Source: Spirochaetota bacterium (GTDB taxonomy: Bacteria > Spirochaetota > UBA4802 > JAFGDQ01). Taken from it: 64,000 bases of DNA. The stretch covers positions 14,742 to 78,741 of the forward strand of contig JAZDKB010000044.1 in the NCBI GenBank assembly GCA_043803405.1, read 5' to 3'. Positions 1 through 64,000 of this stretch are shown here, piece after piece. Position 1 is the stretch's first letter. Each line of letters begins with the position of its first letter. The position numbers and the translations under genes were made by a program. The notes below the pieces were generated by a model. It ran no database searches. It had not been told where the DNA came from and was given only the letters and a program-made list of their open reading frames with translations.

Positions 1-138
1 ATAAAGTCTATGATAGTTTATATCCTGCTGTTAAATTAAGTAATAAATAATTATTAGTCAAGTCCAAAAATATCTTTTGAATATGCACCGTCCGAATCGT
101 TTTAAAAAAACTTTAGCTTCTCCCGCGCCCGTAAAAGC

Positions 139-166
139 AAAACCGGCGGGGTAGGCCCGCCGGTTT
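139..166 (-). terminator. Rho-independent terminator after the 560-aa lipoprotein gene
   Basis: Hairpin aaaccggcggg-N5-cccgccggttt followed by a T-rich tract on the minus strand, ~75 bp past the stop. Confidence 0.75.
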
Positions 167-239
167 GTGTTATTGTCTATGTCTCATAGACCTGATTAGC
201 AAATTTAAGTTTAAATAAAGATTAACCGGTAAACCCGCA

Positions 240-1922
240 TTACTTGCTTACCCAGAATTTAAATACTCCGCGGGAATTATTTAGAACAGAGCCTCCGGTT
301 GCTTTCTCACAAGCAAAAAATCTTGGATTGCCATTTGTTATTTGACACCACTTTGCCGACGTTCCGCCGCTTGTTTTGGTCTGTATTACAAGATTATCTG
401 TACCATTATAATAAAACGGAGTGCTAAGCGGGATCTCAATCCAGTCGCCTCCCAGCAGATTAGCAGATAAATTAAACGTATTATTGAAAACAGTAGTTCC
501 TCCAGCCACATTAGTTGCATCATCAGCCACAAGGGAATTTTGTGTTGTATGCGCAAGAATTACAGTAAAGTCCGGATATGCAATAGGAACAGAACCGCTC
601 GAAGAAGATAACCGGAATGCGAGCCTGGTTATAGAACCTGATGTTCCTAGTTCTGCAGCGCGTAAAATAAACTGGTATCCTCCGGATGAGTTACCGAAGA
701 CAGTAGCGTCTCCGTCATACTTATCGATCACGTCCATTGTCCCGCCATAGAAGCGAAATACTGGTTCAAATCCTCTATCCATGAGTGAACCATTTGTCGC
801 ATTAAGAGTAGCCGCTAAAAGCGTGCGGTCTGTCGAGATGTCTTCATAATCAACAGCATAACTTGCAGAACTTGTGCATGATATATCTATAAGCAAGTTG
901 CTTGTACCGTCATAGGTAAAGCTTCCGATATTAAACGGTATCCATACTGCAGAAGTACTTCCAGCCGGAATATGATATGCAAGATTCTGTGTTACGGTTA
1001 CAGGAGTAACTCCGCCATAATTAACCGAAAATTGATTGCTTGTCAGTGTAGTTGTGCTTGATGGCAAATGTGCAATCTTTACACTCAGTTCCGTAATATC
1101 CGATGAAGCAGTTGTAGTACTGGGTCTGATTGCCATACCGGTTATCATGCCAGATCCATTAATATCAGAAGCTAAAATCAGCATCTGTGTACGGCCTGTC
1201 TCTCCTGGAGCTATACTATTCCCGTTATCACCATCAGAATCCGCGCAGATTATATTGTTATCCCCGCCAGCGAATGTAAATTTAGCGTTATGAACCCATT
1301 TTTCAACAGATCCAGTTGTGTTGCCTGATGTATATGACCAGAGTGTCGAGTCGTCAACCAAACCCCCTTGAATTCCGTCATAAACATCCCCTGAGCAGGC
1401 TGCAGTCCTTTCGAACTCAACAATTAAATTATCCACTCCGTTATAATCGAACGGAGTTGTAAACGTGATATTATGCCATGTGCCTGCCGCATCTGCAGGA
1501 AATGTCACAGTTCCATTCGATAAGACAGTTGTTTGTCCTCCCTTCCCATTCGAAACATTATTAGCGAATGTGTCTGTAACAGCCGAAAGGCTGGTATGGC
1601 CTAATTTAATCGTAAGGTTGGTACAGGTTACATTTGTTCCCAATCCTGTATGATATTGAATCGCAATACCTGTGATCTTTCCCGAAGCATTTATTGCGCT
1701 GTTTGTACTGCCGCTTGCCTTATACAGACTTTGCCAGTGAGCATAAACACTAGATTGATTAAATGAACCTGCATAGTTGCTGCTAACATTACTGGCTATT
1801 TTCGTAAACGTCCCAGCGGGCGTGGCACCCGGACCGCTGTCGCTGCTGCTCCCGCCGCCGCAGGCTGTAAAAAGAAACGCTGTAGCGAGCGTAATTGCAA
1901 AAAGTTTAAATAATTTGTTCAT
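240..1922 (-). CDS. Lipoprotein with three tandem beta-rich repeat domains (putative surface/adhesin protein)
   Basis: Lipobox FTAC then a G/S linker; three copies of Q..(Y/I/L).AS/AA....SG.IT..A and W..I....(P/S)F.Y(N/D)G..NL(I/L/V); RBS ggagg. Confidence 0.75.
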   Translation of the reverse strand: MNKLFKLFAITLATAFLFTACGGGSSSDSGPGATPAGTFTKIASNVSSNYAGSFNQSSVYAHWQSLYKASGSTNSAINASGKITGIAIQYHTGLGTNVTCTNLTIKLGHTSLSAVTDTFANNVSNGKGGQTTVLSNGTVTFPADAAGTWHNITFTTPFDYNGVDNLIVEFERTAACSGDVYDGIQGGLVDDSTLWSYTSGNTTGSVEKWVHNAKFTFAGGDNNIICADSDGDNGNSIAPGETGRTQMLILASDINGSGMITGMAIRPSTTTASSDITELSVKIAHLPSSTTTLTSNQFSVNYGGVTPVTVTQNLAYHIPAGSTSAVWIPFNIGSFTYDGTSNLLIDISCTSSASYAVDYEDISTDRTLLAATLNATNGSLMDRGFEPVFRFYGGTMDVIDKYDGDATVFGNSSGGYQFILRAAELGTSGSITRLAFRLSSSSGSVPIAYPDFTVILAHTTQNSLVADDATNVAGGTTVFNNTFNLSANLLGGDWIEIPLSTPFYYNGTDNLVIQTKTSGGTSAKWCQITNGNPRFFACEKATGGSVLNNSRGVFKFWVSK

Positions 1923-2055
1923 ATATCCTCCTGAATTTTCTTAAAAAAAATATTTTATTATACCATGGAGCACTATTGCTATAAGACCGTGTGAATTAAA
2001 AGCGCAAGTCTCTACACTGACCGCCCATACGGTACCTATGCTATTCGCAAAATTC

Positions 2056-4302
2056 CTATTGAACCTTTGTAAAAACGTTTTTATTGTTGTCTTTGCCGCA
2101 TGTTCCGTTTCCAAGCTGGCCATAGTAATTATATCCCCAAGTCGATATTGTTCCATTCGACTTTAGTGCAGCCGTATGCTCAAAATATCCTCCGGACACA
2201 TATCCCCAGTTTGTATCTGTTCCAATCCGTACGGGTACGTTCCGGCTTACATTCGTTCCATCACCGACCTGGCCATGTTCGTTATAACCCCACATATAGA
2301 GAGCGCCGCTGGTTTTTATGGCGATGCTGTGGCCATAACCTCCTGACACATAAAGCCAGTCTGTATCAGACCCGATCTGTACAGGCGCGTCTTTTGGGGA
2401 ATACGATCCATCCCCATGCTGGCCATAGAAGTTAGCGCCCCATGCATATAGTGTGCCGTTTGTCTTTACGGCAAGCGTATGATAAGATCCTGCGTATATA
2501 GCTGCCCAGTTAGTATCTGCGCCTATATGTACAGGCACGTTCTTGTTGGCAGTATCCGGTCCGTCTCCAAGCTGACCATAGGCGTCCCATCCCCATGCCC
2601 AGAGACTACCGTCGGTTTTAATAGCAACAGTATGATTACCCCCGGCACACACGGATCTCCAGTCAGCAGAACCAATCTGTACAGGCGTATTCCTGTTGGA
2701 ATTCAACCCATCCCCAAGCTGGCCGTACTGATTATATCCCCATGCCCAGAGCGTATTACCGGCTTTTATTGCCGTACTATGGAATTGTCCGGCAGAAACG
2801 GATGCCCAGTCGGTACCGGAACCTATCTTTACAGGCATCATCCCGATGGAGTCTGTTCCGTTACCAAGTTGACCGTACGAGCCATAACCCCACGCATAAA
2901 GCGTACCGTCGGTCTTTAAGGCAAGTGTATGATAATATCCCGCAGATACAGATTTCCAGTTTGCATCAGTCCCTATCTTAACAGGTGTTTTTTTATCCAC
3001 CCATGTCCCATCCCCTAATTGAGCCCATCCGCCATTACCCCATGTATAAAGTGTATGATTGGTTTTTATGGCAACAGTATGTATAGCTCCCGCAGATATA
3101 CCTGCCCAGTCACTATCCGAAATTTGATTTGGTATATTCTTATCATTGTCCCTGCCGGATATCCCGATTCCAAGTTGACCGTCATAATTATCTCCGCTAG
3201 CCCATATAGTGCCGTTTGTTTTAAGTGCCTCTGTGAATGTTGATCCTGCAGAAGCTGCTGCCCAGTCAGTATCCGTGCCTATCTGAACCGGTATGTTCGT
3301 CATGTAATTATCTATTCCATTCCCAAATTGACCGGAATAACCATCTCCGCATCCCCAGAGCGCTCCGCTGGTCTTTACAACAACCGTAAAATATTCTCCA
3401 CAGTCCGCTGATTTCCAGTCTGTTTCCGAACCAATGTGAACAGGAACACTTTTATTATTGTAAGTTCCATCTCCCAACTGTCCGCTCCCGTTATAACCCC
3501 ACGCGTAGAGCGTCCCGCCGGTCTTTATAGCAATTGTATGATATGCGCCGCCTGAAACAAATGCCCAGTCAGTATCCGTACCTATTTGTACTGGCGCATT
3601 CTTTTCTGTCCCTGTTCCGGATTCATTGTTTCCAAGCTGGCCGTATTCATTATATCCCCACGCGTAAAGAGCTCCGCCGGTCTTTATTGCAATTGTATGA
3701 TATGCGCCGCCTGAAACAAATGCCCAGTCAGTATCCGTACCTATCTGTACAGGCGCGTTCTTGCTGGTATTATCCGGTCCGTCCCCAAGCTGACCATATG
3801 CGTCATATCCCCACGCGTAAAGAGCTCCGCCGGTCTTTACTGCGACAGTGTGATAGTCTCCGGTGGACACGGAAGCCCAGTCTGTATCTGAACCAATCTG
3901 TACAGGTTCAGATTTGGCCTCCCATGTACCATCGCCCAATTGCCCGGATCCATTGTCTCCCCATGCCCAGAGGGTCCCGTCTGTCTTTAAAGCAATTGTA
4001 TGTCCTCCGCCTGTAGAAACATATTTCCAGTCAGTAGCTGACCCGACTTTAACCGGACTTTTTTTAAGAACATTCGTTCCATCTCCCACCTGACCATATC
4101 TATTACTCCCCCATGCATACATACTCCCGTTCGCGTCAATCGCCGCGCAATGATTTCTTCCGGCAGATACGAATGCCCAAACCGTCGATGTGCTTCCGCT
4201 TCCTCCGCTGCTCTTGCTGCTATCGCCTCCGCAGGCGCATACGATAAAAATAAGCAGCTCAACAAGCAGAACTATACCTACTGATTTAAAAATATTTTTC
4301 AT
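2056..4302 (-). CDS. RCC1/BLIP-II repeat lipoprotein, 14 repeats (double 7-bladed propeller)
   Basis: 14 copies of HT.A.K..G.L(Y/W)AWG.N.YGQLGDG....P..IG...DW; lipobox VCAC; start moved to ATG 4302 behind ggaggatat. Confidence 0.9.
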   Translation of the reverse strand: MKNIFKSVGIVLLVELLIFIVCACGGDSSKSSGGSGSTSTVWAFVSAGRNHCAAIDANGSMYAWGSNRYGQVGDGTNVLKKSPVKVGSATDWKYVSTGGGHTIALKTDGTLWAWGDNGSGQLGDGTWEAKSEPVQIGSDTDWASVSTGDYHTVAVKTGGALYAWGYDAYGQLGDGPDNTSKNAPVQIGTDTDWAFVSGGAYHTIAIKTGGALYAWGYNEYGQLGNNESGTGTEKNAPVQIGTDTDWAFVSGGAYHTIAIKTGGTLYAWGYNGSGQLGDGTYNNKSVPVHIGSETDWKSADCGEYFTVVVKTSGALWGCGDGYSGQFGNGIDNYMTNIPVQIGTDTDWAAASAGSTFTEALKTNGTIWASGDNYDGQLGIGISGRDNDKNIPNQISDSDWAGISAGAIHTVAIKTNHTLYTWGNGGWAQLGDGTWVDKKTPVKIGTDANWKSVSAGYYHTLALKTDGTLYAWGYGSYGQLGNGTDSIGMMPVKIGSGTDWASVSAGQFHSTAIKAGNTLWAWGYNQYGQLGDGLNSNRNTPVQIGSADWRSVCAGGNHTVAIKTDGSLWAWGWDAYGQLGDGPDTANKNVPVHIGADTNWAAIYAGSYHTLAVKTNGTLYAWGANFYGQHGDGSYSPKDAPVQIGSDTDWLYVSGGYGHSIAIKTSGALYMWGYNEHGQVGDGTNVSRNVPVRIGTDTNWGYVSGGYFEHTAALKSNGTISTWGYNYYGQLGNGTCGKDNNKNVFTKVQ

Positions 4303-4330
4303 ATATCCTCCCGGATTTATTTTAAATTTT

Positions 4331-4400
4331 GACTTGTTGCAATTAGAAAGTGTCATTTTTCGTCGCTATACTCCTCGAAATGATAGTTTTGCAACAAATC
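4331..4400. repeat. Internally deleted copy of the MITE/REP-like element at 60070-60192
   Basis: gacttgttgc...aaagtgtcattt[del]tcgtcgcta..ctcctcgaaatga.agtt..g.aacaa.tc matches both ends of the 60 kb element. Confidence 0.75.
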
Positions 4401-4430
4401 AATCATCTATTTATTATACCCGAAAAAGGC

Positions 4431-4470
4431 GGACGCTTCGCAGGGGCAGCAATCCCCTGCGAAAACGTCC
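4431..4470. repeat. Strong GC-rich hairpin in the leader of the RCC1 gene
   Basis: ggacg.ttcgcagggg-N7-cccctgcgaa..cgtcc. Confidence 0.6.
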
Positions 4471-4661
4471 TATGCATCATCAAAAAATTAAATTTAGGGT
4501 AAAATCTTCTTTAATATCAGATAATAATTATGTTTAAACTGCCGCGCCTGCGACCTAGTAACGGAAGCCTGCGCAGCAGCCTGCTTTGCAGCAGATTATT
4601 TTTGTGTATCATACAAAAATATTAAACAAATGCAAAGATGGCGATTTTTTTCACTATCCTT

Positions 4662-4705
4662 AATATATAAGTTCAATTTTTAGCCGAATCGTCACAAAAA
4701 AAATG
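4662..4705 (-). promoter_or_regulatory. Left arm of a 44-bp perfect inverted repeat; candidate ECF promoter for the RCC1 operon
   Basis: Exact reverse complement of 4824-4867; contains TGTGACGATT-N12-GAACTTA reading toward the RCC1 gene. Confidence 0.65.
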
Positions 4706-4823
4706 TGTTTTGGGTTTATAATGAATGCTATACGGAGTGTAATTAACGGTATATGAAGGAATTATTTTATGATTGCAATTTTTTGTTACTCATCTCTCAT
4801 ATAAATAATTTTATGAAAAGAGT

Positions 4824-4867
4824 CATTTTTTTTGTGACGATTCGGCTAAAAATTGAACTTATATATT
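4824..4867 (+). promoter_or_regulatory. Right arm of the 44-bp inverted repeat; candidate ECF promoter for the FecR-like operon
   Basis: tgtgacgatt cggctaaaaatt gaactta; same motif and spacing upstream of the ECF sigma gene. Confidence 0.65.
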
Positions 4868-4895
4868 GGATAAGAAAGAGAGGTCTTACCATTTG

Positions 4896-4933
4896 ACCGC
4901 AGAGGCGCAGGTTAATTTTTGCGTCTCTGCGGT
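4896..4933. repeat. REP-like hairpin in the leader of the FecR-like gene
   Basis: accgcagaggcgca-N10-tgcgtctctgcggt. Confidence 0.6.
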
Positions 4934-4961
4934 TACTCTTTACTTTACCAGGGAAGGAAAT

Positions 4962-5864
4962 ATGAAAAAAATAAATTGTATGATATTTGCCTTTATTATC
5001 ATTCTGTTTATTTTTAACGGCTGCGCTTTTAAGGCAAGCGAAGACGCCAGGATAATATTTATAATGGAAGGTGGTGAAATTACTCACAGCGACGGCAAAA
5101 AAGAGCCTGCTGCGCTTAAAATGCTTGTGCGGAAGGGCGATACAATAAAAACCGGCTCCGGATTTATCATGCTTCAGATAGGGGACGACATACTTACAAG
5201 AATAGAGCCCAACTCGACAGTGCAAATGGCAAAGCTATTTGAAGGCGAAGAGACAAGGCTTGCGCTCGACGACGGCCAGATTATATCGCGCATTAAAAAG
5301 CTGAGAAGGAATTCCTTTATTATAAAAACGCCGACAGCAACGGCTTCGGTAAGGGGCACGCAGTACAGCGTGTCGTATTACAAAAACCGCTCCGTGCTTG
5401 CAGTGAAAGAGGGCAGGGTACAGATTGACATTAAAGAGAAGAGCGGAGAAAAGCAGAAAATGGTTGAAGCCGGAAATACGATGGTCATTAACAAGGACCA
5501 GATGAGGAGCATTAATGAGTTTGAAGCTCTTGAAATAGATAAGCTTTCGCAGATTCCTTACAGCACTGAAAGAGAGCTTAAAGGAGATGACGCGTACAAG
5601 GATGTAGCCAGAATAGCTGAAGAGCAGGAACAGATGCTCTATAAAGAAATAGTAGCCAAAGGCGGCCCGATACCTAAAACGCACCGCGAAATGCTGAAAA
5701 AATTCGGGTACATTAATAGGGTGAATCTTTACAACAACAAGTATTATACAGGCATAATAATTTCGCGCGGCAGAGACGTGCTTATAATGACTCTCGACGG
5801 GATCGAATCAGTTCCAGCGAAGCAGATAAGGAACGTTAAACGCGCAAGGAATGTAGAGGAATAA
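4962..5864 (+). CDS. FecR-domain lipoprotein (LipL45-like) with a small C-terminal beta domain
   Basis: Lipobox FNGC; FecR motifs GDTIKTG, IEPNS, IKTPTATASVRGT, VKEGRV; start at ATG 4962 behind ggaagga. Confidence 0.85.
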   Translation: MKKINCMIFAFIIILFIFNGCAFKASEDARIIFIMEGGEITHSDGKKEPAALKMLVRKGDTIKTGSGFIMLQIGDDILTRIEPNSTVQMAKLFEGEETRLALDDGQIISRIKKLRRNSFIIKTPTATASVRGTQYSVSYYKNRSVLAVKEGRVQIDIKEKSGEKQKMVEAGNTMVINKDQMRSINEFEALEIDKLSQIPYSTERELKGDDAYKDVARIAEEQEQMLYKEIVAKGGPIPKTHREMLKKFGYINRVNLYNNKYYTGIIISRGRDVLIMTLDGIESVPAKQIRNVKRARNVEE

Positions 5865-5875
5865 AAAAAACCATA

Positions 5876-6002
5876 TCCCCCTTCCGGGCATAACCCCTTT
5901 CCGGCCTTCGGCCGGTTTTCCCCCTTAACAGGGGGAATAACCTGTGCAGCATAGGTTATTCCCCCTGTTAAGGGGGAGATGTCGCGTAGCGACAGAGGGG
6001 GT
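5876..6002. repeat. Intergenic REP-like palindromic element
   Basis: 25-bp perfect inverted repeat tcccccttaacagggggaataacct / aggttattccccctgttaaggggga (5919-5977) with small flanking hairpins. Confidence 0.75.
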
Positions 6003-6053
6003 TTTAAAGAGCACGGGTTAGGAGGGTAATGTTACAACACAAAAAGAGGCGTT

Positions 6054-7475
6054 ATGAAAAAACAAACAAAGATCTCTCTCTTGATTTTTTTCTTCTTTAT
6101 CATGGCAAACACAGCTTTTGCAGAATACGTGTTTTTACGGGACGGTTCAATCGTTAAATGCAAAATCGAAAGTGAGACTGCGGCAACTATTACTGCGCGG
6201 CTTGCGGACGGCAAACAAATGACGATCAGCCCTAAAAACGTTATACGTATTCTATACACAGAGCTTTACATGGGTAAGATATTTATAAATAAAACCGATG
6301 GAACAGTAATAGAAGCATACATGGTAGATGAGGATCAGACTACTTATACATTGAGAAAAGAACTGTACAAGCCGCAGGAATTTATAATTAAGCGCGACGA
6401 AGTTCTTTTTACTACGCGCAAAAATCCTTCGGGACTTATCGGGAAAGCAAAGGATGACAGAATTGAAATTACATGGAAAGCCCCGTATACTCCTGTTAAT
6501 AATTATAAAGTTTATTTTAGAAGCACCGGCGAGTTCAAGCTTCATGGTACAACAGGAAGCACAAGCTATACTTTAAAAGGGCTGCGCGGCAGCACTCATT
6601 ACACTATTAAAGTTACAGCGATCGACAAACAGGGAGATGAGTCGCTGCCTACAAATGAATTTAAGATTAAGACAGAGAACAAGCCTCCGGATTCGCCCGG
6701 TTACGTTAGAGCGTCTGTTAAACCCGATAAAAGCGGCCAGAAAATGACTGCGAAGATTACATGGAAGGCAGCCTTTGACGCGGACGGATCTATTACCGGC
6801 TACCGTATATACAGATCGGATGTTAAGGGCTATACACAGGTTGGCGAGACGAACAAAAATACGTACGAAATAAAAAATCTTGATGCAGATAAAAGCTATC
6901 GCTATGCAGTGCGGTCAATTGATGACAAGAACCTCGAATCGGAAAACAGCAGGCTGGTTGCGGCAACGCTTCTCAAGGGATACGAAGCCGGAGTGGAGTT
7001 CAGCTACATTAAGCCATTCGGTGATTTTAAGAAGATAAACGAATCCGGGTTCGGGGGGCTCGTCAGCTTCTCAAAGACTGACGCGCTGTTTTACGATATG
7101 GTTATCGGGCTTGCGGTCGGTTACTGGAAGTTCAGCGGAGCAACCGACGTAGACTCGTCGTACATGATTCCCTTAATGGCAACAGCGACGTACAGATACG
7201 AAGCGTTCGATTCGTTCTTTATCGCGCCCAGAGTGGCGCTCGGGATGAGCTACAACAGTGTAAGCTACTACTGGGAATCCCCGTCCTTTACAGGCACAAA
7301 AGAGAAAAAATCCAGAAGCGGTATTGAGCCAATTGTAATGGCAGGATTATCTTTTAATTATGAGTTCGCAGATTACTGGACAGTCGGTCTGGGGGCGAAC
7401 TACGGCTTTGTTTATGAGACAGACGGGCTAATGAACTTTGTAACCGGCAGCCTTACTGCTGCAAGAAAATTTTAG
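6054..7475 (+). CDS. Secreted protein: two LA_0442/LA_0875-like N-terminal domains, two fibronectin type III domains, C-terminal outer-membrane beta-barrel
   Basis: Signal peptide ending AFA; EYVFLRDGSIVKCKI; FN3 motifs (ITWKA..YKVY..LRGSTHYTIKVTAID..ES); ~170-aa amphipathic beta C-terminus ending ARKF. Confidence 0.8.
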   Translation: MKKQTKISLLIFFFFIMANTAFAEYVFLRDGSIVKCKIESETAATITARLADGKQMTISPKNVIRILYTELYMGKIFINKTDGTVIEAYMVDEDQTTYTLRKELYKPQEFIIKRDEVLFTTRKNPSGLIGKAKDDRIEITWKAPYTPVNNYKVYFRSTGEFKLHGTTGSTSYTLKGLRGSTHYTIKVTAIDKQGDESLPTNEFKIKTENKPPDSPGYVRASVKPDKSGQKMTAKITWKAAFDADGSITGYRIYRSDVKGYTQVGETNKNTYEIKNLDADKSYRYAVRSIDDKNLESENSRLVAATLLKGYEAGVEFSYIKPFGDFKKINESGFGGLVSFSKTDALFYDMVIGLAVGYWKFSGATDVDSSYMIPLMATATYRYEAFDSFFIAPRVALGMSYNSVSYYWESPSFTGTKEKKSRSGIEPIVMAGLSFNYEFADYWTVGLGANYGFVYETDGLMNFVTGSLTAARKF

Positions 7476-7498
7476 TTCGAACTATCGAGAGAGAATTC

Positions 7499-8614
7499 AT
7501 GAAAACATTATTTAAGATATTGATGGCTTTGTTTGCTTTGACATTTGCAGGCTGTGGAGACACATATAACGATGTACTTAATGATCTGGAAGAAGAGTAT
7601 AAATATTTCCTCGCAATATTTAATTCCCCTAATGCCGGTGGCAGATATATTTCAACTTTTTCGTTAAATTCAGATGGAGCCTTGAGTCCGGCATTTGAAT
7701 CAACAGATTATTCAGCTGCAGGCACATACCCGGACGCACATCCAAATGGGAAATATTTATATGGTCTAATTTCAGATACAGCAAAGTTAAACGTATATAC
7801 TGTCAGCGATGAAGGAATCTTGAGTTTGTCTTCAACCGCAGATACCGGTACATATCCTTATGTAGTAAAAGTACACCCATCCGGTAAATATGTGTATGTT
7901 TCTAACAGCAGCGGTTATTCCATATCAATGTACATAGTTAATGCTGATGGAACATTGACAAGCAATGGAACACTTTCTATAGGAAGTCCTTACAGACCGC
8001 GTAGAATGTCGTTTCATCCTTCAGGAAATTATCTCTATGTTGCAATTATATATCCTACCTGGAACGCAAGTTATTTTTCGTCGTTCAGTGTGAATAATGA
8101 TGGGACTTTAACTCCAGTCGAATCACTAGTGGAAGTAATTACTGGTACTCCTTCAATAACCACATTTGATATTGCAGTACATCCTAACGGACAGTTCCTC
8201 TATGTGACACAAAGCAATGCGGATATTTATAAATATAAGATTGAGAATGATGGAACTACCAGCGCCAAATTAAATGCAGGGAGTTCCGGGAGCAGCAATG
8301 TTAGTTTAGCTATTCATCCTAATGGAAATTATTTATATGCTATTGGTTATAATATTTTGACAAACTACCAGATCAATCAAACAGATGGTACTTTATCATC
8401 TATTAGTGGCTTCATTGCTACTGGTGAAAATGAAGCTGTCGTTCATCCAAATGGCAAGTATCTTTACAAAACAGATTACAGCAACAGTGCCATTCAGTGC
8501 TACACAATAAACGGGAATGGTTCAATTGATAATTCAAATATGATTAGTTATCAAATAACCGATTATATCTATTACCCTTCTCACCTTGTCCTGTTCAGAA
8601 AGAAAAGCGGTTAA
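7499..8614 (+). CDS. Lactonase/YVTN-like 7-bladed beta-propeller lipoprotein
   Basis: Lipobox FAGC; repeated HP(N/S)G(K/N/Q)(Y/F)LYV and Y.(I/V)N.DGTL blades. Confidence 0.85.
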   Translation: MKTLFKILMALFALTFAGCGDTYNDVLNDLEEEYKYFLAIFNSPNAGGRYISTFSLNSDGALSPAFESTDYSAAGTYPDAHPNGKYLYGLISDTAKLNVYTVSDEGILSLSSTADTGTYPYVVKVHPSGKYVYVSNSSGYSISMYIVNADGTLTSNGTLSIGSPYRPRRMSFHPSGNYLYVAIIYPTWNASYFSSFSVNNDGTLTPVESLVEVITGTPSITTFDIAVHPNGQFLYVTQSNADIYKYKIENDGTTSAKLNAGSSGSSNVSLAIHPNGNYLYAIGYNILTNYQINQTDGTLSSISGFIATGENEAVVHPNGKYLYKTDYSNSAIQCYTINGNGSIDNSNMISYQITDYIYYPSHLVLFRKKSG

Positions 8615-8636
8615 ATTTTTCAATTAAAGAGCATTT

Positions 8637-9935
8637 ATGAAAACACTCATCAAAACAACAATATTGCTATTAGGTATAAGTTTCAGCAGCTGCTGGAACA
8701 TGTTCAACGATACGATAGATGATCTTGGGAAAACTGTTTCACCTGAAAGCATTACTGCCTTTTCAATAGAAGAACCAACCAGCGGTGTACCGGTTAACGG
8801 AATTATTAGCGGAGTGAATATAACAGTATCGCTTCCGGAGGGAGTATCACTTACTAATTTAATTGCGACATTTACCCATACAGGAACGGAACTAAGAATA
8901 GGAAGCACCGTACAGGTAAGCGGTGTAACAGCTAATAATTTTGCGACTTCCCAGTTATACATATTATATGATTCGAATGGTCTAACCAAAAATTATATGG
9001 TCAATGTCCGTACTAAAAGCTGGACAGCAAAAACAAGCGGGTTGCCTGTAAGCGGTACAGAATGGTCGTCAATTACTTCTTCATCCGACGGTAATAGACT
9101 GGCAGCAGCGATATCCAGTTATGGAGATGGCATATATGTATCTGCAAACGGAGGTACAGATTGGACACATTTAACTACTATAAGCGGAGTATCACGCTCT
9201 ATTGCTTCGTTGGCTGACGGAACATGTCTTTCAATCGCAGCAGGCTGGGGTGATATGGATCCAGACTATGTATATACCTCGCTAGATTCCGGATTATCAT
9301 GGACAACTCATAACGCCGCTGTAGGGGGATCTAACGAATGGTCATCCATTGCGTCATCATCAGACGGCACTTATGTAATTGCAGCACAAAGCAGAAACAC
9401 GGATGGAGACGGCTATATCTATATTGGTGAATATGACGGCGATACCTGGGCATGGGATCAGACTCAACCAGCAATACTAAGCTGGAAAGGCGTTGCTTCA
9501 TCAAGTACCGGATTATATATGGTTGCTGTAGCCGACGGCGGGAATATTTATACTTCTGTCAATGGCGGATCAAACTGGACATCCAGAGAATCGGTGCGGG
9601 CGTGGAGCTCGGTAGCTTCATCATCAAATGGAACAATTCTATATGCAACAGTATATGGCGGTCAAATTTACAGATCAATAAACAGCGGAGTTAACTGGAC
9701 TTCAATAAATGCTTCAAATCAGAACTGGAAGTCTATTGCCTGCTCTAGTGACGGGACTACAGTTGTTGCAGCAGTTGAAGGAGGAACTATTGTATCATCC
9801 ATAAACAGCGGTACGAACTGGATAAGTCATTCAAGTGCCGGCTCACACGACTGGAGGTCAGTAACAATGCCAGCAGATGGAAGCAGATTTGCTGCAGTTG
9901 CTTATAATGAAAGATATGTTTATATTTATGACTAA
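8637..9935 (+). CDS. Lipoprotein with an Ig-like domain and a BNR/Asp-box beta-propeller
   Basis: Lipobox FSSC; ITAFSI..ITVSLP.G..LTNLIATF Ig-like part; repeats W.S(I/V)ASSSDG and IY.S.N.G.NWT. Confidence 0.8.
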   Translation: MKTLIKTTILLLGISFSSCWNMFNDTIDDLGKTVSPESITAFSIEEPTSGVPVNGIISGVNITVSLPEGVSLTNLIATFTHTGTELRIGSTVQVSGVTANNFATSQLYILYDSNGLTKNYMVNVRTKSWTAKTSGLPVSGTEWSSITSSSDGNRLAAAISSYGDGIYVSANGGTDWTHLTTISGVSRSIASLADGTCLSIAAGWGDMDPDYVYTSLDSGLSWTTHNAAVGGSNEWSSIASSSDGTYVIAAQSRNTDGDGYIYIGEYDGDTWAWDQTQPAILSWKGVASSSTGLYMVAVADGGNIYTSVNGGSNWTSRESVRAWSSVASSSNGTILYATVYGGQIYRSINSGVNWTSINASNQNWKSIACSSDGTTVVAAVEGGTIVSSINSGTNWISHSSAGSHDWRSVTMPADGSRFAAVAYNERYVYIYD

Positions 9936-10040
9936 ATGGCTTGTTTATAATTTATAATTTTTACAACAAGCTATGCAGACTAAAACAAACTGTTAAATAA
10001 AGTTATTTCTAAAAATAAATATCTTAACTGTGGAGATCTT

Positions 10041-11153
10041 ATGAAAATATTCCTTAAAGTGATTATATTTCTAATTGTTTTGTATTCCACAGGCTGCTGG
10101 AACATGTATAACGATACGATAGATGATCAAGAAGCAGAATATCAGTTTTATTTAGCAATAGTTAATTCAATGATGAATTACAAAATTTCGATTGTTTCCA
10201 TAGAGTCAACCACACTCAGTAAATCATCACAAACATCAACAGGTAGTACCCAAGTAGACTATGTCGCTGCACACCCGACAGGAAATTATCTATATGTTAC
10301 TAATCCGGGTAGTCAAAGGATTTTAATGTATAAAGTAGTTACCAATGGTACACTTGAAGTGTTAGGTACAGGTTTTATTAATACAACAGATGGAGGGGGA
10401 CCAGGTGGGACACCTGGCGTAATAAAAGTGCATCCATCTGGAAATTATGCTTTTGTCGCTAATGCAGGTACTAGTTTTAATATTTCAAGGTATCTAATTG
10501 ATAGTGCAGGTACTCTTACTTTTCAAGATTACATAAGTCCAGGAGCGTCAGCAACATCATCTAGGATGGTTATTGATAAGTCAGCAACATATCTATATTG
10601 GGTTAGTAACAATGCTGGTGGTAATGTTTTACAACAAGTTGAAATTAGTGGTTCGCTAATTATAGATAAAACAGTAAGTTATGCAAGTAATACTCCAAGA
10701 GATGTTGCCGTGCATCCAAATGGACAATATATATATGTGACTGTAGACGGAACTATATATTTATACTATAGTAATGACATACCTACCTCACATGGATCTA
10801 TTGCTGGCGATGGTATGTTAACTATTCATCCTAATGGTAAATTCCTCTATACTGACGATGATTCCAATGTTAAAGTATATCAAATCAATGCAGATGGAAC
10901 ATTAACCGATCTTAATAACTCAACTCCGGTACAAGCCGATGTTAAAGATTTTATTATTGACACTAATGGTAATTACTTAATTGCATCTGGTCGAGGTAGT
11001 GATTCTATTGAATATTTAAAAATAAATGCAGATGGAACAACTAGCCCTATACAATATTATGATGGTGGTTTTGGTCATTATCCCAATGCTTTAGATGGAT
11101 ATAGATCAAGTCCATGTGGTCTAGCTTTAATCAACAGACAAAAAATCAAATAA
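10041..11153 (+). CDS. Lactonase-like beta-propeller lipoprotein, paralog of 7499-8614
   Basis: Lipobox STGC; HP(T/S/N)GNYLYV and INADGTL repeats. Confidence 0.85.
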   Translation: MKIFLKVIIFLIVLYSTGCWNMYNDTIDDQEAEYQFYLAIVNSMMNYKISIVSIESTTLSKSSQTSTGSTQVDYVAAHPTGNYLYVTNPGSQRILMYKVVTNGTLEVLGTGFINTTDGGGPGGTPGVIKVHPSGNYAFVANAGTSFNISRYLIDSAGTLTFQDYISPGASATSSRMVIDKSATYLYWVSNNAGGNVLQQVEISGSLIIDKTVSYASNTPRDVAVHPNGQYIYVTVDGTIYLYYSNDIPTSHGSIAGDGMLTIHPNGKFLYTDDDSNVKVYQINADGTLTDLNNSTPVQADVKDFIIDTNGNYLIASGRGSDSIEYLKINADGTTSPIQYYDGGFGHYPNALDGYRSSPCGLALINRQKIK

Positions 11154-11232
11154 AATGTTATCTTCTTCTTAAAGAAAAAACAATGTAGCTTGTGAGTATA
11201 ACCGCGGGCTTTCTATTCGCAGCAGCACAACC

Positions 11233-11898
11233 TCACCGGTATAATAACGTAAGCGTAAAATTCCTCCCATCTTGCGTTAAATAATAAACCATCGTACTTC
11301 CGATTAATTTCATGGCCTTTTTTCTGCAAGGCCTTTGTAATCTTTCGATATTCGAAAAATGGGCACTCTTTGTATTCCTCAAAAATAAGCCGCTTATATT
11401 GTTCATCTTCCTCGTTCTCAATCGGTTTATAGTAGTATATGGATCATGAAATACCTAAAAGCTCGCATTGCCTCCTGATCGATAATATTTGATGTTCTGG
11501 CTCTATCATGTCTTTACTTACCGGAAGAACGGATCCAACTTTTTTTTTAGCCATTCATTCTCAATCTTCATTATCCCTATCTGCCGTTACAGCTCGTCTC
11601 GTTCTTTATCCGTTTCTTTTGTTTTTTTCTCCTCTCCTTTTTCAAATATTTCCGGTAGATTCTCAAGCACCTTCTTCTTCCATTGTCCTACCAGATTCGG
11701 ATGTACGCTGTATTCCGATGCTATTTCAACTATTGTTTTTTCCCCCTTAATCGCTTCAAGGGCTACTCTTGCTTTAAATTTACTGTCATGTTGTTTTTTC
11801 TTCATGCTCTTATTTTCGTCTCCTTATTATTCTTTTCTAAGGAGTTTTCCCACTTATCCTATTCCTGTTTTACTGTCCAGTTTTCGGGGAGCATTATA
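11233..11898 (-). mobile_element. IS3-family insertion sequence remnant (orfA with a premature stop, truncated orfB)
   Basis: orfA MKKKQHDSKFKARVALEAIKGEKTI..RDEL*RQIG..ENEWLKKK; A8G slippery site near 11540; orfB start SIRRQCELLGIS*SIYYYKP; terminal repeat tataatgctccccgaaaactggacag at 11873-11898; no DDE domain. Confidence 0.8.
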
Positions 11899-11999
11899 AC
11901 CCGCCAAAATTCCGGCACTTTCATTTGTATCGTATATAAATTAATGCCTTTAACGGTCTTTAAGTGTCTCCTTACGGGTCTTTTTCTATGTCCTTACGA

Positions 12000-12133
12000 C
12001 GTAGGGACGGGTGACGACCCCGTAGGGACGTGCTTCTCCACCCGCAGGGACAGGCGACAACCCCGTAAGAACGGGTGACTGGCCCGTAAGTACAGGCGAC
12101 ATAGCCGCAGGGGCGTGAGACCTGCCCGCAGGG
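12000..12133 (+). repeat. Degenerate ~21-bp tandem repeat array (about 6.5 units), resuming at 14080-14112
   Basis: Units cgtagggacgggtgacgaccc / cgcagggacaggcgacaaccc / cgtaagaacgggtgactggcc / cgtaagtacaggcgacatagc. Confidence 0.75.
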
Positions 12134-12300
12134 CAGGGCTGTCTCATGCTAAATATAACTTATGAAATTGCTGCTCCGGATTAAATCCTCCGGCTCGCTA
12201 CGGCCGGTCGCAGACGGGCGTCCTGCCCGCGCCCGGCACTTCGGCATCCGTGCCTGTCGCTCGCCACCTCCTTTATTAAAGGAGGTTTGGAAGCTTTTTA

Positions 12301-14014
12301 GGGGATGTCTCAAAATCAGACCCTTATTTTTCAATATGTAAAATATTCCATTATTTCAATAATTAACAAAAACTTCTGTTTTAGACCGGGATTTTCATCA
12401 AATTGTGAGCAATCGAGATCAATCCCCACTCTATATTTACTTTTTCAATCCCTCTAAGCAAAAATCTTTTGAACAATTTGTTATGCTTAATCTGGCCAAA
12501 AACAGATTCTACTTCAACTCCTCTCTTTTTGCGCAAGACTGTTCCTTTTTCACTATTTAAATTTTCTCTGGCCTTGCCTTTTAAATAATTCAGCCGATGA
12601 CTTACTTGTATTCTTCTGTTGTTTGCAGATTTATGACATTGCTCCCGAAACGTGCATTCATTACAATCTTCACATTCATAAAGATCCCTATGCGTCTTAT
12701 AGCCATTTGCTGTTATTATTTCTCTGGTTTCGGAATATTTTAATTTCTTTTCTCCAGGACAACTGTACTCGTTTTTCTCCGAGTCATACGGTAAGTTTTC
12801 AACTCTGAACTTGTTCTCTTTAAATTTCTTTGTCTTCTCAATGTGATAATAATTGTACTTTACATAATTTCCTAATTCATTACTTTCTATATACTCGTAA
12901 TTTTCTTCACTGCCGTATCCTGCATCAGTTATTATATTTTCCGGCAGTCTGTTTTTGAATTCTGTTTTTACTCTCTCTAAATGCGGGATAAAACATGATG
13001 TATCTCCTGCTTGCTGATGGATGCTGTATCCAACTATAAATTGATTCTCTGTCCCTATCTGTACATTGTATCCGGGTTTCGCCTGTCCATTTTTCTGATC
13101 TTCTTTCATCCTCATGAAAGTGGCATCTGTGTCTGTCTTTGAATAACTGTTCCTGTCCCCTAATTTTTCAGCCTGATCTTCATACTTTTCCAGCTTTGGC
13201 AGATAATCTTTTTCCAGAATTTTCACTGCCTTTTTCAAATCCTTATCCTCAGGTTTCTCCCGCAGTCTTTCATTCATCTCTTCAATTCGTTTTTTAAGTG
13301 CTTCTGAATCTATATTCGCGTCTTCTCCCGTTTCTTCAAGGTCTTTGTCTTTGTACTCGGATTCCTCTGCTTCATTCTCCCTGTCTATCTCTACCAGCAA
13401 TGCTTTTACTTTCTTTTCCAGATTCTCCCTGTATCTCTTGTTTGATTTTTTCCATACCCATGTATATTTATTTGCATTTGCCTCTATCTTTGTACCATCA
13501 AGAAAATAGTTCTCTAACTTTATCACCTGCATTTCTTCAAGTATTTCTATCAGCGAATAGAACAATTCATCTATTGTTGCTTTCAGCCGGGATGTCCTGA
13601 ATCTGTTTATTGTCCGGAAGTCAGGCCGGTTCATCCCGCATATCCACATGAAATGGATATTCTCTCGTAATGCTTTTGCTATTCTCCTTGATGAATATAT
13701 TCTCTGCGTATATGCATATAGTATTGCTTTCAACATCATCTTCGGATGATAGCTGCTTGTCCCCACCATTTTATATTGCTTTACAAGGTTCGATATATCC
13801 ATCGATTCTATTATCGAATTTACTAATCTTACTAAATTCCCTTGTGGAATCATATCATCAAGGCTTGGTGGAAATAGCATTCCTTGATGCTGATTATATT
13901 CTTTAAATGTCGGTTCTATCCTTAATTTTTTCTTTTTCATGATGTCACATATATTATATGTGCATCATTTTTCAATTAATTATATTGCAAATGATCGCTT
14001 TTTGGGACAGCCCC
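12301..14014 (-). mobile_element. IS1182-family insertion sequence, apparently intact
   Basis: Terminal inverted repeats ggggatgtctcaaaa / ttttgggacagcccc (13/15), both flanked by tta; single transposase ORF. Confidence 0.85.
12381..13940 (-). CDS. IS1182-family DDE transposase
   Basis: YHPKMMLK..YAY..SSRRI, PDFRTINRFR, FLDGTKIEANANKY, SKTDTDATFMRMKED, DAGYGSEENY, VESVFGQIK. Confidence 0.95.
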   Translation of the reverse strand: MKKKKLRIEPTFKEYNQHQGMLFPPSLDDMIPQGNLVRLVNSIIESMDISNLVKQYKMVGTSSYHPKMMLKAILYAYTQRIYSSRRIAKALRENIHFMWICGMNRPDFRTINRFRTSRLKATIDELFYSLIEILEEMQVIKLENYFLDGTKIEANANKYTWVWKKSNKRYRENLEKKVKALLVEIDRENEAEESEYKDKDLEETGEDANIDSEALKKRIEEMNERLREKPEDKDLKKAVKILEKDYLPKLEKYEDQAEKLGDRNSYSKTDTDATFMRMKEDQKNGQAKPGYNVQIGTENQFIVGYSIHQQAGDTSCFIPHLERVKTEFKNRLPENIITDAGYGSEENYEYIESNELGNYVKYNYYHIEKTKKFKENKFRVENLPYDSEKNEYSCPGEKKLKYSETREIITANGYKTHRDLYECEDCNECTFREQCHKSANNRRIQVSHRLNYLKGKARENLNSEKGTVLRKKRGVEVESVFGQIKHNKLFKRFLLRGIEKVNIEWGLISIAHNLMKIPV

Positions 14015-14258
14015 TTAGGGGGATTTTCATACCAAATCCCTAACTTCAATCGGCTTCACCTTAGCATGAGGCAGCACTGTGTAGGGACAGACGACATAGC
14101 CGCAGGGGCGTGGCGGGAGCAGTTAAAATCGTTTTTAAACTTGACGAATAATTTTTAATAACTTAACCTGATAGGAAAATATATAAAGTAATTGATTTGT
14201 TTAAAATTTAATTATATTTTTTTAAAAGCATAGTAGAAAGCTTGATTGTGAGGTTCAA

Positions 14259-14441
14259 ATGATCTCAGTAAAAGAAAATTACATTGTCGATAGAAATGGC
14301 ATTACCACAAATGTAATTCTTAGTAAAAAAGATTATAATAAAATGCTGGAGTACATCGAAGAATTGGAAGATATTGCAGCTTATGATAGGGCAAAAAAAG
14401 AGAGCGGAAAACCCATACCCTGGAAAAAGGTAAAACGCTAA
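14259..14441 (+). CDS. Putative antitoxin of a RelE-type TA pair
   Basis: 60 aa with an acidic IEELEDIAAYDRAK..IPW tail, 3 bp upstream of a RelE-like gene. Confidence 0.75.
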   Translation: MISVKENYIVDRNGITTNVILSKKDYNKMLEYIEELEDIAAYDRAKKESGKPIPWKKVKR

Positions 14442-14444
14442 ATT

Positions 14445-14702
14445 ATGTATTCCATTATTATTTCATCTGCAGCTAATCGTGACTATAAAAGATTGCCACA
14501 AAGTGAAATTCTAAAAATCAATAAGGTAATTGACCATCTTGCTTCAAATCCAAGACCTAGCGGCTACAAAAAATTAAAGGACAGAAATGCATATCGTATC
14601 CGCATTGGAAACTACAGAATCATTTATGAAATTAACGATAAAGATGTTATTTTATTTGTCATAAGAATTCGGCATAGAAAAGAAGTTTATAAGAATTTAT
14701 GA
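14445..14702 (+). CDS. relE: RelE/ParE-family toxin
   Basis: L..NPRP.G.KKL....YRIRIGNYRIIYEI.D....V.RIRHRKEVY. Confidence 0.9.
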   Translation: MYSIIISSAANRDYKRLPQSEILKINKVIDHLASNPRPSGYKKLKDRNAYRIRIGNYRIIYEINDKDVILFVIRIRHRKEVYKNL

Positions 14703-14740
14703 CAATAAACCAATAAGCCACTTATTTTCAACAACCGTTA

Positions 14741-14879
14741 TCTGCACACCAAATCAGCCTAGACAATAACGCATTAATTCACACATGATAAGTTTGATGC
14801 ACTGGGACAGCACAGGCTGCTAAACAGCACGCGCGGATCGGGCGGCCGGGTACTCAAGAGACGCACTGAAGAGCAGGGG
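14741..14879 (+). repeat. Inter-module repeat R1 (~140-bp family)
   Basis: tctgcac...acagcacaggctgctaaacagcacgcgcg..tcaagagacgcac..gcagggg; homologous to R2-R4. Confidence 0.8.
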
Positions 14880-14884
14880 CATAA

Positions 14885-15082
14885 ATCAAAAATTTTTGTT
14901 CAATCGATAGCGACAAGCCGGTAGTTGTTATACCTATAGACGAATATGAGGCAATGAAAGAAACTATTGCTATACTTTCTTCTCAAACCGACATTGTTAG
15001 GGAATTAAAAAAAGAACGAAAAAAAATGGAACAAGGCGATTTTATTGATTATGAAGATTTTAAAAAATATCACGGATTATAA
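14885..15082 (+). pseudogene. 5'-truncated Phd/YefM-like antitoxin
   Basis: Open frame IDSDKPVVVIPIDEYEAMKETIAILS..FIDYEDFKKYHGL* with no start codon for the N-terminal part; in-frame TAA at 14882 beside repeat R1. Confidence 0.7.
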
Positions 15083-15085
15083 ATC

Positions 15086-15345
15086 ATGTATAATCTGATT
15101 CTATCAAAAAAAGCTGTCGGGTTTCTGGAAAAGACGGCAAAAAGTGACAAGAAGCTTTTTAATCAATTTATCAACGCTCTTGAAGAAATTTAAAAAGATC
15201 CTTATATCGGTAAAAGTCATGCCGGTAATCTTAAAGGATACTGGTCTTATAGAATAAGAGATTACCGCATTCTATATGAGATTGAAAAGAAACGCCTGCT
15301 TGTATTTATTGAAAAATATCACACCGAAAAGAATCCTACTGGTAG
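15086..15345 (+). pseudogene. RelE-family toxin pseudogene
   Basis: MYNLILSKKA..EEI*KDPYIGK..GNLKGYWSYRIRDYRILYEI; premature TAA at 15191-15193 and a 1-nt frameshift before SHRKESYW. Confidence 0.8.
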
Positions 15346-15388
15346 TTAATTTGAATAATTCAAATTGTTTAGCAGTAGGGGCTATCAT

Positions 15389-15487
15389 TCTGCACGAAAA
15401 AGCAAAGATATTCATAGTCGCACAGACGCGCGTGTACAGCACAGGCTGCAGCGCGCTCGCAAGCAGCACGGGCATGCTGAACAGCAC
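15389..15487 (+). repeat. Inter-module repeat R2 (3'-truncated)
   Basis: First 69 nt identical to 16510-16578; ends where the IS66 fragment begins. Confidence 0.85.
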
Positions 15488-15709
15488 AAACGATTACAAA
15501 CGGCCTTATGGCATTGCCTGCCATATTGTTGTCCTGAGTCATTAAAGGCGCTCTAAATATTTTGTAAGCTTATCCCATTCCGATATTGCGTACCTGGTGG
15601 CTTTTCCTGTCTTGCTTTAAGGCAGTATGGAATCGCTTTGAGCCAGGAACCGGTTGTGAAATTCATCGGTTACCGGTGTCACGATTTCTTTACGTTTCCC
15701 GTATAACAT
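15488..15709 (-). pseudogene. IS66-family transposase (TnpC) fragment
   Basis: Minus-strand translation KRKEIVTPVTDEFH..SILP*SKTGKATRYAISEWDKLTKYLE, then after a frameshift DNNMAGNAIRPFVI, matching the IS66 DNN.AE.A.RP motif. Confidence 0.7.
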
Positions 15710-15710
15710 C

Positions 15711-15739
15711 TTGACAGAATATATATCAAGATATATATT
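15711..15739 (+). promoter_or_regulatory. vapBC promoter/operator
   Basis: TTGACA (15711-15716) followed by the palindrome aatatatatc-aa-gatatatatt, typical of VapB autoregulation. Confidence 0.65.
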
Positions 15740-15760
15740 ACTTTACAGAGGTAGAAAATA

Positions 15761-15991
15761 ATGCAGATAGCAAAACTTTTTCAAAATGGCCGGAGTCAGG
15801 CCGTCAGGCTTCCAAAAGAATTTAAATTCAATGGTGATGAAGTCTATATTCAAAAACACGGAGAAGCTGTAATCCTCATTCCGCACAAAAAAGCCTGGAA
15901 AGTTTTTCTTGAAGGTCTTAACGGATTCTCCGACGATTTTATGGAGAAAGGGAGAGATCAGGGTAAAGATCAAGAGCGGGAAAAATTTTAA
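15761..15991 (+). CDS. vapB: VapB (AbrB-fold) antitoxin
   Basis: AKLFQNGRSQAVRLPKEF; FS.DFM...RDQ...QERE. Confidence 0.92.
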   Translation: MQIAKLFQNGRSQAVRLPKEFKFNGDEVYIQKHGEAVILIPHKKAWKVFLEGLNGFSDDFMEKGRDQGKDQEREKF

Positions 15992-16395
15992 TGTACTTGT
16001 TAGATACAAATATCTGTATTTATGCGATTAATAAGAAACCAGAGCTGATACTGAATAGAATAAAAAAGGAAATTCATAAGGGTATTTTTATTTCAGCGTT
16101 GACGATAGCTGAACTTGAGTATGGCGTTGAAAACAGCTCTAGAATCGAAGAAAATCGGGTTGCATTATTAAAGTTTCTTTCCATTTTTAATATTCTGGCT
16201 TTTGATGATTTAGACCCCATTGCTTATGGCAAATTGAAATCAAAGTTAAAAAGAACAGGCAATATAATTGGCCCCATTGATATGCTACTTGCGGCGCAGG
16301 CTATTAGCAGAGGTTTAATTCTGGTAACAAATAATACCAAAGAATTTAGTCGAATAGAAGGTCTAAAAATAGAAGATTGGACACTGCCATTATAG
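15991..16395 (+). CDS. vapC: VapC PIN-domain toxin
   Basis: YLLDTNICI, ELEYG, IGPIDMLLAAQA, LVTNNTKEF.RI.GL..EDW; overlaps the vapB stop. Confidence 0.95.
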   Translation: MYLLDTNICIYAINKKPELILNRIKKEIHKGIFISALTIAELEYGVENSSRIEENRVALLKFLSIFNILAFDDLDPIAYGKLKSKLKRTGNIIGPIDMLLAAQAISRGLILVTNNTKEFSRIEGLKIEDWTLPL

Positions 16396-16509
16396 CAAAG
16401 AAAAAATATTGGATAATGATGTTAAAAATCAAGTATTAAATAAAATTTACTAATTTATAACTCACAGATCTATGGCAGAAGCTTTCTGCTAAAAATGCAC
16501 ACGCAGCCA

Positions 16510-16654
16510 TCTGCACGAAAAAGCAAAGATATTCATAGTCGCACAGACGCGCGTGTACAGCACAGGCTGCAGCGCGCTAGCAGCAGCACGCGCATACTGA
16601 ACAGCACGCGCGTTCGGGCGCGGGGTGCTCAAGAGACGCACGAGAGGGCAGGGG
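16510..16654 (+). repeat. Inter-module repeat R3 (full length)
   Basis: tctgcacgaaaaagc...acagcac...ctcaagagacgcacgagagggcagggg. Confidence 0.85.
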
Positions 16655-16728
16655 TTTAATCAAATAATTCTTATTTATGATAAAATCAATAAAGAACGTA
16701 AAAGCTTATATTACTTTTAAAATTCAAT

Positions 16729-16884
16729 CTATGAACAAGATGATTTTTTATTTTCACATCGTTTCGTATCAATAATGCATTTTCTGTATTCCGGTGCGTT
16801 TTTCTTTGCACCTGTAATCAGTTTTGCTCCATGCTTTTTTAAAAAGCGCTCAATAGTTTTAACATCTGCTTTTCTATTTGCCAT
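16729..16884 (-). CDS. Small basic protein (51 aa), possible partner of 16874-17185
   Basis: MANRKADVKTIERFLKKHGAKLITG...; start overlaps the upstream stop; below the ORF-track cutoff. Confidence 0.4.
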   Translation of the reverse strand: MANRKADVKTIERFLKKHGAKLITGAKKNAPEYRKCIIDTKRCENKKSSCS

Positions 16885-17185
16885 AAAGAAATCTCCAAAT
16901 AATTGCTTTATAATTTGTCTTAAAATCTTCGATAGCCATGTTTAAGCCCGAAGATAAGTCTACCAGAGGGTAGAGAATCTGTCTTTTTTTATTTCCTTTT
17001 GTATTATAAATATCCTTATGAACCGAATTATGAAAACAATCATATCTTTCAATCTCATACCATGAATTTTTATAAAAATATAATAACTTGATAACAAAAT
17101 TAATCACTTCGCCGTTTTCGGTTTCGAAAAATATAATAATTTTAGTAATGTCATCAATAAATATTTCATATATTTTTTCCGGCAT
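16874..17185 (-). CDS. DUF7718/DUF6516-like putative TA toxin
   Basis: 103 aa with W.EIERYDCFH.SVHKD (RYD..H..H motif); TA-island context. Confidence 0.55.
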   Translation of the reverse strand: MPEKIYEIFIDDITKIIIFFETENGEVINFVIKLLYFYKNSWYEIERYDCFHNSVHKDIYNTKGNKKRQILYPLVDLSSGLNMAIEDFKTNYKAIIWRFLYGK

Positions 17186-17298
17186 ATTTCAAATGTAACA
17201 ATTTTTATCTTTGTGTCAATTTATAATTAAAAAATTGTAGAATAAATAAGCAAAGATCATTTAATAGCCTAAGGTTTAAATCGTAAACTATTTATTCG

Positions 17299-17434
17299 CT
17301 GCAGCAAATACAATCTTGCTCATGATAATGCACAGACATATATGTCTGTAAAATACACTGGAACAGCACAGACTGCTTAACAGCACGTATGCCCAGGGGT
17401 GCTGATAGCTGAGAGACGTTCGGAACAGCAGGGG
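17299..17434 (+). repeat. Inter-module repeat R4 (diverged)
   Basis: ctgca..gcacagac..acagcacagactgcttaacagcac..gagagacg..gcagggg. Confidence 0.7.
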
Positions 17435-17453
17435 CGAGGGGAGGGCTGCGATG

Positions 17454-18026
17454 TTATTGTTTATTCAGCTCCATTATCCTGCAGTGCACTCTTATAATAT
17501 TTTCTTTTAAATTATAACTGAAGCAACTTCCCTGACCATAACTATATTTGATTATCTGAATTTTTCCTGTAAATTTTGAGCCTGCCGGACTTTGCAAATA
17601 AATCTTTTCAAATTTCTCATCAGTCAGATCATCATCGGATATTCCGACAAGTTTCTTACTTTTAGTATGGAATTGATAAATTACCACAGGTGCTAATTCC
17701 TCTGCTTTCTCATTAGTTGTTTTACTCGTAATATTACTGGACTGTTTGCATGATGATAAAAATTCATTATTTTTATATATATTATCTTTAACAAGTTTGC
17801 ATAAATTGCTGGTGCTTAACACCTTGCCTGGTCTGATTTCTTTATTCAATATACCGAATGCTTCGTTTCTGAGCTTTTCAGCGCAAATTCCGCAACCTTC
17901 ACTAACGCTATCTGTAAGACGGCTGGTTGCTTCTTCAGGAAGTATAATCAAATCATAAGCGTCTTTACTTTCACCGGCTAACGAACCGCCGAGTATTAAA
18001 ACAATAAGAATAATTTTATATTTCAT
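17454..18026 (-). CDS. Hypothetical secreted protein
   Basis: Hydrophobic N-terminal signal, RBS aggag, CGIC motif. Confidence 0.7.
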   Translation of the reverse strand: MKYKIILIVLILGGSLAGESKDAYDLIILPEEATSRLTDSVSEGCGICAEKLRNEAFGILNKEIRPGKVLSTSNLCKLVKDNIYKNNEFLSSCKQSSNITSKTTNEKAEELAPVVIYQFHTKSKKLVGISDDDLTDEKFEKIYLQSPAGSKFTGKIQIIKYSYGQGSCFSYNLKENIIRVHCRIMELNKQ

Positions 18027-18045
18027 GATAGCTCCTTAATTCTTA

Positions 18046-18834
18046 TTAATTTGTATAATATCCGGAAATAAATTTTTTCAAATTATTTTCATATATATTT
18101 TTGGATTTATAATAACCCGCGTTATGAGAGCCGCTAATCTCACAGAATTCCTTTGGTTCATTTGCCAATTCAAAAAGCCTTACGCCCTGATGGAAAGGGA
18201 TCAGCTCATCATCCCTGCTGTGAATAATAAGCACAGGGCATTTTACTTTCTTTAAATACTCTGCTGTGTTGTATTTATATGTGAGAATGATCAGCGCAGG
18301 AGTACACGAGCAGTTGTGTTTTGCAGCATCCTTCATGCTGGTAAACGACGATTCAACGATCAGCATCCGCGGTTCACGCTTCATCGCGAGCCACGCTGCA
18401 ATTGATCCGCCTAATGATCTTCCATGTATAATGATATTCTTCGGCGGAATTTTCCTTGTATTTACAACATAATTCCATGCCGCTTCAGCATCGAGATATG
18501 TCCCCTGCTCGGATGGAGATCCTTTGTTCATTCCATAACCCCGATAATCGAATACAAGAATATTGTATCCAAGCTTGTTATACATTTTAATTATATCGAG
18601 AAGATGCGAAACGTTTCCTCCATTTCCATGGCAGTAAAGTATAACCGGCTTCCTGACAGATGGAATCCACCATCCGGAAAGAATTATATTATCTACTGTT
18701 TTAAATTCCACCTGCTCATAATGCAGTTCGACATTCTTTGGAGTATATCTCACTTCTTTTTCCGGGAAGAATATAAAAGTCGACTGGCATGAACTTAGCA
18801 GGGAAATGACTAATAATATAATTATTTTTTTCAT
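18046..18834 (-). CDS. Alpha/beta hydrolase (ABHD13/Bem46-like), lipoprotein signal
   Basis: HGNGGN, DYRGYG, G.SLGG nucleophile, HS.DDE.IP, GSHN; LSSC lipobox. Confidence 0.9.
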   Translation of the reverse strand: MKKIIILLVISLLSSCQSTFIFFPEKEVRYTPKNVELHYEQVEFKTVDNIILSGWWIPSVRKPVILYCHGNGGNVSHLLDIIKMYNKLGYNILVFDYRGYGMNKGSPSEQGTYLDAEAAWNYVVNTRKIPPKNIIIHGRSLGGSIAAWLAMKREPRMLIVESSFTSMKDAAKHNCSCTPALIILTYKYNTAEYLKKVKCPVLIIHSRDDELIPFHQGVRLFELANEPKEFCEISGSHNAGYYKSKNIYENNLKKFISGYYTN

Positions 18835-18918
18835 GGATTAATCATCTGTTTTTACTAAGTACAGTCCTACACAAGATAAGGGGCAAAATAAATATAATTA
18901 ATCAAATTCGCTTTTTTA

Positions 18919-19273
18919 ACTCATCCCCCTAACCCCCAGGGATGCCTCATGCTAAATATCTGTTATTATTATTTGCTTTTGGCAATCATACTTGCATACC
19001 ATCTCAATTGCTCTTTCAGCCCCCTAACCCCCTTAAGGGGGCACATTCGGGAAAATATTTATATTATATCTTATATCTTTAATCAGATGTATTATCTTAT
19101 CTGATATTTCACTCTTAATTCGTTGCTTTAAACCTTTTTAGCACTAAAAAAATATTGTCAAATCAACCCCTTTCCAATTATGCCCCCTTCAGGGGGTTAG
19201 GGGGCCGGGAGCATATCCAATTTACAACTAAAAAATTTAGCGTGAGGCATCCCTGGGGGTTAGGGGGGTGAGT
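18919..19273. mobile_element. Nested palindromic element: MITE-type ends around a REP doublet
   Basis: Outer IR 18919-18957 / 19235-19273 (37/39); inner IR 19019-19043 / 19181-19205 (24/25). Confidence 0.75.
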
Positions 19274-19373
19274 CTAAAAGAAATGTTGTAATAAATAACA
19301 CCCCCTAACTTGTGTGGCGCTGTACTAAGAACATATTTCACTATGACTTTACAAGGAGATACGACCAATCATT

Positions 19374-21299
19374 TTAAAAGAACAAATTAAAATTTATTTT
19401 AAATTCGTATTGATGAAAATTATTCTCCAGATGCTTATCAAATATATCCTTTCTGGAGGCGTCTGCAACTATGGCCGTATTTGTGCTGAAGCTGAATCCC
19501 TCTCTAAGAGTAAACGAAAGCTCATTCCTTGTTTCGCCTAAACCGTAATACAAATTCCTTATTATCAGGTTGCTGTTCCAGAAGCCTGTAACTTTTGATA
19601 TTAAACCGGTTGAAGCGCCAATTCCTGCCGCGTAATTATCATTTAGGTCTTTGGCAACGTTTATCTCATAATCAGCCATAACAAAAAATATTCCCGGAAA
19701 ACCCTTATAAGATAAACCTGCTCCTCCATTAAGTTCATATACAAGCTGTTCCTTGCCGTCAAGCAATAGTTTTCTGGATAATCCTGTATCAACTTTCCAT
19801 GAAATTGATCTTATAAAATTATCTCTTGGCGACAGGGAGATAATGTTGATCACATCAACTTTGTTCAGCTCTAATTTCCTGTCGCATGAATAATAGCGGA
19901 GCCCTATGTCTCCGAATACTATCTGGCCGCCTTCAATATAGCCGTCATCAAGGTCAATCAGTGTGTGATAGGCGAAGCGGTAAAGTATCTCCTGAAACAG
20001 ATTGCCGTCTCTGTAGCCGGCTCCAATGCTGGCTCTGTTAGACAAATGGCCTTCATCCGGTCTGGGAGGAATCGGTATCTTGTAATCCTTTTCTCCCTGG
20101 CTGCCAAGTCGGCTTCTGACATTAAGTGTTTTCATAAGGAGAGTTGAATAGCTGTCCTTTGTTATGTCTTCCTTCGTGTATTTATACTGCACATATTCAG
20201 CGACAAGATCGCATATTACTATCTTTTCTTCGTTTGTGATATCTTTTTTTAATATAATATCAGGCTCTTCGGAGCCGTTTATTACTGAAAGAGCCAGCTT
20301 CTGATTTTTACTGTTAAGCAATGATGTTAAATGTTTTATTGTAGCAGATTTTGACGGCCTGTATGCGGCAGATTCAACCATCTGCTTCTTTTTCATTTCT
20401 CTGATCGTATCGATCGGGATTACCCAATTGATGAAGTTGGAATAAAATCTGTCAGACAGTGCGGGCGTAGGCCGTGCTGCGTCAAAGAGGAACAGAATAC
20501 TGTATGAGCAGTTCTCATCAAAAAAATAATAATTGGAATATATATTATTCAGCTCAACGACGTGCAATATCATTTTTATGATCTCATCCTCTTTGAGATT
20601 TAGCTGGTATTCCCAGATGTCCCTGTGATCAAAATCCCTGTATTCCTGGACTTTCGCGTAATATGGCAGTATGGAAAAATAACCCGGATAAAATCCGAAA
20701 AGACCCTTTAAAGCATAGAGCGGACTGAATGTCTCGTTTGTAATTGCGGAATAATTCACCGAATATGAAAGCAGTTTGCTCCTGTTCTCTGTTTCAATGT
20801 TTATAAAAGTGTGTCCATACATTGAGGACGGATTGTTAATATGCGAAGTCGGGAATATTATCTGTGCACTTTTTGGCTTGATCATTTTGATAATATCTTC
20901 AGCATACTTGCATCCTGAATAAGGCAGTTTCGAAGTATCAATTGCGAGCTTTTCTTTTAACCATGTATAACGCGCAATAAACTTGCATATAGCGTTATCT
21001 TCTTCTTTATCCTTTTTTTGAAAAAATCCCCGGATAGTAGCTTCCATCTCGGATTTCGGATTGCGCTTTCCATCAGAGGCAAGGAAAAATTTCGGGTCGT
21101 CGATAAGGCTTTTCACGCTGAAAAAAGTCTTTTTATAATGAAGAAGAATATACCAGTAAGGATCCTGATATAATTTATTTTTATTTGCCTGCCCTATAAG
21201 CTGTTCCATATAGGAGCCATCCCGGGCATTAAGAACAGATGAAAATAAAATGATAATAAGTAATATAATTTTAATGAATAAGTAATGAGATCTTGGCAA
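19374..21299 (-). CDS. DUF4105 (Lnb-like) protein with a C-terminal beta-barrel-like region
   Basis: W..LLHY, FFLA.DG..NP..E, NPSSMYGHT, RDIWEYQL, YYFFDENCS; aromatic C-terminus; TTG start. Confidence 0.8.
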   Translation of the reverse strand: MPRSHYLFIKIILLIIILFSSVLNARDGSYMEQLIGQANKNKLYQDPYWYILLHYKKTFFSVKSLIDDPKFFLASDGKRNPKSEMEATIRGFFQKKDKEEDNAICKFIARYTWLKEKLAIDTSKLPYSGCKYAEDIIKMIKPKSAQIIFPTSHINNPSSMYGHTFINIETENRSKLLSYSVNYSAITNETFSPLYALKGLFGFYPGYFSILPYYAKVQEYRDFDHRDIWEYQLNLKEDEIIKMILHVVELNNIYSNYYFFDENCSYSILFLFDAARPTPALSDRFYSNFINWVIPIDTIREMKKKQMVESAAYRPSKSATIKHLTSLLNSKNQKLALSVINGSEEPDIILKKDITNEEKIVICDLVAEYVQYKYTKEDITKDSYSTLLMKTLNVRSRLGSQGEKDYKIPIPPRPDEGHLSNRASIGAGYRDGNLFQEILYRFAYHTLIDLDDGYIEGGQIVFGDIGLRYYSCDRKLELNKVDVINIISLSPRDNFIRSISWKVDTGLSRKLLLDGKEQLVYELNGGAGLSYKGFPGIFFVMADYEINVAKDLNDNYAAGIGASTGLISKVTGFWNSNLIIRNLYYGLGETRNELSFTLREGFSFSTNTAIVADASRKDIFDKHLENNFHQYEFKINFNLFF

Positions 21300-21338
21300 T
21301 TTATTTTTATTTGGAAATATATTTTGTATTTAAAAAAT

Positions 21339-21380
21339 AAAAAAGGGGATACAGGTTTTATTATAATTCCATATCCCCTT
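21339..21380 (-). terminator. Terminator after the DUF3015 gene
   Basis: aaggggata...tatcccctttttt on the minus strand. Confidence 0.6.
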
Positions 21381-21400
21381 AGTATTTCCATCCATTATAA

Positions 21401-21865
21401 TTAGCTGGATTTCAATACTGATTCGATATTGTTTAAAACATCGTTGTGATTTACTTTTTCAGATGTGAATATTTTTGAGAAATTTGACTGAAGTTTTGAA
21501 TAGAAGGTCGATCTTTCAGTTTCTTTAACCTGCATTAGAACTGCGAATGTGTTCAAATACTCTCCATTGCCTTTAGCAACATCCTTTGCAAGGTTGTCCA
21601 TATTGTCTGCAACGAACTTGTTGATCTGTTCGTTTGACGCAATAGAATTCCATGCCTTGCAGTTTGATGTCCCAGTAGTAATCGCGGAGATTTGGCCGGA
21701 TGTTCCGTTTAATGTTGCAGCGCATGTCTGTGAAAGCAATCCTTCCTTTCCCTGGAAGACTATTGAACCGAGACCGCATCCGTAATTGCTTTGGTCAGCG
21801 TAAAGAGTTGCGCCAAAAGCAATTACAGCTGCGATTGCAACTAAAACAACTAAAAATCTCTTCAT
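21401..21865 (-). CDS. DUF3015-family secreted protein
   Basis: GCGLGS..F, Q..AITTGTSNC, FVADNMDNLAKDVAKGNGEYL. Confidence 0.85.
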   Translation of the reverse strand: MKRFLVVLVAIAAVIAFGATLYADQSNYGCGLGSIVFQGKEGLLSQTCAATLNGTSGQISAITTGTSNCKAWNSIASNEQINKFVADNMDNLAKDVAKGNGEYLNTFAVLMQVKETERSTFYSKLQSNFSKIFTSEKVNHNDVLNNIESVLKSS

Positions 21866-22170
21866 ATTTTAACTCCTTGAAATTAAGATATAAATTTATA
21901 GCGTAAACTAATTATATTTGCGCTATAGATTTCTGTGTTATGTATAAAAAACGGTGTTTTATTAATAATTACACTGCGGAAATGGAGTTCTTTAGCATAG
22001 ATGGGAAACAATTCTTAGTTAAATATGCTCAAAAACATACTATAATTTTTCAGATTTGTCAAGTAGATTATTATAACCAGGAATCAAGCAGATACATGGT
22101 AGCATTAATATTCGTAGTTGGCAAACTACCGGCAGCTGCCGTATAAAGATGTGAGAAACTCAAGGGTAGC

Positions 22171-22200
22171 TAGAACAAGGGGTTGCAACCCCTTGTTCTA
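22171..22200. repeat. Perfect 30-bp palindrome (REP-like)
   Basis: tagaacaaggggttgcaaccccttgttcta. Confidence 0.7.
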
Positions 22201-22289
22201 TGTAATCAGCACCCTCTTCCCTTAATATATAATACATTTGTAACAAGTTTCTCAGAAGTCAGCAAATTTTGTTGACCATACTGTAGAAT

Positions 22290-22853
22290 CTATTTCTCAA
22301 CACGCTTAATCATCTTTATCTGCTTTGCCGGAACGGAGATAGTGCCGTTTGCAGTATTAAGTATGTAGGCCTTGCCCCGTGATTTGATGCTTCCGTAGTA
22401 TTTTTTTCCGCTGTATAAAATAATCTCGTATACGGGAGCTTTTACCTGTTCTTTGGCAGGTTCTATTTTTTTATCCTGAAGTTCAGTTAAAGGATTATTC
22501 TCTTCAGTTATAGAATCGACAGTTTCTTCAACTATAACAGGTATATCCGGCGCTGTATATTGCTTTACAATAACATAAATGCCGCCTGCGGCAGCGCCCG
22601 TTGTGAGCACAGTAGCTGTAATAGCCGCGGCATTGGCAAATGAGACAGCAAACTTAAGTCCAATTTTTCTGAGCCTGAAAATAATAAAAAGCAATAAGCT
22701 GAACCAGATTGAATAAGCGCCGACTTTTTTTAAAGTAGCCCTTAATACTCTGGCGCGCGATTTCAGCATCATTTTCCGCGCGGGCTCAGGTATTGGGTTA
22801 ACAAACTTAAATTTCTCAAAAAGCTTTTCCAGACGGGCAGTTTCTGTTGTCAT
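22290..22853 (-). CDS. Membrane protein coupled to the ECF sigma gene; putative anti-sigma factor
   Basis: 4-nt overlap with the sigma stop; hydrophobic segment(s), acidic/Pro linker, C-terminal domain 20/39 identical to the FecR-like protein C-terminus. Confidence 0.65.
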   Translation of the reverse strand: MTTETARLEKLFEKFKFVNPIPEPARKMMLKSRARVLRATLKKVGAYSIWFSLLLFIIFRLRKIGLKFAVSFANAAAITATVLTTGAAAGGIYVIVKQYTAPDIPVIVEETVDSITEENNPLTELQDKKIEPAKEQVKAPVYEIILYSGKKYYGSIKSRGKAYILNTANGTISVPAKQIKMIKRVEK

Positions 22854-23371
22854 AATATATCCTCAATATGAGCAATGCCCTTTTCCTTCAGAAGCGATGT
22901 AATTCCGGAAGCAAGCTTTGTATACTTGTACTCGACTTTTCTTTTAGTCAGTCCCATTATGTCAGCGGTCTCGGAATAACTGTATTTATGGAATGCAATT
23001 AATTCGAACATGTTTTTTTCTTCCTCATTGGATAAGACTTTGTCCAGCACTTCGCCTATTATGATCCTTGTATCGCGAAAGCCGTTAACAAAGCTGAGAG
23101 CCGCGTCTTCCATAAAGTTTTCTATATTTTCATTACCGGAGTATTTCTCCTTATAATATTTTAACACAAAATTTTTTAATGTCCCGTAAAGCCAGGCTCG
23201 TATGTTCTTTATCTCATCAAGATGATTATAAAGCGCAATGAAAACTTCCTGGCAAATATCTTCAGTATCGTGCTCGGAGCTTATCTTAGTATAAACGGCA
23301 TTAAACACCATCGGATAATAATCGACAAACAGTTTGGAAAAGACATTGCGCTTCCCGGATTTGCTCGACAT
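22850..23371 (-). CDS. ECF-type sigma-70 factor
   Basis: 173 aa; region 2 DTEDICQEVF..L....RAWLYG..KN; region 4 YSYSETADIMGL. Confidence 0.9.
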   Translation of the reverse strand: MSSKSGKRNVFSKLFVDYYPMVFNAVYTKISSEHDTEDICQEVFIALYNHLDEIKNIRAWLYGTLKNFVLKYYKEKYSGNENIENFMEDAALSFVNGFRDTRIIIGEVLDKVLSNEEEKNMFELIAFHKYSYSETADIMGLTKRKVEYKYTKLASGITSLLKEKGIAHIEDIL

Positions 23372-23395
23372 GTGAACTACAGCCTTCTTATTAAT

Positions 23396-23424
23396 TAAGT
23401 TCCCGATTTGTTAAAATCGTCTCA
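23396..23424 (-). promoter_or_regulatory. Candidate autoregulatory ECF promoter
   Basis: Minus strand tgagacgatt ttaacaaatcgg gaactta, ending 25 bp before the sigma ATG; matches the 4.7-4.9 kb motif. Confidence 0.6.
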
Positions 23425-23712
23425 AAGTATTTTTTGTTTTTAAAAAAAATAAGTAAAATAATGTTATGTGCGACTTTTGTCTGGAGTTGATCTTTAAATA
23501 GGGATTTTATCCGCTAGAAAAGTCGCATATTTGTGTTAAATTAGTGATTTTATAGGCTAGGATGGGAAGAAAGTCTATTATATTTTTTTGAACCGGATAT
23601 AATTTTTAAATTTGTTGCGCATTTGCCGTGACTTAATTTTTATATTATATCTGCTGCGTGCTGCTTTTTTTAATGTAATATTGCGCTTGTTTTTAGCAAG
23701 ACATCGCTCTTT

Positions 23713-24144
23713 TTATGCAATTGCCTGCTTTACAGAATCGGTTTTTAACGGGGCGGTTTTATCGGAAACATCTTCATAAGTTTTTATCATTTCGCAGCTT
23801 CCTTCAAAAATTACTCCGTCCGCAATCTTTAACTTGGCAGTTCTTATATTGCCGTATACTTTTCCGTTCGGAAGTATTTCCAGTTTTTCCCGTGCTTCAA
23901 TGTTGCCGAAAACGGTACCGCTGATTATAACGACATTTGCTTTAATGTTTGCTTTTACTGCTGCGCCTTCACCTATAACAAGAAATCCGCCGGAAGATAT
24001 TTCTCCTTCGAAGTTGCCGTTGATCTGGAGCGATTTTTTAAAAGTCAGATCCCCGAAGAACTGGGTTTCCTTGCCGAAAACCGTAGCTATCATTCCGATC
24101 TCGTAAACCGGATTTTTATTAATCTGAATTATTTTCCTGGCCAT
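23713..24144 (-). CDS. Bactofilin (polymer-forming cytoskeletal protein)
   Basis: GDL.F..SLQING.FEG.I, VIGEGA.VKANIKA..VIISG.V.GNI.A, G.V.GNIRT..L.IADG..FEGSC.M. Confidence 0.92.
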   Translation of the reverse strand: MARKIIQINKNPVYEIGMIATVFGKETQFFGDLTFKKSLQINGNFEGEISSGGFLVIGEGAAVKANIKANVVIISGTVFGNIEAREKLEILPNGKVYGNIRTAKLKIADGVIFEGSCEMIKTYEDVSDKTAPLKTDSVKQAIA

Positions 24145-24226
24145 TATTTTCTTTCACTTATTGTTGATAATAATTTTTAAGGTTATATGCGGTTTTTCAC
24201 TACAAAGAAAAATCCGCACTTTGTGT

Positions 24227-24448
24227 TTATTTTGTTTTCATCGTAACTACACCGTCCCAGTCAGCGGGCGGAGGATTCAGTTTAAAAGCTTTCGCTCTCC
24301 CAATATACACTGTGGACGGGCCGTCTTCCGGGTCTATTGCTAAAGCGTGCTCAAAAGCTCTGATGGATTCATCCCATTTTTGCTGTTTGTAGGCAGTAAG
24401 TCCAAGATTATAATATTTGAGCACTTCTTCTTTTTCCTTGGTAATCAT
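24227..24448 (-). CDS. Small TPR protein
   Basis: YNLGL.AYK..KWDE.I.AFE.AL.IDP.DGPS..Y..R; tail PPPADWDGV; RBS ggagg. Confidence 0.8.
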   Translation of the reverse strand: MITKEKEEVLKYYNLGLTAYKQQKWDESIRAFEHALAIDPEDGPSTVYIGRAKAFKLNPPPADWDGVVTMKTK

Positions 24449-24545
24449 AATGCCTCCCTGAAATCAGGAATATTGATCTGAATATTATATCCCATTAGTA
24501 AAGATGCATGTCGAGTTAAAAATATTTATTTTTATTATACAGTTC

Positions 24546-25532
24546 CTAATATTCCCTATCAATTAAAAATTCCGCAAGATCAATTAATTTCTCTTTGTAA
24601 ACGGATGAAGGAAAAGCATCGAGAAATGGAACGGCTTTTTTTATATAATCTCCGGCAGTTTCCATGCAGTATTCTACAGCCTTGTGTTCGTCAAACAATC
24701 CTTTTACTTTAATCCACGCTTCTTTATCCGGATTCTTAATGCAATTAATCAGATCCTTTCTTACTCCTTTTGACACCGTTTCCAGAAGGTACAAAAGAGG
24801 CAATGTGATTTTCCCATTGCGAAAATCATTGCCCGTATCTTTCCCTATTGCATCTTTTTCTTCGACATAATCAAAAGTATCATCTATTATCTGGAAAGCC
24901 CTGCCAAGGTTGAGCCCAAACTGATTCAGGGATTCGCGTTCACTATCAGGCATATCCGCTTTCATTGCTCCCAGCTTTGAGCATGTTCCCATAAAAACCG
25001 CGGTTTTCAGTTCAATTATATTAAAATAATGTTCTTTGTTAATTTTATCAATGCCCGAAAATTCTATCTGGTAAATCTCACCCTTAAACATTTCCAGCGC
25101 AGCAGCTAAAAGTTCGCCGACGAGCAGTGAACTCCCGCCGCCTAAAATAGTCTGCAAAGACCTTACGTGCATAAAGTCGCCTGCCAGTACAGCGACTTTG
25201 CTTCCCCATTCCGAAGATACAGATATATTGCCTCTTCGAAGAAAAGCCTGGTCTATAATATCGTCATGTACAAGAGTTGCGCTGTGAAATATTTCCACTG
25301 CAGCAGCTAAATCGGTTATTCCGTCAGGAATTTGCCCGTTCAAACCGCTTGATAATATTACAATTGACGCCCTTATTTTTTTTCCCCCTCTTTTAAAAAG
25401 ATGCAGGGAGCTTAAATTCATTAATGGTATCCGGGTTTTAAGAATTTCCGGTATTGCTTCGTCAACTCCTTTCAGATATGAATTTATCGGCTTAACAATA
25501 TCTTTAAGATTTGCTTTAACTCTGTTAGGCAT
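24546..25532 (-). CDS. Long-chain polyprenyl diphosphate synthase (IspB/HepT-like)
   Basis: GGKKIR, HSATLVHDDIID...RRG, AVLAGD, KTA, AFQIIDDTFD. Confidence 0.92.
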   Translation of the reverse strand: MPNRVKANLKDIVKPINSYLKGVDEAIPEILKTRIPLMNLSSLHLFKRGGKKIRASIVILSSGLNGQIPDGITDLAAAVEIFHSATLVHDDIIDQAFLRRGNISVSSEWGSKVAVLAGDFMHVRSLQTILGGGSSLLVGELLAAALEMFKGEIYQIEFSGIDKINKEHYFNIIELKTAVFMGTCSKLGAMKADMPDSERESLNQFGLNLGRAFQIIDDTFDYVEEKDAIGKDTGNDFRNGKITLPLLYLLETVSKGVRKDLINCIKNPDKEAWIKVKGLFDEHKAVEYCMETAGDYIKKAVPFLDAFPSSVYKEKLIDLAEFLIDREY

Positions 25533-25572
25533 TATGATCCATTAATGGGAAGTGTCCGTAAAAAGCATTATT

Positions 25573-25902
25573 TTAATAGAAAGCATTGACACATTCGCGT
25601 TTTGACTCAAATATTTCAAAAATTGTATCCAGCATTGTGATCTGGAAAGGTTTCAGAATCACTTCATCCACTATAACCAGTTTAATGTCTCCGTCTTTTT
25701 TCTTATATTCCTGTTTTTTCTTATTTAGAAGTCCCAAAGCGCGGCTGCATATAAATTTTACATTTACCATATCAAGGCATACGTTATATAATCCTTCTTT
25801 CAGACAATCATCCAGCACTTCCTGCAGTTCTTCCAGTTCTTCCTGGTCGATTCTTCCATCAAGCACAACTACTTCAACGTTATTTACTGATGACCTCTTC
25901 AT
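25573..25902 (-). CDS. STAS-domain protein (anti-anti-sigma-like)
   Basis: LDGRID, LDM.NV.FICS.ALGLL, GDIKL, ITMLD.IFEI. Confidence 0.85.
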   Translation of the reverse strand: MKRSSVNNVEVVVLDGRIDQEELEELQEVLDDCLKEGLYNVCLDMVNVKFICSRALGLLNKKKQEYKKKDGDIKLVIVDEVILKPFQITMLDTIFEIFESKRECVNAFY

Positions 25903-25957
25903 TAAAATCCTCCGAAAAAATCCTCGAAAAATTCAGATTAAAAACATAATAATACAT

Positions 25958-26683
25958 TTAAAACAAAAAATTATCAACTCTTTTTATATCTGCCTTTGCT
26001 ATTGTCAACGAATATACCCTGTCTGCTCCAAAACTTTTTAAAATTCTGGCGCATTCATTAATTGTTGCACCTGTTGTGAACACGTCATCAATAATAAGAA
26101 TTGTTTTGCCTGCAACAAGCCCGGCATTTTTAATATAATATCTGTCAAGTATGTTTAGAAATCTTTCCCTGTAGCCAAGTTTTTTTTGTGTTTTAAAATG
26201 ATATTTCTCTTTTAAAATTGATCTGTACTTCTTTCCGAGTTTCCTGGAAATATCTCTGGCAATTAGTTCGCTCTGGTTAAATCCTCTCTCCCATCTTTTT
26301 TTTCTGTTGATTGGTACGGATGTTACAGCATCGATCAGTTCTTTATATCTAATAATATGGTTTAACGACAGTAAAGAGATATGTTTATATAGTCTTCTTC
26401 GTTTATTGAATTTATAATTATGTAAAATTTCTTTTATTACCCCGGCGTATGCGGCAACGGCAATGTTTTTATCGATAAAAAGCTTTCTGCTGCTGCATAT
26501 TGTACATTTGTTCTCGATTATATCTCCGGAACAAATTTCGCATGTGTTTTTAAGATAATCTATTTTTTGAAGACAGCCGTTGCACAGGCACATTTCTTTA
26601 TATGATATTAATTTTTTGCAGTTTACACAGTAAGAAGGGAATAAGAAATCGATAATATGATAAATAATATTTCTGATATGCAT
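25958..26683 (-). CDS. comF: ComF-family protein (zinc ribbon plus PRTase-like domain)
   Basis: FP..C..C CxxC pairs; VP.....ERGFNQSELIA; IIDDVFTTGAT. Confidence 0.9.
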   Translation of the reverse strand: MHIRNIIYHIIDFLFPSYCVNCKKLISYKEMCLCNGCLQKIDYLKNTCEICSGDIIENKCTICSSRKLFIDKNIAVAAYAGVIKEILHNYKFNKRRRLYKHISLLSLNHIIRYKELIDAVTSVPINRKKRWERGFNQSELIARDISRKLGKKYRSILKEKYHFKTQKKLGYRERFLNILDRYYIKNAGLVAGKTILIIDDVFTTGATINECARILKSFGADRVYSLTIAKADIKRVDNFLF

Positions 26684-26804
26684 AAAATTTCTTTATAATA
26701 ATTCTATCAAATTTAAACATCGCAAATGCTATTAGCTTTTAATATGTGTTCCGGTTAAATAGAATCCAGGTTGTTTCAAATAACCTGCCGCCCTTAGGCA
26801 ACAG

Positions 26805-27512
26805 TTATTTTTTTTTATAAACAGTAGGATCGCTAATACCTGCTTCGATGAAACCTTTTCTGCGGATCTGACAACTGTCGCACTCACCGCATGATGAGCC
26901 GTCCGGGTCAGGATCGTAACAGCTATGAGTGAGCGAATAATCGACTCCGAGATTTGTTCCAAGCTTAATGATTTCCGACTTCTTTAAATCAAGGAGCGGC
27001 GCGCGTATTTTAAATCCGTCGCCCATTATTCCCGCTTTTGTGCCTATATTCGCCATTGCTTCGAAGGATTGTAAAAATTCCGGCCTGCAGTCAGGGTATC
27101 CGCTGTAATCTACGGCATTAGCGCCTATGAAAATGTCGCGCGAATTTATGGATTCTGCGAAGGAAAGCGCATAGGACAGAAAAAGAATATTTCTTCCCGG
27201 CACATAAGTGGAAGGGATGTCATCCTTTGCGGAAAAAGACATATCGCGGTTTTTCGGAATAATCTCATCGGAAGCTTTTGATAATGCAGACGAAGAGAAT
27301 ATTTGCACCGGAAGCTCAATAAGAAGATGATTTGTTATCCTGAAAAAAGCGCATAGCTTTTTTGCGAATTCGATTTCGGTGCTGTGCCTTTGCCCGTATA
27401 GAAAGGTTATTGCATAAATGATATAGCCGTTTTTTAAAGCATAAGCAGTTGTTGTTGCGGAATCAATGCCGCCGCTTAACAAAACTACTGCTTTTTTTTG
27501 TTTTTCTTTCAT
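26805..27512 (-). CDS. queC: 7-cyano-7-deazaguanine synthase
   Basis: LLSGGIDS, YGQRH, TYVPGRN, YPDCRPEF, SCY..CG.CDSC..R. Confidence 0.97.
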   Translation of the reverse strand: MKEKQKKAVVLLSGGIDSATTTAYALKNGYIIYAITFLYGQRHSTEIEFAKKLCAFFRITNHLLIELPVQIFSSSALSKASDEIIPKNRDMSFSAKDDIPSTYVPGRNILFLSYALSFAESINSRDIFIGANAVDYSGYPDCRPEFLQSFEAMANIGTKAGIMGDGFKIRAPLLDLKKSEIIKLGTNLGVDYSLTHSCYDPDPDGSSCGECDSCQIRRKGFIEAGISDPTVYKKK

Positions 27513-27571
27513 GAATGTATACACGCCCTATCTTTTGATTACTTTAACCGGGTAATCCCGACTGCAATATA

Positions 27572-28018
27572 TTATTTACCATGGGATAATATACCGATTA
27601 GCCTGGCAATAAAATATGCACCTGCGAAGATAAACAAAGGAATTGTAATCATAAAATTTTTCATTTCTTTATCCGATAAAAAACCGGAATGTATAACTTT
27701 TTTTCCGAAAAAATTATAATGATAATTTTCAGGATCCTGGTATCTTAAATATAGTCTTCTGATTATCATTATCTTTATCATAACTGATACGATCATTAAA
27801 TAGCCGGAAAGAATCCAGAAGTAAAAAGAAAAATTAAAAGTATTATACAAAACAGGAATAACTAAAGAAAGCGGGATTAGTATACCCAGAAGAGAAAAAC
27901 CAATAAAAGCTGTAAAAAAAAATCGTTTACGGTAAATTATATTCTTAGTACAAATATATTGTATAAGAATAAGTATATTTACAGCAAATGGAATTAGAAA
28001 TAATAATGTTAATATCAT
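27572..28018 (-). CDS. Hypothetical 4-TM membrane protein (paralog 1)
   Basis: Hydrophobic helices; loop DPENYHYNFFGKKVIHSGF; GAYFIARLI. Confidence 0.75.
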   Translation of the reverse strand: MILTLLFLIPFAVNILILIQYICTKNIIYRKRFFFTAFIGFSLLGILIPLSLVIPVLYNTFNFSFYFWILSGYLMIVSVMIKIMIIRRLYLRYQDPENYHYNFFGKKVIHSGFLSDKEMKNFMITIPLFIFAGAYFIARLIGILSHGK

Positions 28019-28127
28019 TAGACCTTGACTGAGTTTAAAATTAAAAAATATTTTAGAAATACTCGTCTACATCCATGAATAAATTATCTCATTCTAATAA
28101 TGAAAAATACTCCGATCGTACTTAATT

Positions 28128-28577
28128 TTAAAAATGCCCGTAAACGATTAAATTTATTAGCCTGGCTATAAAATAAGCTCCTACAAAAAGAATAAGCGGA
28201 ACCGTTAATACAAGATACCCCATTTCTTTATTTGTTATAAATCCGGAATGCAATACTTTTTTTCCGAATATATTGTAATGAAAATTTTTTGGATCCCTAT
28301 TCCGTACATAAACTTTAGTAGACACTAAGATAATAATACAAAATGCGAGAATCATTAAATAACCTGAAAGAAGCCAGAATAAAAGAAGAAAGTCAATCGA
28401 GTTATTTATCCACGAAAAAAAATATGCGAGCACAAGTACAATACACAGGACTCCAAAACACAGGCATGTAATAATGAAAAAAAGTTTCCGGTAAATTGAC
28501 TTCTTTGTCCAAATATATTGAATAAGAATGATTATACTTAATGCAAATGGGATGCAAAATGTTATCGTTAATATCAT
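28128..28577 (-). CDS. Hypothetical 4-TM membrane protein (paralog 2)
   Basis: Loop DPKNFHYNIFGKKVLHSGF; GAYFIARLI; colinear with 27572-28018. Confidence 0.75.
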   Translation of the reverse strand: MILTITFCIPFALSIIILIQYIWTKKSIYRKLFFIITCLCFGVLCIVLVLAYFFSWINNSIDFLLLFWLLSGYLMILAFCIIILVSTKVYVRNRDPKNFHYNIFGKKVLHSGFITNKEMGYLVLTVPLILFVGAYFIARLINLIVYGHF

Positions 28578-28763
28578 TATTCTTTTATAGAATTTTACAT
28601 AGATATTCAGAGAAAGTCAATAAGCGGACGCTTCTCTTTGTAAATAATTCTCCGGCAGCATCCGGAGATGGAGGTTCCCCTGATATGAATATCCTAACCA
28701 GGTTATTCCCGCACACAGTAATCCCAAAGTCAGTTTGTACAGCATCACAGAAATGACGGCAAC

Positions 28764-30080
28764 TTAATGGACAAATTTTCTCATTCTAATGTTAATTAAA
28801 ATACCGACAGAGATCATTGACATCACAAGGTTGGAGCCTCCATAGGATAAAAAACACAATGGTAATCCGGTTACAGGCATTATGCCCAGCGCCATTCCGA
28901 TATTAACAAATATGTGGTAGAAAAAAATTGCACTTATTCCGCTTGCCAGGAGAGCACCGTACTTATCTTTGGATTCCAATGCTATTTGAATACCTCGAAA
29001 AACTATTATGGAAAGCAAAATTATAATTATTATGGAACCTATAAATCCCCATTCTTCAGCTACTACTGAAAAAATAAAATCAGATGTTTTTTCCGGCAAA
29101 AATCCAAGTTGTGACTGGCTGCCGTTTAAAAATCCTTTGCCGAAAAATCCGCCGGAACCGACTGCTATTTTTGACTGTATAATGTTATAGCCCGAACCGT
29201 GAGGATCCAGATCTGGATTTAAAAATACCAGTATTCTTCTTTTCTGATACTCCTTTAGGAAATGTTGAATAATTACGGAAAATAATAATCCAAGCGAAAG
29301 TACGGCTGATGGGATATATATCTTTCTGTAATATTTCTTTATAAAGAAAAAATTAAGTATAAATGTTACTATAGCTATAATCAGTAAAATACCGGAAACA
29401 ATGAATAATAGATTTAAATCTTTAAAAAAGTCGAGCAGAAAATTCGAAGCTTCCTGCCCGACCCATTCTCTGTATGTAAGCACCATGGGGACTGTCAGGG
29501 CAATTACAGCTATTCCGATAATCGATAAAAGATGGGACACGTCTGCGCCTCCTACAAAAAGAAGGGTAAATAATATCGGAATAAACATCATTGCTGTTCC
29601 GAAATCGGGCTGCTTTAATATTATAAGCATCGGTATGATCGTTAAAAGGGTAGGGATCAGCAGTTCCTTAAAGTTCCTGATATCCCTCTCTCTGAACTCA
29701 AGATACTTCCCCAGCAGAATTATTAAACCTAGTTTCATAAATTCCGAAGGCTGCACGGCAAATAGACCCAGGTTAAGCCACGCCCTTGTGTTCCTTACCG
29801 GGGAGCTGAAAATTGTAGTAAAAGCCAGGAGCAATAAAAATCCTGTATAAATCTGTACAGAGTATTCGCTCAGGATTTTATAATTCATAAAAGAAATAGC
29901 CATCATTATAACAAAACCGAAAATAAACCATAATAGCTGTTTTTTGTACAAGCCTTTGTTTATTTTTTCAATGGGATCAAACCCGGCGCTGTAGATCATC
30001 AGCACGCCTATCAAAACAAGAAGCGTTACTGCAAATACCAGTACATAATCAATTCTGTAGATTTCGTCTTTTCGCGGCAT
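28764..30080 (-). CDS. rodA: Rod shape-determining SEDS protein RodA
   Basis: QPSEFMK, QPDFGTA, GYNIIQS.IA.GSGG..GKG, LPE..SDFIF, LSYGGS. Confidence 0.95.
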   Translation of the reverse strand: MPRKDEIYRIDYVLVFAVTLLVLIGVLMIYSAGFDPIEKINKGLYKKQLLWFIFGFVIMMAISFMNYKILSEYSVQIYTGFLLLLAFTTIFSSPVRNTRAWLNLGLFAVQPSEFMKLGLIILLGKYLEFRERDIRNFKELLIPTLLTIIPMLIILKQPDFGTAMMFIPILFTLLFVGGADVSHLLSIIGIAVIALTVPMVLTYREWVGQEASNFLLDFFKDLNLLFIVSGILLIIAIVTFILNFFFIKKYYRKIYIPSAVLSLGLLFSVIIQHFLKEYQKRRILVFLNPDLDPHGSGYNIIQSKIAVGSGGFFGKGFLNGSQSQLGFLPEKTSDFIFSVVAEEWGFIGSIIIIILLSIIVFRGIQIALESKDKYGALLASGISAIFFYHIFVNIGMALGIMPVTGLPLCFLSYGGSNLVMSMISVGILINIRMRKFVH

Positions 30081-31906
30081 TAGAAGTACCCTAATGAAAC
30101 AAGTTTTAAATATATTTTTTCCGCCACAGGAACTGCACTTGAAGCTCCGGCTACACCGTATTCTACGAATACAACTACTGCAATTGCTTTGCTTACATCG
30201 CCGTTATAAGGAGCATAGCTCATTGACCAGGCATGCTGGCTGTAATCCTCTTTACGTACTGATCGTGTCTGTGCGGTTCCGGTTTTTCCTGCTATGGGAA
30301 CTTTAATATAGCCTAGCCTTCCAGAAGTGCCGTATGTTACCGAAGAACGCATGCCGGATTTAATCGTATTCATGGTAAGTTCGGATAAAGGAACTTCTCT
30401 TATTTTTTCCGGCTTAAAAGTTTTAATTATTTTTGTATTATCCGGAGAACGGATTTCTTTTATAATATGCGGCTTAAAAACGACGCCATTATTTACAAGT
30501 CCTGAAAGAAAATCAGCAATACCGATTGTTGTTGTACTTATAAATCCCTGGCCTATCGAAAGGTTAACCGTATCTCCGTCGTACCATTGCTGACCGAATG
30601 TTTTAAGTTTCCATGCTTTGGAAGGAATAAATCCTGTAGTTTCGCCCGGAAGGTCTATACCTGTTTTATCACCAAGTCCCAGGTAGTCGGCATACTTTAA
30701 CATTATCGTAGGAGTTGCAGCCAGACCAACCTGATAAAAATATACGCTGCACGATTTTGCAATTGCTCCTTCCATGTCCAGTGTTCCGTGCTGTTGATAG
30801 CAGTAAATATCCTTATCAATATAGCCCTTAAGCGTATATTTTCCCGGGCAATATTTAGTCCATCCGGGTTTCCATTTATCTTCCTCAAGGGCGGAAATTG
30901 CCGTAACAATTTTAAACATGGAAGCAGGCGGAAATTTTGCCTGTAAAGCCCTGTTAAGGAACGGTTTATCTTTATTGCTGTATAATCCGGAGATAATCTT
31001 TTCATTGTTCCTGGAGATAATTAAATTCGGATCAATATCGGGCTTGCTTAATAGCGCTATGATTTCGCCGGTAGACGGCTTTATTACTACAACGGCACCC
31101 TTTTGTCCTTCCATTGCTTCGCTGGCAACGCTTTGAATTTCGGAATCGATCGTCAATACAAGATTATTCCCGGCAATAGGCGTTGATCCGATCTCTTCGC
31201 CTTCCAGTCTGTTTTTAACGTCAACAATTCTTCTTACAAATCCGTCAATTCCTCTAAGGGTCAAATCATATTCGCTTTCGACCCCGGACTTCCCGATTTT
31301 CTGATAATGTTTATATCCGCTTGCCTTATATTTCAGATATTCGTCCCTACTGATGCTTCCGACATATCCGATTGCATGAAAAAATTTTTTTCCTGAATTA
31401 TATACTCTTACCGGTTCATCGTTCCAGTCGATATTCGGGAATTTTTCTTTGTTTGATGCCAGTTTAATAATGATTTCAAGCGGGACATCTTCCTTAATTA
31501 TTACGCGTTCCCATGGATTCTGCTGATTTATAATTTGATATATATCTTCATAGGGGGTTTTAAGGACACGCGAGAGTTTCTTTACTATACGTTCAAATTG
31601 CTTTTTATCTGTAAATCTGGCCGGTATAGTGCTTATATTAAAGGACGGCCTGTTGGAAACAATTATGGTGTTGTCGTTGCCAGGCATAAAATTTCTATCA
31701 TATATTTCTCCTCTCGGAGCCGGGATCGGAATATTATTTTCCATGTTCATTTTGGATTTGCGTTTGTATTCTTCGCCCTGGATTAATTGAATATTTACAA
31801 CTTGAATTATCAGGAAACCGAATAGAACCGAAACAATTGCCAGGAAAGTAAACATTCTGAATCTGAATACTTCCAACATCCGGAGTTTAAGAGATGATTG
31901 CGCCAT
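30080..31906 (-). CDS. mrdA: Penicillin-binding protein 2
   Basis: APRGEIYDRN, PPASMFK (SxxK), KTGTAQ; in the mre cluster. Confidence 0.95.
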   Translation of the reverse strand: MAQSSLKLRMLEVFRFRMFTFLAIVSVLFGFLIIQVVNIQLIQGEEYKRKSKMNMENNIPIPAPRGEIYDRNFMPGNDNTIIVSNRPSFNISTIPARFTDKKQFERIVKKLSRVLKTPYEDIYQIINQQNPWERVIIKEDVPLEIIIKLASNKEKFPNIDWNDEPVRVYNSGKKFFHAIGYVGSISRDEYLKYKASGYKHYQKIGKSGVESEYDLTLRGIDGFVRRIVDVKNRLEGEEIGSTPIAGNNLVLTIDSEIQSVASEAMEGQKGAVVVIKPSTGEIIALLSKPDIDPNLIISRNNEKIISGLYSNKDKPFLNRALQAKFPPASMFKIVTAISALEEDKWKPGWTKYCPGKYTLKGYIDKDIYCYQQHGTLDMEGAIAKSCSVYFYQVGLAATPTIMLKYADYLGLGDKTGIDLPGETTGFIPSKAWKLKTFGQQWYDGDTVNLSIGQGFISTTTIGIADFLSGLVNNGVVFKPHIIKEIRSPDNTKIIKTFKPEKIREVPLSELTMNTIKSGMRSSVTYGTSGRLGYIKVPIAGKTGTAQTRSVRKEDYSQHAWSMSYAPYNGDVSKAIAVVVFVEYGVAGASSAVPVAEKIYLKLVSLGYF

Positions 31907-32410
31907 CTATGAACTCCCCTCCACAGATAAAGCGTCTTTAAATAATTTATCGTAAAGCAGGAAAAGAGGGGGCGCGAGCAATGCATTATAAAAAGATTCA
32001 GGAAAGATAATACTTACGATTGTTGATATGGCACCTTCATGAAAAATATAACATAAAAATAATGTGATTATACCTTTAAGTAAAGATGCGATAAATACCA
32101 TCAGAAAAACGGTTAAGACATTCCCTTTTAAAATTGATCTGCCGAACATCCCGACAATAAATCCAAGCGCCATTTTGGGGAATGCCAAAAGGCCCAGCGG
32201 AGAAATGGAAATGGCGTCATGTAAAAGTCCGCTGATGAATCCCGTCATTTCTCCATAGAAAGATCCGAAACTGTAAGCAAAGTAGACAACTGCAATAAAG
32301 ACAAGATCCGGCTTAACTTCGGCAATTCTCAAAATATCGAAAGAGGAGTGTCCCTGAATTATTAATGATACTATCACAAGAGCGCCGGTATATATATATG
32401 TACTAATCAT
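31907..32410 (-). CDS. mreD: Rod shape-determining protein MreD
   Basis: Hydrophobic, PDL..I, GLLHD; between mreC and mrdA; start moved to 32410. Confidence 0.88.
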   Translation of the reverse strand: MISTYIYTGALVIVSLIIQGHSSFDILRIAEVKPDLVFIAVVYFAYSFGSFYGEMTGFISGLLHDAISISPLGLLAFPKMALGFIVGMFGRSILKGNVLTVFLMVFIASLLKGIITLFLCYIFHEGAISTIVSIIFPESFYNALLAPPLFLLYDKLFKDALSVEGSS

Positions 32411-32414
32411 CGAT

Positions 32415-33281
32415 TTATCGATCCTCATCATCGAGCAGTTCCAGTAATTCCGGATCAGGCTCCTTTTTAAGTATAAACACTTCCTCAATCTGAGAATAAT
32501 CAATTATTGGTTTAATTAATACTTTCTGAAAGCTGCTCGATTCAATTATTATTGATTTTACCGTTTTTCCTACGAGGAGACCCTGTGGGAATATCCCGCC
32601 CTGGCCGGAAGTAATTACCGTATCTCCCACTTTTACAGGAACAGTTCTGTTTAAATAATTCATAATGCACAGATTGGAATTCGGTGAATAACCCGATAAA
32701 AGACCCTGGAATCGGTTTTCCTGAAGCATTACTCCGATATTCATGTCAGTTGATACTATAGGCTGTATCCTTGATACGCTTCCTCTGACTTCTATAACCT
32801 TTCCGAATACAGCTTTTTCGTCACCGCTGAAAGAAATTACCGGCATATTGACTTTAATCCCGTCGTTCTTGCCCCTGTCGATTATTATAGTTCTAAACCA
32901 GTTATCCGGATCTTTGGATATTATGGTTGCCGGCAGAAATTCATAGGTGAGACGCTCCTTAATTGAGAGCTGTTTTCTTAATCTGGAATTTTCTCTTTTA
33001 ATTTCACTCAACTCTTCGGAAAAAGCTTCGTATTTACGCAGCTTTTCCCTTGTTTTGTGCAGTTCTTCCCTTACATCGCCCAGTTCGCTGAAGCCGGCCC
33101 ATAACTTGTGCATACCGTCCTGCAATCTGTCATAGCCTTTCTGAAAAGGCATTATAAACCAGCTTCCGATCCCTTCAACGGACATTGTAAAAGCTGAGGT
33201 CTGTAAGGATAAGGAGACAATGCAAAAAAGGGTACAGAGTACAAACGCAAGGATTGTTTTATGTTTAATTATAAAATCCAA
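32415..33281 (-). CDS. mreC: Rod shape-determining protein MreC
   Basis: TM plus coiled coil; [27 protein letters not shown]. Confidence 0.93.
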
Positions 33282-33284
33282 ATT

Positions 33285-34310
33285 TTATTTAAAATGATGC
33301 CTGTTTAAATTTTTTATTTCCTCAAGGAATTTGCCGGCGCCCATAACAACACATGTAAGCGGGTTTTCCGCCTTTATGGCAGGGACTCCGGTTTCTTTGC
33401 TTATGAATTTATCAAGACCTTTTAAAAGAGACCCGCCGCCCGTCATTACAATCCCTCTTTCCACAATATCCGCGGCCAGTTCCGGAGGGGTTCTTTCCAG
33501 AGCGTGTTTAATTGCGTCTAATATCTGATCAACAGGTTCTTTTAAAGCTTTTCTTATTTCGGAAGAATCAATTTCAAGGGTGCGCGGAAGGCCGGAAATC
33601 GCGTCTCTGCCTTTTAATTCCATTGTTTCCGCTTTCTTTTCCGGAAACACATTGCCTATCCTTATTTTTACTTCTTCTGCCATTCTTTCCCCGATCACCA
33701 GGTTGTACTGCGTTCTCATGTATTTCATGATAGCTTCGTCAAATTCATCGCCCGCAATCCTGATCGAATCTGCGATTACCATTCCACCAAGAGATATTAC
33801 GGCAATCTCGGTTGTGCCACCGCCTATATCTACTACCATGTGCCCGGCGGGTTCATGAATCGGAATATTTGCGCCTATTGCAGCTGCAAGTGCCTCTTCT
33901 ATCAGGAATATCTCCCTTGCGCCCGCCTGCTCACAGGATTCTCTAACAGCTCTTTTCTCAACTTCCGTAATACCTGAAGGTACACCTACCACCATTCTGG
34001 GCCTTACAAGAGCTCTTCTTTTATGTACTTTTTGAATAAAATATCTGATCATTTTTTCGACAGTTTCAAAATCCGCGATAACTCCGTCTTTCATAGGACG
34101 AATCGCGACTATGTCACCTGGAGTTCTGCCGAGCATTCTTTTGGCTTCCTGTCCTACTGCCAGTACTCTTGATGTACTCGTTTGTACGGCAACGACAGAA
34201 GGTTCGCTTAATACTATTCCCTGACCTTTGACATGTACAAGCGTATTTGCCGTACCAAGGTCAATTCCCATATCGTTTGAAAACAAACTGTAAATCGCAT
34301 CAAATATCAT
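33285..34310 (-). CDS. mreB: Actin-like MreB
   Basis: [41 protein letters not shown]. Confidence 0.98.
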
Positions 34311-34443
34311 ATTGTCTTTTCACACTCACTTCTTATTTCTTTTATATTTAAGGAAAATGAAATAATCTCAACTGCTGCAATAATTACAACAATTATTTCG
34401 CTTATAACTAAATTATTTTAAATATCCTTTGGATTTCCTGCTT

Positions 34444-35445
34444 TTACATCAAACCCAGCAGTTTCTTTGCTTCTTTATTTGACTGATCGGACGCTAAAAC
34501 TTCAGACCAAATTGCTTTAGCTTTTGTTTTTTCTCCCAGAGCAGAATAATTTTTACCAATCCATATTTTTAACAGGTTATCCCTTCCGTCAATTTTGAGC
34601 GCATTAGTAAAATGCATAAGTGATTCTTTATAAAGGGATTGGTTAAAGTATATTTTGCCTAGATTCATATTAGCCGATTTAATTAAATTACTGTCCGAAC
34701 AATTATCCAGGATGTTTCTGAAACTCATGATCGAATCCGTATATTTCCCGGCAATATTATAGGCAGATGCCAAAAAGAAGCGGCCGTTTATAGTATCTGA
34801 GATCATCCCGTGCTTTTTTAGAATTTCGAGGCCATACTCTTCTTTTTTATTTAAAATATTAATTATCGATAAAAATCTTATGTCGTTTACATTTGAGATT
34901 GATTCAATGTTGCCTATTCTTTCGACGGTTTTATATATGTCTTTTGTGTTGTAATAATTACAATAAAAAGATGCTTTTGCCATTATAAATAAAAGTTCCG
35001 GTTTTATTTCTTCGGACATGGAAAGAGCAATACCTTTTTTTATACTTTTTATTGCGTTGAAGAATTCAATTTTTGCTTTTTCCTCTGTACAATTAAAACT
35101 ATCACTCATAATAAATTCGGAAAAACTCTTATTTAAATAAAATTCGCCTAAATGAAAATGAATTTTGCCGGCAAGAAGGAATGTGCCGGCGGATATTTGA
35201 TGTTTGTCGTTATAGTCAGCAGATATCCGGCATATTTCCTCTAATTTATGTTTTTTCATTACAGGATCGCTGATCTTTAAAGCATCTTCCAGTTCTGAGT
35301 TGATTTTATTATACGTATATTTCCAGAAAAAAATATAGTGCTGATATGTTTTACCTAAATATAAAATACCGGCTATCACAATAAGTAAAAGCGATATCTT
35401 ATAAATTTTTTTATTTTTTCTTTTTGATTTATAGCTATAATACAT
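34444..35445 (-). CDS. Membrane-anchored TPR protein
   Basis: N-terminal TM; C-terminal TPR-like helices (NLGKIYF..ALKID; WIGKNY..LG..AKA.W). Confidence 0.75.
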   Translation of the reverse strand: MYYSYKSKRKNKKIYKISLLLIVIAGILYLGKTYQHYIFFWKYTYNKINSELEDALKISDPVMKKHKLEEICRISADYNDKHQISAGTFLLAGKIHFHLGEFYLNKSFSEFIMSDSFNCTEEKAKIEFFNAIKSIKKGIALSMSEEIKPELLFIMAKASFYCNYYNTKDIYKTVERIGNIESISNVNDIRFLSIINILNKKEEYGLEILKKHGMISDTINGRFFLASAYNIAGKYTDSIMSFRNILDNCSDSNLIKSANMNLGKIYFNQSLYKESLMHFTNALKIDGRDNLLKIWIGKNYSALGEKTKAKAIWSEVLASDQSNKEAKKLLGLM

Positions 35446-36085
35446 TTGTTAAATTATTCTTAAATAGTTGTTTCAGCTTTACTAAAAGCGCAGCATCTTT
35501 CTTAAAAAGAAATAAGCGCAGCACATTGCTTCCTTTAATGAACAGAACAATAAAATTGTTGCCGCTTTTGATATTGGCTATGCGGCGGAAATCGAACCTG
35601 TACAATTTTTTTCCGGCTCTAAAATTTATTCCGTCGTTCAGTATCTCAATATTTCCTGGTCCGATTCTTTTAATTTTTTTATATTCTTCCAGCGTCGAGT
35701 CAATTATGCTGTCATTATTGTTGTAATTAATAATACTGGAAGAATCCTCATATAAAACAACGGGAGTGTCATAAGACATAGCTTCATCGCTGAATGGAAT
35801 TTCAGCTTCGGATCTTTCCTCTCCAAATGGATTATCCTGGTTAATAATTTTGTGTTGTTCGAGGGAAGTGTTTTTATCTTCGTTTTTATTATTAGTTATT
35901 GGAGCTGCTTCTTCGCTGGTTTTTTCAGATCTTAATATCCGCTCTTTACTGAAAAAAGGCGGCTTGGTGCGATTGGTTTCTTTATCAGTATCAGATTTAT
36001 CGGTTTCTTTTTTTGTTATGGAAGCAACAGTAAAGATGATAAAAAATATTCCGGATACTATCAGGATTAAACTTAAATACAGCAT
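35435..36085 (-). CDS. Hypothetical membrane-anchored protein
   Basis: N-terminal TM, charged linker, globular C-terminus; overlaps the next gene. Confidence 0.7.
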   Translation of the reverse strand: MLYLSLILIVSGIFFIIFTVASITKKETDKSDTDKETNRTKPPFFSKERILRSEKTSEEAAPITNNKNEDKNTSLEQHKIINQDNPFGEERSEAEIPFSDEAMSYDTPVVLYEDSSSIINYNNNDSIIDSTLEEYKKIKRIGPGNIEILNDGINFRAGKKLYRFDFRRIANIKSGNNFIVLFIKGSNVLRLFLFKKDAALLVKLKQLFKNNLTNVL

Positions 36086-36323
36086 ATTGATTTTGTTTTA
36101 TTAAAAATTAATAAATTTTATTATTTATTTACGATTTTTAAACAACTTATACAATGAATCTTTTGAGAGATATATATTATTAAGATTTATTTTTTTAAAC
36201 AACAGTCGAGCGGAACGTACGGTTGTTTGTCCTGATTAAGCTGGGAAAGCAATCCTGCTTAATCATTAAGCAACAATAAATCCGTTTATCTTCTTTGCAA
36301 TATTTTACTGTGTCAAGGATTTT

Positions 36324-36980
36324 TCACTTTAAAGCGAGCAGTTCTTTTGTCATACGGATTCTGCGATCAAGTTCGTCAAATTCATTTTTTTCGATAAGCT
36401 TGCTGTCGACAATATATGAAGCTCCGCATGCAATTACTCTTTCGGTTTTCAGATATTCGGCGATGTTTTTTTCGTTTATACCGCCTGTGGGAACCAGGTA
36501 AAAATCCTTCATTTTAAAAGGAGCTGTAATTGCCTTAATGTACTCTGTGCCGCCCATGTTCGCAGCAGGAAAAATTTTAATGAATTTTAAATCTGCCTTA
36601 ATTGCAGAGTTAAGTTCGCTAGGAGTCAGGACTCCGGGAATAAAATTAATTTTTTTTGACAGGGCATAATTGACTACATCAAAATCCAGTCCTGGAGCCA
36701 CGCCGAACATAGCACCGGAATCGACGGCTTCTTTAAGCGCATCTGCTGATAATACACTTCCGGCACCTACGATTAGTTCGGGGAAATTATCCCTGATTTC
36801 TTTTAAACATTTAAAAGCTATTGCCGTTCTAAGGGTAATTTCCAGCAGGTTTACTGAGTTTTTAAGAAGTAATTCCGCAGTTCTGATTGCATTGTTTATA
36901 TCGCTGAAAACAGCAATCGGAATAACTTTACTTTTTTTAAGTATTTCCAGTAAGTTTATATTTTTAGTTTCGGATAACAT
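36324..36980 (-). CDS. eda: KDPG/KHG aldolase
   Basis: LEITLRT, VGAGSV, PG..TPSE, KIFPA, PTGGI. Confidence 0.93.
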   Translation of the reverse strand: MLSETKNINLLEILKKSKVIPIAVFSDINNAIRTAELLLKNSVNLLEITLRTAIAFKCLKEIRDNFPELIVGAGSVLSADALKEAVDSGAMFGVAPGLDFDVVNYALSKKINFIPGVLTPSELNSAIKADLKFIKIFPAANMGGTEYIKAITAPFKMKDFYLVPTGGINEKNIAEYLKTERVIACGASYIVDSKLIEKNEFDELDRRIRMTKELLALK

Positions 36981-37324
36981 AGCTCAATTTGATTGCCGTC
37001 TGGATCTAAAAATACTATGCTTTGACCTTTTCTTATGTTTTCCGGTCCGGATACAATAGGGATTTCCTTTTCTTTCAGTTCATCAACAGCGTCCTCAAAA
37101 TCATCTTCATCTACAATAAAGCTGACACGGTTTTTTGTATCTCCAGGGTTTTTTAATTTTTCCGCTTCGTACAGACTAATAATAATATCCCCTTCTTTTA
37201 TAAAAGCCTGTCCCGAATTGTTTTCAATAACTTCAAAATCAAATAATTCTCTGTAAAATTTTATCGAATTTTCTAGATTAGAAACTGTCAGTCCCAAATA
37301 ATTTATGCTTTCAATTACTATCAT
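36956..37324 (-). CDS. VOC/glyoxalase-family protein
   Basis: L.VSNLE.SI.FY..LF.F; F.DPDGNQIEL. Confidence 0.88.
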   Translation of the reverse strand: MIVIESINYLGLTVSNLENSIKFYRELFDFEVIENNSGQAFIKEGDIIISLYEAEKLKNPGDTKNRVSFIVDEDDFEDAVDELKEKEIPIVSGPENIRKGQSIVFLDPDGNQIELCYPKLKI

Positions 37325-37568
37325 TATAAGTCTCCGTTGTCTGCGTGAATATATCCTTATGCTATCGCTACTGCAATTATTCTTTTATTTTGTTCAATTC
37401 CTAATATATATGTTTTAACGTGTCAATAAATATAAATAACAGCCGAGATTTTTCTTGTAGTTTTTATATATCGGGTCAGTTTAAAGCTTTAAAAATTATT
37501 TTGTTTTTTCCGATTTTTAACTCGGGGTGTTTTTATAGACCGTTTACAGGATCTGCGGCAAACTGTTT

Positions 37569-38381
37569 TCATCCTATTTTACCATAGTCACCGAATATTT
37601 CGGAAATCGCATGCTCAATATCCCTTTGCTTCATGAATCTTTCTCCAATTAAAAAACCATCTGCTCCGCTGTCCCGTAGAAGGCTAACATCGTCCCTTGA
37701 GTTTATTCCGCTTTCCGAAATAATGAGCTTGTCTGAAGGTCTGCCTTCCGAGTTGATTATATTTATTGTAGTATGTATGTCTGTAACGAAAGTTTTAAGA
37801 TCACGGTTATTGATGCCGATCATGTTAAAATTGTTATCCAATGCCCGCCTGTATTCGCTTGAAGTATGTGTCTCAAAAAGTATTCCTAAGTTCAGATCGA
37901 GCGCCGCTTTTCTTAAATCTTCCAGTTCGGAATCCGTTAAAATGGCGGAAATAAAAAGCACTGCAGATGCTCCCTCGGCAAATCCTTTGTAGATCTGATA
38001 TTTATCTATTATGAAATCCTTCATAAGCAATGGTTTGGCTGCTATATCCTTTGCTTTTTTTAAATACTGGTAGCTCCCCAGAAAATAATCCGGCTCAGTA
38101 AGCACTGAAATAGCGTTTACGTAAGAGGATGATTTGTATGCCTGTGCAATTTCGTCGATATTAAAATCTTCCCTGATTAAACCCCTGGAAGGAGAAGCCT
38201 TTTTTATCTCTGCGACCAGGAAAGGAATATTTATATTACGCCCACATAAAAAATCGGCAGGCGCATAGCCGGAAGAAATCAAATCATCTATTTTTTTTCT
38301 GATCTTTTTTTCCGGAACCTGCTGTTTTTCTTTTTCCAGCAGCATTCTTCTGTTATTTATTATTTTTTCCAGCACTGTCAT
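37569..38381 (-). CDS. trpC: Indole-3-glycerol phosphate synthase
   Basis: AEIKKASPSRG, ISVLTE..YF.GS, KDFIID.YQI, GINNRDL, ISESGI. Confidence 0.96.
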   Translation of the reverse strand: MTVLEKIINNRRMLLEKEKQQVPEKKIRKKIDDLISSGYAPADFLCGRNINIPFLVAEIKKASPSRGLIREDFNIDEIAQAYKSSSYVNAISVLTEPDYFLGSYQYLKKAKDIAAKPLLMKDFIIDKYQIYKGFAEGASAVLFISAILTDSELEDLRKAALDLNLGILFETHTSSEYRRALDNNFNMIGINNRDLKTFVTDIHTTINIINSEGRPSDKLIISESGINSRDDVSLLRDSGADGFLIGERFMKQRDIEHAISEIFGDYGKIG

Positions 38382-38985
38382 TTTCGATCTCTTTAACTTT
38401 AATATCCTTCAAATGAATTGTAATAACCTCACCAAGCTTATATGAATCCAGGCTAAAATCTTTAAGCCTGCCGGAAACCGAAATAAGCTTTTTTGATCTC
38501 ACCCATTTTGCTAAAAGCTCGGGTTTTTTTTCAACAATCTTTATAAAAGTATCCTGCTGAATATCGCCTTTAACCTGCAGCCATCTCCCAAACACGAGAT
38601 TGCAGTGCAGCTCTTTTTCATATTTTTCTTCCGGAGAGACAAGGACATATTCATAATCGGTCAAAATTTCTTTGTCAATAATGCTTATCAGATATTTTGT
38701 AACGACACGTCTATAGTGTCGTTTGTTTTTTAATAGACCCTGGTTCCATTTGATATAATGTTTTCTTAAAATAATGTAGTTATTATATGCATCAGTTGAA
38801 GTTTCCGGAATTGCTTTGCCGGAAGTTTCTGCATATACGCAGTTTTTAAAAAAGGAAGATGTAAATTTTTTATCGGAATAATAATAAAATCGGCTATTTT
38901 TTGCACTCTCAACGAAGATTGCGGTATCCCTGTAAGCGAAGAGAATAAAACAACAAATTTGTAAAATTATTATTATTTTTTTCAA
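38353..38985 (-). CDS. Hypothetical exported protein
   Basis: 210-aa ORF with a hydrophobic N-terminus, overlapping the trpC start. Confidence 0.6.
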   Translation of the reverse strand: MKKIIIILQICCFILFAYRDTAIFVESAKNSRFYYYSDKKFTSSFFKNCVYAETSGKAIPETSTDAYNNYIILRKHYIKWNQGLLKNKRHYRRVVTKYLISIIDKEILTDYEYVLVSPEEKYEKELHCNLVFGRWLQVKGDIQQDTFIKIVEKKPELLAKWVRSKKLISVSGRLKDFSLDSYKLGEVITIHLKDIKVKEIENDSAGKNNK

Positions 38986-39060
38986 GATATTTAAATAGCC
39001 ATATTTTAATATCAGGAAATTTATTTCAATGTTGTCAAAAAAGATTTTGAAAATAAAAAT

Positions 39061-39089
39061 ATATCTACCCCCGAAAAGGGGATAGATAT
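39061..39089 (-). terminator. Terminator after the ferredoxin gene
   Basis: atatctatcccc-tttt-cgggggtagatat then a T-rich tract on the minus strand. Confidence 0.65.
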
Positions 39090-39114
39090 ATTGATGAATA
39101 TGAATAATTAAGGA

Positions 39115-39285
39115 TTAACCTTCAACTATTGCTTCATTCGGGCATGAATCTTTGCATGTGCCGCAGTCAGTGCAGGTTTCCGGATCTATTACGTATTTAT
39201 CTTCACCTTCTTTTATTGATCCTGACGGACACTCGTCTGCACATACACCACATGACACGCAATCATCGGTAATCTTATAAGGCAT
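39115..39285 (-). CDS. 2x[4Fe-4S] clostridial-type ferredoxin (56 aa)
   Basis: CVSCGVCADECP and CTDCGTCKDSCP; RBS ggagg before MPYKI. Confidence 0.95.
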   Translation of the reverse strand: MPYKITDDCVSCGVCADECPSGSIKEGEDKYVIDPETCTDCGTCKDSCPNEAIVEG

Positions 39286-39422
39286 GGATTTCCTCCATAA
39301 AGTTATCATTTTTTCAAGAATTATATTTAAAATAAATCTTGATTAAAACCAAAAATAAAGCTTTTTGATTGTTGCTAGGGATTGAAAATAATTTGCAGTT
39401 TCTGTCAAGCTTTTTATTAAGA

Positions 39423-39725
39423 TTACTGAATCCTGTTTTTAATAGAATCAGGAATTTGCGATGCTTTTATTTCGCCGAATCTTTCCTCATATTTTCTGAC
39501 ATTATCACTAAGAGCCTGTAAAATTCTTTTTGCATGCCCCGGAGTCAGTATAATTCTTGAAACTAGCTTGCCGAAGCCCGGGGGAGGTGTGGGGTTCACG
39601 TATAAAAAATCAAGTACGAACTCATCCGGAGAATGCGATATGTTCGCAAAATTTGAAAATACTCCCGAAGCAATTGCCTCATCGATTTTTATTTCTATTT
39701 TAACGTCTACTGTATCTTTTTCCAT
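39423..39725 (-). CDS. DUF3467-family protein
   Basis: G.FSN.A.I.HS..EFVLDF...V.RIILTP.HAKR...AL..N...YE..FG.I. Confidence 0.85.
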   Translation of the reverse strand: MEKDTVDVKIEIKIDEAIASGVFSNFANISHSPDEFVLDFLYVNPTPPPGFGKLVSRIILTPGHAKRILQALSDNVRKYEERFGEIKASQIPDSIKNRIQ

Positions 39726-40109
39726 TTTTGCTCCATATATGTTTTATTTAAACATTATAATACTAAAGTTGTTTTCCTAACTTTTTCAAGCAATTATTTT
39801 TTCCTTCTATAGCATAGCACAAAATTTCCATGTTATAGTATGAAAACATTAAGTACCAGGTATGCTGCAGCAATTATTATTACCTTTTGAGTTTAATGGT
39901 CGGCAGCGATATTATAACCGGAAAATACACCCCATAGATAGATAATATATTTTTGTATTTTTATTTGTATCTTAATAATTTAGGATACATTTATTTTTTT
40001 TAAAAAAAAGAGAAAATTTTTGCTGAAAAATATTTTTTTTGAAATATTTTATTGACAATTTTTCATTGGATGTTAATCATGGTTCATCCTTTGATAAATG
40101 AGTTAAAAT

Positions 40110-40481
40110 ATGATAAACTATTGGTATTTCTTTTTATTCTTTATCATTGCTGTTGCCTTTTCAATAGGTTTGCTGCTGGCAATAGCCCTTATTCGTTTTA
40201 AACGAAATGTCCACGGAGATAAAACATTCCCTTACGAATGCGGAGTCGATCCCATTACAGAGGGAGCGAGGGACGCTTACTCGATAAGATTTTATCTTCT
40301 TACTCTTGTTTTTGTAATCTTCGATGTTGAAACTCTTTTTCTATTCCCATGGGCAGTAATTCACGATAAACTTAAATGGTTCGGTTTTATTGAAATAACA
40401 ATTTTTATTGTCATATTATTATTCGGTTATTTATACGCATGGAAAGCCGATGCGCTTGATTTCAGGAGGAACATTGACTGA
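40110..40481 (+). CDS. nuoA: Complex I subunit A
   Basis: PYECG.DP, FVIFDVE..FLFPWA. Confidence 0.95.
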
Positions 40482-40977
40482 TAAAATTGAAAAAATGCCA
40501 TTCATTTTAACCACATTGGATAAAGTGATTACATGGGCACAAAAGAATTCCGTATGGCCGTTCGGCTCAGGACTTGCGTGTTGTGCTATTGAAATGGTTG
40601 CGACTGCTGCAGCTCGTTATGATATTTCCCGTTTCGGAATGGAAGTCTTCAGGGCTTCCCCAAGGCAGTGCGATCTTTTTATTGTTGCCGGAACAGTTAC
40701 TAAAAAAATGGCACCTGTTATCAGGCGCTTGTGGGAGCAGATACCTGATCCCAAATGGGTTGTCGCAATGGGAAACTGCGCAATATCCGGCGGACCGTTT
40801 CCGACATACTCGGTGCTTCAGGGGGTTGATAAAATTATTCCGGTTGATGTATATATATCAGGGTGCCCGCCGACACCGCAGGGATTGCTTCACGGTTTAA
40901 TGACTCTGCAGAAGAAAATAGCGACAGAACATCCGACAAAGGAGATATTTAGCGTCCATGATAGACCAAATTGTTAA
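40474..40977 (+). CDS. nuoB: Complex I subunit B
   Basis: [31 protein letters not shown] start after aggagg. Confidence 0.95.
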
Positions 40978-41446
40978 ATTTCCGGCATTGGAAGAAATAT
41001 ATCGTTCTATTGAATCCGGCTTTAAAGACTCAATAATAGAAAGCAAATTTGAGAAAGATGAGCTTTCCGTAAAAATTAAAAAAGACGATCTTCCAAAAAT
41101 AATACAATTTTTAATAGCTGAAAAAGGTTTTAATGCTCTTAACGATATAATAGCGCTTGATAATCTTTCCAGTATGAAACAAGGACAAAAGCGTTTTTCA
41201 GTACTTTATCAACTTTATAAATTTCCAGCGTATCTGCGTATACGTCTGATAGTTGATGTAGATGCAGGGGAATCGGTTGAATCTATTTATAAATTTTTCA
41301 AAGCATCGGATTGGGCGGAACGCGAAATATACGATATGTTCGGGATTAGTTTTAACGGCCATCCGGATCTGAAAAGGATTTATATGCCGAATAATTTTAC
41401 CGAATTTCCATTACGTAAGGATTTTCCATTAGAGGGGAAAAACTAG
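40958..41446 (+). CDS. nuoC: Complex I subunit C
   Basis: [20 protein letters not shown]....FPLRKDFP. Confidence 0.95.
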
Positions 41447-42540
41447 TGGCTTTCAAATTAATTGAAATAAATATGGGACCTCAGCATCCTTCCACACATG
41501 GGGTGCTGCAACTTAAGCTTACGGTTGACAATGAAGTAGTTCTAAAGGTTGAGCCCGTTATCGGTTATTTGCACAGGGGTATGGAAAAGTTATGGGAAAA
41601 CCGAACTTACACTCAAATACTTCCCTTTACCGACCGTCTTGATTATCTGGCAGCTATTTCTAATAATTTAGGTTATGTTCTTGCAGTAGAAAAATTGCTA
41701 GGACTTGAGATTCCAAAACGTGCACAATATATTCGGGTAATATTAACTGAGCTTCAGCGAATTGCCTCGCATATAGCATGGGTCGGATTTATGGCAAATG
41801 ATATAGGCGCTGCTTCTGTATTGTTATATACTTTTGATGAACGCGAAGATATTCTTGAAATATTCGAAGAATATGTTGGAGCAAGGCTAACCATTAATGC
41901 AATGCGCATTGGCGGCGTTCCATTTGATATAAGTGAAAACATAATAGCGAGAATCAATAAGTGCCTTGTTGAAATACCTAAAAAGATTAAAGATATAGAA
42001 CGACTGCTTAGTGCAAATCGTATCTGGCTTCATAGAACAAAAAATATCGGCGTCATGAGCGGGGAAGCTGCAATGAATTTTGGAATTACCGGCCCATGCC
42101 TGCGCGCGTCCGGTGTTAAGTGGGACATCCGTAAAAATATCCCGTATTCATCTTACGAAGATTTTGATTTTGATATAGCTTATGGTACTAATTGCGATGT
42201 TTATGATAGATATGCTGTACGTCTTGAAGAAATGCACCAGAGTATGCGTATAATACGTCAGGCAATCGATAAACTACCAGCTGGCGAAATCCAGACAAAA
42301 GTGCCAAAAGTATTAAAAGTACCTGCCGGAGAGGTTTTTTATAGTATAGAAAATCCGAAAGGCGAGCTTGGCTTTTATATAAAGTCTAATGGAACCGACA
42401 AGCCTGAAAGAGTAAAAATGAAATCACCTTCCTTTATAAATATGCAGGCACTGGAAACGATGTGTAAGGGATACCTTTTTGCAGATGTCGTTGCGATTCT
42501 TGGTTCGCTTGACATAGTACTTGGAGAGATAGACAAATGA
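41446..42540 (+). CDS. nuoD: Complex I subunit D
   Basis: NMGPQHPSTHGVL, GYLHRG.EK, DRLDY, GSLD.VLGE.D; no Ni-binding CxxC motifs. Confidence 0.95.
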   Translation: MAFKLIEINMGPQHPSTHGVLQLKLTVDNEVVLKVEPVIGYLHRGMEKLWENRTYTQILPFTDRLDYLAAISNNLGYVLAVEKLLGLEIPKRAQYIRVILTELQRIASHIAWVGFMANDIGAASVLLYTFDEREDILEIFEEYVGARLTINAMRIGGVPFDISENIIARINKCLVEIPKKIKDIERLLSANRIWLHRTKNIGVMSGEAAMNFGITGPCLRASGVKWDIRKNIPYSSYEDFDFDIAYGTNCDVYDRYAVRLEEMHQSMRIIRQAIDKLPAGEIQTKVPKVLKVPAGEVFYSIENPKGELGFYIKSNGTDKPERVKMKSPSFINMQALETMCKGYLFADVVAILGSLDIVLGEIDK

Positions 42541-43574
42541 TAGATATTGATACTATAATATATGAGTTTATCATACCGGTTATTAAGATAATTGTCGCTA
42601 TTCTGTTCCCAATGCTTATGGTAATTGCAATGGTGTGGATTGAAAGAAGGGTAATTGCAATTATACAGGAAAGATTAGGACCAAACAGGGTAGGTTTTCA
42701 GGGTGTTCTTCAGCCAATTGCAGATGCAATAAAGCTTTTTTTTAAAGAAGATATTGTTCCCAGAGATGCAGATAAATTGACATATAGGGTCGCTCCAATA
42801 TTAGTGTTGGGATCAACACTGCTCGCCTTCTGTTTTATTCCTTTCGGTACAACAATGCAAATAGGAACGTATAATCTAACATTCTGGGTAGCGGAGACTC
42901 CGGTAGGTTTACTGCTCGTTTTGGGCATTTCATCGCTTGCGGTTCTTGGTATAATATTTGCGGGATGGTCGTCAAACTCTAAATATCCGCTGATGGGAGC
43001 ATTACGTGGGGTTGTTCAGCTTTTAAGTTATGAAATTCCGATGGCATTAACTGTGTTGACGGTTGTTTTTATGACACAGTCCATGAATCTTATAGATATA
43101 GTAAATAAACAAAATGAAATGCAGATATGGTATGCTTTTTTAATGCCTGTTTCATGTGTAGTATTCTGGATAGCGGTTGTTGCTGATACAAATCGCTGTC
43201 CTTTCGACTTACCTGAAGGAGAATCTGAGTTGGTTGCGGGATTCCATACTGAATATTCAGGTCTTAAATTCGGATATTTCTATATGGGTGAATATGCGCA
43301 TATGGTGCTGGCATCTTCTTTAATGGTCACATTGTTTTTCGGCGGCGGGCTGCCACCTTTTGCGAATGTTAAATTTCTTTCATTCCTTCACTATGTTCCA
43401 GGATTTGTATGGTATATAATGAAAATATTATTCTTTTTGTACTTTTATGTATGGATAAGGGGAACGTACCCCCGTTATAGGTTTGATGAATTGATTAAAC
43501 TTGCGTGGAAATGGCTTATTCCGCTTTCAATATTAAATATTCTTGTTGTTGCATTTATCAGGTTGAGCATATGA
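42537..43574 (+). CDS. nuoH: Complex I subunit H
   Basis: ERR..A..Q.RLGPNRVG, PFDLPE.ESELVAGFHTEYSG, PRYRFD. Confidence 0.95.
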   Translation: MIDIDTIIYEFIIPVIKIIVAILFPMLMVIAMVWIERRVIAIIQERLGPNRVGFQGVLQPIADAIKLFFKEDIVPRDADKLTYRVAPILVLGSTLLAFCFIPFGTTMQIGTYNLTFWVAETPVGLLLVLGISSLAVLGIIFAGWSSNSKYPLMGALRGVVQLLSYEIPMALTVLTVVFMTQSMNLIDIVNKQNEMQIWYAFLMPVSCVVFWIAVVADTNRCPFDLPEGESELVAGFHTEYSGLKFGYFYMGEYAHMVLASSLMVTLFFGGGLPPFANVKFLSFLHYVPGFVWYIMKILFFLYFYVWIRGTYPRYRFDELIKLAWKWLIPLSILNILVVAFIRLSI

Positions 43575-44029
43575 TAAAATTTATTAAAAAGATATTCTTA
43601 ATAGAACTAATACAGGGCTTGCTTGTAACTTTAAAATATACATTATTGCCGAAGGCAACAATTCAGTATCCGGAGAAAGTAAAAGAGCCATCTGAGCGTT
43701 TCAGAGGTATTGTGCGGCTTTATCGTGATGAAGAAGGAAAGCAGTTATGTATAGCATGCAAAATGTGTCAGCGCGCATGCCCGCAATATTGTTTTGATAT
43801 AGAAGGCCAGAAAGATGAGAGCAACAAAATGCGGCCGGTAAAGTTTGATTGGAAACTTGAACGTTGCAGTTTTTGCGGATTATGCGCTGAAGCATGCCCT
43901 ACAGGCGCTATTCGCTCATCAAAAGAATTCCGTCTTGCGACACTGGACAGATCAAAGCTTCTGTTGCATTTGCCGGAAATGTATTGTGATTTCGATCTGC
44001 AAAAACATTTATTAGACGATTTAAAATAA
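43571..44029 (+). CDS. nuoI: Complex I subunit I
   Basis: T.QYPE, RFRG, CIACKMC...CP, C.FCGLC.EACP; start moved to 43571. Confidence 0.95.
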   Translation: MIKFIKKIFLIELIQGLLVTLKYTLLPKATIQYPEKVKEPSERFRGIVRLYRDEEGKQLCIACKMCQRACPQYCFDIEGQKDESNKMRPVKFDWKLERCSFCGLCAEACPTGAIRSSKEFRLATLDRSKLLLHLPEMYCDFDLQKHLLDDLK

Positions 44030-44133
44030 TAATTGAAGATTCATTTTAATAACGATTATTTTGAAATAAAGTTATAAATTTTTTAACAGTTTAATTAATC
44101 TATATGCAGGCTGTTTTTTAAGGAGAAGATATA

Positions 44134-44640
44134 ATGATTTCCAATATAATTTTCATATTTTTTGCCGTGTTATCAGTTATTTGTTCGTTGCTGGTAATTC
44201 TCCAAAAAAATGTTATGCATAGTGTATTATATTTGGCATTTACAGTACTTACAATTGCAGGAATATTTTTTACTCTACAGGCTGAATTTTTAGGTGCAGT
44301 TCAGATACTTGTTTATGCAGGCGGAATTGTTGTTCTTTATCTCTTTGTTATCATCATCGTTAATTTGAAAGAAATTAAAGTTGAGAAGAGAAAAATATTT
44401 CCCAAATTTTTTATATTTAGTACCGCGGCACTGTTCTTAATAGAAATGTTATATATTTTATTCAAGAATCAAATTGTTATAAATCCGGCTGTTGAATCCG
44501 GAATGGACATTAATTCATTGGCAGAAATGTTGCTTTCAAAATATATAGTACCATTTGAAATCGCGTCAATTCTGTTGCTTGCAGTGCTAATTGGTTCCAT
44601 AATAATTGCTAGAAGGACGTTATTGCATGATCCCGATTAA
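44134..44640 (+). CDS. nuoJ: Complex I subunit J
   Basis: AEFLGAVQILVYAGGI.VLYLFV, PFEIASILLL. Confidence 0.93.
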   Translation: MISNIIFIFFAVLSVICSLLVILQKNVMHSVLYLAFTVLTIAGIFFTLQAEFLGAVQILVYAGGIVVLYLFVIIIVNLKEIKVEKRKIFPKFFIFSTAALFLIEMLYILFKNQIVINPAVESGMDINSLAEMLLSKYIVPFEIASILLLAVLIGSIIIARRTLLHDPD

Positions 44641-44929
44641 TCAAATCATTGGTCTTGGACTTATAATATTCTTTATTGGACTATTCGGTGTTTTATTCCG
44701 AAAGAACCTCATAATTATTCTTATGGCTCTTGAATTAGTTCTAAACGGAATAAATATAATCTTAGTAGGTATAAGTTATTATATGAAATCGCCCATTGGT
44801 TCAATATTTGCGGTTTTTGTTATAATGATTGCAGTTGCTGAAGCGGCAATAGGTTTTGCGCTTGCGTTATCATATTTCAGACATAAAACGACTTATGATC
44901 TTGATGAGATCAGCGAATTAAAAGGTTAA
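44627..44929 (+). CDS. nuoK: Complex I subunit K
   Basis: RKNLIIILMALEL.LN, AVAEAAIG.AL. Confidence 0.93.
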   Translation: MIPINQIIGLGLIIFFIGLFGVLFRKNLIIILMALELVLNGINIILVGISYYMKSPIGSIFAVFVIMIAVAEAAIGFALALSYFRHKTTYDLDEISELKG

Positions 44930-44933
44930 AGAC

Positions 44934-46934
44934 ATGTTCTATCTGATTCCTGTTTTTCCACTAATTGGAGTATTATTAAATGGACTTTTTGGAATTAAAT
45001 ATTTTCCTAAAAAACTTGTCCATTCAATTGCAGTTGCTGGTATAGGTTTAAGTTTTATATTTTCAGTTATCAGTTTTTTTCAAATTGCAAACTCGACAGA
45101 ACCATACTTAATAAAAACATTATTCACTTGGGTACCGGCAAGTATAGTAAATCTTTCAAATAACGGTGCCACCTCTTTTGTAATAGATTTCGCATTCAGA
45201 TTCGACTCGCTTACATCAGTAATGACACTGGTAGTTACGGGTGTTGGACTTCTCATACATATATATTCAATCGGTTACATGGCTCATGATGCAAGTTATG
45301 CCCGTTTCTTTACTTACTTAAATCTTTTTTCTTTCGCAATGCTTATCCTGGTACTTGGTGCCAATCTGGCAATCATGTTTATTGGGTGGGAAGGTGTCGG
45401 GCTTTGTTCTTACCTGCTGATTGGTTTTTGGTTTAATAAAGATTCTGCTGCAAATGCAGGGAAAAAGGCTTTCATTACAAATAGAGTGGGGGACTTTGGA
45501 TTTTTGATCGGAATTGGATTTTTAATTTATTATTTTGGCACTATTGACGTTGCACAAATATCAACTCTTGTAGAGGGCGGGAATATAACAAAGGAAACAG
45601 CAACTATAATTGCATTGTGCCTTTTTGTCGGTGCTACGGGGAAATCAGCACAGATACCATTATATACCTGGTTGCCCGATGCTATGGAAGGTCCCACTCC
45701 AGTTTCAGCACTTATCCATGCTGCTACAATGGTTACAGCCGGTGTTTACATGGTAGCTCGAATGAACGTATTATTCACTTATTCCGGAACAGCTCTTGCA
45801 GTTGTTGCTCTTGTCGGAGTAATAACGGCAGTTTATGCTGCAACAATGGGTTTTGTTCAGACTGATATTAAGCGGGTTCTGGCTTACTCAACGATATCTC
45901 AGATAGGTTATATGTTTGTTGGACTTGGAGTAGGTGCGTATGCAGCCGGTGTTTTTCATCTAATGACACATGCTTTCTTTAAAAGCTTACTCTTCCTTTC
46001 GGCAGGAAGCGTAATTCATGCTATGTCCGGCCAGCAGGATATGCGTAAGATGGGTGGACTTAGAAAACATATACCAAAAACCTTTTTAGTAATGTTTGTT
46101 GCTACTCTCGCCATATCAGGTATACCCGGCTTTTCAGGCTTTTTCTCAAAAGATGAAATACTTGCTTCGGCGTATGCATCCGGTAATTATTTAGTTTGGG
46201 CACTTGGGGTTGTTGGCGCAGGAATGACTGCATTTTATATGTTCAGGCTTATTTTCATGACATTTTATGGAGATGAAAGAATTGACCATGAAGCTAAACA
46301 TCATTTGCATGAATCACCTAATGTAATGATTAAACCTTTACAAGTACTTGCAATTCTATCGTTCATTGGCGGATATGTCGGATTACCTCACATATTCGGT
46401 GGGCATAACTGGTTTGGACAATTTTTATCAAATACGGTCGGTCATCATGAGCTGGGATTGTCCGCACAAACTGAAATTTTACTTATGGCAGTATCTGTGG
46501 GGATCGGATTCTTTGGCATCTTAATGGCTTACATAATTTATGTAAAACTGAAAGGTCGTCCTGCAGAATCGCTAGCAGAGAAATTTAAAATATTCTATAA
46601 ACTTGTTCTAAATAAATACTTTATTGATGAAATTTATAATGGATTATTTGTTGGTGGTGCTATGAAACTTGGGACTCTACTCGGTAAATTTGACCTAGGA
46701 ATAATAGATGGGATCGTAAATGGAGTAGCATCCTTAGTAAGAAAGATCTCTACAGGATCTATGGCTATTGACAGCCATGTTGTTGACGGAGCAGTAAATG
46801 GAGTCGGCTCAATAAATAACTTTTTCTCTAAAATATTAAAAAGATTCCAAACTGGATATGTATACAATTACGCATTGTCGATAGTTATTGGTGTAGTAAT
46901 AATACTTACATTGACGGTAATTGTTTATAATTAA
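44934..46934 (+). CDS. nuoL: Complex I subunit L
   Basis: GKSAQIPLYTWLPDAMEGPTPVSALIHAATMVTAGVY. Confidence 0.96.
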   Translation: MFYLIPVFPLIGVLLNGLFGIKYFPKKLVHSIAVAGIGLSFIFSVISFFQIANSTEPYLIKTLFTWVPASIVNLSNNGATSFVIDFAFRFDSLTSVMTLVVTGVGLLIHIYSIGYMAHDASYARFFTYLNLFSFAMLILVLGANLAIMFIGWEGVGLCSYLLIGFWFNKDSAANAGKKAFITNRVGDFGFLIGIGFLIYYFGTIDVAQISTLVEGGNITKETATIIALCLFVGATGKSAQIPLYTWLPDAMEGPTPVSALIHAATMVTAGVYMVARMNVLFTYSGTALAVVALVGVITAVYAATMGFVQTDIKRVLAYSTISQIGYMFVGLGVGAYAAGVFHLMTHAFFKSLLFLSAGSVIHAMSGQQDMRKMGGLRKHIPKTFLVMFVATLAISGIPGFSGFFSKDEILASAYASGNYLVWALGVVGAGMTAFYMFRLIFMTFYGDERIDHEAKHHLHESPNVMIKPLQVLAILSFIGGYVGLPHIFGGHNWFGQFLSNTVGHHELGLSAQTEILLMAVSVGIGFFGILMAYIIYVKLKGRPAESLAEKFKIFYKLVLNKYFIDEIYNGLFVGGAMKLGTLLGKFDLGIIDGIVNGVASLVRKISTGSMAIDSHVVDGAVNGVGSINNFFSKILKRFQTGYVYNYALSIVIGVVIILTLTVIVYN

Positions 46935-47021
46935 ATATACTATCATTAAACTATTTGTTTAATAAATAGTTTAGATAATGAATAGACGAATTTATTATAA
47001 TTGAACATTTAAGGAGAAGTC

Positions 47022-48581
47022 ATGGATATTTTCGGTATTCCAATATTAACACTACTTACATTTTTCCCTGTAGCAGGAATTATCCTTCTGCTGTTTATTC
47101 CGGGTGCTAAATCAAATGCTCTGAAATTGGTTGCGAACATTGTTACAGCAATTGAATTTCTATTTACTCTATATCTATTAAAGGGATTTGATATATCAGC
47201 TGATGGTATGCAATTCATTGAAAGAGTAGATTGGATACCGCTCGCAAAAGTTCAATATCTTATGGGAATTGATGGCATTTCCCTTCTGCTAATACTACTT
47301 ACCGGAATGTTGACATTTATAGCCACATTAAGCTCGTGGTCCGCTATTAAAGATAGAATAAAAGAATATTACATATTTATGCTTTTACTGGAAGTAGGCA
47401 TGATCGGTGTATTTGTATCGCTTGATATGATTCTTTTCTATGTATTCTGGGAAGTTATGCTTGTTCCAATGTACTTTCTTATCGGTGTGTGGGGCGGAGA
47501 GCGCAAACTTTATGCGGCTATAAAATTCTTCCTGTATACCTTGTTTGGATCAGTAATGATGCTTGTTGCTATACTAGTACTATATTTTAACTATAATACA
47601 TTTGATTTACTAAAAATGATGGAATCAGGGACATATCTGCCATACGTTGTTCAGTGCTGGGTATTCTTCGCATTCTTCCTTGGATTTGCAATCAAAGTTC
47701 CTATGTTTCCGTTCCACACATGGTTACCTGATGCACATGTTGAAGCACCGACAGCTGGTTCAGTTATACTTGCCGGCGTTTTACTAAAAATGGGTACATA
47801 CGGTTTCGTTCGATTCTCTCTTAATTTATTTCCGGAAGCTTCTAGGACATTCGTGCCTTTAATAATTATACTTGCTCTTATATCTATCGTATATGGAGCA
47901 TTAGTATCCCTGATGCAGAAAGATATGAAAAAATTGATTGCATACTCTTCAGTTTCGCATATGGGATTTGTTATGCTTGGTTTATTTGCGTTTACGCCAA
48001 TGGCCATTAAAGGTGCTATATTACAGATGATTAATCACGGTGTAAGCACAGGAGCACTCTTCCTTATAGTAGGTGTTATCTACGAAAGACGTCATACCAG
48101 ATTAATTTCAGAGTTTGGCGGGCTTTCTTCTAAAATGCCTATTTATGCTGCAATATTTTTAATTATAACAATGTCCTCAATAGGATTGCCTGGTTTAAAC
48201 GGTTTTATCGGTGAATTTATGATTCTAATGGGAGTCTTTACAGTAAACTGGGTATGGGCTGCAATTGCGGCATCTGGAATTATTCTTGGTGCAGGATATA
48301 TGCTATGGATGTATCAAAGAGTTATGTTTGGTGTAAACGAGAACCCTGCTAACCAGAATTTAAAGGATTTAAACCTACGCGAATGCTTTGTATTCCTTCC
48401 GTTGATTATAATGGCTTTCTGGATTGGTATATATCCGAAACCGTTTTTAAATATAATAGACAAACCGGTTGAAAAAATAGTACGCGTAGTCAATCCCGAT
48501 TATTATAAAAAAGAAGCGGTTGTCTTTAAAACCGATGATTCCAAGGCTCACCAGCCAGCTAAAAAGGCAGAGGTACATTGA
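47022..48581 (+). CDS. nuoM: Complex I subunit M
   Basis: FAIKVPMFPFHTWLPDAHVEAPTAGSVILAGVLLKMG. Confidence 0.96.
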   Translation: MDIFGIPILTLLTFFPVAGIILLLFIPGAKSNALKLVANIVTAIEFLFTLYLLKGFDISADGMQFIERVDWIPLAKVQYLMGIDGISLLLILLTGMLTFIATLSSWSAIKDRIKEYYIFMLLLEVGMIGVFVSLDMILFYVFWEVMLVPMYFLIGVWGGERKLYAAIKFFLYTLFGSVMMLVAILVLYFNYNTFDLLKMMESGTYLPYVVQCWVFFAFFLGFAIKVPMFPFHTWLPDAHVEAPTAGSVILAGVLLKMGTYGFVRFSLNLFPEASRTFVPLIIILALISIVYGALVSLMQKDMKKLIAYSSVSHMGFVMLGLFAFTPMAIKGAILQMINHGVSTGALFLIVGVIYERRHTRLISEFGGLSSKMPIYAAIFLIITMSSIGLPGLNGFIGEFMILMGVFTVNWVWAAIAASGIILGAGYMLWMYQRVMFGVNENPANQNLKDLNLRECFVFLPLIIMAFWIGIYPKPFLNIIDKPVEKIVRVVNPDYYKKEAVVFKTDDSKAHQPAKKAEVH

Positions 48582-50023
48582 TGGATTATTCTTTATACAT
48601 TGCCCAACTTAAATTTATTGTTCCTGAACTTATAGTACTAGCATTTGCTCTTGTTGCCATGTTAGCCCATTTGTTCATAAAGAGCAAAGGAAAAAGAATT
48701 GCCGGCATAATATCTATTTTAGGTTTGATTGCCGGAGCAGTAGCATTGCTAAAGACACCCATTACAAATGGCGAGATATACTCTGGAAATCTTGTAGTAG
48801 ATCAATTCGCTTTCTATTTTAAAATAATATTTTTAATATCTGGATTACTTACAATAGTATTGTCTTTTAAATTCTTTGATGTTGAAAAATCGGAGCCTGG
48901 AGAAGCATATTATCTGATTATGTTATCAGTAGTCGGGATGATGTTCGTTGTTTCTGCTGTTGATCTAATTACATTTTATATAGCATTTGAAACATTTGCA
49001 CTTTCATCATACATATTAGCAGGCATCTTTAAAAAGGACAAAAGATCTTCTGAAGCGGGCATAAAATATTTTATTCTGGGGACCTTAAGCTCGGCTATTA
49101 TGGTATTAGGTGTTGCCTTGCTGGTAGGAATTGCCGGAAGCACTAATTATGCTGAAATTTCAAAAATATTATCGTCAACCGCGACGTCAAAACTGGCCTT
49201 AACCGGAATGCTATTGTTGTTTTCAGGATTATTCTTTAAATTAGCATTAGTTCCTTTTCATATGTGGACACCGGACGTTTATGAAGGAGCTCCTACTCCA
49301 CTGGTTGTGTTTTTATCTACAGCCCCAAAGGCAGCATTATTTGCTATTCTAATAAGAATGATCTTCAGCATATTTACTGTTTTCCAAAATCAATGGACAA
49401 TGGTTTTCCAGGTAATTGCTATCGTAACTATGTTCTGGGGTAACCTGGCTGCGCTAACACAGAAAAACATTAAAAGAATGATGGCCTATTCATCAATAGC
49501 ACATGCAGGATACATTATGATGGGTCTTGCTGCATTCGGAGCTATGGGAAATATTGCTGTACTTTTCTATTTATTCGTTTACTTATTTATGAATGCTGCA
49601 GCTTTCGGGATGATCCTTCTTGTTCAAAAACAAAATGGTTTTGGCGAAAATATTGATGATATGAAGGGATTTGCCAAAAAATCACCAGTAATGGCATCGG
49701 GAATTATTGTTCTTTTGCTTTCACTTACAGGAATTCCACCAACTGCCGGATTTATGGGCAAGTATTTTTTATTTGCTGCTGTAGTAGAAAAAGGGCTTTA
49801 CACGTTAGCTATTATTGGAGCGTTAAACTCGGTTATTTCATTATTTTACTATTTCCAGATCGGCAAAGCAATGTTTATGGAAGAGGCTATTGCTGAGGCC
49901 ACTCCGGATAAATCCTATTATGCACGTTCAGTCATACTTTTATCTGCTATAATAATATTAATAATTGGGATATTACCAACAGCATTAACCTACTTTGTTA
50001 CTGCTTCGACCTTGGTAAAATAA
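48578..50023 (+). CDS. nuoN: Complex I subunit N
   Basis: EAGIKYFILG, FKLALVPFHMWTPDVYEGAPTP, KRMMAYSSIAHAGY. Confidence 0.96.
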   Translation: MMDYSLYIAQLKFIVPELIVLAFALVAMLAHLFIKSKGKRIAGIISILGLIAGAVALLKTPITNGEIYSGNLVVDQFAFYFKIIFLISGLLTIVLSFKFFDVEKSEPGEAYYLIMLSVVGMMFVVSAVDLITFYIAFETFALSSYILAGIFKKDKRSSEAGIKYFILGTLSSAIMVLGVALLVGIAGSTNYAEISKILSSTATSKLALTGMLLLFSGLFFKLALVPFHMWTPDVYEGAPTPLVVFLSTAPKAALFAILIRMIFSIFTVFQNQWTMVFQVIAIVTMFWGNLAALTQKNIKRMMAYSSIAHAGYIMMGLAAFGAMGNIAVLFYLFVYLFMNAAAFGMILLVQKQNGFGENIDDMKGFAKKSPVMASGIIVLLLSLTGIPPTAGFMGKYFLFAAVVEKGLYTLAIIGALNSVISLFYYFQIGKAMFMEEAIAEATPDKSYYARSVILLSAIIILIIGILPTALTYFVTASTLVK

Positions 50024-50064
50024 TCAAAATAAACTGAATTAGCTCTGTTTTAAAACATTTTATT

Positions 50065-50451
50065 TTACATTGCACTACCATAAGAGATCAAATATTCAAT
50101 TTTTTTAATTAAAAGCTTAATATCAATCGGTTTGGAAATATAATCGTTAAAACCTTGGGCAATGAATTCTTTGCGATTATTTTCACCTGTAAAACCTGTT
50201 ATTGCAATAATGGGTATATTTGATTTTTCTTTTATTTTAATCATAGCGTCTGTACCATTAATTCCTGTCATCTTTATATCCATTAAAACCAAACCGATTT
50301 CGTCATGTATATTCATTACACTAATGCTTTCCTCTCCGCTTTTTGCAGTAAGAAATTTGTAACCGTATTTTTTTAATACAGCAGTCAGTAAATTTAAATT
50401 TTCTTTTTTATCGTCTACGATTAAAATGCAGTTTTTATTTTTGTCATCCAT
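50065..50451 (-). CDS. Single-domain response regulator (CheY/DivK-like)
   Basis: ILIVDD, LVLMDIKM, PIIAITG, DYISKPI; start moved to 50451. Confidence 0.9.
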   Translation of the reverse strand: MDDKNKNCILIVDDKKENLNLLTAVLKKYGYKFLTAKSGEESISVMNIHDEIGLVLMDIKMTGINGTDAMIKIKEKSNIPIIAITGFTGENNRKEFIAQGFNDYISKPIDIKLLIKKIEYLISYGSAM

Positions 50452-50619
50452 AATAAACCTCATTAAAACTTTATAAAATTCCGGCATTCGAATAACGGAA
50501 ATCGATAAAACATCATTTTTATTTATATCAAATAAATTAATAAAAGTAAAGTTTATAAAAAAAATGTTGAAAAATAATTGATTTTCAATATAAACATCAT
50601 AAGGATATTCAATATTATT

Positions 50620-51036
50620 ATGATTAAAACTCAACTCATGTATTATAAAAAATTTTTATTCTTTATTTATCTCGTATTAATTATATTAAGCATTTCATGC
50701 TTTGGAAAACCGCATATTGAATTCAATGAGGTTAAATACGATTTTGGTATTATTAGCCGAAATTCCGAATTTAAACATATTTTTCCTTTTAAAAATACGG
50801 GAACAACAACATTAACTATTGAAAATGTAAAAGCCGGATGAGGCTGCACTGGTGTCCTTCTTTCACAGAAGGATATCCCTGCCGGAGGCAATGGGGAAAT
50901 TGAAGTAACTTTAAAAACCGGTAATAAAGATGAGAAAATAAAAAAATCGATATATGTTTATACAAATGATGATAATAACAAAACTGTTGTTTTAAAAGTC
51001 GAAGGTATTATCACAGCAAAGAGGAAGACTATTTAA
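50620..51036 (+). CDS. DUF1573-like exported protein with in-frame TGA (putative selenocysteine, G-U-G-C)
   Basis: YDFG.I...H.F.FKNTG...L.I.NVKAG[TGA 50839-50841]GCTGVLLSQKDIPAGGNGEIEVTL...KKSIYVYTND; frame stays open to TAA 51036; 11-bp hairpin at 50851-50877; start could be 50638. Confidence 0.75.
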
Positions 51037-51375
51037 TTTATCTCGCCTAAACGTCTACTGTATTTTTAATATTATTATTAAATGACTAACATGTTTTATA
51101 CTAAAAAAATTATACTAAGCTTAATTTTATATTACGCTGGATTGCACCCGGCCTTAGGATGTATGCTGTTTAAATTGTAAAATGTTATAGTATAAAAAAT
51201 CATTTTATCTACCAACAAAAAGTTTGCAATATTTGATTAACACATATAATGTAATAACATCATTTTTAAATTTTTTTAATATTGAATCTATTAATTCTCT
51301 ATTTTATAAAATTATTTTTTTGTATCTGCTAATAGTAAAAATTTTTTTTAATAATTTGAACAGGAGATAATATCA

Positions 51376-53505
51376 TTGAAAATTCATAGAATTTTGCGAG
51401 GAACTCCCCTTCCTTTTGGAGTGAAACTACGCAAAGGAGGTGTAAATTTTTCAATATTGAGCAGAAACGCGAAATCTGTCAGTTTGATTCTTTTTAAATC
51501 CGCTCAACCTGATAGTGAATATGAAGAAATCTTTTTTGATCCTATAATAAATAAAACGGGCGATATTTGGCATATCTGGATAGAAAACATATGTGAGGGA
51601 CAACTTTACGGTTATAGGATTGATGGCCCTTATGATCCGGAAAACGGTTACAGATTCAACCGCAATAAATTACTAGTTGATCCGTATGCCAGAGCTGTAA
51701 CCGGTAATTTTCAGTGGGATCTTTCAGATGCAAGAGGATATGACCGAAACTCACCTTTAAGCGATTTATCATTTTCAGTAAAAGACAGCGCTCCCGGCGC
51801 TCCAAAATGTGTTATCATAGAAGAAGATTTTTATAATTTCGATAAACCAGTAAAAAAACCGCTTAAAGATACGATCATTTATGAAGTCCATGTAAAAGGA
51901 TTCACTTACCACGAATCTTCTAATATAGAGCATAAAGGCACATTTAAAGGAATAACTGAGAAGATACCCTATTTAAAGGAACTGGGGATAACTGCGATAG
52001 AATTAATGCCTATTCATGAGTTTGATGAAGATGAAAATAGAAATATAAATCCATTAACCGGAAAAAAACTTAAGAATTATTGGGGGTACAGTACAATTTC
52101 ATTTTTTGCCCCCAAAGGCAGGTATTCTTCCAGCGGTACAATGGGGGAGCAGTTTCGCGAATGCAGGGATATGATAAAAAAATTTCATGAGGCGGATATT
52201 GAAGTAATTCTGGATGTCGTGTTTAATCATACTGCTGAGCTTGACCATCTGGGACCTACATTATGTTTCAGGGGTATCGATAATTCCGTTTATTACATGC
52301 TTGAAGATTATAAAAGATATTATAAAAATTTTTCAGGCTGCGGCAATACCTTTAACTGTAACAATCCGATTGTCAGGGAATTTATTATCAATTGCCTTAA
52401 ATACTGGGTAATTGAAATGGATGTAGACGGATTCAGATTCGATCTAGCATCAATATTAGGTAGAGATATAGACGGAAATATTTTAAGTAATCCTCCTTTA
52501 CTGGAAAGAATAGAGGAAGATTCCATACTAAGGGATACCAAAATAATCGCTGAGGCATGGGACGCGGCCGGAGCTTATCAATTGGGAGATTTTCCAGGCA
52601 GATGGGCGGAATGGAATGGGAAATACAGGGACGATGTAAGGCGGTTTTGGCGTGGTGATGAAAACACAGTTGGATATTTTGCAACAAGGATTATGGGAAG
52701 TGCAGATCTGTATCAACGTAATAAGAAAAATCCGTTGCATAGTATAAATTTTATCTCCTGTCATGACGGTTTTACTTTAAATGATCTCGTCAGTTATAAT
52801 AATAAACATAATATAGAAAACGGCGAAAATAATATAGACGGCGAGAATTATAATAATAGTTTTAATTTTGGAATAGAAGGGCTATCTGAAGATCCGAAAA
52901 TTGAATTGTTTAGAAACAGACAAATTAAAAATTTTATCGCAACTCTTTTCCTTTCCCAGGGTGTACCTATGTTACTTGCAGGTGATGAGTTCAGACGCAC
53001 ACAGAAAGGAAACAATAACGCTTATTGCCAGGATAATGAGATATCATGGATTAACTGGTCTTTACTGAACTTGCACAAAGACATTTTTAGATTTACCAGT
53101 GAAATAATTAAATTTCGAAAACAACATCCAATTTTGCGAAAAGATTCATTTTTTACAGGAATAGCTATTAATGAAGATTCTATGCCGGATATAACATGGC
53201 ATGGTTATATAAAAAATAAACCTGACTGGAATATCGATTCACATTGTATTGCATGTTTATTAAATGGAGAATATGCAAAGCAAAATAATTTAAGCAAAGA
53301 CAATGATATTTATATAGCATTTAACGCATCAAAAGAAGCAATTTGTTTTGAAATCCCTGATAGCCCTTCAAATACAGAATGGCTCCTTGCTATAGATACT
53401 TCAAAACCTTCTCCATACGATATTTTATGCAATGGCCGTGAAATACAGTTAAATAACGACAGATATTTGGTTGAATCATTATCTACAATAGTTTTGATCT
53501 CCTAA
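51376..53505 (+). CDS. glgX: Glycogen debranching enzyme/isoamylase (GH13)
   Basis: IIYEVHVKGFT, NYWGYST..FFAP, DVVFNHT, DGFRFDLAS, AEAWD, HDGFTL.DLVSYN.KHN; TTG start. Confidence 0.96.
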   Translation: MKIHRILRGTPLPFGVKLRKGGVNFSILSRNAKSVSLILFKSAQPDSEYEEIFFDPIINKTGDIWHIWIENICEGQLYGYRIDGPYDPENGYRFNRNKLLVDPYARAVTGNFQWDLSDARGYDRNSPLSDLSFSVKDSAPGAPKCVIIEEDFYNFDKPVKKPLKDTIIYEVHVKGFTYHESSNIEHKGTFKGITEKIPYLKELGITAIELMPIHEFDEDENRNINPLTGKKLKNYWGYSTISFFAPKGRYSSSGTMGEQFRECRDMIKKFHEADIEVILDVVFNHTAELDHLGPTLCFRGIDNSVYYMLEDYKRYYKNFSGCGNTFNCNNPIVREFIINCLKYWVIEMDVDGFRFDLASILGRDIDGNILSNPPLLERIEEDSILRDTKIIAEAWDAAGAYQLGDFPGRWAEWNGKYRDDVRRFWRGDENTVGYFATRIMGSADLYQRNKKNPLHSINFISCHDGFTLNDLVSYNNKHNIENGENNIDGENYNNSFNFGIEGLSEDPKIELFRNRQIKNFIATLFLSQGVPMLLAGDEFRRTQKGNNNAYCQDNEISWINWSLLNLHKDIFRFTSEIIKFRKQHPILRKDSFFTGIAINEDSMPDITWHGYIKNKPDWNIDSHCIACLLNGEYAKQNNLSKDNDIYIAFNASKEAICFEIPDSPSNTEWLLAIDTSKPSPYDILCNGREIQLNNDRYLVESLSTIVLIS

Positions 53506-53714
53506 TTTAGATATATTTTAATAAATTAAAAATTAAAATATATTGATACATCGTCATAATATTATAATAATCAAATTTTTTTTAAAGTTAATAAAAAATT
53601 TATAAAACATTAATAATTTGTTACATTAATTCGGTATTGAATAATATTATTGTTGACATAATAATATTTGTATGTAATGTTTTGTTAAAATCTGATGAAT
53701 GATGGTATAATAGT

Positions 53715-53999
53715 ATGAATAATATTATTACTGAAGTTAGAGTTTTTCCAAAAGACAATCTTGGTAAGACTTTAGGATTTGCAAACATCACATTGATGGA
53801 CAAATTCGTTGTTAAAAATTTACGCATCGTTCAGGGGGAAAGAGGAATTTTTATAGGGATGCCTTCAAACAAGAGAAAAAACGGAGATTTTATTGACTTA
53901 TTTTTTCCTATAACGCAGGAAGCGCGCGAGGAAATCACATCTGCAATTATTAAAAAATATCAAGAATCTGTCCGATTTAATGTGCAGGTAGGCTTATAA
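53715..53999 (+). CDS. spoVG: SpoVG-family nucleic acid-binding protein
   Basis: IT.VRV, A.IT....FVV..LRI..G..G.F..MPS.K...G.F.D..FPIT.E.R. Confidence 0.92.
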   Translation: MNNIITEVRVFPKDNLGKTLGFANITLMDKFVVKNLRIVQGERGIFIGMPSNKRKNGDFIDLFFPITQEAREEITSAIIKKYQESVRFNVQVGL

Positions 54000-54452
54000 T
54001 CGCTTTTCAATTTATTCCCCAATTTATGGCATGTACTTAATATTTTAATTAGCCCTTATTTATAACGCATTATTGAAACTAAGGGGTTAATATTCTTATT
54101 TTTTATGCATTATTACAATTAATTCCTATAAATACTATAAAAATATTATATTATTTGTATATTTAATCACTGTCGATAATCTGAAAAAATATTCATTCTG
54201 GACTATTATCCTTATTATTAGACTTTGTGTCTAATATTTTTTATAATTTAATTATCGATTCAAAAAATAACTACATTTTTAAATATTTCTTCTTCGTCTT
54301 TAATATTACCTGTTCGCAAATTTAATTCTAATGAATTGTAATTTTTTTTAGAAATACTCTTAAAAATTATATATTGACTGTTAAATGAATAATTTGTTAA
54401 AATTTAATAATTTTAAATTGGTAATTTAAGCCTCGCTTTTGATTAAGTAAAT

Positions 54453-55556
54453 ATGAGTAATAAATCGATTTTAATAATGTGCTCTGTCAGATGGTATAAC
54501 GCATCTGCTCATTATGCATTAACTCTGGCACTGAGTCTGAGAAAATCTGGTTTAAACGTAATTTTATTCGGTTTACCTGGAAGCCCTTTCTTAAGCAAAG
54601 CAAAAGAATATAGATTTAATTTAATTGAAAATATCGGATTAATGAATCAAGGAATTGTTCAATATATTATAAATTTATACAAATTTCGAAAACTAATAAT
54701 TAAAAAGAAAATAGATCTTTTAAATCCTTATATTTCGAGGGATCATTTTTTTGCCTATCTGTCGCTTTTCGGAAAGAACAAAAATATTGTTCGCACCAGA
54801 ACTGACAGCAAAATACCTAAGAGCAACATTTTTAATAAAATCTTTTACAGGATATCATCCGGTAATTATATTGTGTCCTCTAAATATATGATTTCACATA
54901 TTACTGCCATGGGATTACCGGAGAATCGAATAACTGTTATTCCTTTAGAACTGAATTATAAAGATTATTCGACTTATAAATCCAAAAAAAATCTTAAATA
55001 TGAATTAGGTATTAATAAAGTTAAAAAAGTCGTATCATTTGTCGGCAGACTGGATAGAATAAAAGGTGTTGAATATTTTATAAAAAGCTTTAGTTATTTA
55101 AAAAATAAAAACAAATTCCATTATATCGTTTCAGGTGAGGAAATAAATCTTTTTATTGATGAACTTAAGGATTTAGCTTCAAGCTTGAAAATTAATAGCA
55201 TTTCATTTATCGGCAAAGCAGATGATGCAAGGGATATTTTAAAAATTACTGATATCGGTGTTGTCCCTTCGATCGGATCGGAAGCAATTTGCAGAATTGG
55301 TCTTGAGATGTTGGCATTCGGGATACCTATTGTCGGAAGTAATATAAATTCTATTCCTGAGCTGATAAATGAATACGGTGGCAGAGTTGTAAGTCCGGGT
55401 TCTCCATTAGAAATAGCAAATGCTTTAGAATATCTTGCAGTACCTGAAAATTACAGAAATATACAAAATCAAATTAAACAGGCATTTCAAAAAAAGCAGC
55501 CTGATCAATTTGTTTTGTCACACGTAGATATTTTTTTAAAAGAGTTAAACAAGTAA
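54453..55556 (+). CDS. GT4-family glycosyltransferase
   Basis: FVGRL..IKG, V.PS..SE......LE.LA.G.P.V.S....IPE. Confidence 0.9.
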   Translation: MSNKSILIMCSVRWYNASAHYALTLALSLRKSGLNVILFGLPGSPFLSKAKEYRFNLIENIGLMNQGIVQYIINLYKFRKLIIKKKIDLLNPYISRDHFFAYLSLFGKNKNIVRTRTDSKIPKSNIFNKIFYRISSGNYIVSSKYMISHITAMGLPENRITVIPLELNYKDYSTYKSKKNLKYELGINKVKKVVSFVGRLDRIKGVEYFIKSFSYLKNKNKFHYIVSGEEINLFIDELKDLASSLKINSISFIGKADDARDILKITDIGVVPSIGSEAICRIGLEMLAFGIPIVGSNINSIPELINEYGGRVVSPGSPLEIANALEYLAVPENYRNIQNQIKQAFQKKQPDQFVLSHVDIFLKELNK

Positions 55557-55735
55557 GAATTACCTTTCTATAAAAATAACCTAATGCAATAAAAAAGATT
55601 TGAAATGTTTAAACCGCAAAGAAATGACTTATTGTAATAATCAGATTGTTTCTCTTGACCTTATGATACACAGCTTAGAAGTTATTAATTATCGTTTTGA
55701 GATGAGTTGAATTATTTTTGTCTTTAGGAGGCGTT

Positions 55736-55972
55736 ATGAATATTTTTATTGAATATTGTAATGCATGAAACTATTTACCTCATGCTACCCGTGTGGGAGT
55801 GGAACTTAGGACAAAGTTTCCTGATGCAAATATTAAATTGATCGAAGGCAGCGGCGGTATATTCAATGTTAAGTACAACGACAAACTTATTTATTCCAAA
55901 CAAAGTATTGAGCAACAACGATTTCCAGATAATGGGGAAATTACCAAGCTGATAGAAAAAGAGATAGGTTGA
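55736..55972 (+). CDS. SelW/SelT/SelH (Rdx)-family selenoprotein, CxxU
   Basis: RBS aggagg; MNIFIEYCNA[TGA 55766-55768]NYLPHATRV..GSGGIFNV...LIYSK..RFP..GEI; missing from the ORF track. Confidence 0.9.
55784..55800 (+). promoter_or_regulatory. Candidate bacterial SECIS element
   Basis: gct-a(bulge)-ccc-GTGT-ggg-agt hairpin; loop G 23 nt after the UGA. Confidence 0.6.
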
Positions 55973-56079
55973 TATTTAACAGGAAATTAGTGGGTTTGAA
56001 ATAACTTTGATTTATTAAATTCATAAATAAATTTAATCTGAAAAGTTATGGATGATTTTTGTTTTCAGGAATAATTTTT

Positions 56080-56880
56080 ATGAAGCAACTCGATATCGCT
56101 TTTTCGCCTTGCCCTAATGATACTATTATTTTTCATGCAATGCTTCACGGTCTGGTAGATACGCGAGGGTTAAAGTTTATTCAGTATATTTATGACGTGG
56201 AAACATTAAACGAAAAAGCATTTGCAGGCAAATTCCGTGTAACCAAGATGTCTTTTGCCGCGTATCTGAGGTTAACAGATATATACGATATACTGGATTC
56301 GGGGGCTGCTCTTGGTTATGGCTGTGGCCCCCTCGTTGTTGCCCGAAACTCCGGGATCGACCTACACTCTGCTACGATTGCTGTGCCCGGGCAAAATACA
56401 ACCGCCAATCTGCTTTTCAGGCTCCGGTATCCGGAAGTTAAGAATATCGAGTACACAAGGTTTGATAATATCATGGACGGAGTGCGGAACGGCAGGTATG
56501 ATGCAGGCGTGATAATACACGAGGGACGTTTCATTTACTCTGATTATAATCTTGTAAAGATAATAGATCTGGGCGAATGGTGGGAACAGGAAACCGGCAT
56601 GCCAATCCCTCTTGGATGTATCGCTATCAAAAAGGATGAGGAAACAATTTTGCATAAGCACGATGTTGAATCAATCATCAGAGAATCGCTTAGCTTCGGT
56701 CTAAGTAACCGACAGGCATCCCGTAAGTTCATAAAGTCACATGCCCAGGAAATGGATGATACTGTTATAGACAGCCATATTAATCTATATGTAAACGAGT
56801 TTTCGCTTTCGCTTGGAGAGAAGGGCAGGGAAGCAATTCGTGTTCTTAACGAGATGGTTAAGAAGAGACAAGCAATATAA
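56080..56880 (+). CDS. mqnD: 1,4-dihydroxy-6-naphthoate synthase (futalosine menaquinone pathway)
   Basis: FSPCPNDT..F.A, DVE.LN, SG.ALG.G.GP, PG..TTA.LL, IHEGRF.Y, DLG.WWE..TG.PIPLG, HI.LYVN. Confidence 0.93.
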   Translation: MKQLDIAFSPCPNDTIIFHAMLHGLVDTRGLKFIQYIYDVETLNEKAFAGKFRVTKMSFAAYLRLTDIYDILDSGAALGYGCGPLVVARNSGIDLHSATIAVPGQNTTANLLFRLRYPEVKNIEYTRFDNIMDGVRNGRYDAGVIIHEGRFIYSDYNLVKIIDLGEWWEQETGMPIPLGCIAIKKDEETILHKHDVESIIRESLSFGLSNRQASRKFIKSHAQEMDDTVIDSHINLYVNEFSLSLGEKGREAIRVLNEMVKKRQAI

Positions 56881-56968
56881 TATAGAATGCTTTCGAAAAT
56901 GCATATTTAACTATTTTATTTATCGAGGCATTGGTTTTTGGATATTTTATAAATCTAGCTAAACAATT

Positions 56969-57622
56969 ATGAATTTTAATTATAAACATATAATATGGGA
57001 CTGGAACGGTACACTTATAGACGACGCATGGCTGTGCCTGGAAATAATAAACGGACTTTTACGCAGAAGAAATATGCGCGAAATCAACATTACAGATTAC
57101 CAGGAACTATTTAATTTTCCGGTCATTAATTTTTATGAAAAGATTGGCTTTAATTTTTCAAAGGAGCCGTTCAAAATACCTGCTGCGGAATACATAGAAG
57201 CGTATAATAGCCGGAGATTCGGGTGCAAACTGCATCAAGGCGTTTTGGAAGCACTTTCTCTTTTTAAAGAATCAGGCATAACACATTCGGTACTGTCGGC
57301 TTCCAAGCAAAGCTCTCTTGAAGAAGCTATTAAGTATTATTCTCTTCAGCCATATTTTACGAATGTCTGCGGGTTGAATGATCATTATGCTCACAGTAAA
57401 ATTGAGATCGGCAGAAATCATCTGCTGGAGCTTGAAATTTCAGGAGAACAGGTCGTGATTATCGGCGATACTACTCATGATTACGAAGTTGCAAAATCAT
57501 TGGGAATTGACTGCATCCTTGTTAACGGCGGGCATCATAGCAGAAAAAAGCTTGAACAATGCAGCGTCCGTGTGTTAAATTCAATATCTGAACTAAAAAG
57601 CATTACACTCATATCCGTCTGA
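56969..57622 (+). CDS. HAD-family hydrolase (phosphoglycolate phosphatase-like)
   Basis: IIWDWNGTL.DD, IGDT.HD.EVA. Confidence 0.9.
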   Translation: MNFNYKHIIWDWNGTLIDDAWLCLEIINGLLRRRNMREINITDYQELFNFPVINFYEKIGFNFSKEPFKIPAAEYIEAYNSRRFGCKLHQGVLEALSLFKESGITHSVLSASKQSSLEEAIKYYSLQPYFTNVCGLNDHYAHSKIEIGRNHLLELEISGEQVVIIGDTTHDYEVAKSLGIDCILVNGGHHSRKKLEQCSVRVLNSISELKSITLISV

Positions 57623-57634
57623 CCTGTTGAACCA

Positions 57635-60052
57635 ATGAAGATCACTCATCTTGTCAATAAATTTATTAGACAAAGGATTCTCTTTGTAATTGCCGGGATG
57701 TCCCTGCTTTCTTTTATATTGCTTCTTTTGTTCTATTCTTTGTTTTTAATTCTACCTTCCTTATTTATCAATGCAGGTTTAATTTCCCCTATACCTTTGC
57801 TCGTTATATTTATACTTTCTATGGTTATCCCTTTTGTTTTGTATTCGTATCAAAAGCCTTTTTTTGGAAAGTCATTTTTAAAAGATATTATTCTGTCGCC
57901 CTATAATTCGGGAGATGTAAAATCCGCCATGGAGCTCGAAAGGGGCAGCAGCTTTCCGTCGATTAAAGAAAATATTCAGATTGATGATAAAAATATATCC
58001 GCTGAACTGACTGAACAATTTAACGAAAAAATTATTAAACATTTAAAGCCCGAAAATAAATTATTCAGCGGGATCATGCCCGGTATTTATAGAAAAGCAT
58101 TTTGTATTATTATAGTACTTATATCTTCAGCACTCTCATTTTTTAAAAACGAGCTCGTTTCCGATGTTTACTTCGCGCTCAGAACCGGTCTTCCTGTAGA
58201 ACTCATTGCTCTCGATTCCCCGATTAAATTTCGGTCCCTTGAAGCAGGTATAATTCCTCCGGCATACATTGAATCCGGTGTTTCAGAGACTGTCGACTTG
58301 AATATCAGAAATAAAATTAAAGTAATCCAGGGTTCAGTCATTTTTGTAAAAGGAAATGTGATGAATATAGAATCCGGCAGACTGATTCTGTCTGCCGGTA
58401 AAGGTGTAGAGTACTTTACAGTGACTGTTTCCGAAGGAAACAGATTTGAAGTGTCGTTTCTTGCTCCAATGAAAGGCGCGTTTGCGCTGGAAATTGCTTT
58501 TTCACAACCGGTAGAGGGAAAGCTTTTCGGGAAAAGTAAAGTGTTTATGATTGAAGCATTGCCCGACCGGTCACCATCAATAAAGATTTATTCACCGCCT
58601 GTGCATCATAATGTGCTTTTCGGAAATCCTGTTGAGATCAATTATTCCGCATCAGATGATTACGGGATACTCGAGATTTTTCTTTATCACAGGAACCCTG
58701 AAGCCGGACCTGAATATTTTAAAGAAATAGTTGCAAGGTTCCCAAAAGAAGCAAAGACGAACTATTCGGCAGGATATGTATGGAATCCTGTTTTGCGCGA
58801 AGGGGAAAAGATAGACGAACTTGTTTACGATCAGGGCACAGAATCGGTTGAGTATTATCTGGAGGTCAGGGACATTAATGTCTTTTCCTCCGGGGGTACC
58901 GCCAGGAGTGAATCAAGATACTTACATTTTACTGATGCATTCTCCGAAATAAAAAACGCGATAAATATTATAGAGGAATTAATAACTAAAGGAAAGAAGC
59001 TGCTGAAATCGCCTGAAAATAAAAGTACGATCGCAGAATACAAAGGCAAATTAAGCAAAGCTGTTGACTTGTTCAGTAAAGATTTAAACGAAGTATTGCC
59101 GCAAAGTTCGCTTTTGCAAAAAACAAATGATATGCTGAACTCATTATATATCGATAATAGCCAAAAGCTAAAAGAGTCACTTAAAAGCTACATCGCATTT
59201 CTTGAGAGATATCTTATATTTATTAATTTAATGATTGAGACCGAGCGCGCCGGTTCAATCGACAAAGAACAATCAAGGATTGATGATGCAGGAGCAGATT
59301 TAAAAGCTTCACTTAACAGGATAAACCGCCAGTCCGCGGACCTGCTGGAAAAGGAATTTAAACGCGAATTACAGGAAATAGAAGACCTGATTAAGAAAGG
59401 AGATCGTGCCGGAGCTCAGAAGAAAATAATAGAACTACTTGCAAAGATGAAGAAAAAGATGTCCGAGAACCTGGCAAAATCAACGGCAATGTCAAAGAAG
59501 ATCGCTGCTGAAGTGAAGGAAAAGCTTGAGAAGATTTCCAGAAAAGCCCGCAAGGTTTTACAGGCTCAGGAAGCCAACAAAATTAATACAGAAAAAGGAA
59601 GGCTTAAGGCTGCCTATATAAAACAAAAAGAAATTAATGAAAGGCTGTCCGCTCTGGGCAGCGAGACTCAAAAACTGAGCTCGGAATATCCTTTTATTAT
59701 GTATACACTTAATTCGCATGCAGGGTCGGCAAGGCTTTTCAGTGAGAAAGCCATTGAGACTCTCGAAAAGAATCAGCAGAATAAATCATCACAGAACCAG
59801 GCAAGGGTCATTGAGTATCTTAAAGGATTGCTGGAAGCTTCCACGCAGCAGGGCAAGCTGATGGACGAACTGGCGGCCGGGAACTTTGAAAGCGTTATGC
59901 AGCGAGGTTTTGCGAACCGTTTTGTGCTTATTCCGAAAGAGGCAATTTATACTATCCCTATAGATTATAAAAATAAGATCATCGAATTAAGCAAGGACAG
60001 AAGCAAAAGCACAAAAGAGAAAGAAGCATTCTGGAAGGATATTTTAGAGTAA
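57635..60052 (+). CDS. Large membrane protein with Ig-like and coiled-coil regions (DUF4175-like)
   Basis: 3 N-terminal TMs, PPAY, PD..P.I.I..P, ASDDYGI..I.L, long helical C-terminus. Confidence 0.65.
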   Translation: MKITHLVNKFIRQRILFVIAGMSLLSFILLLLFYSLFLILPSLFINAGLISPIPLLVIFILSMVIPFVLYSYQKPFFGKSFLKDIILSPYNSGDVKSAMELERGSSFPSIKENIQIDDKNISAELTEQFNEKIIKHLKPENKLFSGIMPGIYRKAFCIIIVLISSALSFFKNELVSDVYFALRTGLPVELIALDSPIKFRSLEAGIIPPAYIESGVSETVDLNIRNKIKVIQGSVIFVKGNVMNIESGRLILSAGKGVEYFTVTVSEGNRFEVSFLAPMKGAFALEIAFSQPVEGKLFGKSKVFMIEALPDRSPSIKIYSPPVHHNVLFGNPVEINYSASDDYGILEIFLYHRNPEAGPEYFKEIVARFPKEAKTNYSAGYVWNPVLREGEKIDELVYDQGTESVEYYLEVRDINVFSSGGTARSESRYLHFTDAFSEIKNAINIIEELITKGKKLLKSPENKSTIAEYKGKLSKAVDLFSKDLNEVLPQSSLLQKTNDMLNSLYIDNSQKLKESLKSYIAFLERYLIFINLMIETERAGSIDKEQSRIDDAGADLKASLNRINRQSADLLEKEFKRELQEIEDLIKKGDRAGAQKKIIELLAKMKKKMSENLAKSTAMSKKIAAEVKEKLEKISRKARKVLQAQEANKINTEKGRLKAAYIKQKEINERLSALGSETQKLSSEYPFIMYTLNSHAGSARLFSEKAIETLEKNQQNKSSQNQARVIEYLKGLLEASTQQGKLMDELAAGNFESVMQRGFANRFVLIPKEAIYTIPIDYKNKIIELSKDRSKSTKEKEAFWKDILE

Positions 60053-60069
60053 GGTTATTTTTAATTGTT

Positions 60070-60192
60070 ATATTAGACTTGTTGCGAATCTAAAGTGTCA
60101 TTTCGACCAAGGGGAGAAATCTACTTTCGGCAATTAAGGGATTTCTCGTCGCTACGCTCCTCGAAATGACAGTTCCGTAACAAGTCTAATAT
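60070..60192. mobile_element. MITE/REP-like palindromic element between convergent genes
   Basis: Outer IR atattagacttgttgcg / cgtaacaagtctaatat; inner tgtcatttcga...tcgaaatgaca and gagaaatc / gatttctc. Confidence 0.75.
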
Positions 60193-60225
60193 TAATGTTC
60201 AACAAGTATATAATTCGAAACAGTT

Positions 60226-61335
60226 TTATCTGCTCAGTATCTCACTAAGAAGTATTTGTTCGCCAAGCGGCTTTGCGAGTATTTTTATCCGTGACTTTAT
60301 ATCATTTATTTCAGGCCCCCTGAATTCAGTATCCCTTGTAATGCTGATTATCCCAAACAGGACGTTTTTAAATAATACGGGGATAGTAACCTTCCTGCCC
60401 TTGCCCTGCATAATTATGGATGAGTTCTTTAATTCATCCATGAGTTCCCGATTCAGGTTTATCACGTTTAGTTCTGCATTGTCAATCTTGATAAGCACAT
60501 TCCCGTTAAGCTCAAAAGTCTTGTTTAGCTTTGAATTCGCCTCATCAAGCAAATATAGCGAGACCGAGTCCGAATTGTATTCTCTTGATATATATTCGAA
60601 TGCTTCATAAACAAAGCCGCTTAGAGCATCGAGATTAGGTCTTATGCCATCCGCTTTTTCCGGTTCCGATTTTTCTTTAGCTTTAATAATTACATTTTCC
60701 TGTTTTTTTTGTTTCCCGGGTTTTCGCTCTGTTTTGCTAAATATGTTTTTTTTGTCATTAAGTTGTTTTGACTTCTTTTTATTTATTTTAATAAAAACCA
60801 TTGCAGTTATTATAATCGAAAAAACCGCAATTAAAAATATTTCCAGTATAAGCTGGATGATAAGTTTCATACCTAGTTTATAGGGAAAAAGGATAAGAAG
60901 CTTCCCGCCGGTTATATTCCTTGGAAAAATATAGAATCTGTCCTGTTCATAATATCGAATTAAAAAATCATTATTTTTAAATATTTTAAATTCATCTGTT
61001 ACAAAGCTGTCAATAATGGAATCGAATGCCGTATTTGATTTAATTGCTTTATCATCTTTGCCAGCTTTTAAGATTTTATTTTTCTTATCTGCAACAGCAA
61101 TTAAAGCAACAGGATACTTCTCCTTGATTATGCTGTAAAATTTAGTCAGGTCTTTGTTCTGCAATTTTTTTTCTTTTTCAAAGCTGCTTAGTGAAATGAC
61201 TATTTTTTCCGCCGAAGCAGTTATCGATTTGATGTATTGCTGTTCCATCAATCCTGTTCTTATAGGAACATAAATAAATATAATTATTAAAGTAACAATG
61301 GAACTGGCAATTATGTTTCTTTTTTTATTTGTCAT
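60226..61335 (-). CDS. Hypothetical 2-TM protein with a C-terminal GAF-like region
   Basis: TM-periplasmic-TM, Lys-rich linker, SVSLYL.D and IPV.....LFGII.I. Confidence 0.6.
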   Translation of the reverse strand: MTNKKRNIIASSIVTLIIIFIYVPIRTGLMEQQYIKSITASAEKIVISLSSFEKEKKLQNKDLTKFYSIIKEKYPVALIAVADKKNKILKAGKDDKAIKSNTAFDSIIDSFVTDEFKIFKNNDFLIRYYEQDRFYIFPRNITGGKLLILFPYKLGMKLIIQLILEIFLIAVFSIIITAMVFIKINKKKSKQLNDKKNIFSKTERKPGKQKKQENVIIKAKEKSEPEKADGIRPNLDALSGFVYEAFEYISREYNSDSVSLYLLDEANSKLNKTFELNGNVLIKIDNAELNVINLNRELMDELKNSSIIMQGKGRKVTIPVLFKNVLFGIISITRDTEFRGPEINDIKSRIKILAKPLGEQILLSEILSR

Positions 61336-61463
61336 GCTTAAATACCATCTTGAAAAAATAAGATAATACTCATTTATAATTTTGCGGAAGATGTCTATGT
61401 ATTATGGTCGGCAAAAAAGGTGATTTATAATATAAATTTATCTTGTTTTATAAGGTTATGCCA

Positions 61464-61506
61464 ATCTGAGAAGCAATAGCCCAACAAGCTGACTTGCTTC
61501 TCAGAT
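61464..61506. terminator. Hairpin immediately downstream of the MCP gene
   Basis: atctgagaagcaa-N17-ttgcttctcagat. Confidence 0.5.
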
Positions 61507-61514
61507 ATTATCTT

Positions 61515-63596
61515 TTACCTTATCTTAAAAAAGCTTACTTTAGTTTTAAGCGTTTCAGCCATGCCCGATAGTTCCTCAACATTGCTTGCAGTCTCTTCCG
61601 ACGAGGACGCGGTTGCCTGCGATACCGAACTGATCTCAGTGACGTTCTTTACCATTTCATCCATCGCATTACGCTGTTCTTCCGTGGCCGCTAAAATTAT
61701 ATTAGCTTTGCTTTCCAGGTCAACGAATTGATCGGTTACATTTTTATTGGTTGAAAGGGCGTCGTTCATGGTATCGTAAACGCCAAGTGCCATTTTATCA
61801 ACCATGCTTATGCCATCAAGTATCGATTTTATCATACCGGTCATTTCATTTACATTAGAGGCAAATTGCTGTATCTCAGTATCGTTTTCTTTTATATGAC
61901 TTGCTATACCTTTAATGCTCGAGGCAGTCTGGTCTGCCAGTTTTGAAATTTCGTCTGCTACAACCGCGAACCCTCTGCCCGATTCTCCGGCTCTTGCTGC
62001 TTCAATAGCTGCGTTAAGCGAGAGTAGATTTATCTTGTCGGATATATCGTTTATTATGCCTATTATGTTCTGCATCTCCTCTGATGATGTGTTTACTTTT
62101 TCCATATTGGAAGTCATACTAGTGAGATGATTTTCGGTCGATTTGGCAGTCTGAGACATTTTCCCTGTAAGCGAACGCGTTTCATTTACTTTATTATTCA
62201 TCTCCGAAATGTTGCCGCTAAGACGGTCTATTCTTTTGCGTACCTCGTTGATATTCTCGAGCAAGCCGGCGCTTTGAGAGCTGATGTTTTCCACTCCTGT
62301 ACTTACCTGTTCAATGCTGGCCGATATCTCTTCTGTAGCGGCAGCCTGCGACTGCGAGTTCCTGGCAGAAAGATCGGCTGAAGCGGCAAGTTCGGTTGTA
62401 GACGAAGCGAGGATATCCGACGACAGGAGCACTTCTTCGATAACCTGGCGGAATCGCGCTACAAAATCATTATACGCAATAAGCATTCTGGCAATTTCAT
62501 CATATCCGTGTGATTCTACCGTAGCAGTAAGGTCGCCGTTTGCTGTCTGGTTGAGAACTGTAACAGCATTGACGATGGGATCGGATAATCTTCTGGATAT
62601 AACAAATCCGGCTACGCCCGCCCCGAATGCGAAAACCAATCCTATAACTAAGATTGTTGTTTGCATCATACGGGATCTTGCGTACGTTTCGTCTGTGTTT
62701 ACAACACCAAGTAATTTCCATCCGGTTTTCGGAGAAGTTATTACGCGTCCGATCCTTTCAACGCCGTTGTTCGTGTAATGAACAATCGTATCTCCTTTTT
62801 TGAAAGCTTCTGTCAACTCAGGGATTTTGAATTCTGAAATATTTTTACCTACCATATCTTTGCGTTTCGAATGCGTAAGCATTACATTGTCTGCGTCTGT
62901 TAGAACAATAAAACCTGTTTCACCGATTGATATGGAATTTATAATATCAGTAATACTGTTTATGGCTATATGAACCGCTCCCACGTAGGATAAGTCGCCG
63001 TCCGCTCCCTTAAATGCTTTTACCGCAGTAACAAGCCAGGATTTTGTTATCCCGAAAAACGGTTTAGTTAATGCAGGTTCTCCGTTCTTTTCCATGCCGA
63101 GTTTGTACCATGGTCTGGGTCGCGGATCATAATGTGCGGCAATAGTTTCCAGATTAGTAACCACAAATCCGCCGGACTTTGTCCCGAAACTCAGTGTTGC
63201 AAAATCAGAATGTGTTTTATTAATCAGGTTCAGGAAATTAAATAGTTCTGTTTCAAGCGGCCCTTTTTTTGCGGTATAATTCTTTGTATCTTTATCTTTA
63301 TTGATATAGTTAGTGATCGATCCGTCCATACGCCGGCTCATCGGAGATGTGCCTATCATTTCAAGAGTGTTATAAGCGTTTTGCACCCATATATTCATTA
63401 TATTATTTACCTGAGTAATTTCAGCCGTTATCCTTGATAAATAATCTTCCTCGGTTTTACTGTTGATTAAATATCCGACAATAAGAAGTACACATGTAAT
63501 CGGTATTATCACAAGTATTATAGAAGTAGTAAAAATTTTTTTCTTTATACTATTAAACTTAAAAGCGTTTTTAAATTTTGATGCAGCAGAATCCAT
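61515..63596 (-). CDS. Methyl-accepting chemotaxis protein with dCache sensor and HAMP domains
   Basis: [57 protein letters not shown]. Confidence 0.95.
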
Positions 63597-64000
63597 ATAT
63601 TCCCCCAAATATATAATCCGTTTTTGTACTCATTATAATATCAATATCGTTATAAAGTATCTATAGGTCAACAAGGAAATTCAGGATAGTATTGTTTTTA
63701 CAAAAACGGATAATATTGTCCACCTTGAATCCCGGTTATTTCATTTATAAATAATCTAATAACATTGCAAAACATTTAAAAAGTCATAAAACTTGTATTA
63801 AGGCTTATTTTTAACAAGCGACCGAATGATCGGTATATAATTTTTATTTTGTGTTATAAATTCTGAGTAAGTTCGCTGAATGATAGTTGGTCAATTTGCG
63901 CATACTGAAAAGATGTATTTGGCAACCTATGTAGGATCTATAATAATAATTTGTAATCTATTTAATTTGATATAATATATAAAAATATAAATAATAATAT

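Follow-up and report, generated by a model that had tools for sequence, protein, structure and literature searches.

The window, a 64,000-nucleotide stretch of Spirochaetota DNA, carries an ECF sigma gene and, some distance away, an island of lipoprotein genes behind the same short sequence motif. This raises the questions of whether the motif is the promoter read by the sigma and of what controls the sigma itself. The protein (22850-23371, minus strand; 173 residues) contains only the sigma2 and sigma4 domains (Sigma70_r2 and r4_2; PF04542 and PF08281) and scores 58.9 bits against TIGR02937 (cut-off 42.9). As expected of an ECF sigma, it is a two-domain protein of fewer than about 200 residues with a bipartite predicted promoter before its own operon. 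The genome encodes eight such paralogues, each paired with an anti-sigma, with 37-48% identity and membership of a Spirochaetota-restricted clade; in a FastTree tree, a branch with support 99 divides 21 sigmas of the family from 35 other ECFs, a separation that carries a long-branch warning. A literature search, with most subscription journals outside its scope, turned up neither this sigma clade nor the Sm-type docking proposed below, and the accessible part of the Casas-Pastor 2021 supplement places ECF208 and ECF229 in Leptospira/Turneriella only.

As the first-pass annotation had reported, TGWGACGATT-N12-GAACTTA occurs in three exact copies, at 4668-4696 (minus strand), 4833-4861 (plus strand) and 23396-23424 (minus strand). 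There is no fourth copy in the window at up to three mismatches, and shuffling gives a mean of 0.36 copies, with three or more in 0 of 100 shuffles. The copy at 23396-23424 ends 24 nt before the sigma ATG at 23371 and is predicted to be the promoter through which the ECF operon regulates itself, with TGAGAC as the -35, 16 nt and GAACTT as the -10 in the presumed register. It is conserved before the orthologous sigma genes of two genomes of the same genus, G001 and G002, where the orthologous FecR gene also has the same motif class upstream. The other two copies point outward before both arms of the island, again as first described, the right one 100 nt before 4962 and the left one 365 nt from a likely ATG at 4302. 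Both are embedded in a 44-nt inverted repeat with 100% identical arms: the left arm (4662-4705, minus strand) contains the predicted left-arm promoter 4668-4696, and the right arm (4824-4867, plus strand) contains the predicted promoter 4833-4861 of an operon of FecR, barrel and lipoprotein genes. Since they are arms of one perfect repeat, the two island copies are not independent and share one origin; other motif copies are identical at up to 40 of the 44 nt.

Two further readings of these elements were set aside. A switch based on flipping the 118 nt that separate the repeat arms seems unlikely to matter, because both arms carry an identical outward promoter and the copies in G001 and G002 are non-identical and far apart. 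The reverse reading, with CGTC as the -10, fails because a promoter in that orientation would face away from the sigma gene and because each of the 22 -35 words in the genome (see below) faces a gene in the direction given here.

On the right of the island, the FecR-domain lipoprotein and outer-membrane protein genes described below are followed on the plus strand by three predicted regulon members: beta-propeller (lactonase-like) lipoproteins at 7499-8614 and 10041-11153 and, between them, a lipoprotein weakly matching the model of a glycosylhydrolase family (8637-9935). On the left lies a fourth, an RCC1-repeat lipoprotein (2056-4302, minus strand), for which the ORF finder gave a start at 4356, whereas the ATG at 4302 comes with a GGAGG site. 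A putative lipoprotein of 560 residues (240-1922, minus strand) has no Pfam match, and its relatives sit behind sites of the window's motif class in G001 and G002. A LuxR-type gene is also present in the island.

Genome-wide, the -35 word TTTGTGACGATY, although derived from the same genome against which it was scanned, is followed in all 22 of its copies, at no more than 400 nt, by a gene on the same strand, and 16 of the 22 genes behind it have a lipobox, compared with 188 of 3248 genes overall. The expected enrichment was thus found. CT follows at one fixed offset in 22/22 copies, an offset that the word does not specify, and for 40 shuffled words the mean was 1.2 matches, with zero lipoprotein genes. 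The window's own class, GAACT, has 13 sites in the genome, most of them outside the window and all 13 upstream of genes at spacer 12; other spacers give 0-1 matches, or 0-3 with a looser -35. Five further sites of this class are on the same contig, left of the window or on the contig's other genes. The motif precedes the sigma gene and about a dozen others, mostly lipoprotein genes, so that the five surface lipoproteins originally proposed as the regulon are too few. An ECF promoter with a lipoprotein regulon is otherwise strongly supported by the placement, spacing and conservation of the motif and by its co-occurrence with the sigma, and on this sequence evidence the motif is likely the promoter of ECF sigma 22850-23371.

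The bases preceding CT fall into classes that match the sequence before individual sigma genes: GAACT for C44, the window sigma, and for C41, ATGCT for C30, TCGCT for C7, TCACT for C19 and ACGCT for C27. Motif variants are found upstream of six of the eight sigma genes, with a -35 common to most paralogues and differing first bases of the -10, and each of the eight paralogues likely reads its own -10 variant. A GAACT site is likewise present at C41, a paralogue with a CsgG-type anti-sigma, and the window sigma and C41 may have this regulon in common. The strict pattern matched no further sites of the C18 class, one of which is visible before C18:36680. Residues of sigma2 after WLYG appeared to track ACT and GCT elements, but kinship confounds the trend, and we make no claim on it. 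The sigma C30 and its orthologue start 3-4 nt past the element, as in a leaderless transcript.

Site classes also follow sigma content in the two same-genus genomes. G001 has orthologues of C44, C19 and C18 together with five GAACT, one TAACT and one TCACT site, whereas G002 has orthologues of C44 and C18 with four GAACT sites only; reversed-motif controls gave 0 matches in both. Outside the genus the strict motif has 0-2 matches per genome, similar to controls. The strict motif is kept with the orthologous sigma within the genus and is rare beyond it. By a hand-set score, an upstream motif is significant in only 30 of 54 homologous sigma genes.

The gene coupled to the sigma encodes a putative anti-sigma (22290-22853, minus strand; 187 residues) and overlaps the sigma stop codon. 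It consists of a conserved basic N-terminal domain common to all eight paralogues, one likely transmembrane segment at about 70-97 and a C-terminal Sm/Hfq-like domain at about 140-187, the last being basic (net +9) with two hydrophobic stretches. No Pfam family matched the anti-sigma, FecR included, and its match to NF047528 (22 bits, cut-off 200) covers the C-terminal 57 positions only; the anti-sigma of paralogue C18, to which FecR is fused, reaches 50 bits.

The first gene of the right arm encodes a LipL45/Lsa33-like FecR-domain lipoprotein (4962-5864, plus strand; 300 residues) that ends in a similar Sm/Hfq-like domain. Its model (pLDDT 89.3) superposes on the PupR signalling domain in the FecR part (Z 15.4), and the C-terminal domain superposes on Hfq at Z 6.8. 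R131, G132 and T133, which include the GT self-cleavage motif of FecR, are invariant in 28/28 aligned lipoproteins, where cleavage may occur. The next gene (6054-7475, plus strand) encodes an outer-membrane protein of 473 residues with a signal peptide, two small five-strand domains, two FN3 domains and an 8-stranded beta-barrel. The barrel model (pLDDT 89.8) resembles the NspA, OprF and OmpA barrels (Z 17-19); Foldseek on the whole protein returned FN3 rows only. The first five-strand domain is Lepto_7_Nterm, matching NF047433 at 41.8 bits (cut-off 43) and at 43.4 in the genome search. In a protein of this kind, all domains that precede the 8-stranded barrel are expected on the periplasmic side.

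That the anti-sigma and the lipoprotein share a C-terminal domain had been noticed at first pass and is corroborated here, with 20/39 identical residues (E 7e-9) and an hhalign probability of 99.4. A third copy is found at the N terminus of the barrel protein, as seen by independent profile matches to the anti-sigma domain (probability 86-91) and the lipoprotein domain (95); the control comparison of the anti-sigma domain with FecR strands gave 57. An additional profile-profile match at 97.7 was discarded as circular, because one HMM had yielded both sets. The second barrel domain had no match to the anti-sigma or lipoprotein domain in direct profile comparison (0.3-0.4). The Hfq/Sm fold search was run on the lipoprotein copy, to which the anti-sigma and barrel copies are tied by the profile matches. 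Residues 247-300 of the lipoprotein model returned mostly Hfq/Sm/Lsm rows at Z 5-6.8 (rmsd 1.5-4.6 over 46-54 residues), values that, being below 8, may according to the tool reflect only a common arrangement; biotin-ligase SH3-like domains tie with Hfq/Sm in this search, and sequence matches to Sm/Hfq have E 0.1-1. Sm was not among the matches listed for the barrel N-terminal domains in a wide fold search, a result still compatible with an Sm fold there, and Atlas matches for the anti-sigma and the barrel N-region were all under 0.9. A cytoplasmic RNA-binding role for the basic Sm-like domain was judged unlikely, because paralogues have FecR or CsgG-like domains at this position and exported lipoproteins end in the same domain.

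The first-pass annotation had joined these four proteins in a trans-envelope circuit. Linkage at other loci agrees with this: in G001:C31 no more than 5 kb separates the FecR and barrel genes from the sigma gene, in L126 they are oriented divergently from it, and in paralogue C18 they share one operon with it. Together with the third domain copy on the barrel, this favors the circuit, in which the binding of the partners is predicted. Among 40 loci surveyed, which are related so that counts overstate their independence, all 24 with a CsgG-type anti-sigma have a neighboring gene that is also CsgG-type. Five of ten Sm-type loci pair the anti-sigma with an Sm-type barrel; the other five, the window included, have no barrel within 6 kb. 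The anti-sigma and the barrel-type neighbor agree in domain type at 29 loci, cross combinations are absent from all 40, and on the sigma tree neither type is set apart from the other but both occur intermixed.

We consider it rather probable that the motif is the promoter of the window sigma and that the sigma is controlled by docking of the anti-sigma's Hfq/Sm-like domain to the FecR lipoprotein and the barrel. The membrane anti-sigma 22290-22853 would hold the sigma, which would be freed, presumably through intramembrane proteolysis, when this periplasmic domain alters its docking to the lipoprotein and barrel domains; the genome has five M50 protease matches, none linked to 22290-22853. Like domains would dock on like domains, by analogy with STN in Pup/Fox signalling. 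The freed sigma would read a -35 of TGTGAC, 16 nt and a -10 of GAACTT, and as the FecR lipoprotein and barrel belong to the regulon, the circuit would include positive feedback. The predicted output is a switchable set of surface binding lipoproteins with propeller, Lcl_C and FGE-sulfatase folds, and for the signal a first guess is that the barrel loops sense a ligand or contact with a cell. We extend this only tentatively to a TonB-independent form of spirochaete signalling, possibly general, in which small outer-membrane barrels would signal to anti-sigmas via interchangeable docking domains that pair like with like, either an Hfq/Sm fold put to new use in the periplasm as a hetero-oligomeric scaffold or a CsgG-like domain, and in which each of an array of paralogous sigmas would turn on its own set of surface lipoproteins by a -10 code of 2-3 bases; the same docking would then be the input of Leptospira sigX, via LIC12758.

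The absence of a TonB link, together with the periplasmic position expected for everything that precedes the barrel, counts against the relay of an outside signal. STN (PF07660) had 0 matches in the 94% complete genome, a search whose control matched in 5/14, and none of the four TonB receptors in the genome has an STN match. The same promoter and sigma/anti-sigma pair could instead belong to a module that monitors the envelope, such as outer-membrane distance or lipoprotein export, instead of sensing a ligand from outside, and in which the FecR lipoprotein and barrel would act as feedback partners that stabilize the anti-sigma. A genome lacking a TonB-coupled transducer or STN domain fits such a role, as do the small barrel of OmpA/NspA type with two FN3 spacers and, in the accessible part of PMC7708080, the up-regulation of Leptospira sigX in a mutant with envelope defects. 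However, eight paralogues with separate -10 classes and barrels fit distinct inputs better than a general stress, and the annotated targets are binding-type lipoproteins without repair functions, which leaves envelope monitoring unlikely.

It is also quite doubtful that the barrel and FecR lipoprotein are merely outputs of a real regulon, for example aids to display or export, their common domain reflecting shuffling while the anti-sigma senses alone. Both window genes do lie 17 kb from the sigma and behind its predicted promoter, a FecR/barrel pair in C48 adjoins a 7TM-LuxR gene without motif or sigma, and Leptospira FecR lipoproteins have been investigated as adhesins (PMC13719327, in the part available), but against this reading stand the agreement in domain type at 29 loci, the zero cross combinations and the mixing of the two types on the sigma tree. 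Finally, it is very improbable that the motif is an operator of another factor, such as the LuxR-type protein encoded in the island, or that it arose as a side effect when promoter regions were duplicated: despite the presence of that gene and the near-identity of copies over 44 nt, the motif is oriented and non-palindromic, with two blocks at fixed spacing around a variable spacer, its variants precede six of eight sigma genes and co-occur with sigmas across genomes, and C30 and its orthologue start just past it.

Docking between matching domains also has implications elsewhere. The Lepto_7 N-terminal domain would be expected to bind the C-terminal domain of the anti-sigma in Leptospira, which suggests a role beyond adhesion for Lepto_7 proteins and for the FecR lipoproteins LipL45 and Lsa33. 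With its common -35 and variant -10 elements, the array of eight is well suited to studying how crosstalk between closely related ECF paralogues is prevented, which the ECF reclassification (PMC7826278, in the part available) did not settle, and it is a possible source of orthogonal switches.

The closest known relative is the Leptospira interrogans sigX/Rsx/Srp system (LIMLP_03680/03685). Because it has been described, the window system, a candidate undescribed regulon at first pass, is not wholly new; the first pass also did not see that the window sigma is one of eight paralogues. sigX/Rsx appears to be LIC_12757/LIC_12756 (ECF229s1), judging by lengths of 180/350 residues and the L109 promoter. 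Both are spirochaete ECF systems with a cotranscribed one-TM anti-sigma, autoregulation and a small lipoprotein regulon. Rsx and the window anti-sigma have the same C-terminal domain, and a Lepto_7_Nterm gene adjoins the sigma in Leptospira, as this domain is also present in the window partner 6054-7475. The outer-membrane input of LIC_12756/12757 is unidentified according to PMC12655853 and PMC13118517; the latter suggests LIC12758 as a component, and the former reports no Leptospira TonB receptor with a signalling extension. The sigX promoter, TG(A/G)CAC-N15/16-TCGTT in the available text of PMC7708080 and seen in loci L109 and L112, has a similar TGAC core, but the window consensus is TGTGAC-N16-GAACT. 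The window sigma is in a separate clade (support 99), and its anti-sigma reaches 22 bits against the 200-bit cut-off and differs from Rsx in its N-terminal domain and in lacking a FecR part. FecR is instead on a separate lipoprotein, and the partner combines FN3 domains with an 8-stranded barrel. The sigma also has a likely -10 code spread over eight paralogues, whose anti-sigmas mostly have a CsgG/FlgO-like domain instead.

Similar to classical signalling (FecIRA, PupIRB and FoxIRA), the system has an ECF, a membrane anti-sigma, a FecR beta-solenoid with a GT motif and a regulon that includes an outer-membrane protein whose N-domain is homologous to the regulator's C-domain. In the classical case, as far as the available part of PMC11637429 describes it, homologous STN domains join the anti-sigma to the receptor, whereas no STN was found here and the domain in common is Sm/Hfq-like or CsgG-like. 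The window barrel is 8-stranded and without a plug, there is no TonB-dependent STN transducer, and FecR sits on a lipoprotein rather than on the anti-sigma, followed by the Hfq/Sm-like domain. The targets are surface lipoproteins rather than uptake systems.

The array of eight sigma/anti-sigma pairs resembles sigma-I/RsgI of Clostridium thermocellum, for which the accessible sections of PMC6056542 give eight autoregulated pairs with ~36-45% identity (37-48% here), whose promoters have cores in common and a small region that confers specificity. In that array, specificity is set upstream, in the -35, and the cores are a -35 A-tract and a -10 CGAA; here the cores are TGTGAC and RCT, the -35 is mostly common and the first -10 bases vary. 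The two arrays use different sigma families, and the one described here would operate across a two-membrane envelope.

Three exact copies of the bipartite motif TGWGACGATT-N12-GAACTTA are present in the window, a count above chance. The first-pass annotation was right about their number and form. Both copies beside the lipoprotein island belong to one perfect 44-nt inverted repeat, whose two arms flank 118 nt, leaving two independent motif origins in the window rather than three. The gene content is as described there, comprising an ECF sigma gene (22850-23371), an overlapping gene for a membrane protein, the putative anti-sigma (22290-22853), a FecR lipoprotein (4962-5864), an FN3/barrel protein (6054-7475) and five further putative lipoproteins. 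Behind the anti-sigma gene and in its orientation come genes for an Lnb_N/DUF7840 protein and a DUF3015 protein (19374-21865), which have no motif copy of their own. A 29-bp hairpin lies between the FecR and barrel genes (5919-5977), with relatives on contigs C15, C18 (there also inside the paralogous operon) and C19; a REP-like element and an RNA processing signal are candidate readings. The gene run at 40110-50023 resembles NADH dehydrogenase (nuo) subunits in translation and may encode them.

The window corresponds to C44:14742-78741 of its source genome (G000; 3.98 Mb, 94% complete). This genome was searched with a -35 word, TTTGTGACGATY, derived from this genome and free of any -10 information. 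All 22 genomic copies lie upstream of a same-strand gene and all have CT at an identical offset, though CT was not part of the search. A lipobox (crude pattern) is found in 16 of the 22 downstream genes against a background of 188/3248, giving a binomial P of 8e-16, which exaggerates the significance because the word comes from the same genome and several copies are related. In a pattern search of G000 the bases before CT group into classes: GAACT, the window's class (13 of 13 matches upstream of genes), MTGCT (10/11), TCGCT (5/8), TCACT (2/2) and ACGCT (3/3). Within the GAACT class, two sites belong to sigma genes and the other 11 to targets; four of these 11 are on the window's own contig, C44, to the left of the window. 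Annotated targets include Lcl_C, FGE-sulfatase, RCC1, NHL and other propeller lipoproteins, and 7 of the 21 proteins scanned have no Pfam match. The motif is very probably the promoter of an ECF sigma regulon, a prediction that is well supported. Its register is probably TGTGAC-N16-GAACTT, which fits the C30 sigma and its orthologue beginning 3-4 nt past the element. One lipoprotein gene on C12 has tandem ACGCT and GGACT sites 60 nt apart (C12:24953 and 24893, minus strand), possibly a two-sigma input.

G000 encodes eight paralogous ECFs, named here by contig, with 37-48% identity to the window's sigma, C44; each gene is followed by one for a protein with a common N-terminal domain. The sequences before the sigma genes bear the same -10 classes as the targets: GAACT for C44 and C41, ATGCT for C30, TCGCT for C7, TCACT for C19 and ACGCT with a weak -35 for C27, with divergent elements at C18 and C39. 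The paralogue array likely uses a -10 code. The C7 sigma gene (C7:52030-52560) lacks ATG, GTG and TTG alike where it should start, yet neither its promoter nor its four target sites are damaged; a non-canonical start and a damaged gene are both candidate readings. One of the genome's four TonB-dependent receptor genes (C41:24754-26886) is two genes away from the C41 sigma operon and runs in the opposite direction.

The expected enrichment upstream of genes and lipoproteins was borne out in G000, and sites recur in two same-genus genomes, but outside the genus the strict motif gives 0-2 matches per genome, the same as the control. G001 has orthologues of C44 (75%), C19 and C18, with five GAACT sites, one TAACT and one TCACT; the TCACT site and the C19 orthologue share a contig. 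G002 has orthologues of C44 (83%) and C18, with four sites, all GAACT; reversed-pattern controls gave none in either genome. No C41 orthologue was found in G001 (90% complete) or G002 (93%). GAACT is therefore probably read by the C44-type sigma, though C41 may share that regulon in G000. A search of 41 genomes from the order found sigma homologues in 23, and a hand-set score picks out a significant motif in front of 30 of 54 homologous genes. Among the 80 matches listed in a GTDB scan, 32 loci at E <=3e-25 are all spirochaete-labelled and the other 48 are weak generic ECF matches; the labels of the window's relatives read Spirochaetes, Spirochaetota or uncultured Leptospirales.

The C-terminal domain said to be common to the anti-sigma and the FecR lipoprotein is indeed shared. 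A further match to it is the barrel protein's first N-terminal domain, NCBI Lepto_7_Nterm. With independently built alignments, hhalign probabilities against this domain were 86-91 for the anti-sigma, 95 for the lipoprotein domain and 54 for the full-length lipoprotein alignment, with controls at 0.1-57. In the barrel protein model (pLDDT 89.8), a pair of five-strand domains and a pair of FN3 domains accompany an 8-stranded barrel that resembles NspA/OprF/OmpA. For the FecR lipoprotein (model pLDDT 89.3), superposition on the PupR signalling domain gives Z 15.4; the final 50 residues resemble Hfq/Sm proteins with Z 5-6.8, under the tool's decisive level. On C18, a 127-aa one-TM protein that is almost purely Sm-like (C18:42708-43091; L103:2263-2646) sits between the anti-sigma and FecR lipoprotein genes and is kept in relatives, a candidate adaptor or anti-anti-sigma.

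The sigma and FecR/barrel genes are 17 kb apart in the window, separated by a DDE/DUF772 transposase (12381-13940), a PIN-domain toxin gene (15991-16395) and a DUF7718 gene (16874-17185). Island and sigma operon are close together in G001, with sigma and FecR/barrel within 5 kb on its contig C31. In locus L126 the two are divergent with motif copies on both sides, and at paralogue C18 they form one operon, FecR being fused into the anti-sigma. Six of the eight paralogues have a FlgO/CsgG-like periplasmic domain in place of the Sm-like one, and CsgG-like domains are present in their neighbours too, two of the four scanned also giving a weak barrel match. Across 40 loci (32 fetched and the eight of G000; six untyped), which include kin and are not independent, CsgG-type anti-sigmas have a CsgG-type neighbour in 24/24 cases (19 inside the position cut-off, five just beyond) and Sm-type anti-sigmas an Sm-type barrel within 6 kb in 5/10. 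No opposite-type combination was seen among the typed loci, and the sigma tree shows both types intermixed. A third FecR-lipoprotein/barrel pair (C48:69253-73075, L211) has no motif and is divergent from a 7TM-LuxR gene, a hint that other membrane regulators may use the module as well.

In Pup/Fox signalling, the last subdomain of the anti-sigma and the first domain of the receptor are reported to be STN domains that pair by beta-sheet extension (PMC11637429). The layout here is the same, with an Sm- or CsgG-like domain standing on both sides in place of STN and a small barrel in place of the TonB receptor; a search of G000 found no STN domain. From this recurrence we infer like-to-like docking, which would hold or release the anti-sigma. 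The sigma would then be freed (M50 proteases are present in the genome), and the promoter ahead of the FecR/barrel operon would provide feedback. Two other readings are live: that the module senses envelope state, and that the barrel is only an output. On balance we lean towards a regulon attached to a TonB-independent variant of cell-surface signalling, with docking as its conjectural step.

The closest described counterpart is sigX of L. interrogans, reported to control itself and three lipoproteins via TG(A/G)CAC-N15/16-TCGTT (PMC7708080). LIC_12756 binds LIC_12757 and acts as anti- and pro-sigma (PMC12155086, PMC13118517); their receptor is described as not yet identified (PMC12655853), and LIC12758, with a Lepto_7 domain, is proposed as a component from STRING only (PMC13118517). 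In the family f15 loci, which we take to be Leptospira from NF047528 scores and promoter, the anti-sigma has this small domain at its C-terminal end as well. A Lepto_7-like neighbour is present in 8 of 25 short loci and 4 of 7 longer ones, by a profile seeded with three of the counted proteins, which NCBIfam matched independently; the eight short loci are all sigX-like. The window's sigma family lies apart from the ECFs beside NF047528 anti-sigmas in a FastTree tree. By membership the system falls outside both the sigX/NF047528 family and classical cell-surface signalling; in its working, it would resemble both sigX/Rsx and the classical systems.

Follow-up and report, generated by a model that had tools for sequence, protein, structure and literature searches.

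The closest described counterpart of the gene analyzed here is OS_HP2, which was among the six new families of Zhang and Gladyshev in 2007 (PMC1976440). A figure legend of that paper presents predicted SECIS elements for the other five, and OS_HP2 alone has none there (PMC1976440). OS_HP2 was tied to pfam07610 with a UxC motif in a paper from 2008 (PMC2398784), and a "DUF1573 domain-containing protein, UGC" is listed as a selenoprotein in reviews (PMC9312934, PMC13188914). In two other articles, DUF1573 appears only in tables (PMC10434189, PMC10682907). No function of DUF1573 or OS_HP2 was described in the literature searched.

The consensus used by bSECISearch for the bacterial SECIS is a loop of 3-9 nt on a stem of 4-16 bp, with a G as the first or second base of the loop, a distance of 16-37 nt from the UGA and an MFE of at most -7.5 (PMC13188914). 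Some bacterial selenoprotein genes are reported to fit no SECIS model (PMC13188914, PMC10778597). A canonical SECIS is present in 87.4% of the BSepDB entries and absent in 12.6% (PMC13326102), and atypical SECIS elements have been named as a gap in the work on deep-Sep (PMC12013277).

We analyzed a DUF1573 gene with an in-frame TGA in a stretch of DNA of 64,000 nucleotides (the window), together with its relatives in other genomes and metagenomes. The protein type has been known since 2007, whereas the two-hairpin signal predicted after its UGA is not described in the literature searched. At the protein level the outcome is a correction of annotation, concerning a known selenoprotein kind that is cut short by gene callers or given a Trp at the TGA. 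The RNA signal deserves more attention; the family provides a concrete two-hairpin model, more than 100 natural variants, and probable natural reversions to Cys that lack the hairpins. The features are collected in Table 1.

Table 1. Features of the DUF1573 locus and of other loci mentioned in the text. Positions are those of the window unless a contig of the same genome (G000) is given
Feature	Position	Strand	Details and basis
Predicted DUF1573 selenoprotein gene, 138 aa, in-frame TGA = U74	50620..51036	+	ORF reading with TGA = U; Pfam
Hydrophobic N-terminal helix with lipobox-like Cys at its end; predicted signal/lipoprotein peptide	50620..50703	+	helix 2-27 in structure model
DUF1573/ASH-PapD-like immunoglobulin domain, residues 33-130	50716..51009	+	Pfam, structure model, fold match
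TGA (putative Sec codon 50839-50841) and U-G-C-T motif	50839..50850	+	U74 in loop connecting predicted strands 65-72 and 76-80
Hairpin 1, putative spacer	50851..50877	+	11-bp stem (two G-U pairs), G-less loop UUCAC 50862-50866
Hairpin 2, candidate SelB-binding element	50876..50897	+	GCC-GGA-GGC apical stem-loop, loop GGA 50884-50886
SelT/SelW/SelH-family selenoprotein gene, C-x-x-U	55736..55972	+	TGA 55766-55768; NF041051 94.2 bits, cut-off 88
NADH:quinone oxidoreductase-like genes	40110-50023	+	by eye
SpoVG, group 1 glycosyltransferase and MqnD-type menaquinone biosynthesis genes	53715-56880	+	
Cys-only DUF1573 paralogue (locus L003), T-S-C-G-C-T	G000:C15:89240-89536	-	35% identical; neither hairpin
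YeeE/YedE-like membrane protein, candidate selenoprotein (locus L184)	G000:C19:134390-135061	-	weak NCBIfam matches cross TGA
Short SelD-like match with internal TGA (loci L027, L187)	G000:C13:39398-39523	-	model positions 34-75
nifD, Mo nitrogenase alpha chain (locus L186)	G000:C3:11239-13023	-	above NCBIfam cut-off

A DUF1573 gene with an in-frame TGA

Under table 11 the DUF1573 frame ends at VKAG*, and 64 sense codons lie beyond this point before a TAA at 51034-51036. When the TGA is read as U, the motif stands in the context K-A-G-U-G-C-T, and the Pfam model of DUF1573 (PF07610) matches the protein with 83.5 bits (cut-off, 26.1) over model positions 1-97 of 98 in an alignment that spans the TGA. 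The window protein thereby shows the features by which DUF1573 U-G-C selenoproteins are listed, namely PF07610, a TGA in place of the first Cys codon in C-G-C, and the existence of Cys homologues. An ATG at 50638 is a possible alternative start codon, and the N-termini of relatives align about equally well from M7. A Cys closes the hydrophobic N-terminal stretch in 16 of the 24 Sec genes from the same order, and in the window this sequence is LSISC. The protein is probably an envelope protein anchored in the membrane and may be a lipoprotein.

The gene is flanked in the window by a response-regulator gene on the opposite strand and by glgX. Scans for promoters and terminators gave results at chance level (10 found versus 8.9 expected). 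The NADH:quinone oxidoreductase-like genes of the window resemble nuoA-D and nuoH-N, and genes resembling nuoE, nuoF, or nuoG are missing from this run.

Selenocysteine machinery and genetic code of the genome

The genome contains a complete set of selA, selB, selC, and selD; selD, tRNA-Sec(UCA), selA, and selB are clustered on contig C26, and selD carries a TGA of its own. A coding-potential scan combined with NCBIfam found further TGA genes of known selenoprotein kinds, encoding HdrA, MvhD, a HesB-like protein, and SelW. The SelW-like gene, which lies in the window among the SpoVG, glycosyltransferase, and MqnD-type genes of Table 1, is evidence of Sec use only and is separate from the DUF1573 element.

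Ordinary G loops are located 17-27 nt from the UGA in the SelD, HdrA, MvhD, and HesB-like genes, and the SelB of this genome therefore probably reads G loops. In the SelW-like gene, the most stable hairpin has a loop without G, and a weaker alternative fold presents a GUGU loop 22 nt after the UGA.

TGA terminates 319 of the 1672 ORFs of at least 300 codons in the genome and is thus an ordinary stop elsewhere. According to the genome tRNA scan, the sole tRNA-Trp has a CCA anticodon and reads TGG, and the sole tRNA with a UCA anticodon is tRNA-Sec. Genetic code 4, in which TGA encodes Trp, is at odds with the use of TGA as a stop and with a tRNA-Trp of the CCA type only.

Other TGA loci of the genome were also considered. 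In the YeeE/YedE-like candidate the TGA lies 41 codons before the end, in the context A-D-G-U-P-L-G-H-G, and a short SelD-like match likewise has an internal TGA (Table 1). The candidates C18:285261 and C13:45142 from the genome scan were dropped because they had no NCBIfam match, and C3:12942 was dropped because it sits upstream of nifD.

Conservation of the TGA and relationship of Sec and Cys forms

The DUF1573 protein was matched in 27 of the 41 genomes searched (its own and 40 relatives). Thirty loci were retrieved, of which 24 (from 23 genomes) carry a TGA in the column of U74; TGC stands there in 5, and 1 was without a hit. A duplicate (L059, of L039) and the locus with no hit (L055) were removed before the same-order counts. 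The TGA form is confined to selB-positive genomes, with 23 of 23 falling among the 31 genomes with selB and none among the 10 without a selB match, although kinship among the genomes means that these counts are not independent. Of 151 genomes sampled from the phylum, 16 had a strong DUF1573 match, and the TGA forms all belonged to the order of the window. Among the listed matches of a degenerate DNA pattern in metagenomes, 104 of 120 are DUF1573 U-G-C-T genes and 16 are not DUF1573; another 6 were duplicates or cut off, leaving 98 distinct genes.

The C/U-x-C pair is invariant in the aligned proteins (29 of 29). At the Sec column, six of the seven close database proteins (P0002, P0003, and P0005-P0008) have W and one has C, which suggests that gene callers adopted the code with TGA as Trp on short contigs.

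A TGA that is flanked by coding sequence on either side and has been kept in 23 genomes and at more than 100 metagenome loci is difficult to reconcile with a true stop created by a nonsense change or an assembly error, or with reading as Trp or Cys, and we consider such readings highly improbable. The frequent use of TGA to end long ORFs, a single tRNA-Trp that reads TGG, and a tRNA scan with one UCA-anticodon tRNA and no other also speak against them. They are favored by the W found in the database homologues, by a TGA codon without independent read coverage, and by the SECIS-dependent Cys tRNA described for some bacteria (PMC13582414).

In a quick tree of 104 columns, all 70 Sec rows and 7 Cys rows form one group, with an SH-aLRT of 86 that is not strong. 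Because the 7 Cys rows nest with all 70 Sec rows, a single origin followed by several reversions to Cys is suggested. The Cys forms L048, L050, L052, and protein P0004 are nested among Sec forms and are probably reversions from Sec to Cys. The three loci have kept the gene neighbors of their Sec relatives and have lost both hairpins, and selB is still present in two of their genomes. The Cys-only paralogue in the genome of the window is listed in Table 1. A scan of a collection of genome contigs with the single protein yielded 1 locus.

The preliminary description of this DNA had proposed a DUF1573 selenoprotein of U-G-C type, whose frame continues past VKAG* for 64 sense codons, and had seen support for Sec usage in a nearby SelW gene. 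The continued frame is borne out by a domain that crosses the TGA, the selenoprotein is supported by the conserved TGA, the Pfam match, and the Sec machinery, and the SelW gene proved to be a C-x-x-U gene scoring above the cut-off of its family (Table 1). It had also pointed to selA, selB, selC, and selD and to an alternation of TGA and Cys as things to look for, and both were found; the possibility it raised of a TGA unique to this assembly is contradicted by the 23 genomes with a TGA in the same column. We suggest that the UGA at the first Cys of the DUF1573 C-G-C is very likely decoded as selenocysteine.

Two predicted hairpins downstream of the UGA

Two hairpins are predicted to follow the UGA in the window. 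Hairpin 1, with an energy of -13.7 kcal/mol, has a stem that begins with the 10th base after the UGA and a loop at a distance of 20 nt. The stem of hairpin 2 is short and bulged, its loop is 42 nt after the UGA, and its energy is -9.0 kcal/mol; the pair probabilities of its apical part are 0.98-0.99.

The same layout was found in the relatives. In the 24 same-order genes, which had been gathered by protein search and not by a DNA pattern, a G occurs within the first two loop bases of hairpin 1 in 2 genes and of hairpin 2 in 23, and the spacing of hairpin 2 from the UGA is 38-43 nt in all 24. The corresponding counts of a loop G for the 98 distinct metagenome genes among the matches listed are 11 for hairpin 1 and 96 for hairpin 2, the GG of the hairpin 2 loop being partly fixed in this set by the search pattern itself. 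A hairpin 2 spacing of 37 nt or less was observed in 1 of these 98 listed genes. The geometry consists of a median of 10 nt, then hairpin 1, a linker of 0-3 nt (2 nt), and an 8-nt arm.

Hairpin 1 is kept as a structure, whereas its sequence, loop length, and stem register vary. Its length varies little, being mostly 16-23 nt, and when hairpin 1 is subtracted, the spacing of hairpin 2 has a median of 19 nt and lies at 16-37 nt in 91 of the 98 genes (among the matches listed). The loop of hairpin 2 falls on the codons of an I-P-x-G-G turn; as many Cys-only homologues also have this turn, the motif was probably co-opted for the hairpin. The P-G-G was dropped as a hallmark of Sec forms, since it is present in 70 of 182 Cys-type domains.

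An 11-bp stem starting 10 nt after the UGA, with a loop lacking G, had already been noticed in the preliminary description and interpreted as a possible non-canonical, G-less SECIS. The stem and its UUCAC loop are as described, and hairpin 1 is real, but the missing G does not hold as the departure from the SECIS model, as the G-loop hairpin 2 had been missed. Because hairpin 2 follows hairpin 1, the departure lies in the distance and in the two-part layout.

Selection on the hairpins

Dinucleotide shuffling of the 52-nt region gave an unremarkable result (z of -1.56; 17 of 200 shuffles as stable). Because this was not significant, a synonymous-codon test was adopted, in which the protein is recoded with local codon usage and the threshold is a p value of at most 0.05. 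In the recoding of the window protein, the hairpin region was significant (p 0.003). Of the 24 same-order genes, 20 passed for hairpin 1 and 15 for hairpin 2, compared with 3 and 0 for the flanks. The metagenome genes among the matches listed behaved similarly, with 64 of 98 for hairpin 1, 53 of 98 for hairpin 2, and 4 of 94 and 5 of 97 for the flanks; divided by spacer type, hairpin 2 passed in 51 of the 78 listed genes with a short spacer and in only 2 of the 20 with a long one. Cys-form genes passed in 1 of 12 (hairpin 1) and 0 of 12 (hairpin 2), although this control set is small, is lower in G+C, and includes 5 same-order Cys genes; 5 hits with a Cys motif and without a Pro-Gly anchor at the expected place were left out of it.

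The codons themselves are constrained. The Lys codon of hairpin 1 is AAG in 20 of 20 genes, although the genome uses AAA for 71%. In hairpin 2 the closing Gly is GGC in 22 of 22 and the Ala is GCC in 20 of 22, and the codon of the loop Gly varies freely.

Covariation was assessed with structures derived from these same sequences. In the metagenome set, where no more than 64% of the hairpin 1 cells are paired in one fixed register, 87 cells changed on both sides, compared with 43.9 for shuffled data (a count reached by 0 of 500 shuffles), and hairpin 1 in the same-order set had 6 such cells, against 1.8 (2 of 500 shuffles as high). Hairpin 2 had no pair changed on both sides in the same-order set, which is no better than shuffles; it is mostly conserved letter for letter, with one covarying pair in the metagenome set. 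Locus L054 was excluded from the alignment (A1) because of its shorter spacer. In Sec genes, and not in Cys genes, both hairpins are under selection over and above that on the protein.

These results bear on which of the two hairpins carries the signal. Hairpin 1 is in the right position, with a loop 20 nt after the UGA, and has the stronger synonymous signal as well as covariation. It could then be proposed that hairpin 1 is the only SECIS, recognized by its shape and with no need of a G loop, and that hairpin 2 results from the Pro-Ala-Gly-Gly codons as a side effect, which would also agree with the lack of hairpin 2 covariation in the same-order set and with the G-less loop in the best SelW fold of the genome. 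However, the loops of hairpin 1 share no common base or length and its stem register shifts, while the synonymous choices in hairpin 2 are fixed (the GCC and the closing GGC) and its rate of passing among the short-spacer genes listed contrasts with that of the 12 Cys genes. Four other selenoprotein genes of the genome have G loops. We therefore regard hairpin 1 as the sole SECIS as quite improbable, and suggest that hairpin 2 is likely the SelB site.

A proposed decoding mechanism

When the UGA is in the A site, about 10 nt would remain single-stranded inside the ribosome. Hairpin 1 would then fold away about 20 nt of excess length, possibly stacking on hairpin 2, and hairpin 2, located 0-3 nt beyond, would bring its GG loop within reach of SelB, the effective distance now being 15-26 nt, which is the normal range. 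We consider this two-part SECIS, with hairpin 1 as a spacer and hairpin 2 binding SelB, reasonably probable.

A different role for hairpin 1 has to be weighed against the geometry. The mRNA enters the ribosome at about 10 nt after the UGA, and hairpin 1 begins at a median of 10 nt after it, is stable in the window, and has no conserved sequence. Sec could thus be inserted with hairpin 2 binding SelB and with hairpin 1 pausing the ribosome or hindering release factor 2, not acting as a spacer; the delay would give a SelB bound at an unusually large distance more time to act. Some tolerance of distance is implied by the proposal of one SECIS for both UGAs of UxxU motifs (PMC13582414). However, the narrow length of hairpin 1 restores the normal range in 91 of the 98 genes among the matches listed, and the linker is 0-3 nt; moreover, the pause and spacer roles are mutually compatible. 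A pausing role that replaces the spacer appears unlikely to us.

Returning to the spacer reading, we lean slightly towards the view that the DUF1573 selenoprotein genes use a distinct bacterial SECIS class, in which a spacer hairpin free of sequence requirements stacks and places a GG loop for SelB. If this is true, it would explain part of the 12.6% of entries that have no canonical SECIS (PMC13326102). The first dozen codons after Sec would also be freed of SelB-binding sequence, which would provide a design rule for recombinant selenoproteins.

Fold, gene neighborhood, and possible function

The structure model, obtained with an alignment of 29 sequences (mean pLDDT, 93.6), consists of a helix at the N-terminus followed by an Ig-like domain of seven strands, in which a short loop ahead of C76 holds U74. 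Among known folds the best match is 2qsv_A from Porphyromonas gingivalis (Z of 14.0 and rmsd of 1.6 over 101 residues; Foldseek E of 1.4e-07). The identity to 2qsv is 17-19%, its aligned domain has no Cys pair at the position of U-G-C, and the match gives no function. The fold of the DUF1573 protein is common to the ASH and PapD-like Ig domains (2qsv, HYDIN, and VesB). In sequence searches of solved structures, the single protein had no hit, and the alignment gave no more than weak matches to Ig domains. The C-terminal extensions of the longer forms contain only Ig-like Pfam families (8 scanned).

Across 84 loci, the neighbors include genes for HAD hydrolase (19), glgX (16), priA (16), DegP (7), and ArsP (4). 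The commonest neighbors are not redox genes; they are mostly housekeeping genes and are bound to lineages. VKOR-DsbA fusion genes flank 3 of the 84 loci, and thioredoxin and CcdA genes flank 3 others. A Sec-type DUF1573 gene adjoins the VKOR-DsbA fusion, and an ArsP permease gene, at L045, L049, and L056, and adjoins thioredoxin and CcdA genes at L062, L088, and L099.

It is conceivable that after export U74 and C76, placed on a beta-turn of the PapD-like domain, cycle between selenol/thiol and selenenylsulfide. The protein would then help to form, repair, or protect disulfides of envelope proteins and might be fed by electron carriers of the Dsb, VKOR, or CcdA type. We tentatively suggest, with slightly more doubt than confidence, that the exposed U-G-C is an envelope selenol/thiol redox center tied to disulfide handling.

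Cys/Sec pairs at close spacing are common binding sites for soft metals. With the decoding unchanged, the U-G-C could be a site for a soft metal or metalloid (copper, mercury, or arsenite) or a structural selenenylsulfide, which we regard as the principal alternative to the redox role, possible but rather doubtful. Although the ArsP-type permease genes at 4 of the 84 loci and a non-enzymatic Ig-like fold with no thioredoxin-like part are in agreement with this, genes for metal transport or metal resistance are not frequent neighbors, and a VKOR-DsbA gene is also present at three of the four ArsP loci.

Comparison with OS_HP2 and the canonical SECIS

The window protein has the same domain as OS_HP2 (NF041425) and its U-G-C at the same column. 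The model "OS_HP2 family (seleno)protein" (NF041425) gives it 84.4 bits, below the cut-off of 100, and is nevertheless its best NCBIfam match; the relatives L073 and L054, unlike the window protein, score above the cut-off (148 and 135, respectively). The window protein is lipoprotein-like with a single domain, whereas most metagenome forms among the matches listed add a C-terminal extension of 160-300 residues. It also differs from OS_HP2 by one extra codon between U and the Pro-x-Gly-Gly turn, and its order is spirochaete-related.

A description of a tandem or distant bacterial SECIS of this layout was not found in the literature searched. Like the canonical SECIS, the element lies within the coding region directly 3' of the UGA and contains a GG loop, in hairpin 2. 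Loop size (3-9 nt), stem length (4-16 bp), and MFE (at most -7.5) are within the canonical limits for both hairpins. However, the loop G and the distance of 16-37 nt are not combined in one hairpin: hairpin 1 lies at 20 nt and has no G, and hairpin 2 has its GG at 42 nt. The canonical SECIS is one stem with an apical loop, whereas here two side-by-side hairpins are conserved together.
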